The position numbers were made by a program, and so were the translations under genes. Below the pieces are notes generated by a model. The model was given only the letters and a program-made list of their open reading frames with translations, had not been told where the DNA came from and made no database searches. A stretch of DNA of 64,000 nucleotides from an uncultured virus (IMG/VR IMGVR_UViG_3300025084_000015) (lineage: Duplodnaviria; Heunggongvirae; Uroviricota; Caudoviricetes): the IMG/VR virus record IMGVR_UViG_3300025084_000015; one strand, written 5' to 3'. Shown here in pieces: positions 1 to 64,000 of the stretch (within the stretch, counting starts at the first letter, position 1; every line of letters starts with the position of its first letter).

Positions 1-76
1 GAACCGAACAAGCCGAAGCATCCGACAGCTTGCCGCTTGGCGTGGTTTCTGTGGTTTCTGTATTTTCGTTTTTCAT
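1..76 (-). CDS. Partial hypothetical protein (N-terminus only; runs off window start)
   Basis: ATG at 76 opens MKNENTETTETTPSGKLSDASACSV...; TTGACA-17bp-TAGGTT promoter-like sequence just upstream (126..98). Confidence 0.45.
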   Translation of the reverse strand, partial: MKNENTETTETTPSGKLSDASACSV

Positions 77-134
77 AATTTTCCTTGGTGGATGTGCAAC
101 CTACCAGAAAATAGGGTGAATGTCAAGGTTTATT

Positions 135-470
135 TTAACGTTCGCGGGTGTTAACTGCTTTGCCGTGGCTTTGGTGGGTGTTCTCCAAAGAAACTGGATC
201 GTAGGTTTTTTCAAAGATTGCAGGTTTGCACGGGTAAAACTCACCCTCTACACCCTTGATGATCCAGTCACCAATGTTGGCAAGGTGTTCGCCTTCAAGC
301 GTCTTGATGACTAACCCCCCTTCAACCTTGCTGTGATCTATGTAGAAATTAATGCCATCCGTCGCCATGTGACTTCGGTGCGTTCCGTCTAGGAATTCAA
401 ACATGGGTCTGTGAGAACTTCCGTCCCATTCAAGGGCTTCGATTATTACTGGTTTCTTTTGGTATTTCAT
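135..470 (-). CDS. Conserved phage hypothetical protein (MKYxKKPVVIEA...GDWIIKGVxGEFYPCKPxIF family)
   Basis: Recognisable widespread phage family motifs at N- and C-terminus. Confidence 0.8.
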   Translation of the reverse strand: MKYQKKPVIIEALEWDGSSHRPMFEFLDGTHRSHMATDGINFYIDHSKVEGGLVIKTLEGEHLANIGDWIIKGVEGEFYPCKPAIFEKTYDPVSLENTHQSHGKAVNTRER

Positions 471-509
471 AAGTTATAAGTTGTAAAAAATAATAACTTC
501 ATAATTTAA

Positions 510-764
510 TTAAGTTAATTGGTACGTACCCGGTTTAATTCTATTAAGCTTAGAGATTGTTGTATCAGGAAGGAAAGTAGCTATATCACTTAGCTTATAC
601 CCTATAGCGATATAAGGACCTCCATCGGGATCAATTGCATCTATATCATCACCCTCTCCTATAAATCTTACAAAGCGAGTTTCTTTAAGATCTACATACC
701 ATTTAGAATCTTCACAAAAGAAAATTCTAGAGTCTCCATATCGAGATTTTACTACTTGCTTCAT
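510..764 (-). CDS. Hypothetical protein
   Basis: 84-aa ORF with DPDGGPYI motif, co-oriented with neighbours. Confidence 0.6.
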   Translation of the reverse strand: MKQVVKSRYGDSRIFFCEDSKWYVDLKETRFVRFIGEGDDIDAIDPDGGPYIAIGYKLSDIATFLPDTTISKLNRIKPGTYQLT

Positions 765-767
765 ATC

Positions 768-911
768 TTAACGTCCTTGCTTGTACCAATCATCCCAATC
801 GGGATTAGTCTTTACAGTAACTTTTCCATCTTTAGATACTGCAATAAATCCCCAGTGAGCTACCATAGTAACCACACCATATCCTGTAAAATCTCCTTTT
901 TTTATAATCAT
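768..911 (-). CDS. Small hypothetical protein (47 aa)
   Basis: Read manually: MIIKKGDFTGYGVVTMVAHWGFIAVSKDGKVTVKTNPDWDDWYKQGR; fills the gap between flanking genes. Confidence 0.5.
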   Translation of the reverse strand: MIIKKGDFTGYGVVTMVAHWGFIAVSKDGKVTVKTNPDWDDWYKQGR

Positions 912-919
912 ATTCTAAT

Positions 920-1603
920 TTAGTGTGTAATTAAACAATTCGGCTCACCATTCCACAAAGAAACTTCCCAAGCTCTCCGCTTAACTAAACCTTTTTTAAT
1001 TTTGCCAGCTGCATTACGATAAAGAGGCATGATTTTTTCTACACTTTTATAGTTTCCATCGTTAAGACGGTTAGGGCTATTAATCAATTCTTTGAGATTA
1101 GTAAGGCCTAAGTTGTATGTAAAAGAAGTAAGAGCACACAGCTGATATTCAGTTAGTGGCACTTTAACTTCCTTTTTCACTTTCTCACGTACAGAACGTA
1201 ATTCATTTAATAAAAGAGCAGAAGCTTTATCTTGAGTAATCACTCCAATATTAACAATTTTTTTGTCTGTACACCCATAACCAATAGTCTTAACACCAGC
1301 ACAACAGTAGTATGATTTACTTTTGAATCCTTCAAAAAATTTAACGCCTTTCAACATTTCATTGTGAAAATCGTAATTAGGTTTAGGTTTTAAAGGAACA
1401 ACATTTGGTTTAACAAGCAGAGGTTCTTTTCTAACACGCATTTCAATAGAATGATTTACGTAAATAAAATTTGGCTTAACGAGAAGAGGAGTCATTTCCC
1501 TAATAGTCTCAATTTCTTTTACGGTCTCAATGACTTTTGGTTTTCGGTCGAAATAAAAACCAGCTGCGATAATAGCAGTAATAATAATTAGTGTGTTTTT
1601 CAT
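920..1603 (-). CDS. GH24 phage lysozyme/endolysin with N-terminal hydrophobic anchor
   Basis: FEGFKSKSYYCCAGVKTIGYG (E-8aa-C-5aa-T catalytic triad), ALTSFTYNLG, GLVKRRAWE; N-terminal LIIITAIIAAGFYF. Confidence 0.85.
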   Translation of the reverse strand: MKNTLIIITAIIAAGFYFDRKPKVIETVKEIETIREMTPLLVKPNFIYVNHSIEMRVRKEPLLVKPNVVPLKPKPNYDFHNEMLKGVKFFEGFKSKSYYCCAGVKTIGYGCTDKKIVNIGVITQDKASALLLNELRSVREKVKKEVKVPLTEYQLCALTSFTYNLGLTNLKELINSPNRLNDGNYKSVEKIMPLYRNAAGKIKKGLVKRRAWEVSLWNGEPNCLITH

Positions 1604-1604
1604 A

Positions 1605-1817
1605 TTATATAGAAAGTACTCGTTGATCGATGACTGGGTCGATTTCAGTTAAGTGTTTTACGTAATCGTTAAGGTCGTCGACGAGGTTTACCACATTTTG
1701 AATTGTTCCAGCATCGTCATCTGGAGGAAGATTATAATTTACGATTGCGTAAACTTTCTGGGCGATTTCAATTTTTTCCTGTCTGAGTTTTTTCCACTCT
1801 TCAATTTCTTTGGTCAT
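1605..1817 (-). CDS. Hypothetical protein, paralog of 12167..12364
   Basis: Shared V(N/H)xxxPPxxDDxGxxxNxxNLxxDL; directly downstream of repeated promoter. Confidence 0.65.
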   Translation of the reverse strand: MTKEIEEWKKLRQEKIEIAQKVYAIVNYNLPPDDDAGTIQNVVNLVDDLNDYVKHLTEIDPVIDQRVLSI

Positions 1818-1945
1818 ATGGTAGTTTCTTGCTTTATTCTAGTAATATTCTACCATAAAAAATGACTACTGTACATACTTTTTTTACAAAAAATGCACTT
1901 TTTTTAATCTGTAATACAGATTTTGGTGTTCATTTGAACAATTAA
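1818..1945 (-). promoter_or_regulatory. Repeated early-promoter cassette (-35 TGTACA 1875..1870, 17 bp, -10 TAGAAT 1852..1847; A-tract UP element; two palindromes)
   Basis: Same architecture recurs at >=10 sites; palindromes AATCTGTAATACAGATT (1906..1922) and TGTTC-ATTT-GAACA (1927..1940). Confidence 0.8.
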
Positions 1946-1948
1946 CCT

Positions 1949-2098
1949 CTAAAAAGGTTTATGCTCCTTAATATACTTAGTGCACGTTTTAGTACCTTTT
2001 TCGTCGTATTCAAACCACCATTCTTCGGTATATCCAAATCTTCGGACAATTCTGTATGTGATGCGACCTAAGTCGTCTAAGTGAAAATTTTCAAACAT
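1949..2098 (-). CDS. Small hypothetical protein (49 aa)
   Basis: Read manually: MFENFHLDDLGRITYRIVRRFGYTEEWWFEYDEKGTKTCTKYIKEHKPF. Confidence 0.5.
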   Translation of the reverse strand: MFENFHLDDLGRITYRIVRRFGYTEEWWFEYDEKGTKTCTKYIKEHKPF

Positions 2099-2101
2099 AA
2101 T

Positions 2102-2260
2102 TTACCAGTGTCTAATTGTATTTGCGATGATAAAACCGCATGTTGTAATATGCACAAACCACCAAAAGGTTCTAATAAGAGCAGCGATGTCGGCTTCTCG
2201 TGAATCTGCACTCACCTTTTCTCCCATAGTTTTACACCATATTCTCCATAATTTATTCAT
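2102..2260 (-). CDS. Small membrane protein of a type common in marine T4-like phages (52 aa)
   Basis: Read manually: MNKLWRIWCKTMGEKVSADSREADIAALIRTFWWFVHITTCGFIIANTIRHW. Confidence 0.65.
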   Translation of the reverse strand: MNKLWRIWCKTMGEKVSADSREADIAALIRTFWWFVHITTCGFIIANTIRHW

Positions 2261-2472
2261 TAATCAAGTTGTTTCTCAATAACAGTATGCACCTCTCGTC
2301 TAATTAAAACTGTCGGATCGTTGTAAAAATTGCTGTCGTGAATTCTTTTTGCGTTATACTTCCAATATACTAAAGCTTCTTCTGCGTGACTAAACTCTGG
2401 TGTGTTTGCAACAGGTTCACACGAAAAACCTCGATCTCTTGCTATTTTGTAAAATTGTTTGTAGCTTTTCAT
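2260..2472 (-). CDS. Hypothetical protein
   Basis: 70-aa ORF, tightly packed; begins MKSYKQF. Confidence 0.55.
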   Translation of the reverse strand: MKSYKQFYKIARDRGFSCEPVANTPEFSHAEEALVYWKYNAKRIHDSNFYNDPTVLIRREVHTVIEKQLD

Positions 2473-2473
2473 T

Positions 2474-3712
2474 TTAGAACTCGAGCTTAATAGCTCTTGA
2501 AGTACCAGCTAAGCCGAGGTATACACTCTTGTTTTTGACTAGTGCTGCTGTAGAATATCCGGTTCCAAGACTCATGATTCCTGATCCTGCTTTGACTGTT
2601 GGGTGTCCATCCATAAATTCGTATTCGTAATCTTTCCACTGAATTTCATTGGTGTGCGGATTAATCCTAAAGCATTTGGTGTCAGCCCAGAAAGCGCTGT
2701 AAACCCAACCATCAGGCCCTAAAAATCCGTGAAAGTTTTTATTCTTGTTTGCCACCTTCAAATAATCTGCTGGAAGGTCAACTTCTTCGTATGTGTCGTC
2801 AACACAATTAATGATTAAGATTTTTTTACCACATCTTGGTAAACAGAATACTTTATCAACGGCTTCAACATAAATTGCTCCGACATATTTGTGGGTCCAT
2901 CCGGAAACTCCAGAAGTAGCAGGAGGACCTTCAAGGTATTTAAAAACACCATTCTTATCAATCTTAGCAACACTAGAACCTAGAACTTGAGGCATGTAAA
3001 TCTCTCCTTTTTTATCTGTAGCTGCTCCCCAAATATGGTTGCAACCACCAATTCCACTTCGTTTAGGTTTTTCGGGAGTAAATGATGTAGTCTCTCCAGT
3101 CTTAGTATCGTAGGTGTATATTTTAAGAGTTCTAGTATAGGATGGCATATAAATGACACCGTTCTTTCCTTCAGCTCCAGATCTAACTTGAGGTGTTGAA
3201 GGAAATTTGTTTTCGAGAGTAAGTTTGCCAGTTTGTCTTTCTAATTTGCCGATAGAAGTTGAGTAAGCAGGCATGAAATATGTAATTCCGTTAGACGCGT
3301 CTACTGTACCAATGAAGCCTTTATGGCCTGGCATCTCGCGTGATATGCTCCCTAAAAGCGTATCAGTTTTAATGTGCATGTCAGACTTATAACCAAGTGA
3401 GTGAATGACGTTAAAGTCATCTAACGCCATTGTCCGAGTTTTCGTCAGATTTCCTACGATCTCCCCTGAGAGATATTTGAAGCTTGGCCATGATTTGGTT
3501 AAGCCACGAGAAAAAAAACCCTGGGTAGGTTTGGGACATGGCCATGTCCCTCTTTGCTTGGTAGGTTTGGATTCAGCACTAGATTCAGCACTGCTGTATT
3601 CTGCACTAGAAACTTCTTCTGCTTTTGGAATAGCGGTTTTCAGCCCTTCTAATTCTTTGATGGAATCTTGAAGATTTTCGATTATTTTGCTGATCTTATC
3701 TGTCGCTTTCAT
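2474..3712 (-). CDS. Probable beta-propeller protein, late-expressed
   Basis: Repeated GxxxxxNGxIYxMP-type blades (GTVDASNGITYFMP, GAEGKNGVIYMP, GAATDKKGEIYMP, GFLGPDGWVYSAF); TATAAATA at 3726..3719. Confidence 0.6.
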   Translation of the reverse strand: MKATDKISKIIENLQDSIKELEGLKTAIPKAEEVSSAEYSSAESSAESKPTKQRGTWPCPKPTQGFFSRGLTKSWPSFKYLSGEIVGNLTKTRTMALDDFNVIHSLGYKSDMHIKTDTLLGSISREMPGHKGFIGTVDASNGITYFMPAYSTSIGKLERQTGKLTLENKFPSTPQVRSGAEGKNGVIYMPSYTRTLKIYTYDTKTGETTSFTPEKPKRSGIGGCNHIWGAATDKKGEIYMPQVLGSSVAKIDKNGVFKYLEGPPATSGVSGWTHKYVGAIYVEAVDKVFCLPRCGKKILIINCVDDTYEEVDLPADYLKVANKNKNFHGFLGPDGWVYSAFWADTKCFRINPHTNEIQWKDYEYEFMDGHPTVKAGSGIMSLGTGYSTAALVKNKSVYLGLAGTSRAIKLEF

Positions 3713-3734
3713 ATAATTTATTTATACATTTAAA

Positions 3735-3810
3735 TGGTGCGCCCGGCTGGACTCGAACCAGCGACCAAGGGTTTATGAGACCCCTGCTCTAACCACTGAG
3801 CTACAAGCGC
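3735..3810 (-). tRNA. tRNA with CAT anticodon, probably tRNA-Ile2 (lysidine) rather than Met
   Basis: Full cloverleaf GCGCTTG...CGGGCGC A CCA, loop CTCATAA; body resembles bacterial Ile2 tRNAs. Confidence 0.85.
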
Positions 3811-3816
3811 ATTTTA

Positions 3817-3975
3817 TTAATCGATACTAAATTCAATATCCCGTCGTAAATCGCGTAGATCTTCTTCAAGCTTGGAAAGCTTTTGTTCAATCATTGCTGC
3901 ATATCCTTCAGCAAATGTTAGCTTATTATCAATGCAATAATCGATTAGTTCTGGTGAATGATTAATTTCGTTCAT
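3817..3975 (-). CDS. Small hypothetical protein (52 aa)
   Basis: MNEINHSPELIDYCIDNKLTFAEGYAAMIEQKLSKLEEDLRDLRRDIEFSID between the two tRNAs. Confidence 0.5.
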   Translation of the reverse strand: MNEINHSPELIDYCIDNKLTFAEGYAAMIEQKLSKLEEDLRDLRRDIEFSID

Positions 3976-3999
3976 AAATTTTTATTAATGTTTTTTTAA

Positions 4000-4085
4000 T
4001 GGTAGCTCGGGCGGGGATCGAACCCGCACGATCTAGGATCAATGGATTTTAAATCCACAGCGTCTACCAATTCCGCCACCGAGCC
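4000..4085 (-). tRNA. tRNA-Leu(TAA)
   Basis: Cloverleaf with long variable arm, loop TTTAAAA, T arm GCGGG TTCGATC CCCGC, 3' ACCA. Confidence 0.9.
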
Positions 4086-4195
4086 ATGTTTTTATACTGC
4101 CATTAAAAAGGTGCCTATAGCTAAACAACTTAAGCCACCTAGGATTAGTTTCAATATAAAACTAATAGCTTCTATAATAGTTTCGTGTTCCATAA

Positions 4196-5020
4196 TTAAG
4201 CAGCTAGAATTTCAAAACCTCTTTTTGAAAGAGTGTTAGAAACGGTAAGCTCATGCACAAGTTTTTCAGGTGTCTTTTTACCTTTGTGCGTTTCGTATTC
4301 AGTAATAGCATTAAGCGCATCCCACCTAGTGCGGCCTGAGTTTCCAAGACCTCTGCTAAATAGATGCAGAAGCTCTGCTCTTTTATTCACTCGGTTTGTA
4401 GACTCATCCTTTTTTACTGGAATAAGATTTTCAGATAGGTTTTCCATATCTTTTCTAGTATACGATAAACCCTTTAGTCTTTCAATAACTGAGCTAAACT
4501 GTCTAGCTCTATTTACTGAGTTGACAATATTATCAGTCATTGCTTCAACCTTATGATCGAAGTTAGTGTTATGCAAACTTCGGTTTGAAGCATCAGATTT
4601 AATTAAATGAAACGCATTCATACAAGCAATTCTCTCAGTTGAAGGAATAGTTTTATTAGAACCTTTACCACTGTTATCAATAACAGTGTAAAAATATGGC
4701 TTCAAGATATCACCGTCAACGTTAATATCTTCAGCCAATTTAGATTGAATGACGACTTGTCGACCTTTCCTAGCGAATGCATAAGCAACATGATTAATAT
4801 CGCCAACATTTTTTGAAGCAGTGCTAAGGATATCAATCATTTCATCCATTTGGATTGGTCGATAGTTTTCCTTAACCATACCTAAATGTTCGTTATTATC
4901 ACCTCGCTGAAGTGAATAAGTGTTAGGAATTTCGCGATTATTTGCGTCAAAAACTTTTACCTTTTCAACGTTGAATTGCGGTACCTGATCAAGTGTGTCA
5001 ATTTGTTTAAAGAATCCCAT
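4196..5020 (-). CDS. DUF932-like phage/plasmid protein
   Basis: LGMVKENYRPIQ, RIACMNAF, TRWDALNAITEY motifs typical of DUF932. Confidence 0.75.
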   Translation of the reverse strand: MGFFKQIDTLDQVPQFNVEKVKVFDANNREIPNTYSLQRGDNNEHLGMVKENYRPIQMDEMIDILSTASKNVGDINHVAYAFARKGRQVVIQSKLAEDINVDGDILKPYFYTVIDNSGKGSNKTIPSTERIACMNAFHLIKSDASNRSLHNTNFDHKVEAMTDNIVNSVNRARQFSSVIERLKGLSYTRKDMENLSENLIPVKKDESTNRVNKRAELLHLFSRGLGNSGRTRWDALNAITEYETHKGKKTPEKLVHELTVSNTLSKRGFEILAA

Positions 5021-5047
5021 AATATATTTTTTCTACTTTTTGTTTTT

Positions 5048-5437
5048 TTACTTGTTGAATAATTTTAGCGTATCAACTGAAATTTTGTATGCTCGGCCGT
5101 TGTAATCTTCAATTTCAATAGGTGATTTTCGGGCTCTGCTGTTATAACCTTTTAGTGCAAAAAACTTATCTTGGACTTTGATATCATCACCTACTGACAA
5201 ATTTCCTAGTCCAATAGCGTCTCGAATCGTCTCCCATGCTTTAGCTTCCTTAGTTTTTACGTTTCCGCTAGTATCAATGGCGTTAGCTTTAACCTTAAAA
5301 ACGATCTCCTCTGCAGAGAACCTAGCGTTTCCTGTAGAAATCTTAATTCCATATTGCTTTTCTACTTTTGCGAGAGCGGCATCCATAGCTACCCTGATTT
5401 CTTTTACTGACGACTTATCGAATTGACTTAGTTTCAT
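5048..5437 (-). CDS. Hypothetical protein (early)
   Basis: Start re-assigned to ATG 5437 (MKLSQFDK) because the longer ORF overlaps the promoter -10. Confidence 0.65.
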   Translation of the reverse strand: MKLSQFDKSSVKEIRVAMDAALAKVEKQYGIKISTGNARFSAEEIVFKVKANAIDTSGNVKTKEAKAWETIRDAIGLGNLSVGDDIKVQDKFFALKGYNSRARKSPIEIEDYNGRAYKISVDTLKLFNK

Positions 5438-5454
5438 AATATAGTTTGTTTTTT

Positions 5455-5510
5455 GTTTCTGATAGTATTCTACCATAAAAAACGGCAGTTGTACATATTT
5501 TTTTACAGAT
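5455..5510 (-). promoter_or_regulatory. Repeated early promoter (TGTACA 5495..5490, TAGAAT 5472..5467)
   Basis: 17-bp spacer, near-identical to copies at 1850 and 41300. Confidence 0.75.
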
Positions 5511-5523
5511 AATTAGACTTTAA

Positions 5524-6012
5524 TTATCGCGAAGGATTTGCTTTGAGCCAAGCTTCGATTTTAGACGATCCGAGAATTTCTCCATCAACCGTGGTGTACA
5601 CTGTTTCAAGATGGTTGTAATAGCCCTCAAAATTAAGGCATGTGACAGACTTTTTTACAGCGATTTTTGGGTGTAAAGAGCTGGTTTCAGCCGTTTGCGT
5701 GATATCAAGGAAGAAACCATCTAGACATTCTGCACTCGTAACCCATGTTGGTGGATCCCAAGACTCAACATTTTCGTATGGGTCTTCAACAACTTCCTGG
5801 TGTCTAACTTTTTCCGTAAAATAGTCGTCTTCGCTTTCAATAGCTTTGATAAAGGCATCAACATCAACATCTTCCGCGAGGATATACGTCGTGCCTCCTT
5901 TAGGTTTCCAATGGTTCGGGCATTCGCCAGATCCATCCCAATCATGTGAACCATAATTTTCGTGGATTTGAGTGAAAATCTGGGTGAATTTTTCTGTAGC
6001 TGTGGTAGTCAT
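5524..6012 (-). CDS. Hypothetical protein (ENYGxHDWDGxGECPxxWKxKGG family)
   Basis: Distinctive conserved phage motif. Confidence 0.7.
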   Translation of the reverse strand: MTTTATEKFTQIFTQIHENYGSHDWDGSGECPNHWKPKGGTTYILAEDVDVDAFIKAIESEDDYFTEKVRHQEVVEDPYENVESWDPPTWVTSAECLDGFFLDITQTAETSSLHPKIAVKKSVTCLNFEGYYNHLETVYTTVDGEILGSSKIEAWLKANPSR

Positions 6013-6014
6013 AA

Positions 6015-6105
6015 TGTGGTTTCTTGCTTGATTCTGATTATATTCTAACCTATTTTTTGCGGATTGTAAATACTTTTTTTACTAAAAATGTGCTTTTTTT
6101 CAATC
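6015..6105 (-). promoter_or_regulatory. Repeated early promoter cassette (TTTACA 6070..6065, TAGAAT 6047..6042)
   Basis: ~80 bp nearly identical to 6990..7067. Confidence 0.8.
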
Positions 6106-6106
6106 T

Positions 6107-6295
6107 TTACTCACCAATTGGAGCATCCTCAACAGGCATGATCATATCCAGCACCTTCTCATAAAGCCCCGGATTCTGGTGCTTAACTCTTTCAATCACG
6201 TTAACAGCGAGTGTGATCTCGCCCATCAATACGGGCTCCTCTTTCGGAGAGAGCGCGACCTTTTTTAGTAGGTATTTTAGTTCTATTGTTTTCAT
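6107..6295 (-). CDS. Hypothetical protein
   Basis: Likely start MKTIELKY at 6295, just after upstream stop. Confidence 0.5.
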   Translation of the reverse strand: MKTIELKYLLKKVALSPKEEPVLMGEITLAVNVIERVKHQNPGLYEKVLDMIMPVEDAPIGE

Positions 6296-6296
6296 A

Positions 6297-6512
6297 TTAG
6301 AGGTAAGTGACTGGAACAACTGCGAAGTAGTTGCCTTCTCGCTGGTGTGCCCATTCGAGTTGATCTTCAGATAAGACATCCCATCCTTTAACATTAAGCA
6401 CCTTTAAAGCCTTGTGAAGCTTCTCCATTTGATGTGATACCGCTACCACGCTCTCACTATGATCCGATCCATAGTGCTTAATCAACTTGTAACATTTACT
6501 CATTTCTTTCAT
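6297..6512 (-). CDS. Hypothetical protein
   Basis: 71-aa ORF in operon. Confidence 0.55.
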   Translation of the reverse strand: MKEMSKCYKLIKHYGSDHSESVVAVSHQMEKLHKALKVLNVKGWDVLSEDQLEWAHQREGNYFAVVPVTYL

Positions 6513-6539
6513 ATCTAATTTTATATCTGATCTTTTAAA

Positions 6540-6983
6540 TTAAAGGTAAGTTCCCATAAGGCTGAGCTCGTCATTGACGTCGTCTTCAGTATATGGAACT
6601 TCTCCCCATACTCGATTGTTGTAGTTTTTTTCCTCGTGGATTGCAGCTGCAACCTCAAACATTCCAGACTCGTCAACCAATTCAGTTGGAGTCATCGCCA
6701 AAATTTCTTCCTTGAGAGAAGGTTTTTTGACAGCCTTTTTTGTACTAGGCTTGGCCTTTTTACCTTTGTTGAGGATTTTGTCGGCGAGTTCCAACATCTT
6801 ATCAACGCTGTATGTTCCTCGCTCATTTCCTCGAGCAATAGGCTTAATGAGTGGATAGGTATCATTTTCGATGAGATTGTTGCTAGTAGCAAGAGCAACA
6901 ACCGTTTTTCGTGGAATATCTCCATTGAAGGTTGAAATGAGGTTGCGGAGGAGTTGGATGTTCTTTTTGCCGTTTCTTTTCAT
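6540..6983 (-). CDS. Hypothetical early protein (basic N-half, acidic C-half)
   Basis: First ORF after a repeated promoter. Confidence 0.65.
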   Translation of the reverse strand: MKRNGKKNIQLLRNLISTFNGDIPRKTVVALATSNNLIENDTYPLIKPIARGNERGTYSVDKMLELADKILNKGKKAKPSTKKAVKKPSLKEEILAMTPTELVDESGMFEVAAAIHEEKNYNNRVWGEVPYTEDDVNDELSLMGTYL

Positions 6984-7101
6984 AGTTTCTTGTTTGATTC
7001 TGATTATATTCTAACCTATTTTCTGCGGATTGTAAATACTTTTTTTACTAAAAATGTGCTTTTTTTTGGTGTTCAGATGAATACTGGTGTTCAACTGAAC
7101 A
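6984..7101 (-). promoter_or_regulatory. Repeated early promoter cassette with tandem TGTTC-N4-GAAYA boxes
   Basis: TTTACA 7036..7031, TAGAAT 7013..7008; boxes at 7070..7083 and 7088..7101. Confidence 0.8.
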
Positions 7102-7102
7102 A

Positions 7103-7213
7103 TTAATCTTCAATTTCACTCAATTTGAGGATCTCGCGAGCGTCTTGTTCGCTGATATGACCTTTTTCAAGGGACTCTTTAAGTCTTTCTTCTAACCTTT
7201 TTTTATCTTGCAT
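7103..7213 (-). CDS. Small hypothetical protein (36 aa), probably leaderless
   Basis: MQDKKRLEERLKESLEKGHISEQDAREILKLSEIED; ATG 6 nt after TAGAAT. Confidence 0.55.
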   Translation of the reverse strand: MQDKKRLEERLKESLEKGHISEQDAREILKLSEIED

Positions 7214-7297
7214 GACTATATTCTAAGCTATTTTCTGCGGATTGTAAATACTTTTTTTACTAATAATTGCACTTTTTTTCAATCTGTATTACAGATT
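7214..7297 (-). promoter_or_regulatory. Repeated early promoter cassette with AATCTGTAATACAGATT palindrome
   Basis: TTTACA 7248..7243, TAGAAT 7225..7220; palindrome 7281..7297. Confidence 0.75.
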
Positions 7298-7591
7298 ACG
7301 GCTTTTTCCTTTAAATTCCTTTAAATCTATGGATATGCCGTCAGAAGACTCTTCAGCTAGAGCAAATTGGTCCTTTTCTGTATCAAACTGCGGTTTCTCA
7401 AAGCTCTGAAAAAGGCTAACATAATCAGTCCATTGGCTCCAAGTGTAGCTCTGTCCTTTAATATAGTACCATTCGTCTTCGTCAATTTTTAGAGCAGGAC
7501 CACTCAAATTGTGTTTGACACCATTTTTTGTGTACAGGCTATAATTGTTACCCTTTTGAACCCTGTAAATGTCCTTTTCTTTTTTGATCAT
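7289..7591 (-). CDS. Hypothetical protein with one HxxxGPA-type repeat
   Basis: KNGVKHNLSGPALKIDEDEWYYIKG. Confidence 0.6.
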   Translation of the reverse strand: MIKKEKDIYRVQKGNNYSLYTKNGVKHNLSGPALKIDEDEWYYIKGQSYTWSQWTDYVSLFQSFEKPQFDTEKDQFALAEESSDGISIDLKEFKGKSRNL

Positions 7592-7672
7592 GACTATATT
7601 CTAACCTATTTTTTGCGGTTTGTAAATACTTTTTTTACTAATAATTGCACTTTTTTGGTGTTCAAATGAACA
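7592..7672 (-). promoter_or_regulatory. Repeated early promoter cassette with TGTTC-AAAT-GAACA box
   Basis: TTTACA 7626..7621, TAGAAT 7603..7598; box 7659..7672. Confidence 0.8.
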
Positions 7673-7676
7673 TACT

Positions 7677-7703
7677 AAAAAAGCCCTGCTTTCGCAGAGC
7701 TTT
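7677..7703 (-). terminator. Probable intrinsic terminator after the porin gene
   Basis: Minus-strand AAAGCTCTGC GAAA GCAGGGCTTTTTT: GNRA-capped hairpin plus U-tract. Confidence 0.7.
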
Positions 7704-7727
7704 GATAGATTTAGTTACTTTTTTTGA

Positions 7728-8450
7728 TTAGAATGTGTATTTAACACCAGCTTGAACAACAGCATCAAAGCCGTCAGTTTGCAGTTGGTTATCTACATAA
7801 GCTACTTCTCCGAACACCTGTCCTCCGCCTGGAAGACCGTATACTGCGGAAATAGCACCTTGCACCCATTCGTAATCTTCAGCGTATTGCCAAGTTTTAC
7901 CAACTTCGACTGATCCGTTAACAAAGACTCCAAATGCTGAAAAAAGTTCGCGGGATGCGCTCAATGATAAATCAAATGCTCCTCCGGAAATATAGTTCAC
8001 TTCAGTTGATACGATAACATCAAAGAATTTTGGATCATACGCATATCCAACGTTTAAGTTGAAATCGGTATCTCCTGCGATATCACCGTCAGCTGCATTA
8101 GTTCCAAGATTCAATCCAACATAAAGATTGTCTCCTGCGATTCCAACATATCCTGTAAATAGATCATCATTTTCACCTTTAATAAATTCAACGCCTCCAA
8201 CGATTGGGGTGTCATAAGCTGAACCAATAACTCCACTTCCTCCAGCGCTAAAAGCGTCAGTGTGTGTGAACAATCCTCGATCAATTCTCTTTTCTTTAAA
8301 ACTCGCTTCTCCTGCGATATCAACAGGTTGCAATGGATGAAGATCCCAACCAAGAACAGGAACTTTATAGCTAGCGTTTGCTAATCCACAAAGACTAATA
8401 ATAGTTCCTGTAATAAGGGCGATGACACTTAGTGTTTTTTTGTTTTTCAT
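7728..8450 (-). CDS. Outer-membrane beta-barrel (porin-like) protein
   Basis: Signal peptide (MKNKK-hydrophobic-ANA), alternating amphipathic strands, C-terminal BamA signal GVKYTF. Confidence 0.75.
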   Translation of the reverse strand: MKNKKTLSVIALITGTIISLCGLANASYKVPVLGWDLHPLQPVDIAGEASFKEKRIDRGLFTHTDAFSAGGSGVIGSAYDTPIVGGVEFIKGENDDLFTGYVGIAGDNLYVGLNLGTNAADGDIAGDTDFNLNVGYAYDPKFFDVIVSTEVNYISGGAFDLSLSASRELFSAFGVFVNGSVEVGKTWQYAEDYEWVQGAISAVYGLPGGGQVFGEVAYVDNQLQTDGFDAVVQAGVKYTF

Positions 8451-8483
8451 ATAATATATTTTATTTTTTTTTTCTTCAATGCT

Positions 8484-8744
8484 TTATGACTTATAAATGT
8501 CATAAAGAAATTTTTCAAATTCTTCTACTTTTTCTAGGCGATTAGGCCATAGAATGTATTCTTTTTCAGGGTTAGATTTTAAATTATTCAGCAAAGGTTG
8601 AATAGCGTTATAAAGGTTGTCAATTTTTTCTGATACCGCAAGGGTCTCTTCTTCTGCATCCTCAAGTTTAGCTTCTGCTTGTTGATAAGATGCAAGTTCA
8701 GTTTCGTCTACTGCGGTAAATCCAAAGTCAAATAGTTCGCTCAT
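8484..8744 (-). CDS. Conserved T4-like hypothetical protein (FDFGFTAVDE...NPEKEYIxWPNR)
   Basis: Recognisable motif family of marine T4-like phages. Confidence 0.75.
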   Translation of the reverse strand: MSELFDFGFTAVDETELASYQQAEAKLEDAEEETLAVSEKIDNLYNAIQPLLNNLKSNPEKEYILWPNRLEKVEEFEKFLYDIYKS

Positions 8745-8754
8745 AATATAGTAT

Positions 8755-9198
8755 TTATCTTCCGTAATATCTTGAGTTATACGGCTTTCTCATATGTTTT
8801 TGTAAAGAAACAGCTTGTTTAATTGTAGGAATAACCGCGACATCAATGTGTGTGTAACCTAAATCCTTTGCAATTGCAAGGCGGTTAGAACCTCCCCATA
8901 CACTCCATACCATTTTTTTATGTTTACCGAGAGCATTATGCCAAAAAGGTAGTTCGTTAATTTTATTACCCCATCGATCTTTTGCTTCTTCTAATTTGTT
9001 ATAGTTACTATGAACACACATAATAGGGAAATGCATACCTTCTTTCTGAATATCTTGTTTTACGCGGCTGTAAAATTCTTGTCCATTAACCTTTTCAGCA
9101 ATAGGGACTGATTGCCAAATATCATCAACAGGGAGTTCTATAATTTCGAACCCTTTCCATTCATTTTCGTATTCGCATTTTAAAATTTTATTTTCCAT
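8755..9198 (-). CDS. ParB/Srx-like N-terminal domain protein
   Basis: DIQKEGMHFPI ... GGSNRLAIAKDLG. Confidence 0.55.
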   Translation of the reverse strand: MENKILKCEYENEWKGFEIIELPVDDIWQSVPIAEKVNGQEFYSRVKQDIQKEGMHFPIMCVHSNYNKLEEAKDRWGNKINELPFWHNALGKHKKMVWSVWGGSNRLAIAKDLGYTHIDVAVIPTIKQAVSLQKHMRKPYNSRYYGR

Positions 9199-9388
9199 AA
9201 ATTTTATCTTTAAGATGTTTTTCTATTTCGTGAGGAGCCTTTTTAAAAATATCAACTGTAATAGTAAAATACGCTAAAAACAATGAAGCTGGAATTACAG
9301 TAAAAACATATAATGCAAAATACATTTCATATTTGATTCTTTTTATTGCGGCATGCATATTTAGATAATTTCTTTTTTCTATTGACAA
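9188..9388 (-). CDS. Small membrane protein
   Basis: One hydrophobic segment; start uncertain. Confidence 0.45.
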   Translation of the reverse strand: MSIEKRNYLNMHAAIKRIKYEMYFALYVFTVIPASLFLAYFTITVDIFKKAPHEIEKHLKDKIYGK

Positions 9389-9402
9389 AGCGAATCGTAG
9401 GC

Positions 9403-9630
9403 TTAGGCATAGGATGCCTGACTAAGTTTCTCTTGTCTAGCGAGCTCATTTTCAATTCCCGTTTGGATTTCATCTATTGCCTCTCTAGTAAATGTAATAT
9501 TTTCCCCTGCTGACATTTGGTTGTAGTAATTAAAAGCAGCGTAACCACTAATAACTGATTCGGTGTTGTATTTATCTAAAATCACGAAGTTACCGTTTTT
9601 AAGTGTATCTATTACAATTCCGCTGTTCAT
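9403..9630 (-). CDS. Hypothetical protein, probably leaderless
   Basis: TTTACA(9665..9660)-17-TATAAT(9642..9637)-6nt-ATG. Confidence 0.6.
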   Translation of the reverse strand: MNSGIVIDTLKNGNFVILDKYNTESVISGYAAFNYYNQMSAGENITFTREAIDEIQTGIENELARQEKLSQASYA

Positions 9631-9667
9631 GTGTTTATTATACTGTATTTTTAGAGGTTTGTAAATA

Positions 9668-10510
9668 CTATTTTTCGTATATTTTCTTTAAATGATTCCA
9701 AGCTTCTCCAGATCTGAGTTCGTCTGGATGCCATTGCGCATAAGCAATATCGTTGCACCACTGTGTTCTATCATATTGCTTTGGGCTATTTATGTTTGTA
9801 AAATCATGATCTGAAATATTCCACACCATTGAACCTTTATCAATGGAGATAACTGGTTTTCCAGCTAATGCAGAATCAACTCCAGCATTACTATTGATAG
9901 TAACAACACATTTTGCTCCACTAATTGCAGTTTGAATAGGCAACTTGAAATCAGCGTATTTAACATCGTTTACTCCTTCTATTTTTTGTTGTGTGTTTGG
10001 TCTTGTTGGGTGATCCCTAATTAAAATCGGCAAATCTGTGTGTTTTCTAATTGACTCACATATGCTTTGATAATTGACGTCCCAATCGAGATATTTTAGA
10101 GATTGATCTCCGTTAATCTGGAGAGGAATAAGAATATAATCGCCGTCAGTGTACTCCTTTAATCTACCATCGTTAAAGTGTTTTTTCCACCTATCATCTG
10201 GAGAATTTTTGTTACAAAAATTAGCTCTGCCATTAAGGCCATTCCAACCGGCTGAAACCCATTCTTTTGCTTTTCCTTGAACATTGTTGAGATAAGAATT
10301 TTCGAATATAATAAAATTTTTAATTTTAGCATATTTTTTAACTTTTTCCATTTGCGCTACACCCCAACAAATACAAATATCGTACGATCCATTTGGCAAA
10401 GATGAAGGATTGAAATTATGAATTTCGTGTTTTTCTTTATCAAATCCAAGAAGAAAATTGCCAATAGCTTTATGCTGGTGTGACAATACTGCATTAACTA
10501 AAACTCTCAT
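9668..10510 (-). CDS. Capsule-synthesis (KpsS/KpsC-like) GT-B glycosyltransferase-like protein
   Basis: YILIPLQINGDQS, ILIRDHP, VVTINSNAGVDSALAGKPVI, AYAQW. Confidence 0.7.
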   Translation of the reverse strand: MRVLVNAVLSHQHKAIGNFLLGFDKEKHEIHNFNPSSLPNGSYDICICWGVAQMEKVKKYAKIKNFIIFENSYLNNVQGKAKEWVSAGWNGLNGRANFCNKNSPDDRWKKHFNDGRLKEYTDGDYILIPLQINGDQSLKYLDWDVNYQSICESIRKHTDLPILIRDHPTRPNTQQKIEGVNDVKYADFKLPIQTAISGAKCVVTINSNAGVDSALAGKPVISIDKGSMVWNISDHDFTNINSPKQYDRTQWCNDIAYAQWHPDELRSGEAWNHLKKIYEK

Positions 10511-11139
10511 GATCTTTTTTTATATCCTAAAAGCTCGTAATCTCTAGCATACCGCTTTTCAACAAGAGCTCTTGTTTCTTTACTTATCTCTAAATCTACA
10601 CTTTCTGTCTTATTTTTATGAAATGTCATTTTAGGGTAATTCTTCCCGCAATGGTTTTTTATCAGCAGAAGCGACTTTTCCCAATCATCATAAAATGATT
10701 CCATCCTTATAAGATAATCAATTCTTTCAACATCTAAGTCAAAATGTTGAGAGCGGATATGCTGCTCACAATCAGTGCCATCTTCGATATTTAAGATTTC
10801 TTCAACAAAATCTGAAAATGGCATTTTCCTATAAAAATTATATTCTTTGTGTCGGAATCCTGGATGAAATCTATTGAAAATTTTATCTTTCCAGCAGCTT
10901 ATTAAGCGATCTTCTGGATGTCTGCACGTGCCAAAAACTAAATAATCATCAGTGAATGTATCTTTTTTACAGTATTTGACGTAAGGTAGTAAGGCTGTTT
11001 TTGTATGTATATTTTTAATTATTCTATCTTTGCAGAAGTGTGTTTTTAATACTTCTTTAATAGAAGTGTTTCCAGCTTTACATACAAACATAAAGCCAAT
11101 TTTGTCTTCTTCTATTTTTATGATATTTGGATCAGGCAC
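10507..11139 (-). CDS. Sulfotransferase family 2 protein (copy 1)
   Basis: 5'-PSB motif KAGNTSI, 3'-PB motif RHPEDRLISCW, HIRSQ, YARDYELLGY. Confidence 0.85.
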   Translation of the reverse strand: MPDPNIIKIEEDKIGFMFVCKAGNTSIKEVLKTHFCKDRIIKNIHTKTALLPYVKYCKKDTFTDDYLVFGTCRHPEDRLISCWKDKIFNRFHPGFRHKEYNFYRKMPFSDFVEEILNIEDGTDCEQHIRSQHFDLDVERIDYLIRMESFYDDWEKSLLLIKNHCGKNYPKMTFHKNKTESVDLEISKETRALVEKRYARDYELLGYKKRS

Positions 11140-11779
11140 GGCTTTTATAGTTTAAAATTCTATAATCTTTTGCGTATATTTTTTCAATTAAAGATCTTGT
11201 TTTTTTGCTTATTTTTGGTTTAGATAAACCAGTGTTTCGATCATGAAATATCATTTCTGGATATATTTCACCGCAGTGTTTTTTTATCATTTCCCGAGCA
11301 TTTTCCCAATCGCTAATAAAATTTTCAACCCTGATTAGATAGGAAATGCGCGTTAAGTCTAAATCATGCCATTGCGGTCTAATATGTTGATCCCATATTT
11401 TAGATCTGTATTTAATCAAAGAAATTTCTTTGACAAATTCAGCAAATGGCATATCTTTGTAAAATTTCCGAGAAGATTTGTATAAACCTTCGTGTAGTTT
11501 AAATCCATTGCGAACTTTATCTTTCCAACAACTAATTAGTCTATCTTCAGGATGACGGCAGGTGCCAAAGATAAGATAGTCGGGTGGTATACTTATTCTA
11601 TTAGTAAATTCCACATCTTCATGAAAAGGTTCTGACCATGATAAAACAACGTCTTTTCCATTTCCTTTTCCTAAAAGCTTTTCTGCAATCACTCTTTTTA
11701 CAGAAGAATTGCCGGCCTTATTCACAAACATAAACGCAATTTTATGTTTTTCAATTTTTAATATGTTTGGGTCAGGCAC
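11132..11779 (-). CDS. Sulfotransferase family 2 protein (copy 2, tandem paralog)
   Basis: KAGNSSV, RHPEDRLISCWKDK, HIRPQ, YAKDYRILNY. Confidence 0.85.
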   Translation of the reverse strand: MPDPNILKIEKHKIAFMFVNKAGNSSVKRVIAEKLLGKGNGKDVVLSWSEPFHEDVEFTNRISIPPDYLIFGTCRHPEDRLISCWKDKVRNGFKLHEGLYKSSRKFYKDMPFAEFVKEISLIKYRSKIWDQHIRPQWHDLDLTRISYLIRVENFISDWENAREMIKKHCGEIYPEMIFHDRNTGLSKPKISKKTRSLIEKIYAKDYRILNYKSRA

Positions 11780-11782
11780 AAA

Positions 11783-12025
11783 TTATCCTTTCGAAAAGTT
11801 TTTAACTGAACTCCGAGGACCATTAGGAATAAAATATTTTTTATTTTCGTCCCATGATTCATTCGACATAATTTCGATTTCTCCGCCAGTTTTATGGCTA
11901 TAAACCATACGCCCTTTTATCTTCGGCTGATCATGATCAGGAAGAGAAAAGGCGCAGGACTTACACAGCTTTAAATTGAGCTCACGCCTGGCCTTTTCAA
12001 TAGGACTACCACATCCACAAATCAT
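11783..12025 (-). CDS. DksA/TraR-like C4 zinc-finger protein
   Basis: CGCGSPIEKARRELNLKLCKSCA. Confidence 0.55.
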   Translation of the reverse strand: MICGCGSPIEKARRELNLKLCKSCAFSLPDHDQPKIKGRMVYSHKTGGEIEIMSNESWDENKKYFIPNGPRSSVKNFSKG

Positions 12026-12166
12026 TTATTTTCCTCTACTTCTTTGATTACACCACCAATTCGCTTTGCGCAAAATTTTGCATCTTCTTTATAGAGATAC
12101 GATTGGTGATATCTACCGTCTTTATCGAAAACACGATAACGCACTAATTCTGTTTTTTTCATAATT

Positions 12167-12364
12167 TTAAAAATTAAATTTGTCTTGGTTTTTTTCGTTT
12201 TCTTCAGCAAAAATATTAGCTCTCAGGTGCACTAAATCATTAATAAGATTATCAAGATTGTTGACTGATCCTGAATCGTCTTTGCCTGGAGGAATATGGT
12301 TATGCACCAATTCCAAAATTTCAGCAGTAATTTGTAGTGATTTTTTATATTCCTCAACTGTCAT
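12167..12364 (-). CDS. Hypothetical protein, paralog of 1605..1817; probably leaderless
   Basis: Sequence similarity to 1605..1817; TAGAAT(12376..12371)-6nt-ATG. Confidence 0.6.
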   Translation of the reverse strand: MTVEEYKKSLQITAEILELVHNHIPPGKDDSGSVNNLDNLINDLVHLRANIFAEENEKNQDKFNF

Positions 12365-12406
12365 GCTATTATTCTAACCTATTTTCTGTGAATTGTAAAT
12401 ACTTTT

Positions 12407-13171
12407 TTAATTAAAAATGTCTGCAGATATTTTAGTAGTTGGCATAACTTTCCGTGTAAATACAAACCCCTGCTTTCTAAGTACTTTCAGCACTAAAGAA
12501 TTTAGACTAAATTCTTCGCGAGGTTGTCTTTGAATTCTATTTGTCCCCTCAATTGGATATTCACACCAGTCAGAGTATGTTGATGCTTGACCAATATCAA
12601 AATCCATCTTTAGCTCTCTTGCAACTGCCCAAAAATAAAATTCATCGGCGAAAATAACTTTGTTCTTAACAAAGAACTTTGAATAGTGCTCAAAGGTTTC
12701 AATAAAACGAATCGCATCCTTTCTTCTACAAACAAAGAATTGACACACTGCGTTATACAAGTTAAAATTATGATTTCCTTGAACTCCGTGTTTTAAAACT
12801 CTTTGGCTCTTCTCTTTTGTTGATATCGCTCCATGAGTGCTAAACGTCATCTTGTTATAATTTTCTTTGATTAACTTTGTTGCTTTCTCTAGAGAATATA
12901 AAGGAAGGTGAGAATCACTAATAAGTGTAAAGTATTCATTGTCTTTGTCCTCAAGCGCTGCTTTCATTAATTCAATAGTAGCTTCAACTAAAGAGAAATG
13001 ACCCCATCCGGTTTCTACGCGATTATCAATAAAGTAATTAGAGAACACACACTCAGAGTCATCTTTAGGATGTATATACAAGTTGTGATTACCCTGGTCA
13101 AAGAAAGATTTCCAGATGTCGTTCCTGTTAAACGCGTTGTATGATAGGTTTAAAAATGCTACCTTTTTCAT
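12407..13171 (-). CDS. Core-2/I-branching (GT14-like) glycosyltransferase
   Basis: KVAFL, TGWGHFSLVEATIELMKAAL, FTLISDSHLPLY, ADEFYF, FTRK; start set at MKKVAF. Confidence 0.8.
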   Translation of the reverse strand: MKKVAFLNLSYNAFNRNDIWKSFFDQGNHNLYIHPKDDSECVFSNYFIDNRVETGWGHFSLVEATIELMKAALEDKDNEYFTLISDSHLPLYSLEKATKLIKENYNKMTFSTHGAISTKEKSQRVLKHGVQGNHNFNLYNAVCQFFVCRRKDAIRFIETFEHYSKFFVKNKVIFADEFYFWAVARELKMDFDIGQASTYSDWCEYPIEGTNRIQRQPREEFSLNSLVLKVLRKQGFVFTRKVMPTTKISADIFN

Positions 13172-13737
13172 TGCGCGATATGCTCGTATATTTCTTTCCA
13201 ATTATTAACTCTAGTAACATCCTCATGCACAACGCCCATTTGATTATATGGATGGTTTATTAAAAACGACCTTAAACCCATGTCAGCTCCTAGGTTTGCG
13301 TTTTCCAATTTATCTTCAACCCATACAAAATCAGATCCTTTATACCTTTTAAGCGCTTCAGTTTTGTCTGCACCACAAGGTAGGCAATGGATTCTTTCAA
13401 AAACAGTTTCTCCAAACACTCTATTAAGATTTTGTTCACGGAGTTTTACTGCATAAGGGTCAACACCAATCGAAGTAATACAGTGGAAAACTGCACCTTG
13501 CTCCTCATGAAGCTTTCGCACATATTTAATCGCATCTTTTAGAGGAGGCAAGTATCCAATTGCAGCAGATTCGCAAAACACTTCTACAAGATCTGCAGCG
13601 TGTTTTTTGCTAATACCATACTGTTCTGATACATCGTATGAAACAGCACAAGGCTTATAACCTTTCCGCTTCATCCACCATTCAAACGAGTGCACCCATG
13701 AAAGAAGGACACCATCGCAATCCGTCAAAATAATCAT
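13168..13737 (-). CDS. HAD-family phosphatase, T4 gp30.2-like
   Basis: ILTDCDGVLL, WVEDKLENA, HPYN. Confidence 0.8.
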   Translation of the reverse strand: MIILTDCDGVLLSWVHSFEWWMKRKGYKPCAVSYDVSEQYGISKKHAADLVEVFCESAAIGYLPPLKDAIKYVRKLHEEQGAVFHCITSIGVDPYAVKLREQNLNRVFGETVFERIHCLPCGADKTEALKRYKGSDFVWVEDKLENANLGADMGLRSFLINHPYNQMGVVHEDVTRVNNWKEIYEHIAQ

Positions 13738-13743
13738 AGCAAT

Positions 13744-14424
13744 TTACCAGCTGTAATAATAGTCAATTTCTTTTCTCAACTTATCTTCCCAATCGCCAAC
13801 AGCTTGTTCAAAAACAATTGGCTTAGGATCACCGTCTACTACCATAATAGTAATTAGTTTTTTAATGTCGATACCAGTGTGTTCTTTGAACATAATTGCA
13901 TAAGCACACTCTTGCATAAAATACGTACCAATTTCCTTTTCTGCTTTTACTCTACCAGAAGTTTTAAAATCAATAATAGCTGGTTCACCATCAAATTCGG
14001 CGATACAATCAACACGTCCAGCAATCTTTAAATCGTCAGAGTAAAGCGTGCATTCCTGCATATACACTTTACCAATTCGGTCGTCAATAACATTTTTAAG
14101 GGTTTTCCATCCAAACTGGATATGAGGCATTTTGTCGTTATCAGTTCGAATAAAATCTTCTTCGTTATTAATGTAGCGTTCAGCAATATTGTGAACAGCA
14201 GTTCCTCGTGTTGTAGCATGGCGCGTAATACGATTCGCTTCTTTTTCACCAATTGACTTTCGCCATTTAGCCCATTTCCACCGGTCACGATATCCTAATA
14301 CAGTAGTCACTGAGGGATATTTGTTGCCTCCTGGTGTAGTATATACACGACCGCTCTTTTCAGTTTTAGCCGAGAGCTCTTCGTATTTAAGCTGAATATC
14401 AGCATGTTCAAATGTCTTGTTCAT
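13744..14424 (-). CDS. PD-(D/E)XK exonuclease (conserved phoH neighbour in T4-like phages)
   Basis: YPSVTTVL, RGTAVH, AGRVDCIAE, IIDFKTS, YFMQECAYA. Confidence 0.85.
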   Translation of the reverse strand: MNKTFEHADIQLKYEELSAKTEKSGRVYTTPGGNKYPSVTTVLGYRDRWKWAKWRKSIGEKEANRITRHATTRGTAVHNIAERYINNEEDFIRTDNDKMPHIQFGWKTLKNVIDDRIGKVYMQECTLYSDDLKIAGRVDCIAEFDGEPAIIDFKTSGRVKAEKEIGTYFMQECAYAIMFKEHTGIDIKKLITIMVVDGDPKPIVFEQAVGDWEDKLRKEIDYYYSW

Positions 14425-15167
14425 TATTTAGGGATGTTGATTGCGTTGTCTTCAATCATTTTTTCTTTTGTCATAAGATAGTCGCGGACCATTCCTGACC
14501 TCACACAATCTTTCCAAGTAAATTCAATCTTTTTAAAGTGTTTTAGCGATTCAATAATTTTTAAAAACTCACCAATGCCTTCTTTTTCTTTTCTATTTGT
14601 AAAATCCGATTGGTAATAATCACCAGAGAAAATCACACGTGATCCTTTACCAATCCTTGTGATTATAGAATCTAATTCGTGAAAGTTACAATTCTGAAAT
14701 TCGTCAACTACTACAATTGCGTCCTTTAAAGTTATTCCTCGAATGTAAGATGTTGTGAGAAATTCAATTGTTCCATTTTTAAGAAACGATGTAAAAAGTG
14801 TAGGATTGTTTTTAAAGATCTCACTAATAACACCAATATAAGGTGTCAAATATGCTGCTTCTTTTTCTTCCTGTGTTCCTGGCAAAAATCCAATATCACG
14901 CGTTGGTACAACAGATCTTAATATGACCAATCGTTTTTTACGATTTTTAATAAGCTCTTGAAGAGCTAGGTATAATGCTATAAACGTTTTACCAGATCCA
15001 GCAGCTCCTGACAAAATCAGGTTTCTGCCTCTGTCCCATTGTTCATAAGCTTCGATTTGAGAATCAGTGATAGGTTTAATATCACGCATATTATTTGAAT
15101 ACTCAGATAGCATGTCTACCTGAGGAACAATAACATTATCGTTCTTTTTAGTACTTTTTCTAGGCAC
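14424..15167 (-). CDS. phoH: PhoH-family ATPase
   Basis: GAAGSGKT, IGFLPGT, IRGITL, VDEFQN, TRIG, GDYYQSD, VRSG. Confidence 0.95.
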   Translation of the reverse strand: MPRKSTKKNDNVIVPQVDMLSEYSNNMRDIKPITDSQIEAYEQWDRGRNLILSGAAGSGKTFIALYLALQELIKNRKKRLVILRSVVPTRDIGFLPGTQEEKEAAYLTPYIGVISEIFKNNPTLFTSFLKNGTIEFLTTSYIRGITLKDAIVVVDEFQNCNFHELDSIITRIGKGSRVIFSGDYYQSDFTNRKEKEGIGEFLKIIESLKHFKKIEFTWKDCVRSGMVRDYLMTKEKMIEDNAINIPK

Positions 15168-15170
15168 GGA

Positions 15171-15422
15171 TTATCTATTGTAGATTTGTTGGAAAACATC
15201 AAACGCGAATTTATCTTCAGTTGTGGCCTTTCTTACAGTTTCCACTTTTTTCCACGAATGGCTTGTGTAATAAGTTTTAGTGTTTTTTACTAGCTTATCT
15301 TCAATAAAGTAATCACGATTCCAGTTAAGTACCTTTTCTAAAAAGGTAGCTGTGACGTTTCTTTGTTGATCGTCGTTAAGTGTGACTTCGACTGGCAATG
15401 TTTGTTGTGTTGTAATTTTCAT
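15171..15422 (-). CDS. Hypothetical protein
   Basis: 83-aa ORF in operon. Confidence 0.55.
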   Translation of the reverse strand: MKITTQQTLPVEVTLNDDQQRNVTATFLEKVLNWNRDYFIEDKLVKNTKTYYTSHSWKKVETVRKATTEDKFAFDVFQQIYNR

Positions 15423-15423
15423 T

Positions 15424-15678
15424 CTAGTAGTGATCGATTGTATTGTCTTTTCCTGATGCTTTTTTAATTCCTTTTAGGACGTCATTCCATCCAGTTCCTG
15501 CTCTTCGGATTGGTGAAATGGCTCCATCAAAGTTTAGACCTGGAGCGGTGATAGCCATTTTAACAATTCCATCTTCGCAACACGGAGATTTTTTTCCTAC
15601 AGGGAGATCGCGATCTTTCATAGGATGAGACTCGTCCCATCGGTTTTTGCATTTATCGCAAATATATTCGTATGTCAT
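15424..15678 (-). CDS. FmdB-like zinc-ribbon protein
   Basis: YEYICDKC...PCC...GWNDVLKGIK. Confidence 0.75.
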   Translation of the reverse strand: MTYEYICDKCKNRWDESHPMKDRDLPVGKKSPCCEDGIVKMAITAPGLNFDGAISPIRRAGTGWNDVLKGIKKASGKDNTIDHY

Positions 15679-15680
15679 AA

Positions 15681-16226
15681 TTATTTAAACCAGTTTGGTG
15701 TTTCGCGGTTTGTCCACACCATTTTGAATCTGTCTTGTTTTGTTTTGTAAAATTCTCGATATGATTTGACAGGATCATCGAACATGCATTCGGGGTTTGA
15801 TTTCATAGCTAATGGAAATTTTGTTTTTTTAGAATCAGCAATGTTTGCCGGACCCCAGTAAAGTTCATCGCGGAGTACTTCATCGGTCTTATGAACTCTG
15901 CCATATCTATACTTATACTCGTCGCAAAGAGCGTTGAATAACTGCCAATGCCACCGATAGTTTTGAATGGTTTCCATTGTCCATACTGTACATGGGTGAT
16001 ATTTGTGAACTGCTTTGTAAAGAATATTTTCGCGTTCGTCAGGTAAAACATAATACTGTTGCATCGTTTTACCTGAACTTGATGGTCTACGTTCTGGTTT
16101 TCCATCACACATGCGATGAGCAGTTGATAGCATTTGAGCAGACTCAATAATCATTTTTACGACATGCTTGTCGCAGTGCTGTTGAGCTGCGGTGGTAGGG
16201 TCATTATCTAAAACAAATACATTCAT
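15681..16226 (-). CDS. Pyrimidine-dimer DNA glycosylase / endonuclease V-like protein
   Basis: MNVFVLD...HCDKHVVKMIIESAQMLSTAH, HPCTVW, EYKYRYGRVH. Confidence 0.75.
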   Translation of the reverse strand: MNVFVLDNDPTTAAQQHCDKHVVKMIIESAQMLSTAHRMCDGKPERRPSSSGKTMQQYYVLPDERENILYKAVHKYHPCTVWTMETIQNYRWHWQLFNALCDEYKYRYGRVHKTDEVLRDELYWGPANIADSKKTKFPLAMKSNPECMFDDPVKSYREFYKTKQDRFKMVWTNRETPNWFK

Positions 16227-16264
16227 TACAGAAGTATTCTATCACAATGTGAGCATATTGTACA

Positions 16265-16687
16265 CTATAAAATATTAGGAAATGCAGCTTGTACTAAGCT
16301 TTTTGTGATTTTCGAATATTTTTTGTTTTCAAGTGTCGTGATTGTACCATCTTTAGCTGCGCAAAGAATATGTGCATCATTTTTACACAATTGTTCTAAA
16401 ATGCCAATAAAGATTTTTTCCTTTTTTATTCTTAAAACATTATTTTTAACAACACACATGTGTATTGAACTAAATGCGCTGTTAAAAGAAGATGGTTCCT
16501 TACCTTCAGGACATTCTTCAAAAGGTGGTCTACCTTTAGGTAAGTCTAATTCAATATTGTCGTTATAACAAAGTTGAAGAACAGTTTTTAATTGTTTGAA
16601 TTCGTTTTTCTTTAAGCATGCTATTCTATCATCTCGATTTTCTAGTTTGCATACTTCTTCAAACACCTCATAAATATATTTTTGCAT
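16265..16687 (-). CDS. Conserved T4-like hypothetical protein
   Basis: LPKGRPPF, KEKIFIGILE, usual neighbour of rnh. Confidence 0.65.
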   Translation of the reverse strand: MQKYIYEVFEEVCKLENRDDRIACLKKNEFKQLKTVLQLCYNDNIELDLPKGRPPFEECPEGKEPSSFNSAFSSIHMCVVKNNVLRIKKEKIFIGILEQLCKNDAHILCAAKDGTITTLENKKYSKITKSLVQAAFPNIL

Positions 16688-16691
16688 AATT

Positions 16692-17579
16692 TTAAATGTA
16701 ACTTGATTCGTATTTTGGTGGGAAAAAGTCTTCTACAGAACTGACTAACATACTACAACGCTTTTCAATTAAGTAAGGAAGAACCTTTCCTTTATCTTTA
16801 TTTCTCTGTAGATTATATTTATCGTTAATATCTTGTACAATATCTTCAGGAATACAGTCTAAATCGATAACAGATTTATTGCGGCAATAATTGCGGTATG
16901 TTTCTTGGCCCATCATGTCCATTAGTTCAGAATCATTTTTAGCAGTATACCACTCTTGAATTTTTTTGGCTCGCATAGGTTTTTGACGAATTCCTTCTGT
17001 AAAACTATCGTCTACGCTTAAAACATTTGGAACACCATCACTGCTGTCACCTCGACACACATGATCGAATTTATAAAATGCAGCATCATCTACATTAGCG
17101 AAATCACGTTTCATTGGGCTAAACTGCTTAACGTTAGAATAGCGTTGAAGTTGAAAGAAATCTTTATCAGAAGACACAATCATAACAGGCTCTGATTTGC
17201 CAAACTCCTGTGTTGATTCAACCAGTGCTGCGATGACATCATCAGCTTCTGCTCGATCTGCTTGAACCACAGGATAATGTGTGTGTTCTTTGATTTCGTC
17301 TCGTATACTATTAATTAGCGTAAAGAAATGGCCCCAATCTAATGGTGATTCATCCCTGCTGGTCTTGCGCTTAGCTTTGTATTGCGGATATGTTTCTTTA
17401 CGCCAGGACGAGCTGTCACAAGCAATTACCATTTCTCCGTATTTTTCACGGAACTTAGTATTATACATTCTAATACGATTTAGAATCATGTGCCTAATAA
17501 GGCTTTCTTCAATTTCTTCCGGTCTATCTTGAGAAAAAATAGCCGCAATTGCAATTCCTGAGTAGTCAACAATAATCAT
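16692..17579 (-). CDS. rnh: T4-type RNase H / 5'-3' exonuclease
   Basis: MIIVDYSGI, WRKETYPQYKAKR, AEADDVIA, SSDKDFFQL, GDSSDGVPN; start set at 17579. Confidence 0.92.
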   Translation of the reverse strand: MIIVDYSGIAIAAIFSQDRPEEIEESLIRHMILNRIRMYNTKFREKYGEMVIACDSSSWRKETYPQYKAKRKTSRDESPLDWGHFFTLINSIRDEIKEHTHYPVVQADRAEADDVIAALVESTQEFGKSEPVMIVSSDKDFFQLQRYSNVKQFSPMKRDFANVDDAAFYKFDHVCRGDSSDGVPNVLSVDDSFTEGIRQKPMRAKKIQEWYTAKNDSELMDMMGQETYRNYCRNKSVIDLDCIPEDIVQDINDKYNLQRNKDKGKVLPYLIEKRCSMLVSSVEDFFPPKYESSYI

Positions 17580-17633
17580 AGTTTTCTGTTTGTTATGGAT
17601 ATATTCTACCATAAAAACTAACCATTGTAAATA

Positions 17634-18047
17634 CTATTTTTCCTTAAAAACGTGTTTTCTATGGATTTTACCGCCAATAAAGGCATTATAGTACTCATTT
17701 GGCTTAAAAAGCACTTCTCTGTCAATTTGCTCTTTCATTTCGAAATATGTCATTTGCCCTGGAGAAACACACAATTTTAGTATGGTTCTTTCAAATCTGC
17801 TAGGTCCAAACTCCTCTACTAGTGTCTTTACTTCTTCATTCGAACCATAATACTTTTGCCAATCCGACTCTTTTATAGATCTCCTTTTGTTTTTTCTGCC
17901 TTTAAGAGGAGGGCGGGTGACTTTAGACCAAAACTTTTTCTTACCAATATACTTCATTTTATTATGAGTATCGGTTACTTCATACACAAATCCATGGTAT
18001 GATTCGATCATTTCAGAGGTAAATTCCTCTCCGTTATAAATCCACAT
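17634..18047 (-). CDS. GIY-YIG endonuclease, T4 endonuclease II (DenA)-like
   Basis: GFVYEV...KYIGKK, ESDWQKYYGS, YYN; start MWIYNG. Confidence 0.75.
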   Translation of the reverse strand: MWIYNGEEFTSEMIESYHGFVYEVTDTHNKMKYIGKKKFWSKVTRPPLKGRKNKRRSIKESDWQKYYGSNEEVKTLVEEFGPSRFERTILKLCVSPGQMTYFEMKEQIDREVLFKPNEYYNAFIGGKIHRKHVFKEK

Positions 18048-18051
18048 AAAG

Positions 18052-18963
18052 TTATTTATGCGCGAACTCTTTAAAGGATAAGAGCTTACGGGATGAAATA
18101 ATTTCAAAAAAAGTTTTTGCTTCAGGACCACTTAAGCGGTCGTAATCAAAAGAAACTGAAGAGTATATTGGTCTATAATGAAGTGTTCTTTCCTTTGGTA
18201 CAATCAACAATTGTCCAGTTGTCACCATCTCACCTTTTTTAATATTGCCTGTTCTCATTGGATTCATGAAAACGTCTTTATCAGGACATTTTGCGATTTG
18301 ATCAATGAGTTCTCCTGGTTCTGAAATATCAGCTGACGCAAACTTCCTTGCGTATTCTAAACGTTTTTCGCTACTTTCACGGGCTTTAACTAAACGTTCA
18401 TCGGTTGGGTTTTTATGATACCCAAGTTCCTTCATTGTAATACCGTGGTTTGTTCTACACGAACACGGTTCGTCTTTTGAAATTTTGCTTATAACGTATT
18501 TGTACTCTCTTGGATTTTCTTTAGTAGCATCATCTTTTCTTACAGTAAATCCTCCCTCAAGAACATAACAATCTTTTTCATTAAAGACATATGTAGCACC
18601 AGCCAATTTAAGTTCAACAAGTAGATCTAAAGCTTCCTTAGGTGTTTTGGCCAAAAGAGCTTTTCTAATTGCCCTTCCGTCAGGAGAATAATATCCAATA
18701 TTGTCTCGCTTATTTTTTCTTTTTAAAATAATCTTATCGCCTTCCTTTTCGTCGCTTTTAACAGAAAAGGACGCAGATATAATTGCTAACCCATGTTCAT
18801 TGACTCCTTCGCTCCATCTACTTAGTTTGTCATCAATGTATAAGCGTTGTAAACCGTGACGATTAGATTGTGTAATTACAACATCTGTTTTATAATTACG
18901 GTCACGGTTTTTTGCACCGATCCAGCCGTAACCATTCATATATTTTACCGCTACTACACACAT
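18052..18963 (-). CDS. Ntn-hydrolase (NRDE/TANGO2-like) protein
   Basis: N-terminal MC, AKNRDR, EGVNEHG, RTNH; late promoter TATAAATA at 18980..18973. Confidence 0.65.
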   Translation of the reverse strand: MCVVAVKYMNGYGWIGAKNRDRNYKTDVVITQSNRHGLQRLYIDDKLSRWSEGVNEHGLAIISASFSVKSDEKEGDKIILKRKNKRDNIGYYSPDGRAIRKALLAKTPKEALDLLVELKLAGATYVFNEKDCYVLEGGFTVRKDDATKENPREYKYVISKISKDEPCSCRTNHGITMKELGYHKNPTDERLVKARESSEKRLEYARKFASADISEPGELIDQIAKCPDKDVFMNPMRTGNIKKGEMVTTGQLLIVPKERTLHYRPIYSSVSFDYDRLSGPEAKTFFEIISSRKLLSFKEFAHK

Positions 18964-18988
18964 ACTCAATTCTATTTATACAAAACAG

Positions 18989-19396
18989 CTATTTAATCCA
19001 CGATCCATCTGCAATTCTTTTTTCTTTTAACTCGTCATAATCCTTTTCTTTCTTTCCTCCATCATATACCCAAGCATAACCTTTTTCTACCATTACTTCA
19101 TTCAAAGAAATGCTGAATTCATCTGTGTATAACCAACCTAAAATACGGCCGTATTTGCCTTCCTTTTCAGTTTTAATAATAACACTATCACAGTATTCAA
19201 CGTGTTTTTTTAGCCAGTGTTTTGCTTCTAATCCTAGCTTTTTTTCGTATAGGTCACGGGTCCGTGACTCAGGAGCGTCAATTGCAGCAATTCGTACGCG
19301 TTCTTTTTTAGTTATACCAAAGCCTAAGTCAATAATAACATCGACTGTGTCTCCGTCAACTACCTTTGTGATTTCTTTAATTTTGTATGTGTACAT
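18989..19396 (-). CDS. Thermonuclease (SNase-like)
   Basis: VVDGDTVD, RIAAIDAPE, GKYGRILG. Confidence 0.9.
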   Translation of the reverse strand: MYTYKIKEITKVVDGDTVDVIIDLGFGITKKERVRIAAIDAPESRTRDLYEKKLGLEAKHWLKKHVEYCDSVIIKTEKEGKYGRILGWLYTDEFSISLNEVMVEKGYAWVYDGGKKEKDYDELKEKRIADGSWIK

Positions 19397-19563
19397 TAGT
19401 CTTCTTCAAGTAAATATTCTTCTTCAACACAAATATGACTTGATCCGCAAAAAGGACAGTACTCAGGAACTACTTGGTTTCCGTAATCGTCTTCTAAATC
19501 ATCACTCCACATAATATAATAATCTGCAGAGCAGCTTTGGCAATTAACTTGTTCTTTTGTCAT
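19396..19563 (-). CDS. Small zinc-ribbon protein (55 aa)
   Basis: Read manually: MTKEQVNCQSC...PEYCPFCGS...; overlaps nrdA stop. Confidence 0.7.
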   Translation of the reverse strand: MTKEQVNCQSCSADYYIMWSDDLEDDYGNQVVPEYCPFCGSSHICVEEEYLLEED

Positions 19564-21206
19564 GATTCACACGTAGTGCATTCGTTTAGTGAGCGTGCAA
19601 GCTCTTGAGCAGGGTTTGCGCTACGCTGATAATACAATGACTTAATCCCGTTTTCCCATGCCCATACAAGTAGTTCGTTAACTTCTTTAGGTTTAGTCGA
19701 AGGTGGAACCATCATGTTAATAGACTGCCCTTGATCAATGTATTTTTGGCGTTGTGCTGCTTGGATAAGAATTTCTTTCTGAGATATTTCACCGAAGTTT
19801 TTAAATACTTCTTTTTCGTGGTCAGAGAGGAATTTCAAATGCTGTACAGAACCACCTTTTTGCAATATGCTTCTCCAAGTAGAGTTATCGTTTTTATCGT
19901 AGCTAATTAGAACTTTAGTAAGCTCTGGGTTTTTGTAGGTAAACTTGCCTTTAGCAAGATCTTTTGTAAAGTAATTACTATTAAGAGGTTCGATTGAAGG
20001 ACTAATTTGACCTAGAATAAAAGAGCTGCTTGTGGTAGGAGCAATAGCTACTAAGCAACTATTACGTAAACCATAACCTTCCATAAGAGATGGTACACCA
20101 TATTCAATAGCCATTTCTTTAGAAGCTGCAGTTGTCCTCTCTTGAATAGTCTTAAAAATAAGAGAGTTTTGGAGCTTAGCTTCCATGGACTCAAAAGCAA
20201 TACTTTCCTGTTGTAAGTATGAATGCCAACCTAGTACGCCTATACCAAGAGCTCTTTGAGTCATAGCAAACTTATGTGGTGATTCTAAATTTTTAACTCC
20301 ACGAGTTTTGTTAATAAACTCAGTCATAACAGCATCAAGGAACTGTGTCAATGTTTCAATAGCGTCGGTTTCAACAATTTCTGACCACTTAGCAAGATTA
20401 AGAGAAGATAGATCACACACAAATGACTCGTCTTCTTCTGCGGATAAAAATATTTCAGTGCACAAATTTGAAGCGTGAATACGTTTACCTTTATCTTTGT
20501 AAACTTCCGGAGCGGCGTTATTAGCGTTATCAGAAAAGAATATGTAAGGATACCCAGACTCATAACGCTTCTTAATAACCTTACCCCATATAGATCTTTT
20601 CTTTTTATCACCTGCAACCATTTCTTTCATCCATTCGTCACTGATAGTAACACCAATAGAAAGATCTTGAATAGCATTTCCTTCACCTCTAATTCCTAAA
20701 AACTCTTCAATGTCGCCATGGTCAATCGGCAAATAAGCCGCAAATGATCCTCGTCGGACATTGCTTTGTGAAATGTAATTTGTTAAAGAATCAAATACTG
20801 TTAACTGGTGATGAACTCCAGTAGCACTTCCTCCGCTAGAAATTTCTGCTCCTCTACAACGTACATCGCCAAAATACGCAGAAGTTCCTCCGCCGACTTT
20901 AGACATAGTTCCAACCTCAGCAATCTTACCAAGAATCTTCTCCATATCATCTGGAATATAAGATCCAAAACAAGAGATCGGCAAACCTCTATCTCTCCCA
21001 AAGTTAGACCAAATAGGAGATGATAAGGAATAGAATCCTTTGTGCATATAGTCAATAAACTTTTCAGCCCAACTATCATCACCAAGATATTCTTGGGCTT
21101 TATTCGCAATGTCAATAATGCGCTGTTCTGGACTTTCACCAGGAAGTAGATAGCCCCTTTCAAGGAACTGCCGACTGTCTTTGTTTAACCAATAAATGTC
21201 ATTCAT
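19560..21206 (-). CDS. nrdA: Ribonucleotide reductase class I alpha subunit (short, no ATP cone)
   Basis: GLPISCF, SNLCTEI, FVCDLSSLNL, IAPTTSSS, KSLYY, C-terminal CTTCES. Confidence 0.95.
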   Translation of the reverse strand: MNDIYWLNKDSRQFLERGYLLPGESPEQRIIDIANKAQEYLGDDSWAEKFIDYMHKGFYSLSSPIWSNFGRDRGLPISCFGSYIPDDMEKILGKIAEVGTMSKVGGGTSAYFGDVRCRGAEISSGGSATGVHHQLTVFDSLTNYISQSNVRRGSFAAYLPIDHGDIEEFLGIRGEGNAIQDLSIGVTISDEWMKEMVAGDKKKRSIWGKVIKKRYESGYPYIFFSDNANNAAPEVYKDKGKRIHASNLCTEIFLSAEEDESFVCDLSSLNLAKWSEIVETDAIETLTQFLDAVMTEFINKTRGVKNLESPHKFAMTQRALGIGVLGWHSYLQQESIAFESMEAKLQNSLIFKTIQERTTAASKEMAIEYGVPSLMEGYGLRNSCLVAIAPTTSSSFILGQISPSIEPLNSNYFTKDLAKGKFTYKNPELTKVLISYDKNDNSTWRSILQKGGSVQHLKFLSDHEKEVFKNFGEISQKEILIQAAQRQKYIDQGQSINMMVPPSTKPKEVNELLVWAWENGIKSLYYQRSANPAQELARSLNECTTCES

Positions 21207-21233
21207 AATATTATAATAGCAAAAAATTTAAAA

Positions 21234-22208
21234 TCAAAAGAGATCGTCCTCGTCAAAAGACTGACTTTTCTTCGAATACTCAACAGGGCGTGAGTGGAAA
21301 AAATCAGTCATGTTATTTCCAAGAAGCTCCTCTTCAAACCACATAGTCGATTCTAAAAGAGTGTCATCTACTTCAAATACGGGTTCGAAACCAATTTGAT
21401 CTAAAGAAGAGTTAATACGGTTTTTAATAAACTCTTTAACAATAGTGGCGTTTAATCCTGGCTCATCAATTCCATTAATCATCCAATCAACTATTTTACT
21501 TTCGGCTGTAAATGCGTCTACGGCCTCTCCTCGAATTCTTTCTTCTAGCTCTTCATCAAATAATTCAGGGCTTTCTTCACGAATCGTGTTAATGATTTTC
21601 ATGCCAACAAGAGCGTGTATATTCTCCTCGTTTCGTGTGTACTTAACTTGTTGATCAGTGTCTTTTAGCACATTCTTATAACGTGCAAACCAGTTAATAA
21701 TATAAAACTGAGAGAAGAGAGATACGTTTTCTACAAACAGTGTGAAAAGTGTGAGGGCATACAAATACTGTTTCTTAGAGCTCTTATAAAATTTGTGTGT
21801 GTATTTGCGTAAGTAGTTAACACGACCTTGAATAAAGTCTAGTTTTAAATTTTCTTCAAACACATCTTCCATATCAAGCACCGTAAGAAGTCTTTCATAT
21901 GCGTTATTATGAATCACTTCAGTATTAGCCATTACATAACCTAAGTCTTGAAGCGCGGGATGTGGAAGATTCTCTCCTAGTTTAGCCCAGAAAGTTTTTA
22001 CTGCGACTTCAATTTGGCCAACAGCTGAAAGTGTTCTGACAATAATTTCTCTTTGTTGATCGTCAAGTTCAGTTTTAAATTGTTGAACGTCAGACGTGAA
22101 AGAGAATTCTTTATCAGTCCAGAATCCGTTATGCATGGATTCAATGAACTGTTCTGTCCATGGATATAAATTTGGTTTACGAGATTGTTGTTCTTCGAAT
22201 ATAGACAT
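21234..22208 (-). CDS. nrdB: Ribonucleotide reductase class I beta subunit, class Id-like
   Basis: QIEVAVKTFW, EVIHNNAY, ENVSLFSQF, EENIH, DFFHSRPVEY. Confidence 0.93.
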   Translation of the reverse strand: MSIFEEQQSRKPNLYPWTEQFIESMHNGFWTDKEFSFTSDVQQFKTELDDQQREIIVRTLSAVGQIEVAVKTFWAKLGENLPHPALQDLGYVMANTEVIHNNAYERLLTVLDMEDVFEENLKLDFIQGRVNYLRKYTHKFYKSSKKQYLYALTLFTLFVENVSLFSQFYIINWFARYKNVLKDTDQQVKYTRNEENIHALVGMKIINTIREESPELFDEELEERIRGEAVDAFTAESKIVDWMINGIDEPGLNATIVKEFIKNRINSSLDQIGFEPVFEVDDTLLESTMWFEEELLGNNMTDFFHSRPVEYSKKSQSFDEDDLF

Positions 22209-22270
22209 AGCGGTGATTTGATGTTAATTATTATAACACATTAAAGCAGATAAGTAAAACCTATTTTTAC

Positions 22271-22540
22271 TTATTTTGAATTATATAGAGCACGTAAAGC
22301 TCCAGTTTCTGCGTTACGTAAAACAATCACAGCGTCCTTATTTCGATTATAATAATCGACAATATTTTTCTCGCCTTCATTAATAAATTTTGACCACCGT
22401 TCATATTTTGTACGGCCGGTTTCGAACTTTCTAAAAGTCTCCATAGAAACATCAAAAACACGATATTTTCTTTTTACTACGGCTCCTAACGGTTTGTCGG
22501 TAATTGCAACTGCCGACGTGGTCATATTTTCTTTTTTCAT
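22271..22540 (-). CDS. Conserved T4-like hypothetical protein
   Basis: KYERWSK, IVLRNAETGA. Confidence 0.65.
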   Translation of the reverse strand: MKKENMTTSAVAITDKPLGAVVKRKYRVFDVSMETFRKFETGRTKYERWSKFINEGEKNIVDYYNRNKDAVIVLRNAETGALRALYNSK

Positions 22541-23115
22541 CTAGCGATATCTTCCTGTGTAACGTATACTGTTTGTTGTGTTTTAACGTGTTTAACTTTA
22601 AATACCGCATGACCCAACACTGAGCCATGCGGTTGAGATTCCGTTGTTTCTACCATAGACCCTTTTAATGCTAAAATTTCTCCGGTCTTTGGTAATGCTA
22701 TGTCACGGACAAGTGCATATTTTCCCTTTTCTATATTTCCGTCTTCGGTCAAATACCATTCATTTAAGTCTGGCTTATATTCCGAAAGATCTACACCATT
22801 TGTTTCTTTAAGGATCTTAACTAGACGTTCATCGCTAATTTTTGTATGTTCCTTAATGAGATACAATGCCGCGGCGTAACGTGCTATTGTACTTTTGCCT
22901 AACGGGATTTTTCCCAAAAGCCTTCGAATATTGAATACTAATTTATGAAAAATTGTGTATGATGACTTTTCTTTAGGTGTTTCAGGTTTTTTAACTTTTA
23001 CTCCTTGATCGTCTACAATGCCCTGTTTAAACGCGTCGGTTTTTATCCACGGCATCGTTAATAGACGAAGAAATCGTAATGCGTAAAAAAAGTCTGGTCC
23101 TCTAAATAATCCCAT
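22537..23115 (-). CDS. Conserved T4-like late hypothetical protein
   Basis: LRFLRLLTMPW..AFKQGIVD, YTIFHKLVFNIRR, YAAALYLIKE. Confidence 0.75.
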   Translation of the reverse strand: MGLFRGPDFFYALRFLRLLTMPWIKTDAFKQGIVDDQGVKVKKPETPKEKSSYTIFHKLVFNIRRLLGKIPLGKSTIARYAAALYLIKEHTKISDERLVKILKETNGVDLSEYKPDLNEWYLTEDGNIEKGKYALVRDIALPKTGEILALKGSMVETTESQPHGSVLGHAVFKVKHVKTQQTVYVTQEDIAR

Positions 23116-23117
23116 AG

Positions 23118-23489
23118 TTATATTTCTTTCAGTTTGTTAGCTATACTCAAATCAATATTTATATCTTGATAAGTGTTCGGTTGTAAATAATTTAAATAAA
23201 TCATAAATGTTTTAAGCGCTGGCCACAAATTTTCATCAACTCTAAAGAAAAGCATCCGTGTTGCAGCGTGTATTTCAAAAACATTGTAAATTAAAATCAA
23301 GTGGTTTAAAAGTAGTTTTTCTTGTAATTTGCCAGAACTTCTGTATCTCCTAAGCAATCTTACTATGTATTTAAATGTTGATAAATCACCGTAAAATTCA
23401 TCCATAGTAAGACACCTTTTATTAGTGTAATATTTAGCAGCAAATAATTCAAAATTTTGACTTGTTAATTCGTCAAATAGTTTGTCCAT
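23118..23489 (-). CDS. Conserved T4-like late hypothetical protein
   Basis: NFELFAAKYY, FKYIVRLLRRY, LLNHLILIYNVF. Confidence 0.75.
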   Translation of the reverse strand: MDKLFDELTSQNFELFAAKYYTNKRCLTMDEFYGDLSTFKYIVRLLRRYRSSGKLQEKLLLNHLILIYNVFEIHAATRMLFFRVDENLWPALKTFMIYLNYLQPNTYQDINIDLSIANKLKEI

Positions 23490-23522
23490 ATAAGTTATTT
23501 ATCTAACCTTTATACTGCAAGT

Positions 23523-23609
23523 CTATTGACGCATATTCATTATTAATAAGGAAACACACGACAAAAGAACAATAGCTGTTATTCCATCAGTCATTAACTC
23601 AAATGTCAT
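23523..23609 (-). CDS. Tiny membrane peptide (28 aa)
   Basis: MTFELMTDGITAIVLLSCVSLLIMNMRQ fills intergenic gap. Confidence 0.35.
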   Translation of the reverse strand: MTFELMTDGITAIVLLSCVSLLIMNMRQ

Positions 23610-23623
23610 TTTATTTTTGTTGT

Positions 23624-24163
23624 TTAATTCAATTCATCAGCTAATGCATCATTAATTGCTTTATGAATTTCAGATGTTTTAGAATCGATGTATACCTTAT
23701 TACCAGATTTTCTCTTCATAATTCGTACTTTAGTTCCTTTGCCGTGATATTTTTTCTTAAGCTCTTTTGCTTTTTCATCATCGGCTGTAACAATTGTACG
23801 TGTGTCTGTTTTATAGTCAACAGCAGGAGCAGCTTTCTTTGGAGGATACTCTTTATTGATAAACTCTTCGACAGCTTTAGCAACGTCAGCAACTGTCATT
23901 TTGTCATCAAATCTAACAATCGTTTTGCTTGAATCAGAATCTACAAGGTCTGAATTTCCATCAACATAAACATCAAATTTTTTCTGAGCGTGATCAGATA
24001 GCAGTTTCTTTATTGCCCTCCTAAAAGCTTTAACTTCTTTAAAAGATGCACCGAACGCAAAATAACTTATGGTTTTACCATCTCTGTTTTTTCCTTTAAC
24101 AAAAACTTTATCGTTTGGTCTAACTGCTTCATCAACCTGAGACTCAGATTCTACTTTATCTTT
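23624..24163 (-). CDS. In-frame continuation of 24164..25327 beyond a single TGA (readthrough extension or broken gene)
   Basis: 180 codons open in the same frame; first start codon only at 23899; begins KDKVESESQVDEA, the same linker type as upstream. Confidence 0.6.
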   Translation of the reverse strand, partial: KDKVESESQVDEAVRPNDKVFVKGKNRDGKTISYFAFGASFKEVKAFRRAIKKLLSDHAQKKFDVYVDGNSDLVDSDSSKTIVRFDDKMTVADVAKAVEEFINKEYPPKKAAPAVDYKTDTRTIVTADDEKAKELKKKYHGKGTKVRIMKRKSGNKVYIDSKTSEIHKAINDALADELN

Positions 24164-25327
24164 TCAACTGTTAGATTCTTCAATATCGCTTTCAACAATA
24201 TCGTTCATTTTATCCTTAAGTTGATCAATACGTGTTTTATATCCATCAATTTTGTCATCAAGTGCTTTAGCAGCTTTTGAGTCTTTTTCGACATCTCTTT
24301 TTTTCTTTTGAGCTTTACTCTTTTTATCTAAAATGTCATTAATTTTTTTCTTTATTTCAAGTTTTTTTCCTCGTACGTCTAACTTGTGTTTTTTGTCAGC
24401 ACGATCTTGTCTTCCGGATTTAGTAACACGACTTTTTACAGCCTTGCCTAAAGCCTTAGCTCCTTTTTTAAGCAATCCACCAATAAGCTCATCGATTTGT
24501 TCTTCAGAAAGTCCTTTTATAGCTTCTTCGATAGCCTTTCCAGGATTGGCCGATTCCTCAATAAATCCTGCAAGGAATCCGTCATCCTGCCAACCTTTAG
24601 GATCTTTTAAAATGCCTTCTAGGTCTTTCTTTTTACCAGTAAGCCTAACCAATGGCATTCCACCGCCAGGGCCTTTCATTGTTATAATTCTTCCTTTAAC
24701 ACGATACTTTTTCATCAGCTTTGCAAATTCAATTGATTTTGGATCGGCAGTATCAACGTCAATATATGCTTCATCAAGATCGACTGATTCGTCAACATTA
24801 GTTGACTCACTCTGGCCGTACTGAAACTCAATTTCTTCCCAAACAGAAATGACTTTATCGATAGCTTTCGTCATATCCTTAAAGTCACCATCGTACTTTC
24901 CTCCAAGTGCTTTGTTAACACCCTTATTTACCGCTGATCCGACTTTTAGTTGTTTCTCTAAAGCATAAATGCGTTCACCTGCCATTTTTACGCCTGAGCT
25001 CATGGTAGCTTCATCAAGCTCTGTTGACTCACCAAGGATTTTCTTGGCTACTTCAACATCCATTTCAGTAGGGAATTTCTTACCGTCAAATTCAAACTCG
25101 TCATCACCAGCAACTGCGGCTTTTGCGGCAGCTTTAGTAAATTCATTTGCTTCGTCAATATCTTTTTCCGTAAGAGGAGTTGAGCCACGACGCTTTCCTT
25201 TATCAATCGAATGAAGATCGACAAAGTCTTTGTCTGAAGGCTGAACCTCAGTTTCTTTTACTTTTTTATTTTCAAGTACTTCTTTTGCCGCGTTGGCAAT
25301 TTTTTTCGTTAAATCGTCTTGGTACAT
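24164..25327 (-). CDS. Modular late head-associated protein
   Basis: TATAAATA at 25340..25333; ES..(L/I)DEA linkers; shares a domain with 61453..62511. Confidence 0.7.
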   Translation of the reverse strand: MYQDDLTKKIANAAKEVLENKKVKETEVQPSDKDFVDLHSIDKGKRRGSTPLTEKDIDEANEFTKAAAKAAVAGDDEFEFDGKKFPTEMDVEVAKKILGESTELDEATMSSGVKMAGERIYALEKQLKVGSAVNKGVNKALGGKYDGDFKDMTKAIDKVISVWEEIEFQYGQSESTNVDESVDLDEAYIDVDTADPKSIEFAKLMKKYRVKGRIITMKGPGGGMPLVRLTGKKKDLEGILKDPKGWQDDGFLAGFIEESANPGKAIEEAIKGLSEEQIDELIGGLLKKGAKALGKAVKSRVTKSGRQDRADKKHKLDVRGKKLEIKKKINDILDKKSKAQKKKRDVEKDSKAAKALDDKIDGYKTRIDQLKDKMNDIVESDIEESNS

Positions 25328-25343
25328 AATTCTATTTATATTG

Positions 25344-25700
25344 TTATGAGTTTTCTTTAGCTTTTTTAATTCTATCAGCTTCTGCTTGTTTTATAGCTGG
25401 AATAAGTTTTTTAGAAAGTTTTTTTATTAGTCCTTTTTTCTTTTCGAGTTTTTTGTCAATTTGAATTTTCTGAGAATATGTCATTGAAGAATAGTCACCT
25501 TTAGCTAATTTTTTTCTAACAATGTCTGTAGCCTTTTTAACGGATCTTGCTTTCAACTGATCAAAGGAGGCTTTTTTCTTCATTGCCAGCTTTCTTTTCA
25601 TTTGAATTTTTGGCATCAACCTTTTCATCGTACGGCTTCTAGCAATTCTTTGCGCAGGATTTAATGGCTTTTCAAGCAAAAATTGTTTAAAGCTTATCAT
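25344..25700 (-). CDS. Very basic protein with capsid-targeting-like N-terminus (gp68-like/prohead core candidate)
   Basis: MISFKQFLLE; K/R-rich. Confidence 0.6.
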   Translation of the reverse strand: MISFKQFLLEKPLNPAQRIARSRTMKRLMPKIQMKRKLAMKKKASFDQLKARSVKKATDIVRKKLAKGDYSSMTYSQKIQIDKKLEKKKGLIKKLSKKLIPAIKQAEADRIKKAKENS

Positions 25701-25701
25701 A

Positions 25702-25998
25702 CTATTTTCCTCCCGACAATAACCAAATTATTCCTGCGACAGCACTTGTAATTAACGCAGATATTGTTGTAAAAGCAACGGCTCTTACAGTTTTAATAGT
25801 TGATTCTGTATCTAATTGCGTCGCTTCAAGTGTTCGTAAACGTTTGTCTTGATCAACCATTTTATTAAGAATCATTCTGGTTGTTTCATCAAGACTAACA
25901 ATTTTTTCTTCAGCACGAGCTAAAGCAATAACAGCCGCAGTCATTTTATCAATTTTTTCTTCAATTCGATCTAAACGTTTATTGTCTCCTTGATTCAT
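25702..25998 (-). CDS. Coiled-coil protein with C-terminal TM helix (XhlA/holin-like)
   Basis: RLDRIEEKIDK...LARAEEK; hydrophobic C-terminus; TATAAATA at 26019..26012. Confidence 0.6.
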   Translation of the reverse strand: MNQGDNKRLDRIEEKIDKMTAAVIALARAEEKIVSLDETTRMILNKMVDQDKRLRTLEATQLDTESTIKTVRAVAFTTISALITSAVAGIIWLLSGGK

Positions 25999-26032
25999 AT
26001 AATTATTTTACTATTTATAATGTTTGATATTT

Positions 26033-27958
26033 TTAACCACCAAACTCATGGCCAGCGACTCGTTTCATTTGATTTTCAAATTCTTTAAAATCAGGCTTTT
26101 CTTTATAAAGCTTAATTGAAATTTCGTCCCGCTCCTTTCCTTTAATGCGCCAACTGTAACCTTTTTCTTTATGTTCAGGCTTTGTTGTTTTTACTACACG
26201 TCTTTTAAAACCGTCTTCCCAAGTTTCTCCTTTATATTTGCCTGGTCCTTCCGAAAATGTTTTGGTATCTTCTTTAAAATAGTCTTTGCCTGCTCTCTTA
26301 GCCCATTCAGCTGAAATTTTATCAGTGTCAATTGGACCTCCTTTAGCCCACGTATGACAAGCTCGAGCAGAATGGCATTTAAAGTGATGCATCCAGCAAT
26401 AACCAAGTTCACCATCTTCATCAGATGTTTCACCAGGCATACAATCTTTCATTCTAGGAGAGATATCAAAGGCAACGCAATTTTCACAGATTGACTTCTG
26501 CGCAGCTTGTACAGTTGTTTTCCAATACTTAGCAATATCTTTCCAATAAGTGCCAGGTTCATCAACATTTAAAGGACCATAATTATACTCTTTAATTGTG
26601 GCATCTCGATTTTTTGTATTTATTTTTAAATCTTGTGTTGCCGGAGGACACACAGCTTCTTCCTCAATTGATTCTTTTCTAACCTTTGCTGCTAAGTCTT
26701 TATCGGCTCCACCCCATGTGCCTTTACTCTTTGTAACAAAAGAATTGACTCGTGCATACGCCCACTGATGAGGAGTTGCTCCTGGACGATGGCCGGTCTT
26801 CCATGCGGCCATTCCGCGGTCAAACACCTTTTTCAATACACTATATGGCATACCAGATTCTTCTGCTTTTTTCTTAAGACCAGCAATTTGTTTTTCTTCG
26901 AGAGGTGTAAGCTTTTTGTACGCTTTAACTAACTCATCTGTTCCTTGATCCAAGGCTTCTTTTTTACCGAATTTTTTATGATATGCCTTTGTGTGCTTAG
27001 AAACCTTTGTCTTTGCTCGAGCATCTCCTGGGGCTTTCTTATAAGCTTTAGGATCATCATCGTCCATTTTAGCCTGCTTATTAAACTGAGCTTGGCGTTT
27101 TGCCGTAGTTGATTTTGACAAATCTTTTTTATAAGAAGGATTGATTTTTTCAATAAAATGTTTTTTGTTTTTTGAATCAATAACGTAATTTGACTTTCTT
27201 TCTTTAATTACGATTTCATCATTAGACTCAGTAACAGCAGTGTCTCCGACATTAAATATTTCGCCTGAAATATACTGCTCTCTTTTTTCTGAAAAACTTG
27301 GAAGTTGAATGTGTTTACGAAAGCTGACCTTTTCTTTTAAGCCCATTCTTTTTCGAATTAGATTAAACAGTGTCATGTCTTCGCCATACTCCTTTGGTAA
27401 TCCTTGGCTGAAAGATTTAAAGTCGCCGTCGATTGCTGCTGAACGCATCTTAGAAGCACTCATTCCTTCAACACCTTCTGCATCAGGATCTCTCTCACCG
27501 GCTGAAATAACTTCTATACCATCATTGAAATCATAAAATCCATGGCGGCCTTTTACACCATTATAGTTTTTAAGAAGTTTTTGGAATTCTTTTATGCGGT
27601 CAGAGCCAACAACCATAGTCAGCTTTGTAAAACCTTGGTCATGTAAAATAGAAGCGATGTGCAATGCAGTTTTTGCATTCTTATCTTCAATAATGTTTCT
27701 TCCGTGTTTTGGAAACATTTTGCGCATAACACGAATTTTCTCTTTATATTTAAGAGGATTCTTTTTAGAATCATTAGATTGCGAAGCATATATACGATAC
27801 TGATTTCCAATAGCTGCTGCAGCTACCTTGGTTATAAGCTTGCCGTGTCCAACAGTAGGTGGATTAAATCTTCCAAACGTAAAAACTATTGCCTTTACGC
27901 TGTCTTCATTAAACTGTTTAAAGCCTTTAATATTGTTTATTTTTTTTATCGTTCCCAT
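26033..27958 (-). CDS. Cytidyltransferase-like nucleotidyltransferase with several fused C-terminal domains
   Basis: FTFGRFNPPTVGH, VVGSDR, SAGERDPDAEGVEGMSASKMR; later RGMAAWKTGHRPG and Cys/His-rich domain. Confidence 0.85.
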   Translation of the reverse strand: MGTIKKINNIKGFKQFNEDSVKAIVFTFGRFNPPTVGHGKLITKVAAAAIGNQYRIYASQSNDSKKNPLKYKEKIRVMRKMFPKHGRNIIEDKNAKTALHIASILHDQGFTKLTMVVGSDRIKEFQKLLKNYNGVKGRHGFYDFNDGIEVISAGERDPDAEGVEGMSASKMRSAAIDGDFKSFSQGLPKEYGEDMTLFNLIRKRMGLKEKVSFRKHIQLPSFSEKREQYISGEIFNVGDTAVTESNDEIVIKERKSNYVIDSKNKKHFIEKINPSYKKDLSKSTTAKRQAQFNKQAKMDDDDPKAYKKAPGDARAKTKVSKHTKAYHKKFGKKEALDQGTDELVKAYKKLTPLEEKQIAGLKKKAEESGMPYSVLKKVFDRGMAAWKTGHRPGATPHQWAYARVNSFVTKSKGTWGGADKDLAAKVRKESIEEEAVCPPATQDLKINTKNRDATIKEYNYGPLNVDEPGTYWKDIAKYWKTTVQAAQKSICENCVAFDISPRMKDCMPGETSDEDGELGYCWMHHFKCHSARACHTWAKGGPIDTDKISAEWAKRAGKDYFKEDTKTFSEGPGKYKGETWEDGFKRRVVKTTKPEHKEKGYSWRIKGKERDEISIKLYKEKPDFKEFENQMKRVAGHEFGG

Positions 27959-29454
27959 CCTTTGATAACATCTGGTGAAAAATTATTTGTAGAAAATTCT
28001 AATCGGTCAACTAGTTTAACTGCGCCATTAGTGTTATAGTCAATCGCAACAAATCCTTCTGAACCTGTTACTTTAAAACCTTTTTTTGTTCTAATGAAAG
28101 TGTCAATTTCCTTTAACTTATCTAATTTATTTATAATAATCAACTTGGCATCAATAATTGCATTCATTAGTTGATACATCATATCAAGGTTCTTTCTATT
28201 TTCCTTAGAAAAGAATTTCATTTCGTTTTCATTCTTCAGTGCTATATCTCGTTTGCCTTTATCACTTTTGCGCTTTTTGTACTCGGCTTTATGTTTTTTA
28301 TCAAACCAAGCAATTAGATCATTTACATGCTTTGCAGTATTTTCAATACGCTCACGCTTTCTTACTAGTGTGTTATTAAATGTCTCAAGTTTAGTAGCAA
28401 GTTCTGGATTATTCTCTAGCTCGTTAAGAGTTGTCGACTTAATCTTTTGGAAGATTTTACCAGCTTTTGAAAGTTGCTCAGTAACTTCTTCAGTATCCGC
28501 TTTAGTTAATGTTGCGGTACCAGAAAGATTTTTAAGATCAGCGTCTTGATACCAAACTGTTTTTTTCTTTTTAAGAGAAGAAACGTCTACACCATAAGAT
28601 GCAGTCATAGATTCAAAACTATCACCTTTGTAAGTTGTATGCCATACAACTCCTAAATTAGCCTTTGAAATTGTCTTTGCTAAATCAGAGCCGGAAGGAA
28701 CTGCATACACGAGGGTGTTAGGCTGAAATGTAATATACTTTTCACCATCGATAGATTCAGATTCAAGGTCTCCCTTTGTAAACATAATATCTCCCTGAAT
28801 AACGTTTTTAATACCAAGATCTTTAAGTTCATTGAATGCGATTACTAATTTGTCTGCTAAGTCGCCAGATGTATCGTTTCTCACATCGGCCTCTGACTTA
28901 TAAACCTTTGGATCTTTATTAAAAATACCTTTTTTTGCTACGAAAAACTTACCATCTGAAGGATCAATTCCGGCAAATACCGCAGGTGCACCGTCCCATT
29001 TTTCAGTAACATTAGTTGAAGAACTAACTTTACCAGCTAGCATATCTCTTAAAGAACGGAGAGCAAGAATTGATTCTCTCGCTCCCTTGACTCCACCGTA
29101 AATAACACGATCTTCGATATGTGTCATGTGTGTGTTTTTGCCAGCGCGGGAAGCTTCTGAAATATAGTCTTTAAATGATTTCATAGGTGGTTCTTCGATT
29201 AAAATTTTAAGATTGGTAGATCCTGACTCGTATATACGATGATATTCCATTTTAGGAATATTAATAACATCGCCTACAACCAATTTTTTTGGAATATTAT
29301 TATCCATTTGAAACGACCAGCCTTCACCTTCTAAAATAGTAACTCGCCGATTTTGTTTATCACGATGCCAAACAAGTTCTTTCGAATCTACTGCGGCTTC
29401 AAAAATACGAATGTTCGCATTACCTTCTTTTGTGTCTGTATATGGATTACTCAT
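27946..29454 (-). CDS. Conserved T4-like protein (DUF6267-like, KNTHMTHIED...KWDGAPA) with N-terminal cupin-like domain
   Basis: ELVWHRD...EYHRI cupin then MKSFKDYISE, KWDGAPAV, EGFVA, KLVDRLEFS. Confidence 0.8.
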   Translation of the reverse strand: MSNPYTDTKEGNANIRIFEAAVDSKELVWHRDKQNRRVTILEGEGWSFQMDNNIPKKLVVGDVINIPKMEYHRIYESGSTNLKILIEEPPMKSFKDYISEASRAGKNTHMTHIEDRVIYGGVKGARESILALRSLRDMLAGKVSSSTNVTEKWDGAPAVFAGIDPSDGKFFVAKKGIFNKDPKVYKSEADVRNDTSGDLADKLVIAFNELKDLGIKNVIQGDIMFTKGDLESESIDGEKYITFQPNTLVYAVPSGSDLAKTISKANLGVVWHTTYKGDSFESMTASYGVDVSSLKKKKTVWYQDADLKNLSGTATLTKADTEEVTEQLSKAGKIFQKIKSTTLNELENNPELATKLETFNNTLVRKRERIENTAKHVNDLIAWFDKKHKAEYKKRKSDKGKRDIALKNENEMKFFSKENRKNLDMMYQLMNAIIDAKLIIINKLDKLKEIDTFIRTKKGFKVTGSEGFVAIDYNTNGAVKLVDRLEFSTNNFSPDVIKGWER

Positions 29455-29978
29455 TACCAGAAAAAATTACCTCCGTTTTTAAGACCTAGTTCAGATGCGT
29501 ATCGTGGGAGATTACACGACCAATATCCTGCTTTTGTTTTATCTTTTTTAAGATGACACTTGTGACGTGCAGCAAAAGATTTCCTTGCACCATCATCAGC
29601 GAAATTTACATCAAGGCCTGATGTATCGCCAAACTCAACCTTTATGATATTGCCTTTATCATTCTTAACATAAACATAAAACTTCTTACTTCCGCCTCGC
29701 TTAGGTTGATTCAAATCAACCTTATTACCTTTGTATTCTGCTTCATTGATGAATGGATGATCTAAAGGAACTTCAATTCCTTCGTAAATTCCAAAATTTC
29801 CAATGTCTGTTGATAACAAATACTCGTCAAAATCAGTTAAATTTAAAGACTCTTTAAGAATACGTGCATAACTAAAAAGTTTGTAATAATTTTCAGAATG
29901 AGGTCTAAAAATATTATTAGCTAGTGGGATGCTATTTTCGTAATGAAAATCAAGTGCTTCTAGTACATTTTGGTTCAT
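29454..29978 (-). CDS. Conserved T4-like protein (EAEYKG..V.L..P.RGG.KKF.VYV...ARKSFAARHKC)
   Basis: Characteristic motifs. Confidence 0.75.
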   Translation of the reverse strand: MNQNVLEALDFHYENSIPLANNIFRPHSENYYKLFSYARILKESLNLTDFDEYLLSTDIGNFGIYEGIEVPLDHPFINEAEYKGNKVDLNQPKRGGSKKFYVYVKNDKGNIIKVEFGDTSGLDVNFADDGARKSFAARHKCHLKKDKTKAGYWSCNLPRYASELGLKNGGNFFW

Positions 29979-31783
29979 TTTAAAAATTTAATAAATTGTT
30001 CGTGCGATATTTTTTTAGTTCCTTCAAAGTTAAAGGAGAATCTACCTGATGCATTGGTTCCAGTGCGGAATGCTGTATAAAAAATTTGATTGTCCACAAC
30101 GTCACTTACAACATACAGATCGATATTTAAATATTTATTATCTTGTGTATTCATCCTAATGCCTGAAATTGGAAATTGAACGTCTTTAAGTTTTTCTTTT
30201 TTCTTTTCAACATATTCGTCAGCTGAACCCAAATATTCCCATGACTTACCTCCTGACTTTCCATACACTTTATATAGAGGAAGAGATGTCTTACCGAAAA
30301 ATACTTCTTTATGCATGTCAATCACCGCAGACATAATTTCGTCTGTTTTCGCTGTACCAATAATAGATTGTACAGATGCCAATGAATACGAATTAGAAAG
30401 AAGTTTTGAAATAACATCGATGTTTAATTCGCTTTTGTCACTAAAGTTCTTAATCTTACTCCCGGCTTTATGTATAAGATAATCTTTAGTATTATACAAA
30501 TTAATAATTTCGCTCTTTTTATTTCTAACTTCTTTAACGAGTTTATTTGCGTTAGATATCTTAATATTTTCAAGCTTGCTGTTCAAAGTTTGTTCAGCCT
30601 TTTTTTCGAGAATAATATTTGGGTTTTCAGCATAACTTTCAAGGATAAACATATCCCTTTTTCCTAAATTGAAAAGCTTTTGATAACGTGAAAAAACTTT
30701 TTTCTTCTCTTTAGAATTAACCTTTTTAAAGTTATTCATAATATTACTAAAGAAATTAGTAACTGCTGCAGAAACTTTTGAAAAAACATCCTTTACTTTA
30801 CTGTAAGCAGTTTTAATAAAATCGATAACACCTTCATCAATAACAATTGATTCGTTGACAATATCGGTGAAGTAATCGTCGTAAGAAGGTAAACCGTATT
30901 TCTGAATAAGGTACGCTGTAACCTTACCAAGTTGTGCTTTATTAGCTGATTTTTTCAAAGATACTTGTATAAGCTTAATCTTACTATTTTTTCCAGTAAT
31001 TAATCCGTTTTTATCAAATGTGAATGAGTCGCTTTTCATTGCCTCAATCGTTTTATTAGCATCAGCGGAAGAAATAATCATGTCTGCAGTATTTGCTTTA
31101 ACGCCTGTTATTTCAACGTTTTCGTTTTCTTCTTCAGCTGAATAATAGTCATTAATTCTTCCATGGATAATGTTTGGTTTAAAATCAATAAGACTCATAA
31201 AATCACTCATACCAGCGATTAGTCCAATCAATTCATTAAAATTCTTGGAAGTCATTGTGTCAAGTTTTGAAAGAAGACCTGACTTCCCTTTAGTATCCCA
31301 ATCTTGGCCGTTGTTAAGAATATCCTTTACATTTTTAATTACGCGGCTTCTGTCTTCAGCATCGGCTTCTACTGATTTATAAAAAACACCAATACACTGA
31401 ACTGTTTCTAGTGTTGGTGTGTCTCTTCCCCAGTTTATGTCTGATCCTATTTTTAAATTGTTAAAATAGTTATCAACTGCTTTTTCATACCATGCAACTG
31501 CACCATATGATTTTCCATCTGGACCGTCTAAAATATTAAATGCAGCTCTTAATTCGTCCTTAGGATTACCAAATATAATAGCATCAGAAGGAACTTTGCT
31601 GGGATCTAATTTACTAAAAACCGGCGAAGGTGGCAAGTTAATTTTTCCAGCGAGTTTTTTATTAAAAGCATCAATCTTTTGAGTCTTTAAAATGAAGAAT
31701 GATCCTTCTCCGTATTTAGAAGCACTCACTGTTGCTTCTGTCATAGTATCCGATAAAATTTCGTAATCTTTAAATGTTAACAT
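29975..31783 (-). CDS. Large late hypothetical protein, capsid-targeting-like N-terminus
   Basis: MLTFKDY; tandem TATAAATA at 31827..31811. Confidence 0.65.
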   Translation of the reverse strand: MLTFKDYEILSDTMTEATVSASKYGEGSFFILKTQKIDAFNKKLAGKINLPPSPVFSKLDPSKVPSDAIIFGNPKDELRAAFNILDGPDGKSYGAVAWYEKAVDNYFNNLKIGSDINWGRDTPTLETVQCIGVFYKSVEADAEDRSRVIKNVKDILNNGQDWDTKGKSGLLSKLDTMTSKNFNELIGLIAGMSDFMSLIDFKPNIIHGRINDYYSAEEENENVEITGVKANTADMIISSADANKTIEAMKSDSFTFDKNGLITGKNSKIKLIQVSLKKSANKAQLGKVTAYLIQKYGLPSYDDYFTDIVNESIVIDEGVIDFIKTAYSKVKDVFSKVSAAVTNFFSNIMNNFKKVNSKEKKKVFSRYQKLFNLGKRDMFILESYAENPNIILEKKAEQTLNSKLENIKISNANKLVKEVRNKKSEIINLYNTKDYLIHKAGSKIKNFSDKSELNIDVISKLLSNSYSLASVQSIIGTAKTDEIMSAVIDMHKEVFFGKTSLPLYKVYGKSGGKSWEYLGSADEYVEKKKEKLKDVQFPISGIRMNTQDNKYLNIDLYVVSDVVDNQIFYTAFRTGTNASGRFSFNFEGTKKISHEQFIKFLK

Positions 31784-31848
31784 GATTCCCCATAAATTAA
31801 GTAGTATTTCTATTTATAATATTTATACACTTGACGATATGATTAATG

Positions 31849-32295
31849 TTAAATCTCTGAAGAAACCCATTGGATGTACAATCCTTTTTCACGGCCGTGG
31901 GCTTCAATCTCCCATGGATGATCATAATAGTTTAACTTTGAAAGATTGATATCTTTCCCCTGCCATTTGCAAACTGCGTCTGTAGCAGAAAAATCTTTAA
32001 GCTCTCCTCTGGCATACTGTTTTACGTGAACCATTTCGTGAGCAACAGTTTCCATCATATCATCACGATCTTGTGTAGAATCAACACGTATTATAAACTC
32101 TCTAGGACGATTACACGAATCATCATTCCATATACAATCTCCAGCAAGGCCTTCCTTTTCTGTAAGATTAGCAATTAGTGTTACATCAATTGCTAATTTG
32201 TCTTTAAGTCTCGGCATAAGCTTGTCTACACAAAACTCGATTAGAGATTTTACTTCGGCCCTTTTATTTTTTCCGGATCCAGATACTTTAACCAT
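31849..32295 (-). CDS. Zn-metallopeptidase-like (HExxH) protein
   Basis: TVAHEMVHVKQY, YYDHPWEIEA. Confidence 0.8.
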   Translation of the reverse strand: MVKVSGSGKNKRAEVKSLIEFCVDKLMPRLKDKLAIDVTLIANLTEKEGLAGDCIWNDDSCNRPREFIIRVDSTQDRDDMMETVAHEMVHVKQYARGELKDFSATDAVCKWQGKDINLSKLNYYDHPWEIEAHGREKGLYIQWVSSEI

Positions 32296-32299
32296 TACT

Positions 32300-32384
32300 A
32301 TCTAGATAGATTCTACCATAAAAACTAGCCATTGTACATATTTTTTTTCTAGAAAATACACCTATTTTGGTGTTCAAATGAACA
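32300..32384 (-). promoter_or_regulatory. Repeated early promoter cassette with TGTTC-AAAT-GAACA box
   Basis: TGTACA 32338..32333, TAGAAT 32315..32310; box 32371..32384. Confidence 0.8.
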
Positions 32385-32388
32385 ATAT

Positions 32389-33756
32389 CTATATTTTAAA
32401 GGCTGAAAAGTCGCTATTTCCGCAAGGTGCTGCAGATGTTGTAATTTCATCACTAGATAAAGTTTGAGCTGAATCTTCAACATCGTATAGTCTCATTTTA
32501 GATCGATCAATACCAACAACAAATCTTTTGTTCTGTGTTGGGTCGTTATATCGATTTTTAAGTTGCTTTACCATAAGTTGATTCATACCTTCCAGCTGTT
32601 CGGTGGAAATAAGGGCAAGCATTAAATCAGCGGTTGCAGGAAGACCAAAGGATTCAGAAGTATCTGTCAACTCAACATCAGTATTACCAAAACCTGAACG
32701 AGTAACTTGAGTAGCTGACCAGATTGGAACATCGTGCTCAACAGCTAAACCTCTGAGTTCTTCAGCAATTGCTTTAATAAGCGAGTACGTATTAACAGAG
32801 CCACCCAACCCTTTAATGCGCGATGATCCCATAATGTTAAGATAATCGACATAAACTATATCAGGCTTAAAGTTTTTCTTAAGCCTTAGCTCATCAAACA
32901 AAGCTCTAAAATGGCCGACATGCGCTGTAGCTGTAGGATATTCTTTTACGATAAGTTTGCCTCTAGACTTCTCCTTGAGTTTGTCAACTTTGGTATCAAA
33001 AAGTTGTTGAGGCAACGTCTCAAGTTGATCAATCGGGACATCAAGTAAATTAGCATCGATTCGCTCAGCAATCCTTTCTTCTGCCATTTCGAGAGTAACG
33101 TATAATACGTTGAGTCCAGCGGCGAGATTGGCACTAGCGAAGTGACACATCGCCAAACTTTTTCCCACACCCGTACCTGCCAATATGATGTTAAGAGTTT
33201 TATTCGAAACACCACCTTTTGTAATGGTGTTAAGGAGCGATATGTCAAACGGTATTTTATCTTCTTGAGCATGATAGAAATCGTATCGTTGGGTTGAATT
33301 TTCAAAATAGTCGTGGCCGACATTTGTATCAAAAGACACTTGGAGTGCCTTGGATAATATTCCGGGGATTGCACCATCTGTTAGTTGTGTTTCCTTTCCA
33401 TCGATGATGCTTATAGATTTGATGATAGCAAGATAGACTGCTCTATTCTTGCACCATTCCTCGGTAGAGTTCAGTAGCCATTCTCTGTCAATCTTCTCAT
33501 GATTACACAAATCAAGAATTAAATTATGAATCTCATTCTTGTTTGACTTATTTATAAAATCAGACTTTTGAAACTCAACATCCAGTGCAGATGATGTTGG
33601 TAATTTGTTGTAATTACCTAAAAATTGGAGTATTAGTTCATACACAGGCCGATACTCGTTTTCAAAGTATTCAGGCTTGAGGTGTGGTAGTGTCTGACGA
33701 CAAAATTCTTCATCGTTCGTCAGATTCTTGAGTATCAGCTTCTGTAGATTCGTCAT
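32389..33756 (-). CDS. 41: Replicative DNA helicase gp41
   Basis: AGTGVGKS, TLEMAEERIAERIDAN, VDYLNI, SATQVTR, SESFGLPATAD. Confidence 0.97.
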   Translation of the reverse strand: MTNLQKLILKNLTNDEEFCRQTLPHLKPEYFENEYRPVYELILQFLGNYNKLPTSSALDVEFQKSDFINKSNKNEIHNLILDLCNHEKIDREWLLNSTEEWCKNRAVYLAIIKSISIIDGKETQLTDGAIPGILSKALQVSFDTNVGHDYFENSTQRYDFYHAQEDKIPFDISLLNTITKGGVSNKTLNIILAGTGVGKSLAMCHFASANLAAGLNVLYVTLEMAEERIAERIDANLLDVPIDQLETLPQQLFDTKVDKLKEKSRGKLIVKEYPTATAHVGHFRALFDELRLKKNFKPDIVYVDYLNIMGSSRIKGLGGSVNTYSLIKAIAEELRGLAVEHDVPIWSATQVTRSGFGNTDVELTDTSESFGLPATADLMLALISTEQLEGMNQLMVKQLKNRYNDPTQNKRFVVGIDRSKMRLYDVEDSAQTLSSDEITTSAAPCGNSDFSAFKI

Positions 33757-34042
33757 TAACTTTTTCTTCGATTAAAGTGATAAGGATATCACCCATAAAA
33801 TTTTTAAACGCCTTAGATTTTTCTAATTTAGTTTTCTTTTTTCCTTTAGGAACTTCATTAATTGCAAAGTCAAATTTTACAACTGGTTCATCAACTGTAC
33901 CTTTGATTTCAACTTTACCATAGGTATATATTACACCAGTATAAGGACCTTGTACAACCTTTAATGCATACAATTCACTATCACCTTTTTCAACAAATTG
34001 AATATATCTGTCGACGTTTACTTTATTCGCTGGCATCTTCAA
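33710..34042 (-). CDS. gp40-like protein (synteny between uvsX and gp41)
   Basis: Position and size; GPYTGVIYTYGKV, FMGDIL. Confidence 0.55.
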   Translation of the reverse strand: MKMPANKVNVDRYIQFVEKGDSELYALKVVQGPYTGVIYTYGKVEIKGTVDEPVVKFDFAINEVPKGKKKTKLEKSKAFKNFMGDILITLIEEKVNDESTEADTQESDER

Positions 34043-35072
34043 CCTCCTCTATTACCATTTCTACTGTTCCAATTTTAAACATCTTTTCAATATCTTGTGC
34101 AAAGTCAGTATTTTCAAAAACTGGTTCCCAGAAAGCCTTTTCTAAAGTTTGCTTAGCACGAACATTTCCGCAGAGCTCTTCGCCATTAGCTGGATTTTTC
34201 GCTTGATACCAACCGTTTTTAGGCTTAACGACGTGACCGGTTTTTAGAGCTACATCGAGTAAACCAGACCATTTCTGAATGCCACCTTCCCAAGAAACTG
34301 AAATAGGAATTTTAGATTTTTCTTTAACAAAACGAGACTTTTCGACGTTTACAACAAAGTGGTAACCTTTAATTTCGGTGCCGTCTTTTTCTTGTCGGCG
34401 GCCGATAATCCAAACATTGTCAGCAGAATACATTACACCAGTTCCACCTGAAACAATAGCTTTTGGGAACATACCTTGTTCCATGTATGTGTGATTAATA
34501 GCAAGAAGAGGAATATCTTTAAGAGTCAGTGTTGGTGTAATCATTCTAAAAAGACCTTTAAGAGCTTTTGCCCGTGTCATATCAGCAACTGATTTCATAT
34601 TTTCAGCATCTTCAACTTCTTTCTTAGAAGCAATATTTCCAACAGAGTCAATTACAACAATGACTTTATCTTTGCGATCAATCTCATTTAATTGGTGTAC
34701 AATATCAAACTTCAGTTCTTCAATGTTAGTAACAGGTGTGTGAAGTACACGCGAAGTATCAATTCCGAAAGATTCAAAGTAAGATTGTGGTGATCCAAAT
34801 TCTGAATCATAAAACATAAGAACCGCATCATCATGTTTTTTCAAATAAGCAGCAGCCATTAAAAGCGCAAATGATGTTTTAAAATGTTTTGATGGGCCGG
34901 CCAATACTGTAAGGCCTGAGGCAAGTCCGCCATCGATTGAGCCAGACAGCGCGACGTTGATCATTGGCACCGGTGTTGGTGTCAATTCTTTTTCAGAAAA
35001 AAGTTTTGATTCTGAAAGGACAGCTGCACCCGCGGAGCGGGATGATTTTTTAAGTTTTTCTAATAATGACAT
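34023..35072 (-). CDS. uvsX: RecA-like recombinase UvsX
   Basis: AGPSKHFKT, YDSEFG, DSVGNIASKKE, DMTRAK, KSRFVKEK. Confidence 0.97.
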   Translation of the reverse strand: MSLLEKLKKSSRSAGAAVLSESKLFSEKELTPTPVPMINVALSGSIDGGLASGLTVLAGPSKHFKTSFALLMAAAYLKKHDDAVLMFYDSEFGSPQSYFESFGIDTSRVLHTPVTNIEELKFDIVHQLNEIDRKDKVIVVIDSVGNIASKKEVEDAENMKSVADMTRAKALKGLFRMITPTLTLKDIPLLAINHTYMEQGMFPKAIVSGGTGVMYSADNVWIIGRRQEKDGTEIKGYHFVVNVEKSRFVKEKSKIPISVSWEGGIQKWSGLLDVALKTGHVVKPKNGWYQAKNPANGEELCGNVRAKQTLEKAFWEPVFENTDFAQDIEKMFKIGTVEMVIEEVEDASE

Positions 35073-35125
35073 ATCTGTTTTTAGCTTGTAGATATTATAC
35101 TACTGTTTTGTCTGTTTGTACACCA

Positions 35126-36322
35126 CTAAATGAAAGATTCAATGGTTTGAACATTTTCCTCAAATTCTATTGTTTGTTTTTTATTATCAGCGATAGCAAA
35201 ATCTGCTTCACGACTATTTAATTTTCCATTGAGCCAATCTTTAATACCTAACGCCATGTCTGTAGCTGTAGTAACAGGAACATTTTGACAAATCATATTA
35301 AGATTTCTTTTTCCTCCTTGAAGTTGAAACTCTTTTGGCATTTTCATAATCGCTAAACACTCACGAATAGTAAGATATCTATCTTTATGTGGGTGTGTAA
35401 GACATGTTGGCATATGACCAACGAAAGCACCAATGTAATCCTTAGGTATTTCGGTTAATTTGCGCATAACGTTTCCTCCAGCTTTTAGCTTTTTATGAAC
35501 CTGCAAGCATCTTTCTGCTTTTTTAGGATAACCATTGTCTTCCATCCAAACCGCAACTTTATCATATTCTATACCATGTTTTTCTATATAATCCATAGGA
35601 TTAATAGTTTTTTCAATCTTATCAAAAAATTGTCTATGAGTAATACCGCCTTCAATTTCTTCTAAAACATATTTGTAAAAAGGATTTTCTGTTGGTTTAC
35701 CAGTGTTTGTCAACTTATTCATAGGATCATCATCAGACACAAATGAATTTATAATAGTATCTTCAATTCTTTCGTGTGGACGATGATAAAAAGGCATATA
35801 TGGAATTCTTTTTCCTTTCCAGAAAAAGTAAAAAGATCTGTCCCTAGTTTGGCTTAGGCCGTGAAGTTTTGATTTTGTTTTATATAAGAGAAGAGTATAA
35901 CCATTTTCTTTTGCTACATCTCTTAATTTTTTTACGATAGGACCACCCATTTTTGAAGCAAGACGAGGAGCGTTTTCTCCCCAAAAAACTTTAGGTTTAA
36001 CTTTACCTAAAACGTATTTTGCAGATTCAACCATCCAATCGTTTGCTTTATTATCTATAGAAGCTGATGGACTAAGTGAAGATAACCCAGCACATGGACA
36101 TACAGCGTTTACTACATCCACATAACTTTTCTTTTCATCACCTTGATCAATTAAATAATATGGAACTTCATTATTATAATGATTTAAAAGTTGTGAGTCG
36201 TTGTCTTGAAAAGGCGAATACGATAAAATATACTCAGGTCTTTTTTCAAAGGCGTTTTCCATTGCGATTGTTTCACCACCTATAAGTGGAACGCACGAAG
36301 CGTAATTATATTTGTTTTTCAT
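35126..36322 (-). CDS. DNA cytosine-C5 methyltransferase-like protein with atypical motif I
   Basis: CPCAGLS (motif IV), GENAP (VI), QTRDR (VIII), RYLTIRECLAIM (IX), QNVPV (X); motif I reads PLIGG. Confidence 0.75.
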   Translation of the reverse strand: MKNKYNYASCVPLIGGETIAMENAFEKRPEYILSYSPFQDNDSQLLNHYNNEVPYYLIDQGDEKKSYVDVVNAVCPCAGLSSLSPSASIDNKANDWMVESAKYVLGKVKPKVFWGENAPRLASKMGGPIVKKLRDVAKENGYTLLLYKTKSKLHGLSQTRDRSFYFFWKGKRIPYMPFYHRPHERIEDTIINSFVSDDDPMNKLTNTGKPTENPFYKYVLEEIEGGITHRQFFDKIEKTINPMDYIEKHGIEYDKVAVWMEDNGYPKKAERCLQVHKKLKAGGNVMRKLTEIPKDYIGAFVGHMPTCLTHPHKDRYLTIRECLAIMKMPKEFQLQGGKRNLNMICQNVPVTTATDMALGIKDWLNGKLNSREADFAIADNKKQTIEFEENVQTIESFI

Positions 36323-36323
36323 T

Positions 36324-37559
36324 TTATGCAAAAAATTCTTCGATGTTTATAATACGATTAGTTTCTTTATTTGTTTTTTTCACTTTATTAAAGAAATCAT
36401 TAAACGATGAATCAGGCGAATTATGAGAATAATAGTACTCATATGCTTTATGTCTCCATTCATCACGCATTACAGAATCTTTTCTTAATTGATTAATTAA
36501 CTCCATATTTTGTGCGTGATCTGAGCCAACTTCTCCTAGCCAAATTGTTCCATTATCGTTATCAGCAGTCATTGCATTACCAGTTTGCAAATGATAGCAA
36601 TGATCGCCATAAGACTTTCTAAATATTGGAATGCATCCAGCCGCAACAATTTCTAAGTGAGTAAATTCAATAAAATTTTGAATGTATTCAGGCTGAAGAT
36701 ATGTTAGCTGAAAACCAAAGGCGCATTTAGATAATCTTTCAAGCATTTCAGTGTATTTGTATGCTGAAAACACATATGGCTTAGTGTCGTATTCTAAATT
36801 AAAACCAAAGTCGCTGTCTGGATGATGAAAATCGTATTTTTTGCGTATATCTACAAACTGAATTGATCGTTCCATTCCTTCTAACGTAAAAAGAAAACCT
36901 TGGTTTTTTGCGTTGTTTTCATATAAATCAAAAAGAACATCAAATCCTTTCCAATACGCACTACGGCCGATCCATTTTAAATGATTTTCATCTTGCTCTT
37001 CAATTGATTTCCAATACTCATTTTTAATTGTTGAAATGTCAATCCCATTACAAAAATTGTGTAGCGCTGCGTTTGTTCCAACAGTTCTGCAATAATTCAT
37101 AAAAGGACTCTTTGTAGAATAAGAGAATATAACATCAGCCTTTTTAATTGTTTCGTCGAGGACTGCATTCCTACGGATTGACATCATTTTATGATCATGT
37201 TGAATCATAACAACTTTAGTATCAATACTGCTAATAAGCTTACTAAAGTTTTCAATACAATCATCTGGATGCCCTTTCGATGGTAGCGAACCGATAATTA
37301 CCATATCAGCATCTTTTGCATCTTCAATGATATTATCAACGCCGCAAACACTATCACCTCTAGAAGGTTTATTGCCAAATTTTTGTTCAATTACGTTTTC
37401 TCCTAAAATGTGGGATTTAGCCCGAGTCCAACGCTTATCTTTAGTTGCATAAATTTTATAATCCCATCCCTTAGATAAGGCCCAATTTTTTATTTCTAAT
37501 GTAAATCGTGTTACACCGCAACCTTCAATCCCTCTGCCTAATATATGTATTATTTTCAT
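36324..37559 (-). CDS. agt: DNA alpha-glucosyltransferase homolog (T4 Agt-like)
   Basis: GRGIEGCGVT, KDKRWTRAKSH, QHDH, WIGRSAYWKG, EFTHLEIVAAGCIPIF match T4 Agt motifs. Confidence 0.85.
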   Translation of the reverse strand: MKIIHILGRGIEGCGVTRFTLEIKNWALSKGWDYKIYATKDKRWTRAKSHILGENVIEQKFGNKPSRGDSVCGVDNIIEDAKDADMVIIGSLPSKGHPDDCIENFSKLISSIDTKVVMIQHDHKMMSIRRNAVLDETIKKADVIFSYSTKSPFMNYCRTVGTNAALHNFCNGIDISTIKNEYWKSIEEQDENHLKWIGRSAYWKGFDVLFDLYENNAKNQGFLFTLEGMERSIQFVDIRKKYDFHHPDSDFGFNLEYDTKPYVFSAYKYTEMLERLSKCAFGFQLTYLQPEYIQNFIEFTHLEIVAAGCIPIFRKSYGDHCYHLQTGNAMTADNDNGTIWLGEVGSDHAQNMELINQLRKDSVMRDEWRHKAYEYYYSHNSPDSSFNDFFNKVKKTNKETNRIINIEEFFA

Positions 37560-37563
37560 AAAA

Positions 37564-37917
37564 TTATTTATGACCTGTAGGTTTTTTGCGGTTTAGAAAA
37601 TCGCGGTCAGGCGATTGACCTTCAATACCATGCCGCATGTATGCAACCATGAATGAAGAATAATTAATCAAATCTTTTGCAGAGTCTTCCAAAGATTCAA
37701 AGTTTTGGGTATATTCTGTGTCGTATTCCATTGCCTCAAGAACGGATTGCATACGAAGAACTTTTGCGTGGACAATATCAAGAATTGACACAATTCCACG
37801 AGGATAATAATCTGTCTGTTTTATACGTGAGTTAGGATTTTGGTAGTCATTAGACTTTTTTATCTGTAAATCTGCGCACTCTTCTAAAACCTTAATCGAT
37901 TCTTTTTTACTTTCCAT
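37564..37917 (-). CDS. Nucleotide-modification-associated all-alpha protein (DUF1599/Nmad-like)
   Basis: KKSNDY...EDSAKDLINYS; leaderless promoter at 37952..37924. Confidence 0.65.
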   Translation of the reverse strand: MESKKESIKVLEECADLQIKKSNDYQNPNSRIKQTDYYPRGIVSILDIVHAKVLRMQSVLEAMEYDTEYTQNFESLEDSAKDLINYSSFMVAYMRHGIEGQSPDRDFLNRKKPTGHK

Positions 37918-37939
37918 GCTGTTATTATATTATATTTTA

Positions 37940-38365
37940 TCAATTTTGTAAAACAAATTGTTTCTTATTTTTATTCCAATAGTAAATGCCGTGGAGGCTA
38001 TAGTCTGCAGTCACCTTGTCTCCGATAAAAATATATAGAATATCCGGGTATTCTCTCCACGCGTCTTGACGAGCACGGTTGGCTCTCTTTAAAACATACG
38101 GAACGTAATAGTCACCTTCAGTTACTTTTACTTCTACAAAACTATTCTCCGCATCAATAACGTCTTTATATTTTCTAGTATCATCAGTAAATCCCATTTC
38201 TTTTATAAGAAATACTTCAGGAGCATGGCCGTACAAAGTTGTTTCTAAAATTTGGTTGAATGACCTTTTTAAACGGGTACTTGTCTTTGAAAAGATTTCG
38301 GCCGCCTCTGCCTTAGCTCGAGCGAGATAAAAATCGCTATCTAGTTGAGATGCGTTAAACTTCAT
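37940..38365 (-). CDS. Hypothetical protein, possible PD-(D/E)XK nuclease fold
   Basis: GHAPE...KDVID...VEVK. Confidence 0.5.
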   Translation of the reverse strand: MKFNASQLDSDFYLARAKAEAAEIFSKTSTRLKRSFNQILETTLYGHAPEVFLIKEMGFTDDTRKYKDVIDAENSFVEVKVTEGDYYVPYVLKRANRARQDAWREYPDILYIFIGDKVTADYSLHGIYYWNKNKKQFVLQN

Positions 38366-39093
38366 GAGTCACCCATCGATGATTGAGCAAGAGATTGAAC
38401 TTCATCAGCCTTTTTTCTTGCTTCGATTTCCTTATCAATAAACTTGAAATGGCGTTCGTATACGTGTAAAGATCCTACTTGCCAAGTAATGTCACCGGCT
38501 GAATAAGTATTTTCACCAAAATCATTTAGATCTTTTACTAGACGATCAAGGACAAACTTTTGCCAGGCATAATCATTTCTGTAACCAAACACAACATCAT
38601 TTGATCGCATTTGAACAACAGCATGAAGAGCGTTGTCACGGACCATATATTGTACAGCGTTAGTGCAAATGAAATCAGACATACCATCAACACTAAAATC
38701 GTCATGCATAGTAGGTCTTTGGTAAATCATAACAGCTCTTCGTGAATTTGGATCACATAAGAGTTGCTGGCATACGTGGTTGTATTGCTTATGGTTTTCT
38801 TTACTAAAGATCAGCTGACCGTAATTAGAATTAATCTTGCCTTTTGTCGATGATATCTGTTTCCATATTTCAGGCGTTTTTTCAGGAATGTCATACACAT
38901 AAAGACTTTCGCTAAGATACCAATCAATTTCTCTTTTGATATACTCATTATTAGGAGTACCGAATATTGATACTTCATCAGCAGTAAAAGATGCACCAAC
39001 AATTTCAAGTGTTTTTACACCTGTTTTATCGGTAACGTATTTTTCTGTGTTATATAGATCAATAAACAGATCGCGGATATCCTTAGTTTGCAT
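38362..39093 (-). CDS. 42: dCMP hydroxymethylase (T4 gp42-like)
   Basis: REIDWY, INSNYG, SRRA, DFICTN, MRSNDVVFGYRNDYAWQ (Asp in the dCMP-specificity position), SLHVYERH. Confidence 0.9.
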   Translation of the reverse strand: MQTKDIRDLFIDLYNTEKYVTDKTGVKTLEIVGASFTADEVSIFGTPNNEYIKREIDWYLSESLYVYDIPEKTPEIWKQISSTKGKINSNYGQLIFSKENHKQYNHVCQQLLCDPNSRRAVMIYQRPTMHDDFSVDGMSDFICTNAVQYMVRDNALHAVVQMRSNDVVFGYRNDYAWQKFVLDRLVKDLNDFGENTYSAGDITWQVGSLHVYERHFKFIDKEIEARKKADEVQSLAQSSMGDS

Positions 39094-39135
39094 AACTATA
39101 TTCTACACTATTACGCGGTATTTGTAAATAACAAA

Positions 39136-39573
39136 TTACTCTTCAATGATTTCACCAGAAAAAATTCGCTCTGCGAGAACATTAGCATCGCCAGGGATGC
39201 GCTTACCATTAGGAAAATACGCTTTAAAATTCTTGAATTTTTCTCCATTGTTCCAAACCAAAGAAATATGTTTCTGTCCGTTCTCGTACCAAGAGTCAAA
39301 CGGGCCATGCAGTTTTCCATTTTTAATTCCAGCCTTTGCAAGCATTTCACCATTAACGTGGTATCTAATAGATGTTCCCGTAAATAAGCTGTCTTGACCC
39401 ATGTTTGCTGAGTTATAAAATGTACTCGTAGCGTAATCCGTGTACAAATTATCGGCATTTACGGTTGGGCCGTCTGGATAATCGGGTGGACGAGATACGT
39501 ATGCCTCTACTCCATACTTGATTAAAAATGAGGTTAAAAGAATAAGTGTTGATAATAATGCTGCTTTTTTCAT
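39136..39573 (-). CDS. Membrane-anchored MORN-variant repeat protein
   Basis: FTGTSIRYHVNG, KNGKLHGPFDSWYENGQ, YFPNG; N-terminal TM. Confidence 0.7.
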   Translation of the reverse strand: MKKAALLSTLILLTSFLIKYGVEAYVSRPPDYPDGPTVNADNLYTDYATSTFYNSANMGQDSLFTGTSIRYHVNGEMLAKAGIKNGKLHGPFDSWYENGQKHISLVWNNGEKFKNFKAYFPNGKRIPGDANVLAERIFSGEIIEE

Positions 39574-39582
39574 AATGTTTTT

Positions 39583-40206
39583 TTAAATAATTTTGTGCCA
39601 ACTTTTTAGTGTGTGTTTAAAGGGATTGCCTTCAATAAGCATAACACAGTTAAGCATTTTTTCAGCGATTTCTCTAATCTCCTTTTGCGCGTGTTGGCTT
39701 TTACGCAGTTTAATAAAATTGGCGAAAGAACGTAAATTAAATTGTACATCTGCTTGGATGCGGCTATTGTAAGTCTTAAAGAAGCGGGCAGATTCTTTTG
39801 CTCGTTTACGTCCTAGTGTATCAGTCAATTCACCGACACACTGATGGTAAAGCTCATTCCCTTTTTGTGTATAAGACACTAACATTTCCTGCCAAAATGC
39901 TGGCCAATCTTCAGGAACAAACATTTTATCCTCTTTTAGTTCTTTGTATCGTGCCGACTCTGCATTAAGCGAAGATAATCTATGCTTAAGTAAATGAATA
40001 TGAGAGGCGATATCACAATCAATAAGAAAATGAACGCTGCATTTTTCAAAAGGGGTTTCGTGTCCCTCGCTCCAAAGCATGTTGAGGAGCTCCGGAATTC
40101 TTTTTCGTTTTTCTTCATTCAGTTTTCTTGATGTTGATGTCCAAGCGCTGCACGCAATTGTTTCATCTGATCCATAATGTCCTAATAACTCTACTGTGTT
40201 CTCCAT
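39583..40206 (-). CDS. thyX: FAD-dependent thymidylate synthase
   Basis: GHETPFE, LKHRLSSLNAESARY, ESARFF, NLRSFANFIKLR, HAQKEIR. Confidence 0.92.
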   Translation of the reverse strand: MENTVELLGHYGSDETIACSAWTSTSRKLNEEKRKRIPELLNMLWSEGHETPFEKCSVHFLIDCDIASHIHLLKHRLSSLNAESARYKELKEDKMFVPEDWPAFWQEMLVSYTQKGNELYHQCVGELTDTLGRKRAKESARFFKTYNSRIQADVQFNLRSFANFIKLRKSQHAQKEIREIAEKMLNCVMLIEGNPFKHTLKSWHKII

Positions 40207-40227
40207 ACGATTAAGTTGTAGTATTAC

Positions 40228-40683
40228 TTATTCAGGACTTACCACGATATAATCATGAAACTCTTTATAGCTATCTGCGTATTCGATGCAAGATTTAAAA
40301 TCTCCCGAGTGGTCAACATATGATGAGTCAACCACGTAATACGGACCTTTTGGTGTTGGATACCTTTCTGAACCTTTAACCAAGTGTGTGGAAGAAATCC
40401 TCCAACCGCTTCCATCTTTTCTAACAATGCTGTTAAATTTAACGGTATCGGAAGGGTGTGAATCTTCGCTGAAGGAAGATGACATTTTATCAATCTGCCA
40501 TTTAGTTAGAAAGACGTGTGCTTCAACCTTTTCTGGTTCAGACAACACTACCTTTTCTACGATTTCTACACTCTTTGCATTTTGTGCTGACCAAAATGTA
40601 ACTCCCCAAATAGGAACGGCTAAACCAAATCCTAGTAATATTGTTTTTTTCATAATATGATAATTTGTGTTAAATATTTTCAA
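40228..40683 (-). CDS. Hypothetical exported/membrane protein
   Basis: Hydrophobic N-terminus; likely start MKKTILL. Confidence 0.55.
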   Translation of the reverse strand: MKIFNTNYHIMKKTILLGFGLAVPIWGVTFWSAQNAKSVEIVEKVVLSEPEKVEAHVFLTKWQIDKMSSSFSEDSHPSDTVKFNSIVRKDGSGWRISSTHLVKGSERYPTPKGPYYVVDSSYVDHSGDFKSCIEYADSYKEFHDYIVVSPE

Positions 40684-40776
40684 TTAGTTTTATAAACACT
40701 GCTATAAATGCTACAGCCGCTAAAAGTAGAAAACATCCAAATACGACATTTTCAAAAAATTCTCTGTCTTTGCGAT

Positions 40777-41052
40777 TCATCTAAAATCCTCCCTCCAAAA
40801 AGCTTTAGCTTCAAAGTCTACATAGAACTCGACTTCTCCATTAGTAGCATATCTATATGCTTGATTTCCACCACCTAAAGTTACACGTGTTTCTTTGTTG
40901 TTTTTAAGATATTGCGGAGAAGGGTAAACCATTCCAATATCTTCCATTTTTTCGACCTGGAAATATTCGTTATAATTACACGTATAACCATTATCCCACG
41001 AAACTGTTTTATTATAGTTATTGCTATAATGCTTTTTCATATGTGCTTTCAT
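40777..41052 (-). CDS. Hypothetical protein
   Basis: 91-aa ORF. Confidence 0.5.
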   Translation of the reverse strand: MKAHMKKHYSNNYNKTVSWDNGYTCNYNEYFQVEKMEDIGMVYPSPQYLKNNKETRVTLGGGNQAYRYATNGEVEFYVDFEAKAFWREDFR

Positions 41053-41058
41053 AAAATA

Positions 41059-41268
41059 TTAAAGCCAAGATTGGCATCGGTTCTCATCGTGTTCTTTTAA
41101 GGCCTTCTTAAGTTTATCTCTGACGACCACGTCATCGCGGGAATCCATATATCCAAGGAGCCAACAAAGCTCGTCTCTTAATAGTTGAGCGGCATTACGT
41201 TCCTCTAAGAATTTATCGTAATCTGTTTTTTCTTTAGTTATTGTGGCAAGTGGTTTTTCAGTTTTCAT
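41059..41268 (-). CDS. Hypothetical early protein
   Basis: Follows promoter TTTACA 41325..41320 / TAGAAT 41302..41297. Confidence 0.6.
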   Translation of the reverse strand: MKTEKPLATITKEKTDYDKFLEERNAAQLLRDELCWLLGYMDSRDDVVVRDKLKKALKEHDENRCQSWL

Positions 41269-41333
41269 TGTGGTAGTCTTTTTTGATTCTGAATATATTC
41301 TACCATAAAAAATGGCAGTTGTAAATACTTTTT

Positions 41334-41543
41334 TTACATAAAGTTTGCTTTTTTATTATCATACGATCCATATTTCTCAATAAAGTTTGTAGTGTCTACT
41401 GGGCAATATTTTTCACGTAACCTCATCATGACTTTCCAAATAGGAAGTGCTATAGAATCGTCCGGTTCACTTTCGATCTCGCGGATGAGATCTTGGATTA
41501 CTTCCTCGACAATAGCCGATTTGATTTGATTTGATTTTTTCAT
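41334..41543 (-). CDS. Hypothetical protein
   Basis: 69-aa ORF. Confidence 0.55.
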   Translation of the reverse strand: MKKSNQIKSAIVEEVIQDLIREIESEPDDSIALPIWKVMMRLREKYCPVDTTNFIEKYGSYDNKKANFM

Positions 41544-41627
41544 AATATATTTTTTTTACTCCCACCTAGCCTCCCCCTTTCAGGTTGTAGGCGTGAAGTC
41601 TTTGACGCCTCGTTAATTGCTAGGAGC

Positions 41628-41751
41628 AGGCCCGGGCAGGATTCGAACCTGCATTCCCTCTATAGACGCTAGCTAGCGCGCATCACAGTAAAGTGCACTT
41701 TACTGATTTGGGTATAATATAGATGGGTCTTACCTGTTAAATGACCGGGCC
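41628..41751 (-). ncRNA. tRNA-like RNA A (124 nt) with expanded anticodon arm
   Basis: Acceptor GGCCCGG/CCGGGCC, D loop with GG, T arm GCAGG TTCGAAT CCTGC; 53-nt insert in place of anticodon loop. Confidence 0.7.
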
Positions 41752-41870
41752 GTATTTTGTTTTGTGTTTTCCTAAAGTTGAGGGTCTTTCTCTGAGGGCA
41801 CCCTTACTCCCACAATAGTTCATTATTTTACGTCTTATTCTATCGCTTAACCGTGTTTATACTCACTTGA

Positions 41871-42077
41871 CTAATCTGTTATAATGCTTTTAACTTGGCT
41901 AATATGGTAACCGTTTATTGATCCCATGAATTCAAGTTGAAACCATCCATTCGCATCCAACCGCTTGATAACACCTTCTGCGGAAAGGGATTCATCAATA
42001 GGATCAAATGGTTTGAGCGAGACGAAAACATGCTCACCTGAATCAATGTAGTTTCTAATCATTTTTTCTTTTAACAT
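41871..42077 (-). CDS. Hypothetical protein
   Basis: 68-aa ORF. Confidence 0.55.
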   Translation of the reverse strand: MLKEKMIRNYIDSGEHVFVSLKPFDPIDESLSAEGVIKRLDANGWFQLEFMGSINGYHISQVKSIITD

Positions 42078-42313
42078 AATAAAATTTATTTTAGAGCTCG
42101 ATAAAGTTACTCAAATCAATGGTGTGAACAATTGAAGACTCAGCTTTACGACGCATAAGATCTACATCAACTTTAAAATTCTCAGATGCCTCTTTGACAA
42201 GCATGTGTAGCTCCTCCCGCGGGGGTGGGGAGTTCAGGAGGTGGTTTTTAATCCAAGTTAGTCCGTTCTCTAGTTTTTTGTTTTCTTTCATGATGTAATA
42301 TAGTTGAGTTCCT

Positions 42314-42553
42314 TTAGCTGTAGAGTTTAGCGAGATCATTTGGGACAACATCCTTACCTCTGTAAATAGCTTGCTTAAGTTTAGTCTGATGCTTCCATAA
42401 GCTATCAAGCTGATCATTAAGATCAGCACAACCGCTACAAGCTCTATCACTATCTAATGCTTCAAGAACCTTAAGCTTATCAGTAAAGCAGTTCATAAGC
42501 TCATCCATATGCTCCAACACTTGCTTCTTCTGCTCGTTATTATTTTCTTTCAT
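42314..42553 (-). CDS. Hypothetical early protein (CxxC)
   Basis: First ORF after promoter cassette at 42560..42680. Confidence 0.55.
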   Translation of the reverse strand: MKENNNEQKKQVLEHMDELMNCFTDKLKVLEALDSDRACSGCADLNDQLDSLWKHQTKLKQAIYRGKDVVPNDLAKLYS

Positions 42554-42559
42554 AACTAA

Positions 42560-42680
42560 TATACTTTCTTCCTTGATTCTGATTATATTCTACCACACGA
42601 TGGGTAGTTTGTAAATACTTTTTTTACTAAAAATAGGCTTTTTTTGGTGTTCATCTGATTACTGGTGTTCATCTGATTAC
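42560..42680 (-). promoter_or_regulatory. Repeated early promoter cassette with 18-bp tandem repeat of degenerate TGTTC-N4-GAACA box
   Basis: TTTACA 42615..42610, TAGAAT 42592..42587; TGTTC-ATCT-GATTA at 42648..42661 and 42666..42679. Confidence 0.75.
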
Positions 42681-42691
42681 TTATGGGAAAT

Positions 42692-42805
42692 TGGCTGCTC
42701 TAAAAGGAATTGCACCTTTATTTTTCTCGCCCGAACCATTGGGGTTTCGGTGACTTATGGTTGAAGAGGTCGTGGAGAATGTTTTACTTTTTAAACTATA
42801 GAGCT
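42692..42805 (-). ncRNA. tRNA-like RNA B (114 nt) with expanded anticodon arm and encoded CCA
   Basis: GCTCTA/TAGAGC acceptor, D stem GTTT/AAAC, TTCTC/GAGAA stem with 46-nt insert, T arm AAAGG TGCAATT CCTTT, 3' GCCA; own promoter upstream, no ORF. Confidence 0.65.
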
Positions 42806-42814
42806 TTTATTAAG

Positions 42815-42914
42815 GGGTTTTCCTTGATTCTGATTATATTCTACCACAAAAAATGACCACTGTAAATACTTTTTTACTAAATAATAGCACTTTTTTTAAT
42901 TTGTATTACAGATT
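42815..42914 (-). promoter_or_regulatory. Repeated early promoter cassette driving tRNA-like RNA B
   Basis: TTTACA 42866..42861, TAGAAT 42843..42838; near-palindrome AATCTGTAATACAAATT 42914..42898. Confidence 0.75.
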
Positions 42915-42937
42915 TAAGTCATTTTTGTATAAAACTG

Positions 42938-43876
42938 CTAAAAAGATACACTTTTGACTGCAAAATCTATGGCTCGAGCAGCTTCAAGTTTTACTGGTCT
43001 ACCACGATACCACCCTCCATTTTCGTTGTCAATTTCTCTAACAAGTGATTCAACCTCGTTAGGTGTGATAGGATATTTTCTACGAATAGCATTAGCAGCA
43101 ATACTCATCATTATTCGATACATGTGATGATACCAACCAGATTCATTAATTGTCATATACTCAGTAACAAGCTGCTTGTTAACAAAAGGACAATCGCGAT
43201 AAGATGACCATTTAATATTTGTATTTGTCAACTTGCTTTCATAGTGCTTTTTCAACTCTTTTTGAATTGCTTCAGGTAAATGATCACTTAATGAATTTCC
43301 TGAATTTTCTACAAAATCATATTTTGCCATTAGTTTTACCGGATCAAGAAATGGTCCTTCATGTGTAAAAATAAAGTTATACGCATTAGGATATTGTGCT
43401 GGAACATAATACATGCGCGAAAGATCTTTGGTTTGCGGATCACCAAGTGAATTGTATTCTTTATTTAACGCAAACCAAAGATGTTTAATCTTATCAGCTT
43501 TTACTTCTTCTGTGAGCGGGAAGACAATTCTGAATTTTGGTTTTTCTTTCGATGAAGATGCAGAGCTATAGCACACGAATCGATGACCTTTAAAGGCTTC
43601 GATCGTTTCTTCGAACGTAGAATCATATTCATCAATGTCAAGGGCAACCCAACTAGCCCACGAAATAACATTCCTATTAGCGCGAGTCGTGCCCCCATCA
43701 TAGGTAGCTGGTGTAATAAGCGGCGAGCCATCTTTTCTTTCTCCTTTCTTTGGTTTATAACCAGGCTGTTTGCTCAAAGAATATAACAAGTCTTCAAAAC
43801 CTTTCCAATCTTGGAAGGCCATTTTTCGATGTGTTTTATTATCGAAAATAGAATTGAATATTGTGAGCGAATACAT
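42938..43876 (-). CDS. Archaeo-eukaryotic-type primase (AEP/PrimPol-like)
   Basis: WVALDIDE, YSSASS...PKFRIVFPL, DPQTKDLSRMYY; helical C-terminal domain. Confidence 0.7.
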   Translation of the reverse strand: MYSLTIFNSIFDNKTHRKMAFQDWKGFEDLLYSLSKQPGYKPKKGERKDGSPLITPATYDGGTTRANRNVISWASWVALDIDEYDSTFEETIEAFKGHRFVCYSSASSSKEKPKFRIVFPLTEEVKADKIKHLWFALNKEYNSLGDPQTKDLSRMYYVPAQYPNAYNFIFTHEGPFLDPVKLMAKYDFVENSGNSLSDHLPEAIQKELKKHYESKLTNTNIKWSSYRDCPFVNKQLVTEYMTINESGWYHHMYRIMMSIAANAIRRKYPITPNEVESLVREIDNENGGWYRGRPVKLEAARAIDFAVKSVSF

Positions 43877-44292
43877 TATGAAAGTTTTTCTAAATCACCA
43901 TGATTATCTTTATGAGAAGGTGCTTCCCATCCTTCAGGTTTAATCAGGTCTGGAAGACCAAGAGGATTAGGCCTTGTTTCTTTAATGCCAACTTCTTTTT
44001 TCATATTTGCTTTAAATACCTCATCCCACGCTTTATACGCATCAACACCAAAGGCATCCAACGTGCCAATGGCTACCACACATAAGTCAATAAGACCATC
44101 AACAACTTCTTCAGAATCAACATAGCCAGCGTTGTTTGATGCAACCTGAGTTTCAGTTAATTCTTCTTTTAGAAAATTAATTCTAAAGTTTAAGAATGTG
44201 CGTAAATCTAAACTATTCATTTTTTCAACTGCAGGACGTACTCCGTACTTTTCATGCATATCACTAATATCTTGTACCCAATCTTTACTCAT
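43876..44292 (-). CDS. MazG-like NTP pyrophosphohydrolase
   Basis: FLKEELTE, EEVVDGLIDL, AWDEVFKANM, DLIKPEGW. Confidence 0.85.
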   Translation of the reverse strand: MSKDWVQDISDMHEKYGVRPAVEKMNSLDLRTFLNFRINFLKEELTETQVASNNAGYVDSEEVVDGLIDLCVVAIGTLDAFGVDAYKAWDEVFKANMKKEVGIKETRPNPLGLPDLIKPEGWEAPSHKDNHGDLEKLS

Positions 44293-44343
44293 ATTTTTTA
44301 ATTTGTTTATGTATTATATCTTATATATTTACTAATGTAAATA

Positions 44344-46818
44344 CTAAAATAGAAATTGTTGAAGATCTGCTCTTGGTTCTGCTGACCAACCAATCGCATC
44401 GAGGATAATTTTGATTGGGTCAAGAAAAGTCTTTTGAAACTGAAGATCATAATTAATGTACTTATTTAGCTCGAGTTCTTCAGGCAAATGCCCCGGAAAT
44501 GATATGACATTTTCTTGAATTGTATTTGGAACATGAAGATACAAAAATTTAATTTTATCGCCATTTTGGATAAGTTCATATTTTTTTTCCAAACCTAATG
44601 ATTTTACTCGATTGTTGTAAAGAAGTGCACCCCGGGCGTGTATAGGTGTTCCTTTTGTGTAAACAGTAGAACGATTAGACCATTTAGTCATATCAGTCAC
44701 ACCACGAGGAAACGCAACTTGATCAGCAGGAAGAGATTTAAAATGATCTTTGAAAAGAGATACTGCTTCCTGTGTTTTGTCTTCATCGCCTGTCACAATG
44801 ATTTTAAACATTTGATTCATAGCTTCTCGACAAGCTTGAGGCGTAGAAGATTTTACTGCTTCAATACCCATCATTTTAATTTTAGGTTTAGCGTATTGTA
44901 CACCTTCGTTGTTATGTACATTAAGAATGTAACGTTTTTTCGCAGTCCAAATACCTCGATCTGCGATAGCTTCTCGCTTCATAACCATACGATTTGTATA
45001 AGCATTTGTACTATCAGAAAACTCTTGGAACGCTTTTTCAAGCATAGGTTCAATTGCTTTAGAGCCAAACTCATCAAGGAATGCTATAGGATTCTTAGGT
45101 TTAAACTTTTCAATGATGTCGTTAACTCCAATGTAAAGCGAGTCAGTGTCCATTGCAATAACACGATCTTTACTTTCGCCAATAAATTTGTCCAGAAATG
45201 TATTTACATTTTTTTCACCATGTTTGATGACCGCTTGGCCGGTCAGAGTAATACCAGAAGCAATTCGAAGATCAAAGTAACGAAAGTATTTGTTGCCCAT
45301 AGCACCATAAAGAGAGTTAAGAAGAATTTTAATTGCTGTCTGAAGAGTTTCAAGGCGTGCAACTTTCCCTGAGGTTGTTTGGTATTCATTACGCTGGGTT
45401 TTTGAAATTGTTTCAAGTTTAGTTTTAGCTTGAAGCATTTCGTCTTTAACAGTTACACGTTTTGCGTATAACTCTTCGACAATTTCGGGAATAATACCTT
45501 TCTTCGCTTTACTAAACACAGCGCCATTTGAAGCTACAGCACCTTCAGCGCCTGGCATTCCTAAGATAGTTTCAGGCGACATATTGTATTGAACAATTAT
45601 GTTTGGATAAAGTGAGTTAAGGTCAAAAGACATTACCCAATCGTGCATACCTACATGAGGATCTTTTACATATCCACCTGGAAAAGCTTCTGATGTTTTA
45701 TCAGATGATGGAATTGTAGCAATATTGAAACGAGCTAGCCTTCGGAAAATAATTGAATCCCATATCGCACAGGTACCTAATGTGTCTTGATAATTTACAC
45801 CACCTAGGTACGCCATAGTCATAACAAGAGTAATAAGACCAAGTTTGTCTTCCATACGCTCAATGAGCTCGACGTCTTTAATGTTGTAATCTACAAACAT
45901 TTGATAATCTGCATCATAAAGATCGCGTAAAGAACCAACTTCAGAATAGTCGAGCTTTTTCTCGCCAAGTACTACACTCGAAATATGATTAAGAGAATAA
46001 GACTCCTGATTGCCGTATGTATAAGCAAACTTTTTAAACAATTCCATATAGTCAAGATGCTGAATACCCATAATGTCAAAGGTTGTTCGAACACTACCTT
46101 GAACACGAATATCTCTACGTTCAATCTTGCGCCATGGGGAAAGACCTTTTGCGAAGTCTTCGCCAAGAAGAAAAACCATTCGAGAAATCATGTATGGAAT
46201 ATCGAAAAAGCGGGTGTTCCAACCTGTAATAATATCAGGTGTATTTTCTGGCGTTGCCCAATATTCGACAAATGCTTCCAGCATCGAAGCTTCGTCTTTA
46301 AACTGACGATATTCAATCTTTAAAGAACGCAATTGTGTCGATTGCTCGTCATAAGGTTTTAAACCCCAAACACGATAGGTGTCGTCTCTAGAACTTTTTA
46401 GTGCAATAGTAAGAATCTCATTAACAGGATTGTCAATTTCTGGGAAACCATCGCCAAACGATGTTTCAATGTCAAGAGAAGCGATGTCAATTAGTCGTCG
46501 ATCATAAGGAATTTCATTTGGAAACTGCCCTTGAATAAAAGCTGGGATGTGTCGTTCGTTGCCATACAGCTTAAAGTCAGGAACATCGCGATAAGTTTTT
46601 TGAAAATCCCTTAGCTCTGACATTGAGCTAAACTGAATAGGATCTACTGGAACACCATCGAGTGACTTCCAAGATGTATTCTGCTTTTTAGACTTAAGAT
46701 AAAGCGTTGGTTTATATTTGATACGATGAGATATTTTTTTGCCATCGTCATCGTAGCCACGATATAGAAGATTGTTTGCTAAACGTTCAACACTTGTATA
46801 GAATCCACCTAGTAACAT
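44344..46818 (-). CDS. 43: Family B DNA polymerase gp43
   Basis: DIET, TGWN..FDIPY, YNIKD, SFDLNSLYP, KILLNSLYG, MDTDS, KKRY. Confidence 0.98.
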   Translation of the reverse strand: MLLGGFYTSVERLANNLLYRGYDDDGKKISHRIKYKPTLYLKSKKQNTSWKSLDGVPVDPIQFSSMSELRDFQKTYRDVPDFKLYGNERHIPAFIQGQFPNEIPYDRRLIDIASLDIETSFGDGFPEIDNPVNEILTIALKSSRDDTYRVWGLKPYDEQSTQLRSLKIEYRQFKDEASMLEAFVEYWATPENTPDIITGWNTRFFDIPYMISRMVFLLGEDFAKGLSPWRKIERRDIRVQGSVRTTFDIMGIQHLDYMELFKKFAYTYGNQESYSLNHISSVVLGEKKLDYSEVGSLRDLYDADYQMFVDYNIKDVELIERMEDKLGLITLVMTMAYLGGVNYQDTLGTCAIWDSIIFRRLARFNIATIPSSDKTSEAFPGGYVKDPHVGMHDWVMSFDLNSLYPNIIVQYNMSPETILGMPGAEGAVASNGAVFSKAKKGIIPEIVEELYAKRVTVKDEMLQAKTKLETISKTQRNEYQTTSGKVARLETLQTAIKILLNSLYGAMGNKYFRYFDLRIASGITLTGQAVIKHGEKNVNTFLDKFIGESKDRVIAMDTDSLYIGVNDIIEKFKPKNPIAFLDEFGSKAIEPMLEKAFQEFSDSTNAYTNRMVMKREAIADRGIWTAKKRYILNVHNNEGVQYAKPKIKMMGIEAVKSSTPQACREAMNQMFKIIVTGDEDKTQEAVSLFKDHFKSLPADQVAFPRGVTDMTKWSNRSTVYTKGTPIHARGALLYNNRVKSLGLEKKYELIQNGDKIKFLYLHVPNTIQENVISFPGHLPEELELNKYINYDLQFQKTFLDPIKIILDAIGWSAEPRADLQQFLF

Positions 46819-46836
46819 ATAAGTATTATACCATGT

Positions 46837-47037
46837 CTAAACACACTTGTACATAATAAAATTGGTCCAATCTTGCAAGACTGATTTTTCTAAAACATTT
46901 GCGGATGAAACTATGGTATTTGAAAAAGAGCTAAATGTCTCAAAGAGATTACCTTTTTTATCATAGAACACTACATCGTCATATTGCTGATTATTGTTAA
47001 AATTGAATGTTTGTGTTTCTTCATTAAAGATTGTCAT
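46837..47037 (-). CDS. Hypothetical protein
   Basis: Likely start MTIFNEE. Confidence 0.45.
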   Translation of the reverse strand: MTIFNEETQTFNFNNNQQYDDVVFYDKKGNLFETFSSFSNTIVSSANVLEKSVLQDWTNFIMYKCV

Positions 47038-47052
47038 AATATTATTTATTAC

Positions 47053-47086
47053 AAAAGCTCCCTTACACTTTTGCATAAGGGAGCTT
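47053..47086 (-). terminator. Probable intrinsic terminator after hsp20
   Basis: AAGCTCCCTTA...TAAGGGAGCTTTT hairpin. Confidence 0.65.
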
Positions 47087-47114
47087 AAGTTAACTTACAT
47101 CGGCTAATATTTAA

Positions 47115-47522
47115 TTAGTCATCAATTTTAAATGATTTTGGTTTTTTATCTTCAGGAATTGATTTCTCTAAAAACACAGATAGAATTCCATCAGTGAGAG
47201 ATACCTTTGAAACTTCAATGTATTCACCTAACGTAAACGTTTTATTGAATTTACGTGTTGCAATTCCTTTATGAATATATTCTTTATTGCCGTTTAAATC
47301 AACATCTTTAGATGCGACGGAAAGAACATTTTCCTCTTGTTCAACGAATAAATCACTCTTACTAAATCCAGCGACTGCAATAGCAATTTCAAAGCTATCT
47401 TCATCGTGTTTCACCACGTTGTGTGGTGGATAAGTTGGTTGTTTTGAACTCAATTTTTCGATTCGGTCAAAGACGGAATCGAACCCGACTGTCCACGCGT
47501 GTGGAATATTGTATGTTGTCAT
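47115..47522 (-). CDS. hsp20: Small heat-shock protein Hsp20
   Basis: VGFD, YPPHNV, IAVAGF, YIHKGIATRKF, DGILSV; start MTTY with AAGGAG upstream. Confidence 0.93.
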   Translation of the reverse strand: MTTYNIPHAWTVGFDSVFDRIEKLSSKQPTYPPHNVVKHDEDSFEIAIAVAGFSKSDLFVEQEENVLSVASKDVDLNGNKEYIHKGIATRKFNKTFTLGEYIEVSKVSLTDGILSVFLEKSIPEDKKPKSFKIDD

Positions 47523-47606
47523 TTTTTTTATCTCCTTATTTAAGCGAGTTAATGTTGTGGACTCCTTTCGGACATCCGATTTGAAAAGCTTCGTGCTTTT
47601 CAAAAG

Positions 47607-48029
47607 TTATTTATACGATTTAATGTTACCAATTGAATATTTTGATTCTAAATTCCATTCTTTTTTATCTTTATGAGAAATAATTTTAATTGCTCTTAAA
47701 GATGTTTTTGGATTTGCAGATGAAGGTATTACAATTTCAAGTAAACCCCAATCAGAAAGTAAAGTGGTAATTGTATTTCTACGAGCTAAATCGTCTTCTG
47801 TAAAGTTTGATGGTTTTCCATCCAGTAAAAAAAGTTCTTTAAAGTGCACAATAAAATAGCGGCCTTGTTTATGCAAAATATGACAGCTTTGGTAAAGTGT
47901 ATTATGTTCTTTTTTAGAAGATACACCAATTCTTGTAAGTGTTTCTTTTATTTTAAGAAAGTCATCTGGTTCTTCAATCCGAACCTCGAGCATATTAGAA
48001 GGTTTCCATTCTGTAACATCTTCGTTCAT
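47607..48029 (-). CDS. regA: Translational repressor RegA
   Basis: PDDFLKIKETLTRIG, LYQSCHILHKQGRYFIVHFKELF. Confidence 0.97.
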   Translation of the reverse strand: MNEDVTEWKPSNMLEVRIEEPDDFLKIKETLTRIGVSSKKEHNTLYQSCHILHKQGRYFIVHFKELFLLDGKPSNFTEDDLARRNTITTLLSDWGLLEIVIPSSANPKTSLRAIKIISHKDKKEWNLESKYSIGNIKSYK

Positions 48030-48072
48030 AGAACTATTTATAGAATTTTAACCTTTGCCATATTCACATACT

Positions 48073-48327
48073 TTAATAGGTATCTTCTTGAAGGTAACTA
48101 TGTGATCCGCAATAATTAGACCAAGATCTTTCTGACTTGTTTAAACAATAATCAAACATCAACTCTTCAATAATAACTGATGGGCCAGTATACCATTCTT
48201 CTTTTTTTGCTTTATCCAAAAGGGAAATGATTTTTTCATCTGCCTGATCCATCATTTTTCTAGTACACTTTGCTAACTTTTCAGCTTCTTTTTCAAATTC
48301 TTTTGATATTTTAAATTCTACACTCAT
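48073..48327 (-). CDS. Hypothetical protein
   Basis: 84-aa ORF. Confidence 0.5.
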   Translation of the reverse strand: MSVEFKISKEFEKEAEKLAKCTRKMMDQADEKIISLLDKAKKEEWYTGPSVIIEELMFDYCLNKSERSWSNYCGSHSYLQEDTY

Positions 48328-48419
48328 TACTTTTTATTTCTAAATTTGCGGATAAGCAATTTAACAGAAAACGCAGCTGCTGCTAATATACCAATTGTTT
48401 TTGTTTTTTTAAATTTCAT

Positions 48420-48848
48420 TTATTTTCCTCCCTTGTCGTGTTTCTTATAAAGAATATTTATTTGTTTGTTGTTGAAAATAGGATAAACAGCTTCGGCTTT
48501 TTCTCGAGAATAGCCATATTCTTTTTGAATTATTTCAATATCCTTTAACGCATTTGCTTTTTTACCCCATTTTGAAAACCTTTTCTTTGCTGTAACCATG
48601 TTGCGATAAAAATCGTATTGCATTCGATTAGGCAAAGTGTGATTAATGTTCATTTCATTCGCAAAAATAACAGTATCTTTAAAGTAGGATAAGCTTCGAT
48701 TAATTACAAATGGCACATAAGCTTTATCAGGAGATTCGGGATTTGCCATCTCAAGAGATTGGTCTGCCTTACAATCTTCTAAAAGATGCTTATCTTTTTT
48801 GCCATTATTAATAGAATTAATAAATGTAAACGGTGTTACCTTTTTCAT
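48420..48848 (-). CDS. 62: Clamp loader small subunit gp62
   Basis: PFTFINSIN, YVPFVINRSLS, FANEMN, QYDF, KRFSKW. Confidence 0.9.
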   Translation of the reverse strand: MKKVTPFTFINSINNGKKDKHLLEDCKADQSLEMANPESPDKAYVPFVINRSLSYFKDTVIFANEMNINHTLPNRMQYDFYRNMVTAKKRFSKWGKKANALKDIEIIQKEYGYSREKAEAVYPIFNNKQINILYKKHDKGGK

Positions 48849-49786
48849 TTCCATTCTGAAGATGCCATAATTTCGGTTAGACAAGCAACGGTGTTTAATT
48901 CTTTATCAGCAACAAAGGCCGCCTTATATTGATAATCAGCAAGAATTAAAATAATAGCAGGTATTGATTGTGGCTGGGCATAGTCATAAAGTGTATCATA
49001 AATACGTCTAAATATAACAGACGAATCAACATCTGTATTATTAGTCACCCAAGACCTCATGTTTTTAAAGTTTTTTGTTTTAAGAAAACCAACAAGAGAA
49101 GCAATATTTTGATCTGACATTCCAACAAGAATATCAGCTGTAATTTCACCTGATGAAGAATATCGTTGAACTTCATTGATAACTCTACGCCAATCTGGCG
49201 CATATCTCATAATCAATTCAGCTAGAATTTTGTTGTTAAATGAAACCTTTTCTGCTGTAAGAATATCTTGTAAGCGTTTCATAAATCCGGCCGCTAGGCC
49301 GGCGAGCTGTTTTTTAGTCGTATTAAACTCAATAACAGAACAACGAGAATGCAAAGGTTCAATAATACGATTCTTAAAGTTACATGTTAAAATAAACCTG
49401 CAATTTTTACTAAACTCTTCAATGAAACCTCTAAGAGCTGGTTGTGTCGATTGAGCATTAAGATAATCAGCTTCATCAAGAATTACAACTTTAGTTCCTC
49501 CATTTAGAGAAACAGAAGAAGCAAATTGTTTAATCTTAGAACGAAGAACATCAATACCACTTTCTTCAGAAGCATTGATTACCATACAATCGAGGTTTAA
49601 CTGGTGACACAAAGCTTTAGCGACTGTTGTTTTACCAAGACCAGCTGATCCTGTTAAAAGCATGTTGTGCATTTCGCCGGTGTCAACAATTTTTTGAAAA
49701 GTCTTCTTTAGACTTTCTGGAAGAATACAATCTTCGATGGTTTGTGGGCGATATTTTTCAACCCATAGGAATTCACTTTTACTCAT
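48845..49786 (-). CDS. 44: Clamp loader large subunit gp44
   Basis: LWVEKYRP, GLGKTT, DEADYL, SRC. Confidence 0.97.
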   Translation of the reverse strand: MSKSEFLWVEKYRPQTIEDCILPESLKKTFQKIVDTGEMHNMLLTGSAGLGKTTVAKALCHQLNLDCMVINASEESGIDVLRSKIKQFASSVSLNGGTKVVILDEADYLNAQSTQPALRGFIEEFSKNCRFILTCNFKNRIIEPLHSRCSVIEFNTTKKQLAGLAAGFMKRLQDILTAEKVSFNNKILAELIMRYAPDWRRVINEVQRYSSSGEITADILVGMSDQNIASLVGFLKTKNFKNMRSWVTNNTDVDSSVIFRRIYDTLYDYAQPQSIPAIILILADYQYKAAFVADKELNTVACLTEIMASSEWK

Positions 49787-49833
49787 AAACAAATATATTT
49801 TACACTAATTTTTACAGATTGTACATACTAAAA

Positions 49834-49908
49834 TGGCTCCGAAGGTAGGGTTCGAACCTACGACCTAGTGGTTAACAGCCACCCGCTCTACCACTGAGCT
49901 ACTTCGGA
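49834..49908 (-). tRNA. tRNA-Asn(GTT)
   Basis: Cloverleaf TCCGAAG...CTTCGGA G CCA, loop CTGTTAA. Confidence 0.92.
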
Positions 49909-49913
49909 ATAAA

Positions 49914-49989
49914 TGGAGCTCCGAGTCGGACTTGAACCGACGACCTGGTGATTACAAATCAACTGCTCTACCAACTGAGCTATCGGAGC
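49914..49989 (-). tRNA. tRNA-Thr(TGT)
   Basis: Cloverleaf GCTCCGA...TCGGAGC T CCA, loop TTTGTAA. Confidence 0.92.
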
Positions 49990-49996
49990 GCAGATC

Positions 49997-50287
49997 TTAC
50001 TTAAAAATATTGGCTAATCTAGAGAAAATGCCAGGACTTTTAACTTCGATATATTTCACGACTTCTTTTTCAATCACCTTCGCTTCAGGTTCAGTAAATT
50101 CAACAGGATATGTATCCTCCGGATTTCTTTTTGCACGGTTTAAAGCTTTCTCCATATCGCTGTGAGTAAAGAGATACGCTTCACCATTCTCAGCGAATAC
50201 GTGAAAATAATTTTCCGAAGCACTTGTGCGTGCTTTCTTATTTTTAACAAGCTTAATATAAGCTCTTTGTATTTTTGTACCAGTCAT
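49997..50287 (-). CDS. Hypothetical protein
   Basis: 96-aa ORF, YLFT...RAKRNPED. Confidence 0.6.
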   Translation of the reverse strand: MTGTKIQRAYIKLVKNKKARTSASENYFHVFAENGEAYLFTHSDMEKALNRAKRNPEDTYPVEFTEPEAKVIEKEVVKYIEVKSPGIFSRLANIFK

Positions 50288-50342
50288 AATAATACGTTTT
50301 TAGTGTTAGGCTAGTTTAACAACATAGCCAGGTTAGTTTTTT

Positions 50343-50591
50343 TTATTTTGAAGCTTCAGATGTTTCTTCAACAGAGTCTTCTGCCGGTTCTTCATTTGGC
50401 GCGTTCTGCTTAACAAATTCTGCAAAGAGATCACGCAACTGGCCAACGGACGAAAGTTCGGGCCCCTTGAAAGCACCTCGCTCGGAGGCGGTGTCAATAA
50501 TTTGTGTTGCGAATGAGATGTGCTGAACATTCAATTGTACTTCTTGCACTTCGTTAGTTTCTACTGCGGTGTCTTTTTTATTGTCTGACAT
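50343..50591 (-). CDS. Conserved hypothetical protein (IID.AS.RGAF.G.EL..VG)
   Basis: Recognisable small phage family. Confidence 0.7.
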   Translation of the reverse strand: MSDNKKDTAVETNEVQEVQLNVQHISFATQIIDTASERGAFKGPELSSVGQLRDLFAEFVKQNAPNEEPAEDSVEETSEASK

Positions 50592-50605
50592 AATATGTTT
50601 TTTTG

Positions 50606-51277
50606 TTAGTTGTTAAATGATGAATTTTTTTCTAAAGCGATCCAGTATTTGGTTTTGTTTTTTATACCATTCCATTGTGAAATAAGTTTAGAACTAACTG
50701 AAACTTCATAATCGTCTGGTAGAAGTTTTAAGTTAGAAATAAGAAATTGAAAGTCGTAAGTTCTACTTTCGTCATCGCCGATGAGAAGTCGATACGTATT
50801 GGCGGAAGAGTTGTCTGGGTCTTTTACTTCTAAATAAACGTTATTATCGCCTTCGAGAGAGCAGATCGAGACAACAACGTGACCAAGAGCACCTCCAGCT
50901 TTACGAATTTCATTAATAACGTTTGAAGTAATTTCAACCTTAAAATCAGCCTCAGGCATGCTCACTTCTTTTTGTGGAGAAGTAAGAATAAGAGGATCCG
51001 AATAACGGTAGTTGACTGACGCTCGAGTATTATTAATAGAAACTGAATTTTCGCCAAAGTCTAAGTCAGGATCGTCAATGAGATTAAGAGCAGATAAAAA
51101 TTCATTTAGATCGTATATACCTACTTCAGAGTCAAAGGACTCTTCTACAACAACAGAAGCCATAATATTTTTAGCGTCTGCAATTGTTGATAAATTGTTA
51201 CCCTCTTTAATCACAAGATTAGGGTTAATTGCGGAAAAGTTCTTAAGAACTTCGATTGTTTCTTTACTGATTTTCAT
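50606..51277 (-). CDS. 45: Sliding clamp gp45
   Basis: LKNFSAIN, GIYDLNEFL, NLKLLPDDY, YWIALE. Confidence 0.95.
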   Translation of the reverse strand: MKISKETIEVLKNFSAINPNLVIKEGNNLSTIADAKNIMASVVVEESFDSEVGIYDLNEFLSALNLIDDPDLDFGENSVSINNTRASVNYRYSDPLILTSPQKEVSMPEADFKVEITSNVINEIRKAGGALGHVVVSICSLEGDNNVYLEVKDPDNSSANTYRLLIGDDESRTYDFQFLISNLKLLPDDYEVSVSSKLISQWNGIKNKTKYWIALEKNSSFNN

Positions 51278-51284
51278 AATCAAG

Positions 51285-51587
51285 TTATTCTATACTATTT
51301 TCAGGGGTTTGTAAATAATAAAATTCCAATAAAAACATCATGCAGCAAACCGCGTGTGCGGCGTGATGAATGCCGGTTTCCTCATCCAAAGTTTCTCCTC
51401 GTTGAAGGGCCCACATATGACGTTGCGCTGCAGCAAAATAACGACTATCAAGATTCTCAAGATATTGCCAATTGTTTCTATCATATTTTTGGGCTCCATG
51501 TGTTAATACTTTTACAACGTCGTTTAGCGCATTCGGTGGAACTAAACTATAGTCTGGTTTTTCTGAATCATATTTAATGCCTTCCAT
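51285..51587 (-). CDS. dATP/dGTP diphosphohydrolase-domain protein
   Basis: GIKYDSEKPDYSL, VLTHGAQKY..NW, AAQRH, DEETGIHHAAHA. Confidence 0.85.
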   Translation of the reverse strand: MEGIKYDSEKPDYSLVPPNALNDVVKVLTHGAQKYDRNNWQYLENLDSRYFAAAQRHMWALQRGETLDEETGIHHAAHAVCCMMFLLEFYYLQTPENSIE

Positions 51588-51599
51588 ATTGTTTAGATA

Positions 51600-53333
51600 T
51601 TATACTATATTTTTGGCTGTTTGTAAACTACTTTTTTTCATTTGACTAAAATTGTTCACCTTTTCAAATTCAATCTTATTAGGAAACTTACCTTCTAACA
51701 AATCCTGTTTATGGGAAATAATAAAAACATTCGTTTCTTTACCGAGTGTATTAAGAATTTTAAGAAGATTGTCAACACCATCTGCGTCCATGCTTGAGTC
51801 AAACGTTTCGTCAAGAACCAAAAGATTAGTGTTTGCGCTATTCTTCATTTTAGATATTTGTCTCCATGAGAACAATAAACTTAAATCGATTCTTTGTTTT
51901 TCTCCTTCTGAAAAAGATGCATACGTAAATTCATCGCGGTGGCGAGATTTAATTGTTTCATTAAAAGAATCGTCAAGATGGAAAAGAACAAAGAAATCAA
52001 GAACTTGTAAATATTGATTGATAAGCTTATTCATGATTGGAAGATACTGGCGAATAACTTTAGTCTTAATTCCAGTGTCTCTTAAGAGTTCACTAATAGC
52101 ATCAAAGTAAGAGCTTTTTTGTGATTGCTTTAAACGTACTTCATTTAAATTTGCTCTTTTGCTTCTATCATTAGACAGTGTTTTTTCAGCAGCATTAGTG
52201 TCTTGAATATCGATATTTTTAGAAAGGCTTTGAATCCGCTTTTTAAGAATATTAATTCGTGTTTGGTTGTTAAGCATACTTGAATTAACTTCATTCAAGT
52301 GAACAATTTTCTTGTTTATTTCATTTACATTTTCTTCAACTATCTTAAATTCTTTTTTTGCTTTATAGTAATCTTCATTTAGAGATTTAGCTTTTATCTT
52401 GCAATTATGATTTTTAGATTCTTTCAATTCTTTCGAAATGTCTTGCTCACACGTAGGGCAACAATCATTCTTATCATAGAACATAGATTCTTTTACGATA
52501 TCATCCATCTTATGCTTAATACTGTTAATATTCATAGCATAAGTGTTCATATTTTCTTTTTCTTTTTTATGAGATTCTATTGAAGTATTATAAGATTCGT
52601 CATACTCATTTTGAAGTGATAAATTGCTGTTAAGCAATTCTTCAACTTCTTCGTTTAAATTGAAAATTTCGTTTTTTCTTTTTTCTTCATGAGAAGAATC
52701 AATCTTTTTTAGTTCATCGATATGTTTTGTTTGAAGATCAATCCGTTCTTTAAGTATATTTAATTCATTATCTGTTTCACTCATGCTATGACGAAGAATA
52801 GCAATTTTTTCTTTTAGAACACCGTTCATTTTTGTAAATATTCCAATGTCAAGGAGGTCTTCAATAACGTTTCTTCTTTGATAAGAAGGTAGCTGCATGA
52901 ATGGAATAAAGTTAGATGATCCTAAAACAACAACTTGATGGAACGACTTATGATTAAGTTTAAGAATATTTTGCTCGATGATTTTTTGATAATCGCGGCT
53001 ATGTGATTCTTGGTTTAATAGTTCTCCATTTCGATAAACCTCAAAAATATTAGGTTTAATTCCTCGAATAATTTTGTATTCAATTGATCCAACAGAAAAT
53101 TCTACAGTGACAAGACATTTTGTGTTGTTTATAGAATTTACCAATTGTGGTTTGTTAATACTTCTGTGAGGCTTCCCAAATAGTGCAAAAGACAAAGCAT
53201 CAAGCATTGTTGATTTTCCTGCACCATTTGAACCAACAATAAGAGTCGCAGAATCACGATTAAGATAAATCGCTGTTTCTTTGTTGCCTGTTGATAAAAA
53301 GTTTTTCCACGTAAGTTTCTTAAATGTAATCAT
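51600..53333 (-). CDS. 46: Recombination endonuclease subunit gp46 (SbcC/Rad50-like)
   Basis: GSNGAGKST, CPTC hook, FSEGEK, LDETFD. Confidence 0.96.
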   Translation of the reverse strand: MITFKKLTWKNFLSTGNKETAIYLNRDSATLIVGSNGAGKSTMLDALSFALFGKPHRSINKPQLVNSINNTKCLVTVEFSVGSIEYKIIRGIKPNIFEVYRNGELLNQESHSRDYQKIIEQNILKLNHKSFHQVVVLGSSNFIPFMQLPSYQRRNVIEDLLDIGIFTKMNGVLKEKIAILRHSMSETDNELNILKERIDLQTKHIDELKKIDSSHEEKRKNEIFNLNEEVEELLNSNLSLQNEYDESYNTSIESHKKEKENMNTYAMNINSIKHKMDDIVKESMFYDKNDCCPTCEQDISKELKESKNHNCKIKAKSLNEDYYKAKKEFKIVEENVNEINKKIVHLNEVNSSMLNNQTRINILKKRIQSLSKNIDIQDTNAAEKTLSNDRSKRANLNEVRLKQSQKSSYFDAISELLRDTGIKTKVIRQYLPIMNKLINQYLQVLDFFVLFHLDDSFNETIKSRHRDEFTYASFSEGEKQRIDLSLLFSWRQISKMKNSANTNLLVLDETFDSSMDADGVDNLLKILNTLGKETNVFIISHKQDLLEGKFPNKIEFEKVNNFSQMKKSSLQTAKNIV

Positions 53334-54391
53334 TATATAGTATCTAAAGATTGTGCTTCAATTAATAGTTCTTGCATCATTTTTTTAAGAACGTCTTGGT
53401 TTAAATTAGTTTCTGTAGCATCGATGTAACTGTTTAGCAATGTTGGAGTATCATCAACTCTTACTGCATCATCATCAATATTATCCCCATCATACTCATC
53501 AAATGATTCAATGATTCGAACTTCATAGGGATTAAAATCATAAAGCAAATCCATGAATTTGTCAAAGATATACAAATCACTTTTATTAGTTACAATGACT
53601 TTAACAAAGGTGTTTTGAATTTCATCTCTGGTTATCGCTTTAAGATTATCTTCATCATAATAAATTTTTTGAAATAGATATTGAGGATTTTTAATTGCTT
53701 CGACTTTACGAGTTTCTGTATCAAGAATATGGAAATATTTTGGATCATGAGCATCAGACCAAGTAAGCTCAAATTGCGTTCCGAGATATGTAATATTTCC
53801 TTGGCTGCTTTTCGTATGATAGTGGCCAGAATAAACAGACTCATAACGATCAAATAAACTGCTATCCATTCCGTGTGACTTAATGTCAGCATTCCCCATG
53901 TATTTAAATCCTCCTAATTCTAGGTGACCCATTAAAATAGATGCATCAGAATTTTTAATGAAATCCATGCATTCATCATTGTTAGTTTCGCACATCCATG
54001 GTAAAAAGCCGATTTTTAATTCAGCGAATTTTTTTACGATAGGATTCATAGAAACATTAATCCTATCGCTATATTTGTTTAAAATTAATTCTAAAGAATT
54101 TAATTCGTTAGTGTTTTTATAATAAACATCATGGTTTCCTGGGATTATATCCATAAACATATCATAATCATAAAGTTTTTTTATAAAATCATTATAATTT
54201 TGTTTTAAAACTTTGTAATTTATGTATCTACGGTGATCAAAATAATCTCCTAAATGAATTATATCTTTAATGTTGTTTTCTAGCAAATACGGAAAAAAGA
54301 CATCATTATAAAAACTAGATGAGTGATTCAAAAAAATATCTGAACCATTCTTAATTCCAGCGTGTGTATCATTAATAAGAGCTATTTTCAT
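53333..54391 (-). CDS. 47: Recombination endonuclease subunit gp47 (SbcD/Mre11-like)
   Basis: DTH, HLGDYFD, GNHD, SGHYH. Confidence 0.96.
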   Translation of the reverse strand: MKIALINDTHAGIKNGSDIFLNHSSSFYNDVFFPYLLENNIKDIIHLGDYFDHRRYINYKVLKQNYNDFIKKLYDYDMFMDIIPGNHDVYYKNTNELNSLELILNKYSDRINVSMNPIVKKFAELKIGFLPWMCETNNDECMDFIKNSDASILMGHLELGGFKYMGNADIKSHGMDSSLFDRYESVYSGHYHTKSSQGNITYLGTQFELTWSDAHDPKYFHILDTETRKVEAIKNPQYLFQKIYYDEDNLKAITRDEIQNTFVKVIVTNKSDLYIFDKFMDLLYDFNPYEVRIIESFDEYDGDNIDDDAVRVDDTPTLLNSYIDATETNLNQDVLKKMMQELLIEAQSLDTI

Positions 54392-54392
54392 A

Positions 54393-54971
54393 TTAAATAA
54401 AATCTTCTAACAGTCCGGAAATTCTTTTTTTAGATCGCTTTTTCTTTTTTATTTTTTTGCCGAAGTTTTTGATTGCAGAATCGCGATCTCTAATAAGTTG
54501 TGATTTAAAACGAATACGTTCAACAATTCCATCTGCGCCTTTATGATCGCCTACATCCATAAATCCTGCGGCATCTGCGTGTTCCATATACAGCTCTTTA
54601 ATATCCTGGTGCTTTTTCTCTTTAGCGATTCGTCTTAAAAACGCGTAATATGTAATTTGTGTAAAGTATGCGAACGCATTAGGTAAACCAGTGCGAGTCG
54701 CCTTTTTTACATCATAATTCATAATGGCCTTAATACAATTTTCGACTGCATCCATCACCATCTCTTCACGGTACGTATATCCAGAAAAGTTAGGTTTATG
54801 GGAAAGGCCTTCTGCAATTTTAAGAAAGCACGTTCCAATGTATTCGGTGATCCGTGGTTCTTCAACGTCTTTTTCTCGGGCTTCTAAAACAGATTCAGTG
54901 TATTCTACAACGGCGGTTGAAAACTCCCTGTTATTTACGTAGTGAGGTTTATCTTTAGCTTTCTTTTTCAT
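54393..54971 (-). CDS. 55: Late transcription sigma factor gp55
   Basis: HYVNN, KIAEGLSHKPNF, NAFAYFTQI. Confidence 0.95.
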   Translation of the reverse strand: MKKKAKDKPHYVNNREFSTAVVEYTESVLEAREKDVEEPRITEYIGTCFLKIAEGLSHKPNFSGYTYREEMVMDAVENCIKAIMNYDVKKATRTGLPNAFAYFTQITYYAFLRRIAKEKKHQDIKELYMEHADAAGFMDVGDHKGADGIVERIRFKSQLIRDRDSAIKNFGKKIKKKKRSKKRISGLLEDFI

Positions 54972-55098
54972 AGCATAGTTATATTATACAATATAAACTC
55001 TTAAATGTACATATTTAATTGCAACCTTGTGCATTTTTTTATGTACAGAATTATAAATTTGGTGTATAATATTCTTAGAAAGGCAAAAAACATCTATG

Positions 55099-55581
55099 TT
55101 AATTTTTGCCGTATGGATTATCCCATTTACTTCTCCATTTAAAAGATGATTGTGGATTATAGCAATCATCAATTTCCATACCATCGATACCTCCATCAAT
55201 ATCTGTATTCATAAAATTATCAACTGGATCATTAAACAATTGTTTTAAAACAGTATCAATCTCATTGTTAGTAAGATGGCCTTCTAAATTAGATTTTATT
55301 AAATACCTGTGATATTGTATTTGTACACTTTCCAAAGGAACTCCAGAAGATATAATTTGACTTTCCTTTATTTGTATAACATCGATGTCTTTTACTAGCA
55401 TCCAAGGACTAAAAAATGATTCGTCCTTTCCTAAGATTTGGATTTCTACAGCTCCAGTGAGGTGGAAGCTTCGTGTATTTCTGTCAAATTTTTCTTCGTT
55501 TGCTATTATGTGACTACCGTCGATTAGCCTATAAGTTACTATCTCAAACTGATTCAAGTAGTCTTTAAGATCTTTATTCAT
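55099..55581 (-). CDS. Conserved hypothetical protein downstream of uvsW
   Basis: Synteny; RLIDGSHIIA, FSPW. Confidence 0.6.
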   Translation of the reverse strand: MNKDLKDYLNQFEIVTYRLIDGSHIIANEEKFDRNTRSFHLTGAVEIQILGKDESFFSPWMLVKDIDVIQIKESQIISSGVPLESVQIQYHRYLIKSNLEGHLTNNEIDTVLKQLFNDPVDNFMNTDIDGGIDGMEIDDCYNPQSSFKWRSKWDNPYGKN

Positions 55582-57074
55582 ATTGGCACTTCGTGAATTC
55601 TGTAATTAAAGTTTTCTTTTGTGTATATTTTTACACGTTCTATCGCGTGATTAAGTGTGTAATTCTTTTTTCTTTTCCATGATAAATCATCTGCCAAATC
55701 ATAAATTGTAGTACCTCGCCCATCGTTAGTTTTTCTTAACCCTCTCCCAATCGATTGCAATACACGAATTTGTGACTTCGTTGGAGAAGCAAACACGATG
55801 TTGTGGAGGTTAACTATATTTATACCTGTCGAAAAGGTGCCTACACTCGCTACGATAATTGCGTTTTTTTCTTTTTCTGTAATCTCACGAATTTTTTCTC
55901 TTTCTTCTGCGTTCACTGCGCCTGACACAAAAAATACTTTTCGGTTAGTACCTTTAAGATTTTCAATAAACGCATCATATAAAGGCTTCCCGTGTTTTTG
56001 AACTAAATTATACAGAACTAGTGAGTTTCCCTTTTGATCACATGTAAGATTAACAATAAATCTATTTCTTTTTTTATGTGAAACAATGTGGTCAATTTCG
56101 TCTTGGTATTTAAGATTTTTACAAAGCTTTCTTTCTTCTTCAGAATACTTTAACACTAAACATTCAATCGATAGTTGCGCTAAAGTTTCTGATTCGATTA
56201 ATTCTTTAGTAGATGTTACTCTATACACTGGTCCAAAATTACCTTCAAGAGTCATCTGATTTGCAAGAGCGCTATCAATCGTTCCTGTTGTGCCAATTCT
56301 AAAGCCTGCATTCACGAGCCGATTCATGATTGTGGTCAGAGATTTAGCTTTAAATGTATGTGCTTCATCACCTATAACCATTCCGTATGGTTGAAACCAT
56401 GATTGTGGCAGTTTAATTGCGCTCTGCCATGTTGTAACAACAACTGACGCGTCAAAACCGACTTTATCTTTACCTGAATAGATTTTATGCACATCTTCCT
56501 GCACATCAAATGAATCATCTTTGTGCGAGTATGATTCGAAATCTTTATACATTTGTTCAACCAGTGATGTAGTAGGAACAACGACCAATACCTTTTTGTC
56601 CATTTCATGACTTAGATAATGTCTCATCATCATGTATATGATTAATGATTTTCCTGATCCAGTCGGCGATATAAGTATTGCTCGTCTATTTTGTATACCA
56701 TGTGTAAATGCGTCGAACTGATAATTTCTCGGCTCAATTAATTTATCTCCAAGACTTATTGTAGAATCATTAATAAATTTTTCTAAATCGTTTTTTTCGA
56801 AAAACTTATTAGTTTTCATCGACTCATCATATACAAGTTTATATCCTCGTTCTTGGCAAAACTCAGCTACACGTTTCATCAAACCAAATGGTATAGTCTG
56901 TGATCTAGAATCAAATAGACGTATCTTACCATCCCATAGTTTATTTCTATAAGCAGGCATAAACTTATAGCCTTCTGCGTAAAAAGTAAAGTATTCAGAC
57001 AATTCCATAAGAAGACCAGAATCATCTGATCTAAGAAAAGCTTTTGCTTCGTCTTTTTTATACGCAGTTATCAT
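55578..57074 (-). CDS. uvsW: UvsW helicase
   Basis: WDGKIRLF, SPTGSGKS, GDEAH, LQSIGRGLR. Confidence 0.96.
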   Translation of the reverse strand: MITAYKKDEAKAFLRSDDSGLLMELSEYFTFYAEGYKFMPAYRNKLWDGKIRLFDSRSQTIPFGLMKRVAEFCQERGYKLVYDESMKTNKFFEKNDLEKFINDSTISLGDKLIEPRNYQFDAFTHGIQNRRAILISPTGSGKSLIIYMMMRHYLSHEMDKKVLVVVPTTSLVEQMYKDFESYSHKDDSFDVQEDVHKIYSGKDKVGFDASVVVTTWQSAIKLPQSWFQPYGMVIGDEAHTFKAKSLTTIMNRLVNAGFRIGTTGTIDSALANQMTLEGNFGPVYRVTSTKELIESETLAQLSIECLVLKYSEEERKLCKNLKYQDEIDHIVSHKKRNRFIVNLTCDQKGNSLVLYNLVQKHGKPLYDAFIENLKGTNRKVFFVSGAVNAEEREKIREITEKEKNAIIVASVGTFSTGINIVNLHNIVFASPTKSQIRVLQSIGRGLRKTNDGRGTTIYDLADDLSWKRKKNYTLNHAIERVKIYTKENFNYRIHEVPI

Positions 57075-57520
57075 TACATTCCAGACGTAAACTTCTTAAA
57101 TTCTAAGATGTTTTTTACGTGAGTATGTCTCCATCGGATATTTCCCATGATTTCTTCGAGAGTAGTAATGATCGTTTTTTGATAATCAATCTGTGCTTTT
57201 ATTTTTACAAGATCGTTATCAGTTGAGTAATACATATCCATATCAGATTTCATAGGTTTAGTCATACCATCAAATGGGTCATATCTCCATTTGCGACTAT
57301 CCATATCATCTTTAGTCATTTTACCATTATAGTAGAGCCATTTGTCTTTCCTCATTGACTCATACTCCATTTCCTTTTTCTTTAGCATTAATTTTGCCAT
57401 AGAAAAGAGCTCCAAATATTTAGCGTGAAGCTTTGAAGATTTTAGTGTTTCTTCATCTAAACATACGTCATCAATAATAACGTCTTTTTTCCACATAGTT
57501 AAAATATCATTCAAATCCAT
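57074..57520 (-). CDS. uvsY: Recombination mediator UvsY
   Basis: LHAKYL, KWLYYNGK, synteny. Confidence 0.85.
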   Translation of the reverse strand: MDLNDILTMWKKDVIIDDVCLDEETLKSSKLHAKYLELFSMAKLMLKKKEMEYESMRKDKWLYYNGKMTKDDMDSRKWRYDPFDGMTKPMKSDMDMYYSTDNDLVKIKAQIDYQKTIITTLEEIMGNIRWRHTHVKNILEFKKFTSGM

Positions 57521-57541
57521 AATGTACAAATTTATTTATAA

Positions 57542-58009
57542 CTATCTTATTATTAAAAATTCGTCGTATCGAAATGTAACTTCTCCTTGAACATAGGTAA
57601 CGTCATTAGCTTGTGTGTTAAACTCAACTCCGCTTAACGATGTTGGGAACGCATTTTTAAATTGAAATTGTTTATTAAGTGTGCTATGACTTGACATCAC
57701 GGAAAGAATCATATCGGCCGCTTCATACTTTTCAGTGTTTTCTTTAATCCAATTATAAATTTCGGTGTAGTTTTTCATATCTTCGTCAATAGCAAATCTA
57801 AGATTCAATGAACCAAATTGGCGACTTTCACTTGATTGAAATGCTATTCCTCCACGAAACGCCATTGCAATTTCACCGGCCGTAATTTCAGGAATTGAAA
57901 AACTCGTAATAAAATATTCGGTGTTTGCGTATTTTTGTCTGTTAATCGTAAGCTTAAATCCTATAGGAGATAAAAGATTAGTGTTTGTAGTTAGATTATT
58001 TTCAGCCAT
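57542..58009 (-). CDS. 3: Tail completion protein gp3
   Basis: NLLSPIGFK, IDEDMKNYTEIYNW, FPTSLSG. Confidence 0.85.
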   Translation of the reverse strand: MAENNLTTNTNLLSPIGFKLTINRQKYANTEYFITSFSIPEITAGEIAMAFRGGIAFQSSESRQFGSLNLRFAIDEDMKNYTEIYNWIKENTEKYEAADMILSVMSSHSTLNKQFQFKNAFPTSLSGVEFNTQANDVTYVQGEVTFRYDEFLIIR

Positions 58010-58021
58010 AATTCTATTTAT

Positions 58022-58053
58022 AAAAAAGAGGGCCCCCTTTCGAGGACCCTCTT
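58022..58053 (-). terminator. Intrinsic terminator after gp23, overlapping late promoter of gp3
   Basis: AAGAGGGTCCTC GAAA GGGGGCCCTCTTTTTT; TATAAATA at 58022..58015. Confidence 0.8.
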
Positions 58054-58080
58054 AAATTTAGGTTTTAAACCCTATTACAA

Positions 58081-59355
58081 TTATCCGCCAATGTTAATGT
58101 TCTTAACACGGAAGGTGCGGTAGTATGGGTTGCTACCGGAAGCACCGATAGATCCATCAACTACGCCAGTAATTGGGTTAGCAGTAAGACCGTAACGTGT
58201 CTTGAATGCAATCTTAGGCTGGAAGGTCTGCTCTCCAACAGCGCGAACCATTGTAAGAGGCACATAAGGTGCGTAAAACAGGCCAGCGTCATATGGGGAA
58301 GCACCCTTATAACCAACAGTAGCATAGTCAGTTGAAGCATATGGATCAACATATACCTTAAGGCGTCCATTGAGAGTACCAGCAAATGTATTACCAGTGG
58401 CATCAACAGCAATTTCACCTTCTCCACCGAACTTAAGGCTACCAGCTGCAGCAAGTGCAGAAGCAACGTTGCTTGAGCAGATAACGAAGTTACCCTTACC
58501 ACGACGTGTGTCGATTGCAATATTGTTGGCTTCCTGCTCGAGTTGGAAGATCAAAGACTGGAATTTCTCAACAGCCCAACGGCCATCAGCATCAGTCTTA
58601 AGGTCAAATCCCTCAGTAGATCCAATTCCACCACGCTTACCAGTAACAACCAAGCTACGAATCACCTCACGGTTGATTTCAGCAAGGATTTCACCAGAAA
58701 GGATGTTAGCAAGCTCAGACTCAGCATCAAGGCCGTGAACAGCTTTGAGGTCTTGAGCAAGCTCCATGGTGTACTCAGCTTTAAGCTGACGAGTCTTAGC
58801 AGTAACAGTGCACTTTTCGATAGTGAAACCCATTTCAGCAAGTGCATCTGAAGTTTCACCAGTAGCAGTAGCAACACCAGTTCCTGTCTGAGCAACTGTA
58901 GGCTCAGTCGGAGAATCAAAGAGTCCTTTGGTGTGAACATTTCCACCAGCACCAGAGAAGTCTGTGTCAGCCTCATTAAAGAGAGCTTCAGGATCAGCGG
59001 TGGTTACTTTAGTGGCAGGACTCGCGGTATTGAAACGAGACTTCATCGCGAAAATGAGGCCAGTAGGACCAGACATAGGCTGGACACCTGCGACATCATA
59101 AGCGATGAGGTTTGGCATTGCCCGGCGGACAAGAGAAATAAGGACTGGATCTGAATATTCATTAGATGTCGTCTGGTTACTTGTCTCATTCAACGAATTG
59201 AACGAAGATGCGTGAGCCTCCTCACGGAGAGCAACTTCGGTGTTTTCGAGCAATTTGGCTGTAACAGCCTTCTTATAGCTATCAGTGATAGCGGGAGCGT
59301 CAGCGTGCTCAAGCACGGGAGCCCATTTTTGTAGTTCTTTTTCTGCGTTTAGCAT
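58081..59355 (-). CDS. 23: Major capsid protein gp23
   Basis: KWAPVL, LVRRAMPNLIAYD, GVQPMSGPTGL, LAQDLKAVHGLDAE, EINREV, FKTRYG. Confidence 0.98.
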   Translation of the reverse strand: MLNAEKELQKWAPVLEHADAPAITDSYKKAVTAKLLENTEVALREEAHASSFNSLNETSNQTTSNEYSDPVLISLVRRAMPNLIAYDVAGVQPMSGPTGLIFAMKSRFNTASPATKVTTADPEALFNEADTDFSGAGGNVHTKGLFDSPTEPTVAQTGTGVATATGETSDALAEMGFTIEKCTVTAKTRQLKAEYTMELAQDLKAVHGLDAESELANILSGEILAEINREVIRSLVVTGKRGGIGSTEGFDLKTDADGRWAVEKFQSLIFQLEQEANNIAIDTRRGKGNFVICSSNVASALAAAGSLKFGGEGEIAVDATGNTFAGTLNGRLKVYVDPYASTDYATVGYKGASPYDAGLFYAPYVPLTMVRAVGEQTFQPKIAFKTRYGLTANPITGVVDGSIGASGSNPYYRTFRVKNINIGG

Positions 59356-59388
59356 AATAGTTTTTCTTTCTTTTGTTGTTTGGTTGGG

Positions 59389-60786
59389 TTATTTGAAGCG
59401 AGAAAGAGTTGAAATATAGCGTTGCATGTCACCAGACAACTTGCTATTAGGATCAATTTCTCCCTCGACGATTGTTTTTACGTTAGTTGAATCGGATGAT
59501 TCAGTAATGACTTCTTCTTTTTCTTTCGAATCAGAATCTGAGAAGAATCCTTCTTTAATGACATCGACTTTTTCAGTAAATGTTTCAGCATCTACAAAAT
59601 CGACATCTTCAAGAAGAGAGTTAAGTTTAGCAGCTTGAGTAGATGCTAAATCAGCAGTAGCTTCAGAAACAATTTTCTCACGATAGAGTTTTTCAACTTC
59701 TTCAGAAAGAGAAATATTCTTTTCTTCAACTGCTGTGAGGGTTTCTTCAATGCTTTTCACTTCATCAGAAAGTTGATCAACAAGATCAACCTTAGAATCA
59801 GGTACTTCAATATAGTGTTCTGTGAACACACCTTGAAGAGCCTTCATGAAGTTTTCTGTGATGTCAGTGCGAAGCTTGTTATCAACAAACTCCTGGTTTT
59901 CTTCGATCCAAGTTTCTACCACATAAGAAAGATAATCATCAATCTTAGTGACGAGAGACTCACGAATGTAGCCTACTTCTTCTTGAAGATCATTATCATA
60001 TTGAGCTTCAAGAGATTCTTTGATCTCGACAACACGGTTTGCAACAGCACCTTCAAACAGAGTACCAACCTTAGCCCTAAAGCCTTCGGTTAATTCCTGC
60101 TCAGAGTCGGCAAGAATCTTAAGATCTTCAGCATAGCTTTCAGTCTCAAGTTCCTCATGCATCCCAGCGCAAGAATCTTGAATAGCCTTATAAGAGGCAG
60201 TCAATTGATCCTTTTTCATAGCCTTAAGTTGGCCATACATTGCGTTGATGATGTCTGCCTTCGTTTTTGGCACTTCTACTTCACCTTCATCTTCACTCAC
60301 ATTAATACCTTTATAAGCATTAACGAGTTGTGATTTCTTCATTCCCTTAAGAGCATCAAAACTTGCAGCAAGATAACCTGCTTTAGTCTTAACATCTGGA
60401 AGGCTAACTTCTTCTACTTCATCAGAGTCTTCAGCAGATTCTTCTACCTCTTCATCTTCTTCAGCAGATTCTTCTACTTCTTCCTCTTTTTCAGGATCTT
60501 CTTCTTCAGTCTTGGCTTTAGCTTCTTCCACTTCCTCGGAATCATCTTCTTCGGTCTTAGCTTTAGCTTCTTCCATTTCTTCTTCTTCATCTTTAGAATC
60601 GTCATCATCTGACTCTTCTTCGGATTCATTCTTCTTAGCTTCGCCAAGAAGCGCGTCTACGACGGCTTGAGATAAAGTTTGACTTGTGTCCTCAGCAACT
60701 TCTTCAGGAATATCCTGCACAAGCTCCTGGTTCTCAACAAGATCAACTTCCTCGACGTCTTCGATAATTTGGTTTTCGTCTGACAT
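59389..60786 (-). CDS. 22: Prohead core scaffold gp22
   Basis: FEGAV, IDDYLSYVVETW, FTEHYIEVP; acidic N-terminal extension. Confidence 0.93.
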   Translation of the reverse strand: MSDENQIIEDVEEVDLVENQELVQDIPEEVAEDTSQTLSQAVVDALLGEAKKNESEEESDDDDSKDEEEEMEEAKAKTEEDDSEEVEEAKAKTEEEDPEKEEEVEESAEEDEEVEESAEDSDEVEEVSLPDVKTKAGYLAASFDALKGMKKSQLVNAYKGINVSEDEGEVEVPKTKADIINAMYGQLKAMKKDQLTASYKAIQDSCAGMHEELETESYAEDLKILADSEQELTEGFRAKVGTLFEGAVANRVVEIKESLEAQYDNDLQEEVGYIRESLVTKIDDYLSYVVETWIEENQEFVDNKLRTDITENFMKALQGVFTEHYIEVPDSKVDLVDQLSDEVKSIEETLTAVEEKNISLSEEVEKLYREKIVSEATADLASTQAAKLNSLLEDVDFVDAETFTEKVDVIKEGFFSDSDSKEKEEVITESSDSTNVKTIVEGEIDPNSKLSGDMQRYISTLSRFK

Positions 60787-60803
60787 ATATTCTTATTTTG
60801 AAT

Positions 60804-61448
60804 TTAGAGTTTGGAGAGGAAATCATTGAAGATCCGTTCCTGAGCTTCGCTTACGCGCCCAAGTGGAACTTTATTAATTTCAGTCTCATATTCTTCAATT
60901 TGCTGAGGTTTGAGAAGACCATTCTCCCAAATCCATTCAACACCTTCCATAATACCTTCAACGAAGGCGGAAGGAGCAGAAGGATCTTGGACAATATCCA
61001 CAGTAGAAAGAACGAAATCGTCCTTAACATATGTTTTGCCTTCCTTTTGCTCAACAGTACCCATACCACGGCTAGAGACACCTAACTTGCATCCACCTTC
61101 AACGAGACCTTTCACGATTTTGCCCATTGGTGTATCAAGTACAAGTGCCTTTCCAACAACATTATTACCTTCCCATTTGAGTTCGGTAATTCTGTGTGAA
61201 ACTTTATCTAAGTTAATCGCTGGTCCTTCGGGGTGATTTAACTCACCACAAGCACGACCTGTTTTAACTTGTTCTTTAACGTATCTTTCACAAGCAGCCT
61301 TTAAAACTGCTTTAGGATAGATTCGTTTATTGCGGTTTTGTTGCTCCGCTTGCATAAAAATTCCTTCGATGAAAACGTTCTTTTCACCGTTATCTTTTGC
61401 TTCAGTAATATACTCAAGCTGATCTAAATGTTCCGTAATTAATTTCAT
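60804..61448 (-). CDS. 21: Prohead protease gp21
   Basis: MKLITE, NRNKRIYP, GELNHP, GVSSRG, DIVQDPSAP. Confidence 0.97.
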   Translation of the reverse strand: MKLITEHLDQLEYITEAKDNGEKNVFIEGIFMQAEQQNRNKRIYPKAVLKAACERYVKEQVKTGRACGELNHPEGPAINLDKVSHRITELKWEGNNVVGKALVLDTPMGKIVKGLVEGGCKLGVSSRGMGTVEQKEGKTYVKDDFVLSTVDIVQDPSAPSAFVEGIMEGVEWIWENGLLKPQQIEEYETEINKVPLGRVSEAQERIFNDFLSKL

Positions 61449-61452
61449 AGTT

Positions 61453-62511
61453 TTAGTCTTCCATCGCTATTGATAGTGCAGAGATAGCATCTCGAAGGTT
61501 GTCGAAATATTCTACTCCTGAATCTTTGCCTCCATCAAACTTAATTTTTCCTTTATCAAAACTAAACTCGATTTTAGAGCCACCAAAATCTGCAACGTTA
61601 CCTTTAACTTTTGCACCGTTTTTAGCTACAAATTTTAAAAGCTTAGAAATGTCTCCGCTCGAAGCTTCTTCAAGATCAGTTGATTCGTATACTTTGTACC
61701 CATCTTTTTTCAACTGTCCCGCTTCTTTATTTGTTGAAGGAACTAAAAATTTACCATCATCGCCCACAAATACTTGAGTTTTATATTTCTGCTTAGAAGC
61801 AGCACTCTTCGCGAGTTTAGGATCTGAAAATATAGATATATTAGAACTTGGTATTTTAGCTTCTTCAAGGTTAGACTCAACCATTTTGGCCCATCCTTTA
61901 CCATATTTTTTAATAAGCTTTTGTCGAGCTACTTTTAGTTTTTGGCCATACGCAACGCTGACTTTTTCATCTTCGCTCCTGATAATTTCCTGTGCAATCT
62001 CAGCATCTTCAGGCGACATCTTAGCTTCTTCAAGATTTGCTGATTCTTTAATACCGTCTGCACGCCACCCATCATCATCCCAACCATCAGGATCAGCCAA
62101 AATGCGTTCTAGATCTTTCTTTTTACCAGTAAGTTGAACTTCTGGCATATCCTTCCCGCGTGGCTCGCCGAGGAGTTCCCCTTTAACACGATACTTTTTA
62201 AGAAGCTTATTGAAATTACGAGAGAACAGATCTTTCTCATCATAAGAACCGGCCGGCCAACCGGCGCGCGACCCTCTTAAAAAAAACGGATCTGGAATCT
62301 CAACATTAACAGTTGCTTCATCAAGATCAGTTGATTCTTCAACGACAGTTTCAGAGCTTGGAACTTGTTTATTGTAAATATCTGCGGTAATACCGGCTCT
62401 ACGAACATCCAGAGCTTGATCCATTTTCTGCTTTATTGCGCTACCAAAATCTTCTTGTGAAGCCGTATCGGTAACAATACTTTTAAATAATTCTTTAGCA
62501 ATATCACTCAT
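61453..62511 (-). CDS. gp67-like prohead core protein fused to four cargo modules
   Basis: Position between gp20 and gp21; four ES(x)xL(D/E)EA linkers; TATAAATA at 62530..62523. Confidence 0.7.
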   Translation of the reverse strand: MSDIAKELFKSIVTDTASQEDFGSAIKQKMDQALDVRRAGITADIYNKQVPSSETVVEESTDLDEATVNVEIPDPFFLRGSRAGWPAGSYDEKDLFSRNFNKLLKKYRVKGELLGEPRGKDMPEVQLTGKKKDLERILADPDGWDDDGWRADGIKESANLEEAKMSPEDAEIAQEIIRSEDEKVSVAYGQKLKVARQKLIKKYGKGWAKMVESNLEEAKIPSSNISIFSDPKLAKSAASKQKYKTQVFVGDDGKFLVPSTNKEAGQLKKDGYKVYESTDLEEASSGDISKLLKFVAKNGAKVKGNVADFGGSKIEFSFDKGKIKFDGGKDSGVEYFDNLRDAISALSIAMED

Positions 62512-62549
62512 GTTATTAATACTATTTATAATTTTTTTGTTTTAGAGAT

Positions 62550-64000
62550 TTAAATATCTTCATCTTCAAATTCATCACCTTCATCTCCTGAACCTTCTTC
62601 TTCAATTTCTTTATCAAGACGCATAATATCTTCATCTGATTGTTTAAGTATGACTGTGCGTACATACTTATCAGAGATATACTTACCAACAATATCTTCA
62701 AGCATTTGTGACATTTCCAAACGTTCTCTAAGGATTTCAAATTCTTTTAGTTCAGCAAAATAGTTATCTTCAAGGAAGTTAATGTTAATAGATTCTTCAA
62801 TGTCACCCCAATCTTTTTCAGTAATAACACCTTTAAGGATGAGCTGTATTCTCAAAGCGTCCATCAACATGAAAGAAAACTTCTTTCTTAAACGATCAAT
62901 AAACTTTTGAAATTTGACTTCTTCCCTTGAAACTTCACTTGCACGTCCAACACTAAATGCTGTGTCTTGTTCTAACCTTGCAACGGGTACATTAAGAGCA
63001 CGGTATAGTTTACGTTGGAAAAACTGTACGTCTTCAATCTGACCTAAGTTTTCTCCACCACCAAGTGTAGTAATCTCAGTTCCTCGTCCACCTTCTCGTC
63101 TAGGAAGATAAAAATCTTCAAGCATTGACATGTGTCTACGATCATCGCTGATATTTCCGGTATTTGCATCATACACAAGCTTATTTCTATAACGAGAAAC
63201 AACCTGCTGAACATATTCTTCAGCCTTACCTTTTGGAAGGTTACCAACATCAATATAAAAAATTCTTCTTTCCGGAGCTCGTGAAACACGATAAACAACC
63301 AAAGAATCTTCCATATAGCGAAGCTGATTAACAAGCTTCATCGCTTTATGAAGATGGCCAACTGTTCGTATTTTATCAGGATCCATTATTCCAGAATTAA
63401 CTTGAATAATTGCATCTGTTGCGAACCTAATTCCGTTTAATTTATCAACACCATTATTTCCGAGGTCAGGAGAATAGACGTAATATTCGTCTACAACCTT
63501 TTCATATTCTAATCCTGTGTTTTTATCAGTTTCTTGTTTTACTTCTTTAACTTTATTGATGTGTGTTGATTCAACAGGCCGAAGTTCTACAATACCTTTC
63601 TGAGGATTATTAGGATCGATGATTACATTAAAGTATGCTTTACCATCAACATACCAATTACGAAAATACTCTGAGGCATTTCTATTAAATTTATAGAGTT
63701 TCAACACTCGGTTAAACTCATTAATTATTTGTTTCTTTACATTATTAGGTAGATCTAAATCGTGCATAGTCAAATCGACCGGAGCAGATTCTTCTGATGA
63801 CGCAATAGCTCCATCTACAATGTCAGAAACAGCAGCATCACATTCAGGTTGCATCGCTGCTTCACGATATTTGCGAATTAGTTCGTGGTCTGAAACTGTA
63901 TCGGTATTTGAAAGATCTACATACTGACCATAGTAGCCTCCTCCAACCGCCACCGTTGATGCAGATTCATCATTAGGTTTAGGAATAGGTGATACTGGTT
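62550..64000 (-). CDS. 20: Portal protein gp20 (5' end outside window)
   Basis: WYVDG, YRVSRAPERRIFYIDVGNLP, EDFYLPRREGGRGTEI; frame stays open to window end. Confidence 0.97.
   Translation of the reverse strand, partial: PVSPIPKPNDESASTVAVGGGYYGQYVDLSNTDTVSDHELIRKYREAAMQPECDAAVSDIVDGAIASSEESAPVDLTMHDLDLPNNVKKQIINEFNRVLKLYKFNRNASEYFRNWYVDGKAYFNVIIDPNNPQKGIVELRPVESTHINKVKEVKQETDKNTGLEYEKVVDEYYVYSPDLGNNGVDKLNGIRFATDAIIQVNSGIMDPDKIRTVGHLHKAMKLVNQLRYMEDSLVVYRVSRAPERRIFYIDVGNLPKGKAEEYVQQVVSRYRNKLVYDANTGNISDDRRHMSMLEDFYLPRREGGRGTEITTLGGGENLGQIEDVQFFQRKLYRALNVPVARLEQDTAFSVGRASEVSREEVKFQKFIDRLRKKFSFMLMDALRIQLILKGVITEKDWGDIEESININFLEDNYFAELKEFEILRERLEMSQMLEDIVGKYISDKYVRTVILKQSDEDIMRLDKEIEEEGSGDEGDEFEDEDI

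Follow-up and report, generated by a model that had tools for sequence, protein, structure and literature searches.

The TGTTC-N4-GAACA boxes in the 64-kb window (the whole stretch of phage DNA that was analyzed) are best explained as an operator module within early-promoter cassettes of the PeSL (promoter-early stem-loop) type, which would be bound by a dimeric protein of LexA-type specificity; we assign this reading a probability of roughly 55%. Judged from its sequence, the palindrome is probably a protein-binding control site and appears to be a real upstream operator of LexA type. That any protein binds the boxes, which protein this would be and the direction of its effect are points that we infer. 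Each box belongs to a repeated promoter cassette of the PeSL type and is asymmetric and fixed in its strand, points absent from the initial annotation of this DNA.

Sequence and strand of the box element

A pattern scan of the window located four perfect copies of TGTTCNNNNGAACA, the 14-bp palindrome TGTTC-N4-GAACA of the Verrucomicrobia-type LexA box, at positions 1927-1940, 7088-7101, 7659-7672 and 32371-32384 (0.10 expected), and none of 100 shuffled versions of the window contained at least four perfect palindromes. Three degenerate copies (7070-7083, 42648-42661 and 42666-42679) were present as well, and both tandem pairs have an 18-bp period; the initial annotation had reported this same set of perfect copies, degenerate copies and tandem pairs. 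When one mismatch was tolerated, five matches were obtained versus 2.72 expected, the sole addition being the copy at 7070, and this relaxation by itself gives no significant enrichment.

The full element, T(G/A)(T/A)TCA-NN-TGAACACCA, was found in all seven boxes; it is longer than the 14-bp palindrome, asymmetric, and lies on the sense (minus) strand. The extended pattern TRWTCANNTGAACACC recovered all seven boxes and nothing else in the window (0.00 expected), and TGAACACCA itself occurs seven times (0.35 expected), in every case within a box and on the minus strand. The promoter-proximal half-site is invariant and the distal half decays; the degenerate boxes are unable to fold and nonetheless retain TGAACACCA exactly. 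This asymmetry is unusual for a symmetric dimer site and counts against reading the boxes as dimer operators. Shared cassette ancestry of the seven copies could also account for their position, strand and invariant arms, through duplication and gene conversion rather than selection by a binder.

Position of the boxes in the promoter cassettes

Since every gene in the window is encoded on the minus strand, the promoters point leftward; 25 promoter-like sites were found on the minus strand versus 2 on the plus strand, several of them in near-identical cassettes of 60-90 nt. The gene content (gp43, 44/62, 45, RegA, 46/47, 55, UvsW/X/Y, gp41, gp61 and gp20-23) bears out the earlier assignment of the phage as T4-like. 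Boxes accompany five T4-type sigma-70 promoters (Table 1), each with the palindrome directly upstream of the promoter's A-rich tract, and relatives carry the same cassettes. The boxes follow an upstream terminator or stop codon and precede the A-tract, in two slots centered at about -74.5 and -92.5. Four cassettes (7598, 7008, 32310 and 42587) have 32-33 nt between the end of the box and the -35 hexamer, in agreement with the ~33 bp given before; the interval is 50-51 nt for distal copies and for the box at 1927, in whose cassette the proximal slot is occupied by a second palindrome rather than by a TGTTC box. The position is too far upstream for simple occlusion of RNA polymerase, as argued earlier. 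No box has the place of a LexA site on or adjoining the core promoter of an SOS gene: the boxes are centered at -74.5 and -92.5 relative to phage early promoters, behind which come small phage ORFs, an endolysin gene and the gene of an HExxH protein, with no SOS genes among them. The ATG of ORF 7289-7591 lies 6 nt past the -10 hexamer of its promoter, and its mRNA is therefore probably leaderless.

Table 1. Boxes, promoters and associated features in the window
Feature	Position	Strand	Remarks
Perfect box TGTTCAAATGAACACC	1925..1940	-	Distal slot, center about -93.5; promoter 1847-1875
Box with degenerate left arm TATTCATCTGAACACC	7068..7083	-	Proximal slot, center -75.5
Perfect box TGTTCAGTTGAACACC	7086..7101	-	Distal slot, center -93.5; 18 bp from box 7068..7083
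Perfect box TGTTCATTTGAACACC	7657..7672	-	Proximal slot, center -74.5
Perfect box	32369..32384	-	Proximal slot; promoter 32310-32338; 4 nt past stop codon of gp41-type helicase (32389-33756)
Degenerate box TAATCAGATGAACACC	42646..42661	-	Proximal slot, center -74.5
Degenerate box, identical to copy at 42646..42661	42664..42679	-	18 bp upstream, center -92.5
Second palindrome ATCTGTA-N-TACAGAT	1907..1921	.	Proximal slot of 1847-1875 cassette
Second palindrome	7282..7296	.	Upstream of promoter 7220-7248; cassette without TGTTC box
Second palindrome ATCTGTAATACAAAT	42899..42913	-	Upstream of promoter 42838-42866
Promoter TGTACA-17-TAGAAT, T4-type sigma-70	1847..1875	-	Precedes 70-aa ORF 1605-1817 and endolysin 920-1603
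Promoter TTTACA-17-TAGAAT, A-rich upstream tract	7008..7036	-	Tandem-box cassette
Promoter TTTACA-17-TAGAAT	7598..7626	-	Serves ORF 7289-7591
Promoter TGTACA-17-TAGAAT	32310..32338	-	Precedes 148-aa ORF 31849-32295 (HExxH motif)
Promoter TTTACA-17-TAGAAT	42587..42615	-	Precedes 79-aa ORF 42314-42553
Intrinsic terminator of upstream gene, GCTCTGC-GAAA-GCAGGGC plus T run	7677..7703	-	Just upstream of box 7657..7672
147-aa early protein, candidate phage-encoded binder	6540..6983	-	Directly behind tandem-box promoter

The second palindrome, a point likewise absent from the initial annotation, occurs at three sites in the window (0.00 expected) and shares the slot of the box. In a relative (G128), a TGTTC box adjoins the equivalent of the copy at 42899..42913, and the alternatives seen in the slot are ATCTGTA-N-TACAGAT in this phage and TTTTCGGCCGAAAA in relatives.

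Folding of the box and its conservation among relatives

As RNA, the box was computed to form a hairpin with a 5-bp stem (-3.6/-3.7 kcal/mol) followed by CCAAAA and no T run, versus -17.6 kcal/mol for the neighboring intrinsic terminator. The computed folding hence gives no effective terminator, and since a separate terminator adjoins the box at 7657..7672, the box itself is not the terminator. In related IMG/VR contigs the arms of the box are kept and the central dinucleotide varies: TT, AT, GA, AA or AG at the helicase site, where one copy reads TGTTCACTCGAACA, and GT, CC or GC at the 7088 site. Fixed arms around a variable center fit a protein site, as does the weak hairpin.

Conservation of the arms holds where the box is present; its presence does not hold across close relatives. 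The promoter behind the helicase gene has the box in 6 and lacks it in 7 of 13 relatives with a helicase at least 90% identical, a count from which two further loci that end inside the gene were left out. Two close contigs, 33.7 and 20.6 kb long, contain no box, and none was found in any of 65 loci (399 kb) from clades with an about 60% identical helicase. As sister lineages with nearly identical core genes do without it, the box is dispensable. Units of 18 bp have been gained or lost between the window and a relative (G130) at the 1927 site, and at orthologous promoters of close relatives the box is present, absent or swapped for other palindromes.

The motif in Verrucomicrobiota and in other phages

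The LexA (SOS) box of Verrucomicrobia is reportedly TGTTC-N4-GAACA, and lexA loci corroborated this premise of the initial annotation. Of 34 Verrucomicrobiota lexA loci, 9 carry a perfect palindrome no more than 50 nt ahead of the LexA domain (about 0.01 expected by chance). This figure combines 5/30 from one retrieval with 4/4 from another; the latter four genomes and one of the five (the center genome of its retrieval) had been chosen for their tandem boxes. A one-mismatch palindrome is found in nine further loci of the 34. One tandem pair immediately precedes a gene whose product has LexA_DNA_bind and Peptidase_S24 domains. The phage box matches the lexA-promoter palindrome exactly, including A/T at positions 6 and 9, and GAACA is followed by C in all seven phage copies and in 13 of the 24 Verrucomicrobiota half-sites. 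The tandem gaps are 1, 2, 6 or 8 nt in Verrucomicrobiota versus a period of 18 in the phage.

The same palindrome occurs in arrays in Acinetobacter, Planctomycetota, Acidobacteriota and other records, and the boxes of one record (G413) also match the gammaproteobacterial CTGT-N8-ACAG pattern; the host can therefore not be named from the palindrome alone. No independent host signal was found: the major capsid protein had no match in 401 Verrucomicrobiota genomes, in a search run without a positive control, and the ribonucleotide reductase is only 40-43% identical. Marine Verrucomicrobiales genomes with lexA loci of about 40% G+C exist, and the phage occurs in marine metagenomes.

An unrelated phage that is not T4-like (G412; 179 kb, terminal repeats, 100% complete) carries 60 perfect boxes versus 1 in the control, all within 8.2-41.6 kb. 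They lie between terminators and TTGACA-type early promoters; of the 13 strict promoter matches with a box, 7 show a gap of 23-25 nt. Right behind six boxes it encodes a 159-aa protein with LexA_DNA_bind as its only domain (27.3 bits; cut-off 23.7). An HMM of 34 Verrucomicrobiota LexA domains, built without this protein, matched it with an E of 1.1e-13. Matches to the protein were found in 31 of 201 genomes of Verrucomicrobiota (at best 45.9 bits, with identity reaching 45%), in 5/201 from the phylum to which a Phycisphaerales genome belongs (at best 29 bits) and in 0/201 from that of a Jannaschia genome. By sequence comparison it is a truncated LexA homolog closest to Verrucomicrobiota LexA. 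None of five other box-bearing phage records has PF01726, so a phage LexA homolog is not the rule.

A candidate phage-encoded binder

A binder encoded by the phage itself is a serious rival that the initial annotation missed. No LexA-like gene was found in the 64-kb window, in G128, in G130 (about 15 kb beyond the window) or in the IMG/VR contigs of this phage lineage, and a search for the phage-encoded helix-turn-helix regulator suggested earlier yielded no such family among the 57 unassigned proteins of the window. The 147-aa early protein behind the tandem-box promoter has a basic N-domain, a lysine-rich linker and a conserved acidic C-tail. Its N-domain, with a predicted helix-strand-helix-helix-strand order (pLDDT 77-88), may be winged-helix-like; weak structural matches include winged-helix repressors (Rex, Z 5.2), and the fold matches (best Z 5.8, Foldseek E 0.84) are within noise. 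By sequence the protein matched nothing in Pfam or the PDB, and a profile comparison showed no similarity to the LexA domain. Its homologs retain an upstream palindrome whose sequence shifts as the protein diverges: TGTTCA-NN-TGAACA in homologs of 68-100% identity, CTCATTG-N5-CAATGAG where identity is 60%, and CTGATT-N3-AATCAG, which G417 has twice, at 40-43%. Contigs with homologs of 60% identity or less contain no perfect TGTTC box in 94 kb.

Discussion

In a PeSL, a stem-loop is followed closely by an AT-rich region and a sigma-70-like early promoter of the T4/PST type (TTTACW-N17-TAYWAT); most PeSLs are found in variable regions, between small ORFs, with a conserved leader and a lineage-specific palindrome that is modular among relatives, and the published stem-loops are described as effective terminators (Comeau et al., 2014, PMC4122927). 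Such cassettes of T4-like phages are also treated by Arbiol et al. (2010, PMC2839356). Repeats of palindrome, AT tract and early promoter with modular presence are common to PeSLs and this phage. The box differs in its short stem without a T run and with separate terminators alongside, and in being sequence-invariant with a free center and equal to a known repressor operator; where this phage has leaders at all, they show no clear Shine-Dalgarno sequence.

The identical 5+4+5 palindrome on Verrucomicrobiota lexA promoters is at most about 50 nt from the start of the gene, overlapping the promoter and preceding SOS genes, whereas the phage boxes are at -74.5/-92.5, strand-fixed, with a CCA extension and period-18 tandems. 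Upstream activator sites combined with UP elements are known from class I CRP sites and from Fis site I at about -71 of rrnB P1. The likeness would be a dimer site whose center lies 60-95 bp ahead of a strong promoter that has an A-rich UP-like tract, but the box bears no sequence likeness to CRP or Fis sites. LexA-type operators in a phage have a precedent in GIL01 of Bacillus thuringiensis, in which host LexA with gp7 reportedly represses phage promoters, and gp6, a truncated LexA homolog, activates the late promoter (PMC6182141). The 159-aa protein of G412, a LexA N-domain without a protease domain, resembles gp6 and may likewise act on phage promoters. GIL01 is temperate with boxes within or overlapping promoters; the boxes of this phage are far upstream, and it is T4-like, with no lysogeny genes seen and no LexA homolog in its available part.

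Who would read the boxes is a matter of graded likelihood. In a verrucomicrobial host, LexA would sit on the boxes in undamaged cells and its SOS cleavage would alter five early transcription units; this scheme, with LexA of a Verrucomicrobiota or related (PVC) host as binder, is one we put forward tentatively. The exact match to the lexA-promoter palindrome and the shared C after GAACA speak for it, as do the 60 boxes and Verrucomicrobiota-type LexA domain of the unrelated G412, the marine Verrucomicrobiales lexA loci of about 40% G+C, the occurrence of the phage in marine metagenomes, and a 95% complete phage record with tandem boxes and no LexA-like gene, which there favors a host reader; perfect consensus sites would also be occupied by default if the host has that LexA. 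It is weakened by capsid and ribonucleotide reductase comparisons that gave no host signal, by box-free sister lineages, by a position atypical of a LexA repressor site with non-SOS genes downstream, and by a tandem spacing unlike that of Verrucomicrobiota tandems. Somewhat more doubtful is a phage-encoded early regulator, which would shut off or boost the early-promoter subset as infection proceeds; it would be either the 147-aa protein, acting in autoregulation, or a LexA-like gene in the remaining roughly 100 kb. G412 pairs its array with a LexA-domain gene right behind, and the basic N-domain, the Rex-type matches and the palindromes that change with the protein point the same way. Against this stand the noise-level fold matches, the lack of Pfam, PDB, LexA-profile or helix-turn-helix similarity, and a co-variation that equals phylogenetic distance, PeSL palindromes being lineage-specific anyway (PMC4122927). 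Another host factor as binder is quite improbable.

Boxes without any binder we regard as unlikely, and the same holds for the specific proposal that the palindrome is a PeSL stem-loop, a structural or recombination module or a terminator remnant whose LexA likeness is coincidental. Its architecture is that of published PeSLs, whose stem-loop consensus varies by lineage (PMC4122927), and the modular presence, the other palindromes in the slot and the gain and loss of 18-bp units would suit it. The weak stem next to a real terminator and the exact TGAACACCA in unfoldable copies argue otherwise, as does the occurrence of the same palindrome dozens of times in two unrelated phage families, one with a cognate-looking LexA domain; by our estimate, a chance match to one given 5+5 palindrome would arise about once in 1000 per operator. 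The decoy proposed by the initial annotation, in which the sites titrate host LexA and de-repress host SOS genes, is conceivable for G412, whose 60 sites are multiplied on replication. Here it is very improbable: the 64 kb hold only four perfect and three degenerate sites, each linked to a promoter in a fixed slot, an arrangement that speaks for local control rather than titration, and close relatives manage without boxes.

If the boxes are operators of PeSL-type cassettes, as we prefer, each cassette would run on the sense strand from the end or terminator of the upstream gene through one or two 18-bp units with T(G/A)(T/A)TCA-NN-TGAACACCA and an A-rich UP-like tract of about 32 nt to the TTTACA-17-TAGAAT promoter, with a short leader or none. 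A sequence-specific dimer of LexA-type specificity (TGTTC-N4-GAACA) would occupy the unit just upstream of the docking of RNA polymerase alpha and would leave the core promoter unoccluded. Coupling to LexA and a verrucomicrobial host, both put forward earlier, are plausible; whichever protein might be bound at about -74.5 and -92.5 would raise or lower the firing of this subset of early promoters.

Sequence and position of the boxes

The palindromes upstream of the early promoters are a real feature of this phage. The 64-kb window contains four copies of the perfect TGTTC-N4-GAACA box, TGTTCNNNNGAACA, against 0.10 expected, and none of 100 dinucleotide-preserving shuffles reached four copies, which bears out the perfect palindromes listed in the initial annotation. 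A one-mismatch search added only the copy at 7070–7083, and the resulting count of five (2.72 expected) is not significant alone. Written on the minus strand, all seven copies, including the three described as degenerate, read T(G/A)(T/A)TCA-NN-TGAACACC, and this extended pattern retrieved exactly these seven in the window (0.00 expected). The seven occurrences of TGAACACCA in the window (0.35 expected) likewise all lie inside boxes and on the minus strand. The half nearer the promoter is invariant, degradation is confined to the distal half (TATTCA or TAATCA) and the orientation is fixed. Since the extended pattern and TGAACACCA match every copy on the minus strand, the element is longer than the 14 bp first proposed and is asymmetric; the palindrome stood, its 14-bp limit did not, and at the true element length the three degenerate copies are significant. 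With +1 set 7 nt after the -10 hexamer, box centres fall into a proximal slot at -74.5/-75.5 (four cassettes) and a distal slot 18 bp farther upstream, at -92.5/-93.5 (three cassettes).

Promoter cassettes

A search for TTTACA/TGTACA-N16-18-TANAAT matched 25 sites on the minus strand of the window, which carries all of its long ORFs, versus two on the plus strand, and many of these promoters belong to near-identical cassettes. On the sense strand, a box-bearing cassette opens with the end of the preceding gene; one or two boxes come next, then an A-rich tract, the -35 and -10 hexamers with a 17-bp spacer, and finally a leader or an ATG. The A-rich tract between box and -35 is about 32 nt long, and its proximal part, GTAAAAAAAGTA, resembles an UP-element subsite. 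The leader is conserved and lacks an obvious Shine-Dalgarno sequence; the alternative is an ATG exactly 6 nt past the -10 hexamer, found at six promoters, from which leaderless mRNAs are predicted. Both features could be a clue to the translation habits of the host.

This layout of palindrome, AT-rich tract and sigma-70-like early promoter is that of the promoter-early stem-loop (PeSL) cassettes of T4-like phages, in which an AT-rich stretch and an early promoter of sigma-70-like type (TTTACW-N17-TAYWAT in T4/PST) are directly preceded by a stem-loop; these stem-loops vary in consensus by lineage, and the cassettes are associated with gene shuffling (PMC4122927). The published stem-loops are described as terminators (PMC4122927), whereas the box is none: it gives a stem of 5 bp, at -3.6 to -3.7 kcal/mol, and is followed by CCAAAA, and the folding energy together with the missing T run ruled out a terminator or hairpin. 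The box at 7659 lies directly behind a true terminator of -17.6 kcal/mol, and the degenerate copies, in which a stem is impossible, still keep TGAACACCA. The box is most likely an upstream operator that forms part of PeSL-type early-promoter cassettes and shares its sequence with the LexA operator of Verrucomicrobiota.

A second palindrome, (A)ATCTGTA-N-TACAGAT(T), was found at three sites (0.00 expected), each time in this upstream slot; it takes the proximal position in the 1927 cassette and stands alone in two other cassettes. It is kept upstream of promoters in two contigs (L460 and L462) whose homologue of the 147-aa protein encoded behind the tandem-box promoter is just 40–43% identical; it therefore predates the TGTTC box and is more widely distributed, and it may be another operator. 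About 150 nt following the promoter at 42838–42866 hold no convincing ORF; they contain the hairpin CCGAAACCCCAATGGTTCGG, precede the next boxes, gave no Rfam match and may encode a small RNA or micro-ORF. The Rfam search of the window returned four tRNAs and nothing else.

Features of the window and of two unrelated box-bearing phage records
Feature	Record	Position	Strand	Remark
tRNA Met-CAT	window	3735-3810	-
tRNA Leu-TAA	window	4000-4085	-
tRNA Asn-GTT	window	49834-49908	-
tRNA Thr-TGT	window	49914-49989	-
147-aa protein	window	6540-6983	-	behind tandem-box promoter 7008-7036
Promoters with ATG 6 nt past -10	window	7220-7248, 7598-7626, 9637-9665, 12371-12399, 37924-37952, 39100-39128
Strong terminator of upstream gene	window	7677-7703		single case among box cassettes
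Second palindrome	window	1907-1921, 7282-7296, 42899-42913
Sulfotransferase/glycosyltransferase cluster	window	9668-13201	-
Cytidyltransferase-like genes	window	26033-29454
148-aa protein	window	31849-32295	-	behind helicase-site box
DNA-modification genes	window	35126-39093	-
Region lacking a convincing ORF	window	42680-42837	-
Boxes	G412 (L399-L407)	8269-41617		all 60 between 8.2 and 41.6 kb
159-aa LexA-domain protein	G412	7615-8094	-	downstream end of box region, directly behind six boxes
Boxes	G413 (L408-L409)	4044-19369		25 of longer form CACTGTTCA-NN-TGAACAGTG, within repeated module; 30.6-kb phage fragment

Conservation of the box in related phages

Pattern and protein scans of IMG/VR recovered fragments of the same genus-level lineage. 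At orthologous sites the box arms were unchanged and the centre dinucleotide was free to vary: it was TT, AT, GA, AA or AG behind the helicase gene, where one copy was TGTTCACTCGAACA, and GT, CC or GC at the 7088 site. Fixed arms around a free centre have the look of a site for a dimeric protein; the arms could also be kept by gene conversion among cassettes.

Among 13 relatives with a helicase at least 90% identical, a count that leaves out two further loci ending inside the gene, the helicase-site box was present in six and absent from seven, and some of the box-less sites carried another palindrome, TTTTCGGCCGAAAA, at the box position. No box was detected in two close contigs (33.7 and 20.6 kb) or in 65 loci (399 kb) from clades whose helicase is about 60% identical. 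The box is non-essential. Units of 18 bp have been gained or lost, as in the relative G130, where the 1927-site box occupies the proximal slot and the second palindrome is absent. Scanning IMG/VR with the extended box gave no new sites of the lineage outside regions homologous to the window. The 148-aa protein encoded behind the helicase-site box was present in all close relatives examined; it contains a HEMVH (HExxH) motif and has a weak DUF6782 metallopeptidase match (E 2.3e-4, below the cut-off).

The palindrome in bacterial genomes

The LexA motif of Verrucomicrobia is reportedly TGTTC-N4-GAACA, according to the paper that defined it, and the initial annotation treated this as established. 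That statement stands, since a perfect box was located within 50 nt upstream of the LexA domain at nine of 34 Verrucomicrobiota lexA loci (~0.01 expected by chance); these nine comprise 5/30 from a locus search, one of the five being its centre genome, preselected for tandem boxes, and 4/4 from genomes preselected in the same way. Of the other loci, nine had only a one-mismatch copy and 16 had none. When 185,579 species genomes were scanned for two boxes at most 12 nt apart, Verrucomicrobiota made up a large share of the matches listed, which also included Planctomycetota, Acidobacteriota, Acinetobacter and others. The tandem boxes of an Opitutaceae genome immediately precede a gene that encodes LexA_DNA_bind and Peptidase_S24 domains. 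At positions 6 and 9 the host boxes are rich in A/T, and a C often comes after the box (13 of 24 half-sites); the phage boxes are alike. The tandem spacing differs, being 1, 2, 6 or 8 nt in Verrucomicrobiota among the matches listed versus 4 nt in the phage.

In marine Verrucomicrobiales (L165, L166, L167, L169, L173, L210 and similar loci) a conserved box pair, its copies 6 or 8 nt apart, precedes a gene for a major-facilitator transporter and not lexA; the gene may belong to the SOS regulon without having been reported as such, or the pair may serve a different regulator. An 81,836-bp Acinetobacter lwoffii contig (L174, L176, L185, L222, L225; also in IMG/VR) carries many tandem TGTTCA-NN-TGAACA repeats with a 17-bp period, which shows that other systems, beyond the PVC group, also make use of the palindrome. 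Sites of the CRP, Fis, NtcA and ArsR/SmtB types were considered and dropped for lack of sequence fit. Nor does the box fit the SOS motifs GGA-N5-TCC and CTAA-N5-TTAG, given for Bacteroidetes (PMC8565304).

Unrelated phages with box arrays

Among chance matches of the extended pattern we met two unrelated phage records with box arrays. G412 is a complete 179-kb genome (terminal repeats, 40% G+C) that is not T4-like and has only RNR, PhoH and a few other genes in common with the window. It contains 60 perfect boxes versus one with a reversed-pattern control, located in gaps that are bounded by the terminator of a small gene and by the TTGACA-type promoter of the gene that follows. Thirteen of 50 strict promoter matches on that strand had a box within 120 nt upstream, at a distance of 23–25 nt in seven of the 13. 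Its 159-aa protein has LexA_DNA_bind as sole Pfam domain (27.3 bits, cut-off 23.7), with no S24 protease domain, and scored E 1.1e-13 against an HMM that was built from 34 Verrucomicrobiota LexA domains and excluded the protein itself; in the recognition-helix region its SQTSAMNCLKSLEKAG resembles ASQTAAMSHLRALEKKG of marine Verrucomicrobiales LexA. As a query it found matches in 31 of the 201 Verrucomicrobiota genomes searched (best score 45.9 bits, identity up to 45%), in 5/201 from the phylum to which a Phycisphaerales genome belongs (best score 29 bits) and in 0/201 from that of a Jannaschia genome. By this protein and its boxes, at least one phage pairs the TGTTC-N4-GAACA palindrome of its early promoters with a putative LexA-family reader of verrucomicrobial type. 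The known precedent is GIL01 gp6, a phage-encoded LexA homologue that is truncated and works on promoters of the phage (PMC6182141). The box-rich region of G412 also encodes a SprT-like protein.

The gammaproteobacterial LexA pattern is CTGT-N8-ACAG. Boxes of the second record, G413, satisfy both this and the verrucomicrobial pattern, which urges caution against inferring a host from the palindrome alone. Five more box-bearing phage records, one of them 95% complete, gave no LexA_DNA_bind match.

Phage identity and host

The PHROGs gene set confirmed the T4-like assignment of the initial annotation: a myophage with DNA polymerase, clamp and clamp loader, RegA, gp46/47, gp55 and UvsW/X/Y, further gp41 helicase, gp61 primase, NrdAB, PhoH, Hsp20 and MazG, and the head genes for portal, protease, scaffold and major head proteins. 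A 20-kb stretch had no megablast match among cultured phages. The nearest cultured relatives by capsid protein are Pelagibacter phage HTVC008M and Methylophilales phage Melnitz (58–60% identity), with DNA polymerases at most 48% identical; these relatives give no host. Phage DNA was found in marine metagenomes only (11 sequencing runs with at least half of the query words), and none of the runs listed was an RNA dataset. The capsid protein had no match in 401 Verrucomicrobiota genomes in a search run without a positive control, the RNR large subunit matched in 9/201 genomes at 40–43% identity, and the protein-atlas neighbours of the Branch protein were mostly viral clusters; none of the three provided independent host evidence. 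Marine Verrucomicrobiales genomes with lexA loci of about 40% G+C exist, so a host of this order is compositionally possible.

The cluster that includes Branch (a core-2/I-branching glycosyltransferase), two Sulfotransfer_2 proteins and a Capsule_synth-like protein is unusual cargo in a T4-like phage. Methyltransferase-like, alpha-glucosyltransferase-like and thymidylate-synthase/dCMP-hydroxymethylase-like proteins, together with the cytidyltransferase-like genes, suggest hypermodified DNA.

Candidate readers of the box

We favor, at a probability of roughly 0.55, the reading that the box is a putative protein-binding control site, at which a predicted binder would modulate the early promoters from beyond the UP-like tract. 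A palindrome belonging to the cassette alone, with no binder, we consider improbable. That the boxes act in this phage as decoys for LexA, one of two roles put forward in the initial annotation, is the least credible of the explanations weighed.

For the putative control site, we rank host LexA as the single most likely reader, though only tentatively. The match to operators at Verrucomicrobiota lexA loci and the LexA-family protein of G412 are consistent with it; the 4-nt tandem gap differs from those of Verrucomicrobiota. A phage-encoded regulator ranks second and is somewhat doubtful. The initial annotation proposed looking for a phage-encoded HTH regulator; a search for a LexA-like gene (Pfam on 57 unassigned ORFs, tblastn, a LexA HMM on six-frame ORFs, and PHROGs on the G130 extension) came back empty in the window and in the relatives G128 and G130, the latter reaching about 15 kb past the window start (gp33, gp59, gp32 and baseplate genes) with about 100 kb of the genome lying beyond. 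An alignment scan of IMG/VR fragments of the lineage found no LexA-like gene either, only G412 itself being close.

The best, if weak, candidate inside the window is the 147-aa protein expressed from the tandem-box promoter, which belongs to a family of early proteins of about 135–155 aa common in marine metagenomes (41 matches). Its basic N-domain has a helix-strand-helix-helix-strand order (AF2 pLDDT 77–88), followed by a linker rich in lysine and by an acidic C-terminal tail, WGEVPYTEDDVNDELSLMGTYL; this tail is conserved and is reminiscent of the clamp-/SSB-binding tails of T4 proteins. A palindrome is always found upstream of its homologues and changes as the protein diverges, but this co-variation is inseparable from plain phylogenetic distance. 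Fold matches were within noise (Foldseek best E 0.84; VIA-align best Z 5.8), a PDB profile search gave no match, hhalign against the LexA domain gave a probability of 0.3, and the homodimer prediction for residues 1–80 yielded no verdict (score 0.00).

Implications

PeSL cassettes and LexA operators on mobile elements are already known; the literature searched contained no description of this palindrome on promoters of T4-like or other lytic phages. Early-gene timing in T4-like phages outside the T-even group, which to our knowledge lack MotA/AsiA, is poorly known, and a fixed operator upstream of the UP-like tract of some early promoters would offer a concrete, testable handle on it. Box function could be tested cleanly in G412, which has 60 boxes and encodes a Verrucomicrobiota-like LexA domain of its own. 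The LexA control described so far concerns temperate elements, GIL01 among them (PMC6182141). If host LexA reads the box, a strictly lytic phage would sense the DNA-damage state of its host, and the palindrome would, from sequence alone, hint at the host of an abundant lineage of marine phages.

It is possible, though we hold it rather unlikely, that this lytic T4-like marine lineage infects Verrucomicrobiota or other PVC bacteria and has a subset of its early promoters wired to host LexA through far-upstream operators. Were this true, infection would take a different course in its first minutes depending on whether the cell is healthy or DNA-damaged, and several unrelated aquatic phage families would share LexA wiring, some with a phage-made uncleavable LexA domain. 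For Verrucomicrobiota, for which few cultured phages are known, early promoters with TGTTC-N4-GAACA arrays would then mark a phage by its host.

What the first reader, a model, noticed from the sequence alone, without database searches (positions are those of the whole stretch)
41628..41751. tRNA-shaped RNA A: anticodon loop replaced by a 53-nt double-palindrome insert
Seen (minus strand): perfect 7-bp acceptor GGCCCGG/CCGGGCC, D loop containing GG, canonical T arm GCAGG-TTCGAAT-CCTGC, but the anticodon stem is extended (CCCATCTATA/TATAGAGGG) and closes 53 nt carrying a perfect 20-bp palindrome CAGTAAAGTGCACTTTACTG and a 12-bp palindrome CGCTAGCTAGCG; no encoded CCA. Too short for tmRNA or a group I intron. 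Established: T4 makes two stable tRNA-like RNAs (bands C and D) of unknown function. Inference: a tRNA mimic, e.g. decoy for anticodon nucleases/tRNA-targeting defences, a T-box/RelA/synthetase ligand, or an RNase P/Z-processed scaffold.
Basis: partly seen in the sequence, partly recalled or inferred. Interest (0 to 1): 0.82.

Follow-up and report, generated by a model that had tools for sequence, protein, structure and literature searches.

The report
Anticodon-less phage tRNA mimic, swappable arm
This is a real, conserved gene of uncultured marine T4-like phages for an RNA shaped like a tRNA that cannot read codons, is always fused to a second small folded RNA, and carries here an optional two-hairpin module whose job, like that of the whole RNA, is still unknown.

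Summary
It is not a decaying tRNA. I found 39 distinct relatives in viral and marine metagenome contigs. They keep the acceptor, D and T arms with compensatory changes (98.5% of cells paired, 11 of 35 pairs changed on both sides, 0 of 500 shuffles as good).

No Rfam family and no ARAGORN mode calls it.

The 53-nt insert is not what defines the RNA. The family has three states:
- a 65-nt form whose "anticodon" stem ends in a UAUA tetraloop (6 of 39);
- the window's two-hairpin insert, flanked by a TCTATA direct repeat (16 of 39);
- an unrelated insert with an invariant GACG loop (17 of 39).

All 39 are followed directly by a nearly invariant 72-nt three-way-junction RNA.

In all 16 window-type copies both hairpin tips are self-complementary, with six different loops. 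G.U pairs place the hairpins in the sense-strand RNA.

Best reading: a non-decoding tRNA mimic that host tRNA-processing enzymes cut out of early phage transcripts, with a dispensable peripheral arm. Its function is untested. The scan met this family before on another genome.

The parts
41629..41751 (-). tRNA-shaped RNA (123 nt; the discriminator U is at 41628): acceptor, D and T arms, a long 'anticodon' arm, no anticodon loop, no CCA
   Evidence: Sequence; fold; model R1 at 140.5 bits; covariation
41745..41751 (-). Acceptor stem, 5' strand GGCCCGG. It pairs with 41629-41635 (CCGGGCC).
   Evidence: Pair 7-66 is G-C in 11, G.U in 18 and A-U in 10 of 39 members.
41727..41742 (-). D arm: 3-bp stem UUU/AGA and a loop with A14, A15, G18, G19
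   Evidence: The D stem covaries: UA/AU and UA/CG changes, 100% of cells paired. L105, L136 and L145 have GACU/AGUC.
41636..41652 (-). T arm GCAGG-UUCGAAU-CCUGC
   Evidence: It is invariant among relatives, but my search patterns fixed it, so that invariance carries no weight.
41656..41727 (-). Extended 'anticodon' arm: stem CCC-A-UCUAUA / UAUAGA-GGG closing the 53-nt insert
   Evidence: Five of 9 stem pairs show compensatory change within the 16 type-A copies.
41665..41717 (-). 53-nt insert of type A: a 12-nt single strand, hairpin 1, a linker, hairpin 2. It is optional in the family.
   Evidence: Absent in 6 of 39 distinct relatives and replaced by another module in 17 of 39. Its conserved pattern occurs once in IMG/VR.
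41686..41705 (-). Hairpin 1: CAGUAAAG-UGCA-CUUUACUG, a perfect 20-nt palindrome in this copy
   Evidence: Relatives keep the helix through G.U pairs on this strand (4, 2, 7 and 10 of 16 at four pairs). The tip is UGCA in 8 and GUAC in 8 of 16.
41667..41678 (-). Hairpin 2: CGCU-AGCU-AGCG, a 12-nt palindrome
   Evidence: The closing pair is U-A in 13 and A-U in 3 of 16. The loop is AGCU in 10, CCGG in 4, CGCG in 1 and CAUG in 1 of 16, always self-complementary.
41718..41723 (-). TCTATA, 5' copy of the 6-nt direct repeat that flanks the insert. The 3' copy is at 41661-41666.
   Evidence: Short forms carry a single TCTATA at this place.
41557..41628 (-). Partner RNA, 72 nt, directly after the acceptor stem: a three-way junction with P1 CCUAGC/GCUAGG, P2 AGGCGU/ACGCCU and P3 CCU-GAAA-GGG. 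It is nearly invariant.
   Evidence: Present in 39 of 39 members. Six of its 15 pairs show compensatory change, mainly in L021, L114 and L132.
41781..41872 (-). Upstream conserved RNA element of about 92 nt (GUCAAGUGAGUAUAAACACGGUUAAGCGA ... GGG..GCCCUC..). It looks pseudoknotted and is a separate module.
   Evidence: 32 distinct copies, also in another phage group directly after a 66-nt mini-tmRNA. Pair support is weak: 98.4% paired, but only 2 of 17 pairs have compensatory change.
41871..42077 (-). 68-aa ORF with an Sm/Hfq-like predicted fold. It is often, though not always, next to the RNA module.
   Evidence: AlphaFold2 pLDDT 90.7 for the best model, a helix plus five strands. Top Foldseek hits are Hfq (TM 0.75, rmsd 1.9 A) but the E-value is only 8.6e-3. 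It lies within the held DNA in 19 of 39 members.
42587..42615 (-). Promoter-like site TTTACA-17-TAGAAT with TG, the nearest one upstream on the coding strand. The next such site is at 41297-41325.
   Evidence: The same motif is repeated at 11 further places in the nearest record, G001. No terminator-like site lies in 41200-42950.

Best explanation
The locus encodes a non-decoding tRNA mimic.

Shown:
- The RNA keeps what a tRNA needs to fold into an L. It has a 7-bp acceptor stem and a D stem. It also has U8, A14, A15 with a U before the T stem, G18 G19, and a UUCRA T loop.
- It has no anticodon loop and no CCA.
- It is conserved with compensatory changes in uncultured marine T4-like phages.
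- It is always fused at its 3' side to a nearly invariant 72-nt three-way-junction RNA.
- Its 'anticodon' arm exists in three interchangeable states, of which the window has the two-hairpin state.

Inferred:
- The RNA is transcribed on early-type phage transcripts. Either it has a GGAACT..TATAAT promoter-like site of its own, or, as in the window, it rides in a longer unit.
- Host RNase P then cuts at G1, behind the conserved AAAAUAY leader. A tRNA 3' endonuclease cuts after U73.
- The tRNA body therefore makes itself a stable small RNA and also gives the partner RNA a defined 5' end. MHV68 tRNA-miRNA transcripts, mascRNA and bacterial 3'ETS sRNAs work in this way (recalled, not checked here).
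- Selection acts on the top half of the tRNA shape (acceptor, T arm, elbow) and on the partner RNA.
- The arm module is peripheral and dispensable. It probably serves RNA-RNA or RNA-protein contacts.

The confidence given is for the whole statement. That it is a real, conserved, non-decoding tRNA-shaped RNA gene I hold at about 0.9. The processing mechanism I hold at about 0.5.
For: The family and its structure:
- 39 distinct members (6 short, 16 type A, 17 type B) came from IMG/VR and marine metagenome contigs.
- Core structure: 98.5% of 1354 cells paired, 11 of 35 pairs with compensatory change, 0 of 500 shuffles as good; slid controls pair at 33-54%.
- Type-A arm and hairpins: 97.4% paired, 10 of 51 pairs compensatory, 0 of 500 shuffles.
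- G.U pairs in hairpin 1 on the sense strand would be A.C on the other strand.
- The flanking 68-aa protein is only 51-57% identical in loci where the RNA region is nearly unchanged.

Transcription and processing context:
- The leader AAAAUAY lies directly 5' of G1 in 39 of 39 members. A promoter-like GGAACT..TATAAT lies within 50 nt upstream in 18 of 39.
- The partner RNA starts right after the discriminator in 39 of 39.
- The module sits behind at least five different upstream ORF contexts.
- In the window it lies between two TTTACA-17-TAGAAT sites with no terminator-like site.
- The phage's four real tRNAs all encode CCA, and this RNA does not.

The insert is optional:
- Short forms differ by 1-3 of 109 shared columns from insert-bearing copies. 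That is less than they differ from each other.

Transcripts (weak):
- Metatranscriptome contigs of relatives from 4 runs cover 41547-41871.
- One 298-nt contig spans a whole type-A copy plus its partner.
- One contig carries an insert-less form.
Against: - No end mapping exists. The RNA evidence is contigs of relatives from RNA libraries. These cannot show ends or strand, and may contain carried-over DNA.
- Cleavage by RNase P or a 3' endonuclease is inferred from shape alone.
- UGCU after the acceptor stem can pair with AGUA at the end of the partner RNA. The two RNAs may therefore stay joined as one molecule of about 195 nt.
- Two lineages have an acceptor-stem mismatch: L132 at pair 4-69 and L145 at pair 2-71.
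- The invariance of the T arm and of the 3' acceptor strand is partly imposed by my search patterns.
- The function of the mimic and of its partner is unknown.
- The strict self-complementarity of the hairpin tips is not explained by a mere 'peripheral arm'.
Confidence: 0.55

Rival explanations
1. Decoy or sponge. The mimic works by occupying a host or phage factor that reads the top half of tRNAs. Candidates are RNase P, the CCA-adding enzyme, elbow-binding factors, or acceptor-end-targeting defence toxins. Release of the partner RNA would be secondary.
For: The conservation pattern favours the acceptor, elbow and T arm, while the anticodon arm may be lost or swapped. A second, unrelated anticodon-less tRNA-shaped RNA lies 950 nt away. 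This phage group is therefore rich in tRNA mimics.
Against: No candidate target was identified. No CCA is encoded and the 3' end is occupied by the partner RNA. Nothing in the 45 ORFs scanned, of 91 listed, points to a tRNA-directed system.
Confidence: 0.2
2. The insert is a small selfish DNA element, or a DNA-level palindrome, that landed in the tetraloop of an existing tRNA mimic. On this reading the palindromes act in DNA, as a protein site or cruciform, and not in RNA.
For: A 6-nt direct repeat TCTATA flanks the insert and is single in insert-less relatives. Presence or absence varies among near-identical backbones. All tips are perfect DNA palindromes.
Against: The conserved insert pattern occurs only once in IMG/VR, in the tRNA mimic itself. 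The nearest record G001 holds no other copy. Hairpin 1 keeps pairing through G.U on one strand only, and both hairpins and the extended stem show compensatory changes, which points to RNA-level selection. Slippage between the two TCTATA copies explains the short forms equally well.
Confidence: 0.12
3. It is an intron-containing tRNA. The insert is spliced out and a decoding tRNA results.
For: The insert sits where tRNA introns sit.
Against: Removing the insert leaves a 5-bp stem with a 4-nt loop, and natural insert-less relatives have exactly that. So no 7-nt anticodon loop can form. ARAGORN in intron mode calls nothing. At 53 nt it is far too short for a group I intron. I see no bulge-helix-bulge in the stem; it has a single bulged A.
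Confidence: 0.03
4. It is a decaying tRNA pseudogene, or a tRNA gene disrupted by an insertion.
For: No tRNA finder calls it. There is no anticodon and no CCA.
Against: It is conserved across 39 distinct members with compensatory changes, while the neighbouring protein has diverged to 51-57% identity.
Confidence: 0.02
5. It is a reduced tmRNA (tRNA-like domain only) that binds SmpB and is charged with alanine.
For: The topology is tmRNA-like: acceptor, a long stem in place of the anticodon arm, then the T arm. Cultured relatives carry two-piece tmRNAs. Relatives and another phage group carry 62-66-nt mini-tmRNA domains.
Against: Pair 3-70 is C-G in 39 of 39, not G.U. The discriminator is U and there is no CCA. 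A real D stem is present. The Rfam tmRNA model gives no hit up to E = 10 in 41400-42000. The true mini-tmRNA occurs as a separate gene beside this RNA in L129.
Confidence: 0.02

Closest known systems
Phage T4 RNAC and RNAD (species 1 and 2 stable RNAs of the tRNA cluster)
   Same: Both are small RNAs encoded by a T4-type phage beside tRNA genes, of unknown role (passages in PMC3014915 and PMC9697503). T4 rnaC ends in a tRNA-type T arm, CCGGGUUCGAAUCCCGG.
   Different: No homology is detectable. Model R1 scores rnaC at 6.0 bits, E 0.17, on the T arm only. RNAC is 139 nt with long rod-like arms. The present RNA keeps a full acceptor, D and T set and has a fixed partner RNA. PMC9697503 classes RNAC and RNAD as late, whereas this RNA lies behind early-type promoter-like sites.
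tmRNA tRNA-like domain and mini-tmRNAs
   Same: Both are tRNA-shaped with no anticodon and a long helix where the anticodon arm would be. Both occur in the same phage clade.
   Different: This RNA has no G3.U70, no ACCA end and no tag frame, and it does have a D stem. It does not match Rfam tmRNA.
YrlA-type Y RNAs (Rfam RF02553), bacterial and phage tRNA mimics bound by Ro
   Same: Both are non-coding RNAs with a tRNA-like module in bacteria and phages. An actinophage contig (L010) with a Ro-like ORF shares the exact 24-nt T arm plus acceptor strand.
   Different: In YrlA the RNA ends lie in the Ro-binding stem and not in the acceptor stem (recalled). The Rfam score is 15.6 bits against a cut-off of 69. 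No TROVE/Ro domain appears among the 45 window ORFs scanned.
tRNA-like elements that release a neighbouring RNA: MHV68 tRNA-miRNA transcripts, MALAT1-mascRNA, bacterial 3'ETS sRNAs, and the engineered 'tRNA scaffold' for expressing RNAs in the anticodon arm (all recalled, none read here)
   Same: A tRNA-shaped body is fused to another functional RNA, or carries a payload in its anticodon arm. It is expected to be cut by RNase P and a 3' endonuclease.
   Different: Those cases are eukaryotic, herpesviral, cellular or artificial. No phage case with a fixed three-way-junction partner is known to me, and processing is untested here.
RNA self-association signals: HIV-1 DIS loop, MoMuLV GACG tetraloops, phi29 pRNA loops (recalled)
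   Same: These also show exposed self-complementary loop sequences. Here there are palindromic tetraloops in 16 of 16 type-A copies. Type B has an invariant GACG tetraloop in 12 of 12 and an A-flanked UGCUAGCA in 8 of 12.
   Different: No dimer has been shown here. Four-nucleotide loops are small for kissing contacts. The in-silico dimer energies did not differ from those of ordinary tRNAs.

Membership tests
tRNA (Rfam RF00005) | Cloverleaf with a 5-bp anticodon stem and 7-nt anticodon loop; score at or above the family cut-off | tested here: not met
   The Rfam tRNA model matches only the T arm, 14.9 bits against 29. ARAGORN makes no call with or without introns. The arm is a 9-bp stem plus 53 nt here and a 5-bp stem plus 4-nt loop in short relatives.
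tRNA (Rfam RF00005) | Acceptor, D and T arms with the tertiary-contact nucleotides (U8, A14, G18 G19, T-loop UUCRA) | tested here: met
   Sequence. These columns are invariant or covarying in 39 members. The T arm and 3' acceptor strand were fixed by the search pattern.
tRNA (Rfam RF00005) | 3' CCA end and aminoacylation | not testable with these tools
   CCA is not encoded (UGCUCC follows the stem). The four real tRNAs of the window do encode it. Post-transcriptional addition and charging cannot be tested here.
tmRNA | G3.U70 alanine identity pair, discriminator A plus CCA, tag reading frame, match to an Rfam tmRNA model | tested here: not met
   Pair 3-70 is C-G in 39 of 39. The discriminator is U and there is no CCA. 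No tmRNA hit appears up to E = 10 in 41400-42000 or up to E = 0.1 in the whole window.
YrlA / Y RNA | Match to RF02553; a Ro (TROVE) protein gene in the genome | tested here: not met
   15.6 bits against a cut-off of 69, E 2.6. No TROVE domain appears in the 45 of 91 window ORFs scanned. The rest of the genome is not held.
Intron-bearing tRNA (group I or bulge-helix-bulge type) | Removal of the insert restores a 7-nt anticodon loop; intron of group I size or a bulge-helix-bulge at the splice sites | tested here: not met
   Natural insert-less relatives have a 4-nt loop. The insert is 53 nt. The stem has one bulged A. ARAGORN -i gives nothing.
T4 RNAC/RNAD-type phage stable RNAs | Sequence or structure homology to T4 rnaC or rnaD | tested here: not met
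   R1 with filters off on T4 70300-72800 scores rnaC at 6.0 bits, E 0.17, T arm only. The better hits are the true tRNAs.
T4 RNAC/RNAD-type phage stable RNAs | Accumulates as a discrete, stable small RNA during infection | not testable with these tools
   Only contigs from four RNA libraries of relatives are available. They cannot show ends or abundance.
Mobile mini-element (MITE-like) for the 53-nt insert | Several dispersed copies; target-site duplication | tested here: inconclusive
   A 6-nt direct repeat is present. But there is one hit only in IMG/VR for the conserved insert pattern and no second copy in G001.

The most novel reading that the evidence does not exclude
The swappable arm modules may be RNA self-association devices.

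- Every one of the 16 distinct type-A copies has self-complementary tetraloops on both hairpins. Six different loops occur: UGCA, GUAC, AGCU, CCGG, CGCG and CAUG. If loops were free to vary, about one in sixteen would be self-complementary.
- The other insert type has an invariant GACG tetraloop. In 8 of 12 copies it also has an A-flanked 8-nt palindrome in a large loop.
- The tRNA-shaped RNAs would then pair tip to tip into dimers or longer assemblies, as retroviral dimer-initiation sites and phi29 pRNA do. This might happen on the ring of the neighbouring Sm/Hfq-like protein.

That would make this a new kind of phage ribonucleoprotein built on a tRNA body.
Probability: 0.15. Interest if true: 0.85.

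Novelty: new variant of a known kind. Interest (0 to 1): 0.62.

Why it matters
Phage tRNA-like stable RNAs have been known since T4 RNAs C and D, and no function has yet been found for them (PMC3014915). This family offers material that T4 never did:
- dozens of natural variants;
- a minimal 65-nt form;
- two alternative arm modules;
- a fixed partner RNA;
- a frequent Sm/Hfq-like neighbour.

These give clear, testable predictions: where RNase P cuts, whether the partner RNA is released, and whether the palindromic tips make dimers.

It also shows that abundant marine T4-like phages, whose nearest cultured relatives infect SAR11 and OM43, carry a whole island of tRNA-shaped and other structured RNAs. 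Standard annotation misses all of it.

Tried and rejected
- **Related DNA in cultured phages.** blastn of the 800-nt region against 50,697 phage records gave no match. Model R1 found nothing in Melnitz, HTVC008M or Mosig beyond a tRNA-Arg.
- **Downstream ORF.** A search for relatives of the 69-aa ORF gave no confirmed relative.
- **In-silico dimerisation.** RNAcofold favoured dimers for the window RNA (-16.9 kcal/mol relative to two monomers). It did the same for the insert-less form (-15.5) and for ordinary tRNAs (-8.3 and -11.7). The test does not discriminate.
- **Upstream element as a glutamine riboswitch.** Melnitz has a true glnA-type motif after its tmRNA. The window's upstream element has no such Rfam hit.
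- **Partner RNA as a known ribozyme.** I considered the hammerhead, HDV-like and other self-cleaving classes. The junction sequences do not fit by eye, and Rfam gives no hit.
- **Promoter scan.** Six sites were found against 5.6 expected by chance. Only the three identical minus-strand sites, repeated through G001, carry weight.
- **Type-B inner stem.** The middle pairs of hairpin B2 are broken in the L013 group; the helix is 83% paired.
- **Sm-like ORF.** Pfam gave nothing for the window's own protein and only weak rows, E 0.015 or worse, for other members.
- **Self-association of the Sm-like protein.** Complex prediction was never accepted because its queue was full, so there is no result.
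- **Flanking ORFs in RNA-library contigs.** Lack of cover over them may simply reflect divergence of the relatives.
Full report
**1. The observation.**
- The acceptor stem GGCCCGG/CCGGGCC has 7 perfect pairs.
- The D arm is short, with GG in its loop.
- The T arm is GCAGG-UUCGAAU-CCUGC.
- A 9-bp stem with one bulged A (CCCAUCUAUA/UAUAGAGGG) closes 53 nt.
- Those 53 nt hold a perfect 20-nt palindrome and a 12-nt palindrome.
- U and then GCUCC follow the acceptor stem, so no CCA is encoded.

The minimum-free-energy fold gives this shape, with z = -2.99 and 1 of 200 shuffles as good. ARAGORN with and without introns, and Rfam at gathering scores, do not call it. At permissive thresholds the tRNA model matches only the T arm (14.9 bits) and YrlA reaches 15.6 bits against a cut-off of 69.

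**2. Setting.**
- The window is a T4-like myovirus with 35% G+C and all genes on the minus strand. Pfam finds the portal, protease, scaffold and gp23, also UvsY, UvsW, gp46/47, gp45, gp44, RegA, Hsp20 and gp43.
- By major capsid protein the nearest cultured phages are Pelagibacter phage HTVC008M (60%) and Methylophilales phage Melnitz (58%).
- The RNA lies in a 327-nt gap between ORFs 41871-42077 and 41334-41543.
- Three identical promoter-like sites, TTTACA-17-TAGAAT with TG, lie on the coding strand at 42866-42838, 42615-42587 and 41325-41297. No terminator-like site lies between them.
- That promoter-like motif recurs at 11 further places in the nearest held record, G001.
- The RNA therefore sits inside an early-type transcription unit, behind two small ORFs.

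**3. Relatives.**
- DNA search of cultured phages found nothing.
- Relatives of the upstream 68-aa protein in IMG/VR gave 8 loci. One of them (L012) ends at its contig edge before the tRNA-like RNA. In 6 of the other 7 the whole intergenic region is almost unchanged. The protein is only 51-57% identical in 6 of the 8.
- Pattern scans of IMG/VR and of marine metagenome contigs added more. In one search, 10 of 15 loci belong to the family. In one search, 48 of 49 do; the other is a chance hit in high-G+C DNA.
- After removing duplicates there are 39 distinct sequences of the tRNA-like RNA plus its 3' neighbour.
- My patterns fixed the T arm, the 3' acceptor strand and the first bases of the neighbour. 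The invariance of those parts therefore carries no weight.

**4. Three states of one RNA.**
- Short form, 65-66 nt, 6 of 39. The 'anticodon' arm is a 5-bp stem capped by UAUA, for example CCUUC-UAUA-GAGGG.
- Type A, 121-126 nt, 16 of 39 including the window. The two-hairpin insert lies between two copies of TCTATA, and the short form has one copy. Because UAUA is self-complementary, the duplication lengthens the stem.
- Type B, 96-110 nt, 17 of 39. This is a different insert.

No state has a 7-nt anticodon loop. Over 109 shared columns, the short forms L133, L138 and L104 differ by 1-3 positions from insert-bearing copies. These three differ from one another by 4 or more. Presence or absence of the insert is therefore polymorphic among near-identical backbones. 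Repeated slippage between the TCTATA copies, repeated insertion, or recombination would each explain this. The conserved insert pattern occurs once in IMG/VR, in this RNA itself, so I see no sign of a dispersed mobile element.

**5. Structure tests.**
- A covariance model from the six short forms (R1) finds the window copy at 140.5 bits and all 39 members.
- On that alignment 98.5% of 1354 cells pair and 11 of 35 pairs have compensatory changes. None of 500 shuffles reaches any of the five measures, and slid controls pair at 33-54%. This alignment is fitted to the model, so it leans towards the structure.
- The independent MAFFT alignment of the 16 type-A copies gives 97.4% paired. Ten of 51 pairs are compensatory and 0 of 500 shuffles reach that number of pairs.
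- Notable pairs: acceptor 7-66 is G-C in 11, G.U in 18 and A-U in 10. The D stem is UCU/AGA, UUU/AGA or GACU/AGUC. The first and third arm pairs switch between C-G and A-U or U-A.
- Hairpin 1 holds G.U pairs at four positions on this strand, in 4, 2, 7 and 10 of 16 copies. These would be A.C on the other strand. The hairpins are therefore selected in the sense-strand RNA, not as double-stranded DNA palindromes. The perfect 20-bp symmetry of the window is the extreme case; relatives have 6-12 bp.

**6. The self-complementary tips.**
- In 16 of 16 type-A copies both tetraloops are self-complementary.
- Hairpin 1 has UGCA in 8 and GUAC in 8. Hairpin 2 has AGCU in 10, CCGG in 4, CGCG in 1 and CAUG in 1.
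- One tetranucleotide in sixteen is self-complementary, and a hairpin does not need this property.
- In type B the second hairpin has an invariant GACG tetraloop (12 of 12). Its stem varies but is only 83% paired. In 8 of 12 the first hairpin's large loop shows UGCUAGCA flanked by A's.
- Two causes remain open: selection for pairing between molecules, or templated 'perfecting' of hairpins during DNA replication.
- A cofold calculation did not separate these RNAs from ordinary tRNAs.

**7. The neighbours.**
- Directly after the discriminator, all 39 members carry a 72-nt RNA (41628-41557). It forms a three-way junction with P1 CCUAGC/GCUAGG, P2 AGGCGU/ACGCCU and P3 CCY-loop-GGG. Its junction and loop sequences are nearly invariant.
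- Six of its 15 pairs show compensatory changes, mainly in L021, L114 and L132.
- Directly 5' of G1 all 39 have AAAAUAY. Eighteen have a GGAACT..TATAAT promoter-like site within 50 nt, and the window does not.
- The pair of RNAs follows at least five different upstream ORF contexts, so it behaves as a portable cassette.
- An upstream element of about 92 nt (41872-41781) lies within 330 nt in 17 of 39 members.
- In another phage group the same element follows a 66-nt mini-tmRNA with G3.U70 and ACCA (Rfam tmRNA 43.5 bits, cut-off 47). There are 32 distinct copies, and pair support is weak because most columns never vary.
- The 68-aa ORF upstream folds as a helix plus five strands. The best model has pLDDT 90.7; the other four have 61-73.
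- Its best structural matches are Hfq proteins, with TM 0.75 and rmsd 1.9 A. No match reaches E 0.001.
- This ORF lies in the held DNA of 19 of 39 members.
- A second, unrelated anticodon-less tRNA-shaped RNA lies at 42695-42805. It scores 38.7 bits on the tRNA model and has a 45-nt insert and its own promoter-like site. Seven IMG/VR loci match its T arm; one is from the contig that also carries the window's own tRNA-like sequence, and the others show covariation in the insert.

**8. Expression.** Four marine RNA-library runs hold contigs of relatives over 41547-41871.
- One 298-nt contig spans a type-A copy and its partner.
- One contig carries an insert-less form: it skips 61 nt.
- One contig replaces 112 nt by 109 others, which fits a type-B relative.

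These are contigs. They show presence in RNA libraries, not ends, strand or level, and carried-over DNA is not excluded.

**9. What it is.** I read it as a non-decoding tRNA mimic whose selected parts are the acceptor, the elbow and the T arm, together with the partner RNA. The arm module is peripheral.
- The most likely mechanism, which is inferred, is processing by the host tRNA machinery. RNase P would cut behind AAAAUAY and an endonuclease would cut after U73.
- This would stabilise the mimic and release the partner RNA with a defined 5' end.
- A decoy role for factors that bind the top half of tRNAs is compatible with this and remains the main rival.
- The pseudogene, spliced-tRNA and tmRNA readings fail specific tests; see the membership table.

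**10. Comparison and novelty.**
- T4 RNAC and RNAD are the nearest in kind: phage small RNAs of the tRNA region with unknown role (passages read in PMC3014915 and PMC9697503). They are not homologous by my model.
- Cultured relatives carry two-piece tmRNAs, and Melnitz also has a glutamine riboswitch (passages in PMC9004378). They lack this RNA.
- Three of my five searches of the held papers were aimed at this family or at phage RNAs of its kind. The terms covered tRNA-like RNAs with Hfq or Sm-like proteins in phages, tRNA-like phage RNAs lacking an anticodon, and pelagimyophage with tRNA-like. None found a description of this family.
- An earlier report of this scan, on another genome, describes the same family and its invariant partner. 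My results agree with it and add five things: the insert-less form, the direct repeat, the rule of self-complementary tips, the type-B GACG loop and the Sm-like neighbour.

Noticed in passing
window 42695-42805 (-): A second tRNA-shaped RNA without an anticodon. The Rfam tRNA model scores it at 38.7 bits, above the cut-off of 29, but only the permissive scan found it. A 45-nt structured insert replaces the anticodon loop. Its own TTTACA-17-TAGAAT site lies at 42866-42838. Seven IMG/VR loci match its T arm; one is from the contig that also holds the window's own RNA, and the others keep RNA B with compensatory changes in the insert (GAC/GUC to GGC/GCC; CCG/CGG to CUG/CAG).
   Followed up: partly
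window 41781-41872 (-); also L019, L025, L029, L043, L047, L066, L083 and others: A conserved RNA element of about 92 nt with a likely 3' pseudoknot: GGG..CCC plus a second stem that differs between groups (AGGGU/ACCCU, UGGCAUA/UAUGCCA, UAGCUA/UAGCUA). There are 32 distinct copies. In another phage group it directly follows a mini-tmRNA. No Rfam match.
   Followed up: partly
L019 636-701 (-), L029/L049 515-580 (+), L057; L129 (about 150 nt upstream of its tRNA mimic): Mini-tmRNAs of 62-66 nt. They keep only the tRNA-like domain (G3.U70, ACCA end, tmRNA-type D loop) with the long stem closed by a short loop. Rfam tmRNA gives 43.5 bits against a cut-off of 47. There is no tag-coding part.
   Followed up: partly
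window 41871-42077 (-): A 68-aa ORF with a predicted Sm/Hfq-like fold, with no Pfam family for the window's own protein. It neighbours the RNA island in many relatives: 17 upstream and 2 downstream of 39.
   Followed up: partly
L013-L018, L110, L125 and others, just upstream of many small ORFs and of the tRNA mimic: A recurrent promoter-like motif AAGGAACT-N5-TATAAT. It is often only about 5 nt from an ATG, which suggests nearly leaderless mRNAs in this phage clade. The window's own units use TTTACA-17-TAGAAT instead.
   Followed up: no
L136 and L145, 100-330 nt upstream of their tRNA mimic: A further structured stretch with a T arm (GCGGGUUCGAAUCCCGU) followed by GGGCCGCUGAUUCUCGG, which recalls a tmRNA 5' end. 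It may be a permuted tmRNA. I did not analyse it.
   Followed up: no
L010 (IMG/VR contig, high G+C): An actinophage-like contig with several tRNA-like RNAs in a row, followed by an ORF that looks like a Ro/TROVE protein by eye. This would be a likely YrlA-Ro locus. It shares the exact 24-nt T arm plus acceptor strand with the window RNA, which I take to be convergence on tRNA features.
   Followed up: no
window 36324-37559, 35126-36331, 38362-39093, 39583-40206 (-): A DNA alpha-glucosyltransferase, a C5-cytosine methylase, a thymidylate-synthase-like protein and ThyX lie together. This suggests modified DNA bases in this phage.
   Followed up: no

What the first reader, a model, noticed from the sequence alone, without database searches (positions are those of the whole stretch)
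42692..42805. tRNA-shaped RNA B with its own early promoter and 46-nt anticodon insert
Seen: a full promoter cassette (42815..42914) is followed by no ORF but by AGCTCTA-TA-GTTT-AAAAAGTA-AAAC-A-TTCTC-[46 nt]-GAGAA-AAAT-AAAGG-TGCAATT-CCTTT-TAGAGCA-G-CCA. All tRNA arms have correct spacing, CCA is encoded, but position 1:72 is mismatched, the D loop lacks GG, and the anticodon loop is a 46-nt insert with alternative pairings (AACCAT/ATGGTT or CCGAA/TTCGG). Unrelated in sequence to RNA A 1 kb away yet same architecture, suggesting a functional class rather than decay. The insert contains CTTCAAC (UCA would read UGA), noted only as speculation given the in-frame UGA at 24164.
Basis: partly seen in the sequence, partly recalled or inferred. 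Interest (0 to 1): 0.78.

Follow-up and report, generated by a model that had tools for sequence, protein, structure and literature searches.

The report
Phage tRNA-framed small RNA family
This is a real, conserved gene of uncultured marine T4-like phages for a 114-base RNA that looks like a transfer RNA, except that a small two-pronged fork replaces the decoding loop; it is probably a stable helper RNA, not a decoder, and its job is unknown.

Summary
Window 42692-42805 (minus strand) folds as a full cloverleaf with an encoded CCA. It scores 38.7 bits on Rfam tRNA (gathering score 29), with 46 nt where the 7-nt anticodon loop should be.

It is not a decayed copy. I collected 76 hits (36 distinct sequences) from marine viral and metagenome contigs.
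- No homologue without the insert turned up.
- The RNA stays 82-100% identical where both flanks are at random level.
- 47 of 49 distinct upstream contexts carry a sigma-70-type -10 box at a fixed distance.
- Three base pairs show compensatory changes.

The insert folds into a near-invariant hairpin H2 and a variable hairpin H1. Position 1:72 is never paired. No constant anticodon can be read, so it is not an ordinary or simply intron-bearing tRNA.

A UGA-suppressor role is not supported, although the in-frame UGA at 24164 is real and conserved in relatives.

My best reading is a natural "tRNA scaffold": a promoter-driven RNA, presumably matured by RNase P, that displays the fork in trans, most likely as a decoy for a tRNA-binding host factor. 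That mechanism is inferred.

The family is absent from Rfam and from 50,697 GenBank phage records. This scan has noted other tRNA-shaped phage RNAs on other DNA. No transcript data were obtainable.

The parts
42692..42805 (-). RNA B, a 114-nt tRNA-framed RNA running from A1 at 42805 to the encoded CCA at 42694-42692
   Evidence: Rfam tRNA 38.7 bits. Own covariance model R1 scores 140 bits. MFE fold.
42799..42805 (-). Acceptor stem, 5' strand. A1 is unpaired opposite A72; pairs 2-7 are invariant in the family.
   Evidence: Pairs 2-7 are paired in 35 of 35 scorable distinct rows. The 72-73 dinucleotide is GA 21, CG 7, AG 6, AA 1 of 35, and position 72 is never U.
42781..42796 (-). D arm: a 4-bp stem and an 8-nt loop with a single G and no GG
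   Evidence: Pair 12:23 is U-A in 23 and C-G in 13 distinct sequences, with no half-changed forms.
42775..42779 (-). Anticodon-stem equivalent, 5' strand (TTCTC)
   Evidence: 96% of cells are paired with 42724-42728.
42729..42774 (-). 46-nt insert in place of the anticodon loop: junction CAC, hairpin H1, A, hairpin H2, junction GC
42752..42771 (-). H1, the variable hairpin: a 3-bp closing stem GAC/GTC around a 14-nt loop (42755-42768) that contains CTTCAAC
   Evidence: The middle pair is A-U in 26 and G-C in 10 distinct sequences. There are 15 distinct loops of 13 to 39 nt in the family.
42731..42750 (-). H2, the near-invariant hairpin: 7 bp with one bulged base and a 5-nt loop CCAAT
   Evidence: 100% of cells are paired. 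One pair is C-G in 23 and U-A in 12 distinct sequences.
42724..42728 (-). Anticodon-stem equivalent, 3' strand (GAGAA)
42703..42719 (-). T arm: a 5-bp stem and the loop TGCAATT, which has G at position 55 where tRNAs have U
   Evidence: The window's four ordinary tRNAs have canonical TTCGA/TTCAA loops.
42692..42702 (-). Acceptor stem 3' strand, discriminator G73 and the encoded CCA
   Evidence: CCA is present in 34 of 35 distinct full-length family members.
42838..42866 (-). Promoter of RNA B: TTTACA, a 17-nt spacer, then TG-n-TAGAAT. This implies a leader of about 26 nt.
   Evidence: It lies within a cassette whose 28-nt core is repeated exactly.
42646..42691 (-). 3' trailer: ATTTCCC, conserved as ATTTYCC in the family, followed by two tandem 18-nt repeats
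   Evidence: All 40 distinct downstream contexts begin with ATTT.
42587..42615 (-). Second copy of the promoter, driving the 79-aa ORF 42314-42553

Best explanation
RNA B is a working gene for a tRNA-framed small RNA, in effect a natural 'tRNA scaffold'. It is transcribed from its own sigma-70-type (early-type) promoter with a short leader. The acceptor, D and T parts make it look like a pre-tRNA, so host RNase P would cut the leader and host 3' trimming would stop at the encoded CCA. The result would be a compact, nuclease-resistant RNA of about 114 nt. The decoding loop is replaced by a Y-shaped module: a constant hairpin H2, probably a protein-binding handle, and a fast-changing hairpin H1, probably a specificity element. 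The unpaired 1:72 position and the non-canonical elbow (no GG in the D loop, G55 in the T loop) argue that it is not handed to the ribosome as an ordinary elongator tRNA. I think it most likely acts in trans early in infection as a decoy or sponge for a host factor that binds tRNA, such as a tRNA-directed defence or quality-control protein. This would parallel the tag-less mini-tmRNA genes that sit beside it in most related phages.

Shown here: the fold, conservation, covariation, promoter linkage, accessory and mobile status, and the absence of a readable anticodon.

Inferred: transcription, RNase P/CCA maturation, stability, action in trans, and the decoy role.

Odds: about 0.75 that it is a functional non-decoding tRNA-framed RNA, and about 0.3 that the decoy mechanism is correct.
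For: Cloverleaf: Rfam tRNA 38.7 bits. Six relatives folded separately all give the cloverleaf plus H2, and five of the six also give the H1 closing stem.

Family size: 76 model hits and 36 distinct sequences in 76 sources.

The insert is always present:
- All 18 viral stretches found with the 3' half belong to insert-bearing family members.
- Of 63 metagenome stretches found with the 5' half, 61 are full-length with the insert, 1 is cut by a contig end, and 1 diverges 29 nt in, close to a contig end.

Structure: 99.2% of cells are paired, against 34-55% when partners are slid. There are three compensatory pairs (D stem, H1, H2) with no half-changed intermediates.

Selection: in 436 pairs of like-length RNAs whose flanks are at shuffle-level identity (baseline 0.61), the RNA is 82-100% identical, mean 89%.

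Promoter: a TATAAT or TATACT box lies 13-15 nt before position 1 in 46 distinct upstream contexts and 27 nt before it in 1 (the window), out of 49. Most have a TTG-type -35 box 17 nt further upstream.

Accessory status: a phage whose primase is 99% identical lacks RNA B, the second promoter and the 79-aa ORF. None of the 22 other primase loci searched has RNA B.

No anticodon: the bases next to the stem vary or covary as stem partners.

Position 72 is A, G or C but never U.

A tmRNA-like 65-66-nt gene lies 0.25-2.4 kb from RNA B in 8 of 10 relatives' loci.

Precedents from papers, passages read:
- Engineered tRNAs whose anticodon stem-loop is replaced by a foreign RNA are recognised, precisely processed and stable in E. 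coli (PMC3753655).
- A tRNA-like-domain-only tmRNA is thought to titrate SmpB (PMC4131195).
Against: There is no expression evidence. The two RNA runs laid did not cover RNA B.

Folding energy alone is unremarkable (z -1.71).

The family is shallow, at about 89% identity. Only 3 of 30 pairs covary, and much of the conservation could reflect recent spread of a mobile cassette.

No binding partner, target or host is known.

In most relatives an ORF starts within about 13-60 nt after the CCA with no promoter in between. A role in cis for the downstream mRNA is therefore not excluded.

The neighbouring genes give no functional hint. They are small ORFs without PHROG matches and an endolysin.
Confidence: 0.55

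Rival explanations
1. It is a cis-acting leader or processing module. The promoter plus RNA B would form a mobile 5' cassette whose tRNA-like fold serves the downstream mRNA, either by defining its 5' end through tRNA-type processing or by protecting it. Trans activity would be absent or secondary.
For: All 40 distinct downstream contexts start with the conserved ATTT trailer, and in most an ATG follows within a few tens of bases. The promoter and RNA travel together in front of many different ORFs. Promoter plus stem-loop cassettes are known shuffling units in T4-type phages (PMC2839356, abstract read).
Against: In the window, RNA B is followed by a second complete promoter before the next ORF, so the ORF does not need it. 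A pure processing signal would not need an invariant H2, a covarying H1 stem, a conserved D arm or a never-paired 1:72.
Confidence: 0.12
2. It is an antisense regulator. The single-stranded H1 loop, displayed on the tRNA frame, would base-pair with a phage or host RNA, for example a translation start region. Different H1 versions would aim at different targets.
For: H1 is the only strongly variable part, with 15 loops among 36 distinct sequences. One contig carries two copies with different H1. The loop of one relative (L129) is complementary over 14 of 14 bases to window 2087-2100 (minus), which is the start codon region of the 49-aa ORF 1949-2098. None of 200 shuffled loops reaches this.
Against: The window's own loop has no target in its 64 kb beyond chance: the best match is a 10-mer, and 98 of 200 shuffled loops do as well. 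In three phage records of 43-67 kb I found only the gene itself or 2-mismatch hits. Only G002 carries the loop type that was searched in it; the type-e loop searched in G003 and G004 is not their own loop. I tested 15 loops, so one 14-mer hit is only weakly significant. The hairpin-type H1 versions have little single-stranded loop.
Confidence: 0.12
3. It is a real decoding tRNA interrupted by a short non-self-splicing intervening sequence. Unknown nuclease and ligase activities would remove it. One possible reading is a Pro(CGG)-type loop TTCGGGC left after a 39-nt insert is removed between positions 31 and 32.
For: The tRNA body is complete and CCA is encoded. The last 7 nt before the 3' stem strand have the form Y-U-NNN-G-N. 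From memory, G72/A73, present in 21 of 35 distinct sequences, resembles proline identity. ARAGORN with introns calls one variant Pro(cgg). Earlier notes of this scan report short unexplained inserts in other phage tRNA genes.
Against: The would-be anticodon switches CGG/CAG together with its stem partner and without any change in the body, and some members lack a base of that loop. The acceptor-end types (AG, GA, CG, AA) do not track it. ARAGORN -i fails on 34 of 36. At 46 nt the insert is too short for a group I intron, and no Rfam intron or ribozyme family matches. No RNA ligase or kinase was found among the 75 window proteins scanned, though the window is only part of the genome. CCG and CUG codons should be rare in a 35% GC phage (inference).
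Confidence: 0.07
4. It is a UGA-reading adaptor. The UCA or CCA triplet in the H1 loop would let RNA B promote read-through of the in-frame UGA in the phage gene at 24164.
For: The UGA is real. ORF 24164-25327 continues open for 88 codons without a start codon. The stop sits in a conserved ESN[S/G]-TGA-KDK module in three diverged relatives, while other relatives have the two halves fused without it. Several H1 loops read CTTCAAC or CTCCAAT, which from memory resemble Trp or opal-suppressor anticodon loops.
Against: The triplet is in a 13-14-nt loop on a 3-bp stem beyond a three-way junction, not at the tip of a 5-bp anticodon stem. By established ribosome geometry the anticodon-to-CCA distance would be wrong (inference). 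33 of 76 hits have a closed hairpin there with no such triplet. I could not test co-occurrence with the TGA module because the contigs are fragments.
Confidence: 0.03
5. It is a decaying tRNA pseudogene disrupted by an insertion.
For: ARAGORN does not call it. The D loop, T loop and 1:72 position are non-canonical.
Against: No insert-free relative was found. Conservation is far above the flanks, substitutions are compensatory, and a promoter sits at a fixed distance in 47 of 49 contexts.
Confidence: 0.03

Closest known systems
Phage T4 RNAC and RNAD (species 1 and 2 stable RNAs of the T4 tRNA cluster)
   Same: They are small stable RNAs of T4-type phages with tRNA-like parts. RNAC has a canonical T arm and an acceptor-like stem. 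Their function was still called unknown in 2022 (PMC9697503, passage read).
   Different: I detected no sequence relationship: model R1 gives 10.5 bits (E 0.28) on RNAC and nothing on RNAD. The T4 RNAs lie inside the tRNA cluster and are reported as late RNAs. RNA B has its own sigma-70-type promoter, a complete cloverleaf with D and anticodon stems, and a forked insert.
Engineered 'tRNA scaffold' RNAs (PMC3753655)
   Same: The design is the same: acceptor, D and T arms are kept and the anticodon stem-loop is replaced by a structured RNA. In E. coli such chimeras are recognised, precisely processed and protected (passages read).
   Different: Those are man-made. RNA B would be a natural counterpart, and its processing has not been shown.
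tRNA-like-domain-only (tag-less) tmRNA, as in mycobacteriophage DS6A (PMC4131195)
   Same: It is a phage-encoded tRNA mimic lacking a decoding function and thought to titrate a host factor (passage read). Genes of this type lie next to RNA B in 8 of 10 relatives' loci.
   Different: RNA B has C3:G70 and not the G3:U70 alanine mark. It keeps the D and anticodon stems. It scores on the tRNA model, not the tmRNA model.
Bacterial Y RNA-like YrlA (tRNA-mimicking module; recalled, no paper read here)
   Same: It is a non-decoding RNA with a tRNA-like elbow, used as a handle by cellular enzymes.
   Different: The topology is permuted: in YrlA the ends lie in the Ro-binding stem and the acceptor-like stem is closed. 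No Rfam Y RNA family matched.
Promoter-early stem-loop (PeSL) cassettes of T4-type phages (PMC2839356)
   Same: RNA B sits in a repeated promoter cassette and is present or absent between near-identical phages, as PeSL-bounded modules are (abstract read).
   Different: PeSL modules were described as carrying small ORFs. Here the cargo is an RNA gene.

Membership tests
Decoding tRNA (Rfam RF00005) | Cloverleaf with acceptor, D, anticodon and T stems of standard spacing | tested here: met
   38.7 bits against a gathering score of 29, model positions 1-71. 99.2% of cells are paired in the family.
Decoding tRNA (Rfam RF00005) | 7-nt anticodon loop with U33 and a constant anticodon | tested here: not met
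   46-71 nt occupy the loop position. The stem-proximal bases vary or covary as stem partners.
Decoding tRNA (Rfam RF00005) | Canonical elbow (G18-G19 in the D loop, U54-U55-C56 in the T loop) and a paired 1:72 | tested here: not met
   The D loop has one G, the T loop has G55, and position 72 is A, G or C opposite A1 in 35 of 35 distinct sequences. The window's four ordinary tRNAs are canonical.
Decoding tRNA (Rfam RF00005) | Aminoacylation and use on the ribosome | not testable with these tools
   This needs charging and decoding assays.
Intron-bearing tRNA (group I, or protein-spliced) | After removal of one contiguous segment, a standard loop with the same anticodon across homologues | tested here: not met
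The CGG/CAG switch occurs with an unchanged body.
Intron-bearing tRNA (group I, or protein-spliced) | Self-splicing core or a known ribozyme in the insert | tested here: not met
   The insert is 46 nt. No Rfam intron or ribozyme family matched at E up to 10 in 4 kb.
Intron-bearing tRNA (group I, or protein-spliced) | Spliced product in RNA | tested here: inconclusive
   The RNA runs laid did not cover the gene.
tmRNA or tRNA-like-domain-only tmRNA | G3:U70 alanine identity, no anticodon stem, match to the tmRNA model | tested here: not met
   RNA B has C3:G70 and D and anticodon stems are present. The best clan match is tRNA. True mini-tmRNAs nearby in relatives score 43-54 bits on RF00023.
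T4 RNAC/RNAD | Sequence or structure homology to the T4 genes | tested here: not met
   R1 with filters off on the T4 tRNA region gives 10.5 bits (E 0.28) on RNAC, nothing on RNAD, and 19-32 bits on ordinary tRNAs.
PeSL-type mobile promoter cassette | Repeated strong sigma-70-like promoter units that bound modules present or absent between close relatives | tested here: met
   There are 4 copies in the window and an exact 28-mer on both sides of RNA B. The module is absent in a phage whose primase is 99% identical. Terminator activity of the associated palindrome was not tested.

The most novel reading that the evidence does not exclude
RNA B, the neighbouring mini-tmRNAs and RNA A may form a phage toolkit of tRNA-framed RNAs. 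In this reading, nature uses the tRNA body as a processing and stability scaffold to display small evolvable modules. RNA B's constant hairpin would dock a protein. Its fast-changing hairpin and its 72/73 positions would be in an arms race with a tRNA-directed host defence or translation-control factor, which the RNA would neutralise as a decoy.
Probability: 0.25. Interest if true: 0.8.

Novelty: new variant of a known kind. Interest (0 to 1): 0.55.

Why it matters
Phage tRNA-like stable RNAs have been known since T4's RNAC and RNAD and are still without a function. This family is conserved, promoter-equipped and accessory. In one marine DNA run its summed contig depth is 15-50 times that of its flanks, which suggests that many phage genotypes share it, although summed contig depth is a crude measure.

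Its clear division of labour (constant frame, constant hairpin, variable hairpin) makes it an experimentally approachable model for what such RNAs do. If it is a decoy for a tRNA-binding defence or quality-control factor, it would add an RNA-based class to phage counter-defence. It would also be a natural precedent for the engineered tRNA scaffold.

In practice, standard tRNA finders and the default Rfam scan both miss it, so such genes are probably under-annotated in phage genomes.

Tried and rejected
- Expression. One run search found 20 runs holding the stretch, only one on record as RNA (share 0.06). Laying two RNA and two DNA runs gave no RNA cover over RNA B, so nothing can be said about transcription, ends or splicing.
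- Own assembly. It is not held. The nearest record, G001, is identical here and adds nothing independent.
- GenBank phages. The 601-nt query found no match.
- Bacterial and archaeal genomes. The H2-plus-stem pattern and a gapped insert-free pattern each gave 0 hits. These are exact-pattern searches, so diverged relatives would be missed.
- Synteny. RNA B is not linked to primase outside the near-identical contig.
- Neighbouring proteins. They were uninformative: an endolysin and small ORFs without PHROG matches. A Pfam scan failed on a frame error in one reference and I did not repeat it, so there are no Pfam results.
- Antisense targets. I searched for targets of H1 in the window and in three phage records. 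I found only one notable hit, and that was for a different phage's loop. Three large records could not be searched because they are not held.
- Hammerhead-like or other ribozyme motifs. I rejected these by eye, because the GAAA in H2 is not conserved: the bulged base is A or C. Rfam also gave no hits.
- A three-codon mini-ORF ending in UAA in some H1 loops. I considered this as a tmRNA-like message and dropped it, because other H1 types lack it.
- Literature. Searches for a described equivalent found none. These searches cover open-access papers and bioRxiv only. I did not open the supplements of PMC10690425 (10,006 candidate viral RNAs), and they could contain this motif.

Full report
**1. 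What is there**

It has these parts:
- a 7-position acceptor stem whose first position is A opposite A;
- a D arm with an A-rich loop holding a single G;
- a 5-bp stem TTCTC/GAGAA enclosing 46 nt;
- a 4-nt variable loop;
- a T arm with the loop TGCAATT;
- G73 and an encoded CCA.

ARAGORN lists four ordinary tRNAs in the window and not this one. The default Rfam scan also lists only those four. With permissive filters, the Rfam tRNA model matches end to end at 38.7 bits (gathering score 29), with a 45-nt insertion at the anticodon loop (E 7.8e-6 in 4 kb, E 1.2e-4 in the whole window).

The unconstrained MFE structure is the cloverleaf with two hairpins inside the insert. The energy is not striking (z -1.71; 15 of 200 shuffles fold as well).

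**2. Context**

The window is the replication and head-gene region of a T4-type phage. It encodes portal, prohead protease, scaffold, major head protein, UvsY, UvsW-type helicase, late sigma factor, gp46/47-type nuclease, clamp and clamp loader, RegA-type repressor, family B polymerase, primase, helicase, UvsX, NrdAB, PhoH and Hsp20. The polymerase is at most 48% identical to anything among 50,697 GenBank phage records. The RNA B region has no match there. All relatives come from marine metagenomes.

RNA B lies just downstream of the primase gene, behind a TTTACA-17-TAGAAT promoter with an upstream TG. That promoter type occurs four times in the window. A 28-nt part of it is repeated exactly on both sides of RNA B. 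No minus-strand ORF of 40 aa or more fills the gap.

A phage whose primase is 99% identical has a single promoter copy followed directly by the homologue of the next-but-one small ORF. RNA B, the second promoter and the 79-aa ORF 42314-42553 are all missing there. None of the 22 other primase loci searched holds RNA B. RNA B is therefore an accessory module in a promoter-bounded, shuffled region. This is the situation described for PeSL cassettes of T4-type phages (PMC2839356, abstract).

**3. The family**

Exact or lightly degenerate patterns from three parts of the RNA retrieved:
- 12 viral stretches with the 5' half;
- 17 viral stretches with the H2 part;
- 18 viral stretches with the 3' half;
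- 63 metagenome stretches with the 5' half.

A covariance model built from nine distinct sequences found 76 hits in 76 sources, giving 36 distinct sequences. One contig holds two copies with different H1.

All 18 stretches found through the 3' half belong to family members that carry the insert. Of the 63 found through the 5' half, 61 are full-length with the insert, one is cut by its contig end, and one diverges 29 nt in, close to a contig end. No insert-free relative turned up in the bacterial and archaeal genome collection, and neither did the family itself (exact patterns only).

**4. Structure support**

On the 36 distinct sequences, 99.2% of pair cells are standard pairs, against 34-55% when the 3' partners are slid by 1-3 columns. 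Three pairs change on both sides with no half-changed intermediates:
- D stem 12:23, U-A in 23 and C-G in 13;
- the middle pair of H1, A-U in 26 and G-C in 10;
- the second pair of H2, C-G in 23 and U-A in 12.

The alignment was fitted to the model and the family is shallow, so this is moderate and not overwhelming evidence. Six relatives folded one by one, without constraints, all give the cloverleaf plus H2, and five of the six also give the H1 closing stem.

**5. Selection and promoter**

Among 1275 pairs of loci, 536 have both flanks at the identity of shuffled sequence (baseline 0.61). In the 436 of these with RNAs of like length, the RNA is 82-100% identical, mean 89%.

Of 49 distinct upstream contexts, 46 have TATAAT or TATACT ending 13-15 nt before position 1, and one (the window) 27 nt before it. 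Most have a TTG-type hexamer 17 nt further upstream. The RNA thus nearly always brings, or is given, its own sigma-70-type promoter, with a leader of a few to about 26 nt.

All 40 distinct downstream contexts begin with ATTT, usually ATTTYCC, and most run into an ORF within tens of bases.

**6. Anatomy of the insert**

The order is: stem, 3-nt junction, H1, one A, H2, 1-2 nt, stem.

H2 has 7 bp with a bulged A or C and a loop C-N-A-A-T. It is almost invariant.

H1 has a 3-bp closing stem and 15 different interiors:
- 13-14-nt open loops that differ by point changes;
- 16-nt versions that close into a 4-bp stem with a tetraloop;
- 39-nt versions with an extra hairpin.

The acceptor end also varies. 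Positions 72-73 are GA (21), CG (7), AG (6) or AA (1) of 35, so A1 never finds a U.

**7. Why it is not a decoder**

- The bases next to the 5' stem strand vary (CAC, CGC, CAA, and GAC or GGC). The last of these is an H1 stem partner.
- The bases before the 3' stem strand are the H2 3' strand. They switch CGG/CAG together with their partner, and some members lack one base there.
It is CCA in some members and absent in the hairpin-type H1 of 33 of 76 hits.
- No ribozyme or intron family matches.

**8. The UGA**

ORF 24164-25327 ends in TGA, and the frame stays open for 88 further codons without a start codon. Relatives exist with the two halves fused (P0003 and L151). Three diverged relatives keep the stop inside a conserved nine-codon module, ESN[S/G]-TGA-KDK. 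This looks like a conserved recoding or split site and deserves its own study. Nothing I found links it to RNA B.

**9. Companions**

In 8 of 10 relatives' loci a 65-66-nt gene matching the two ends of the tmRNA model lies 0.25-2.4 kb from RNA B on the same strand. One example shows the G3:U70 acceptor stem. The window itself has none.

RNA A (41624-41751, minus) folds with an acceptor stem, a T arm and a long arm ending in two hairpins. These phages therefore carry several tRNA-framed RNAs.

Notes from this scan on other DNA report the mini-tmRNAs, a 153-nt tRNA-shaped RNA and palindrome-bounded cassettes. I used them as leads only.

**10. Mechanism**

Engineered tRNAs whose anticodon arm is replaced by a foreign RNA are recognised, precisely processed and protected in E. 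coli (PMC3753655). A tRNA-like-domain-only tmRNA is thought to act by titrating SmpB (PMC4131195).

By analogy, I propose that RNA B is matured like a tRNA and acts in trans through its fork, most likely as a decoy for a tRNA-binding host factor. The variable H1 and the 72/73 positions would be the parts under conflict.

This is inference. The cis-leader, antisense and intron readings remain open at lower odds.

**11. Comparison and novelty**

T4 RNAC and RNAD are the nearest natural analogues. Their function was still called unknown in 2022 (PMC9697503). They are not homologous by my model.

I found no paper describing this family. I did not open the supplements of the large viral RNA catalogue PMC10690425.

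I rate it a new variant of a known kind, namely phage tRNA-like stable RNAs, and of moderate interest.

Noticed in passing
window 23624-25327 (-), stop at 24164-24166: An in-frame TGA splits a 567-codon frame, and 88 codons stay open after it with no start codon. The stop sits in a nine-codon module, ESN[S/G]-TGA-KDK, that is conserved in three diverged relatives (L152-L154). Other relatives (L151, P0003) have the halves fused without it. This is a candidate programmed read-through or split site.
   Followed up: partly
window 41624-41751 (-): RNA A has a 7-bp acceptor stem, a canonical T arm (GGTTCGAATCC type), no encoded CCA, no predicted D stem and a long arm ending in two hairpins. Its z-score is -3.16 and 0 of 200 shuffles fold as well. 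It was found only in this phage's contig.
   Followed up: partly
L063:2801-2865 and seven other loci (L047, L048, L049, L051, L053, L060, L062): 65-66-nt tag-less mini-tmRNA genes (Rfam tmRNA 43-54 bits, G3:U70 acceptor stem) lie 0.25-2.4 kb from RNA B in 8 of 10 relatives' loci. In L063 the upstream ORF's stop codon lies inside the RNA's first bases. None was found in the window.
   Followed up: partly
window 2087-2100 (-), start of ORF 1949-2098: The H1 loop of the RNA B variant in L129 is complementary over 14 of 14 bases to this start-codon region. None of 200 shuffled loops matches as well, but I tested 15 loops.
   Followed up: partly
window 42646-42681 (-): Two tandem copies of an 18-nt unit lie directly after RNA B's trailer. 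Related 'GAACACC-A-run-palindrome' sequences precede other promoter copies, for example near 1900-1950.
   Followed up: no
window 17602-17633, 41296-41327, 42586-42617, 42837-42868 (-): There are four copies of one strong sigma-70-type promoter cassette. Together with an upstream palindrome they resemble PeSL shuffling units. One module (RNA B plus a 79-aa ORF) is absent from a near-identical phage (L014).
   Followed up: partly
window 47517-47577 (-): A weak match to the ROSE_3 RNA thermometer family (29.5 bits, below the gathering score of 43; E 0.044) lies at the 5' end of the phage Hsp20 gene (47115-47603). ROSE elements control small heat-shock genes.
   Followed up: no
L062 (contig IMGVR_UViG_3300025086_005389): This contig holds two RNA B paralogues about 700 nt apart, one with the 14-nt H1 loop and one with the 39-nt H1.
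   Followed up: no
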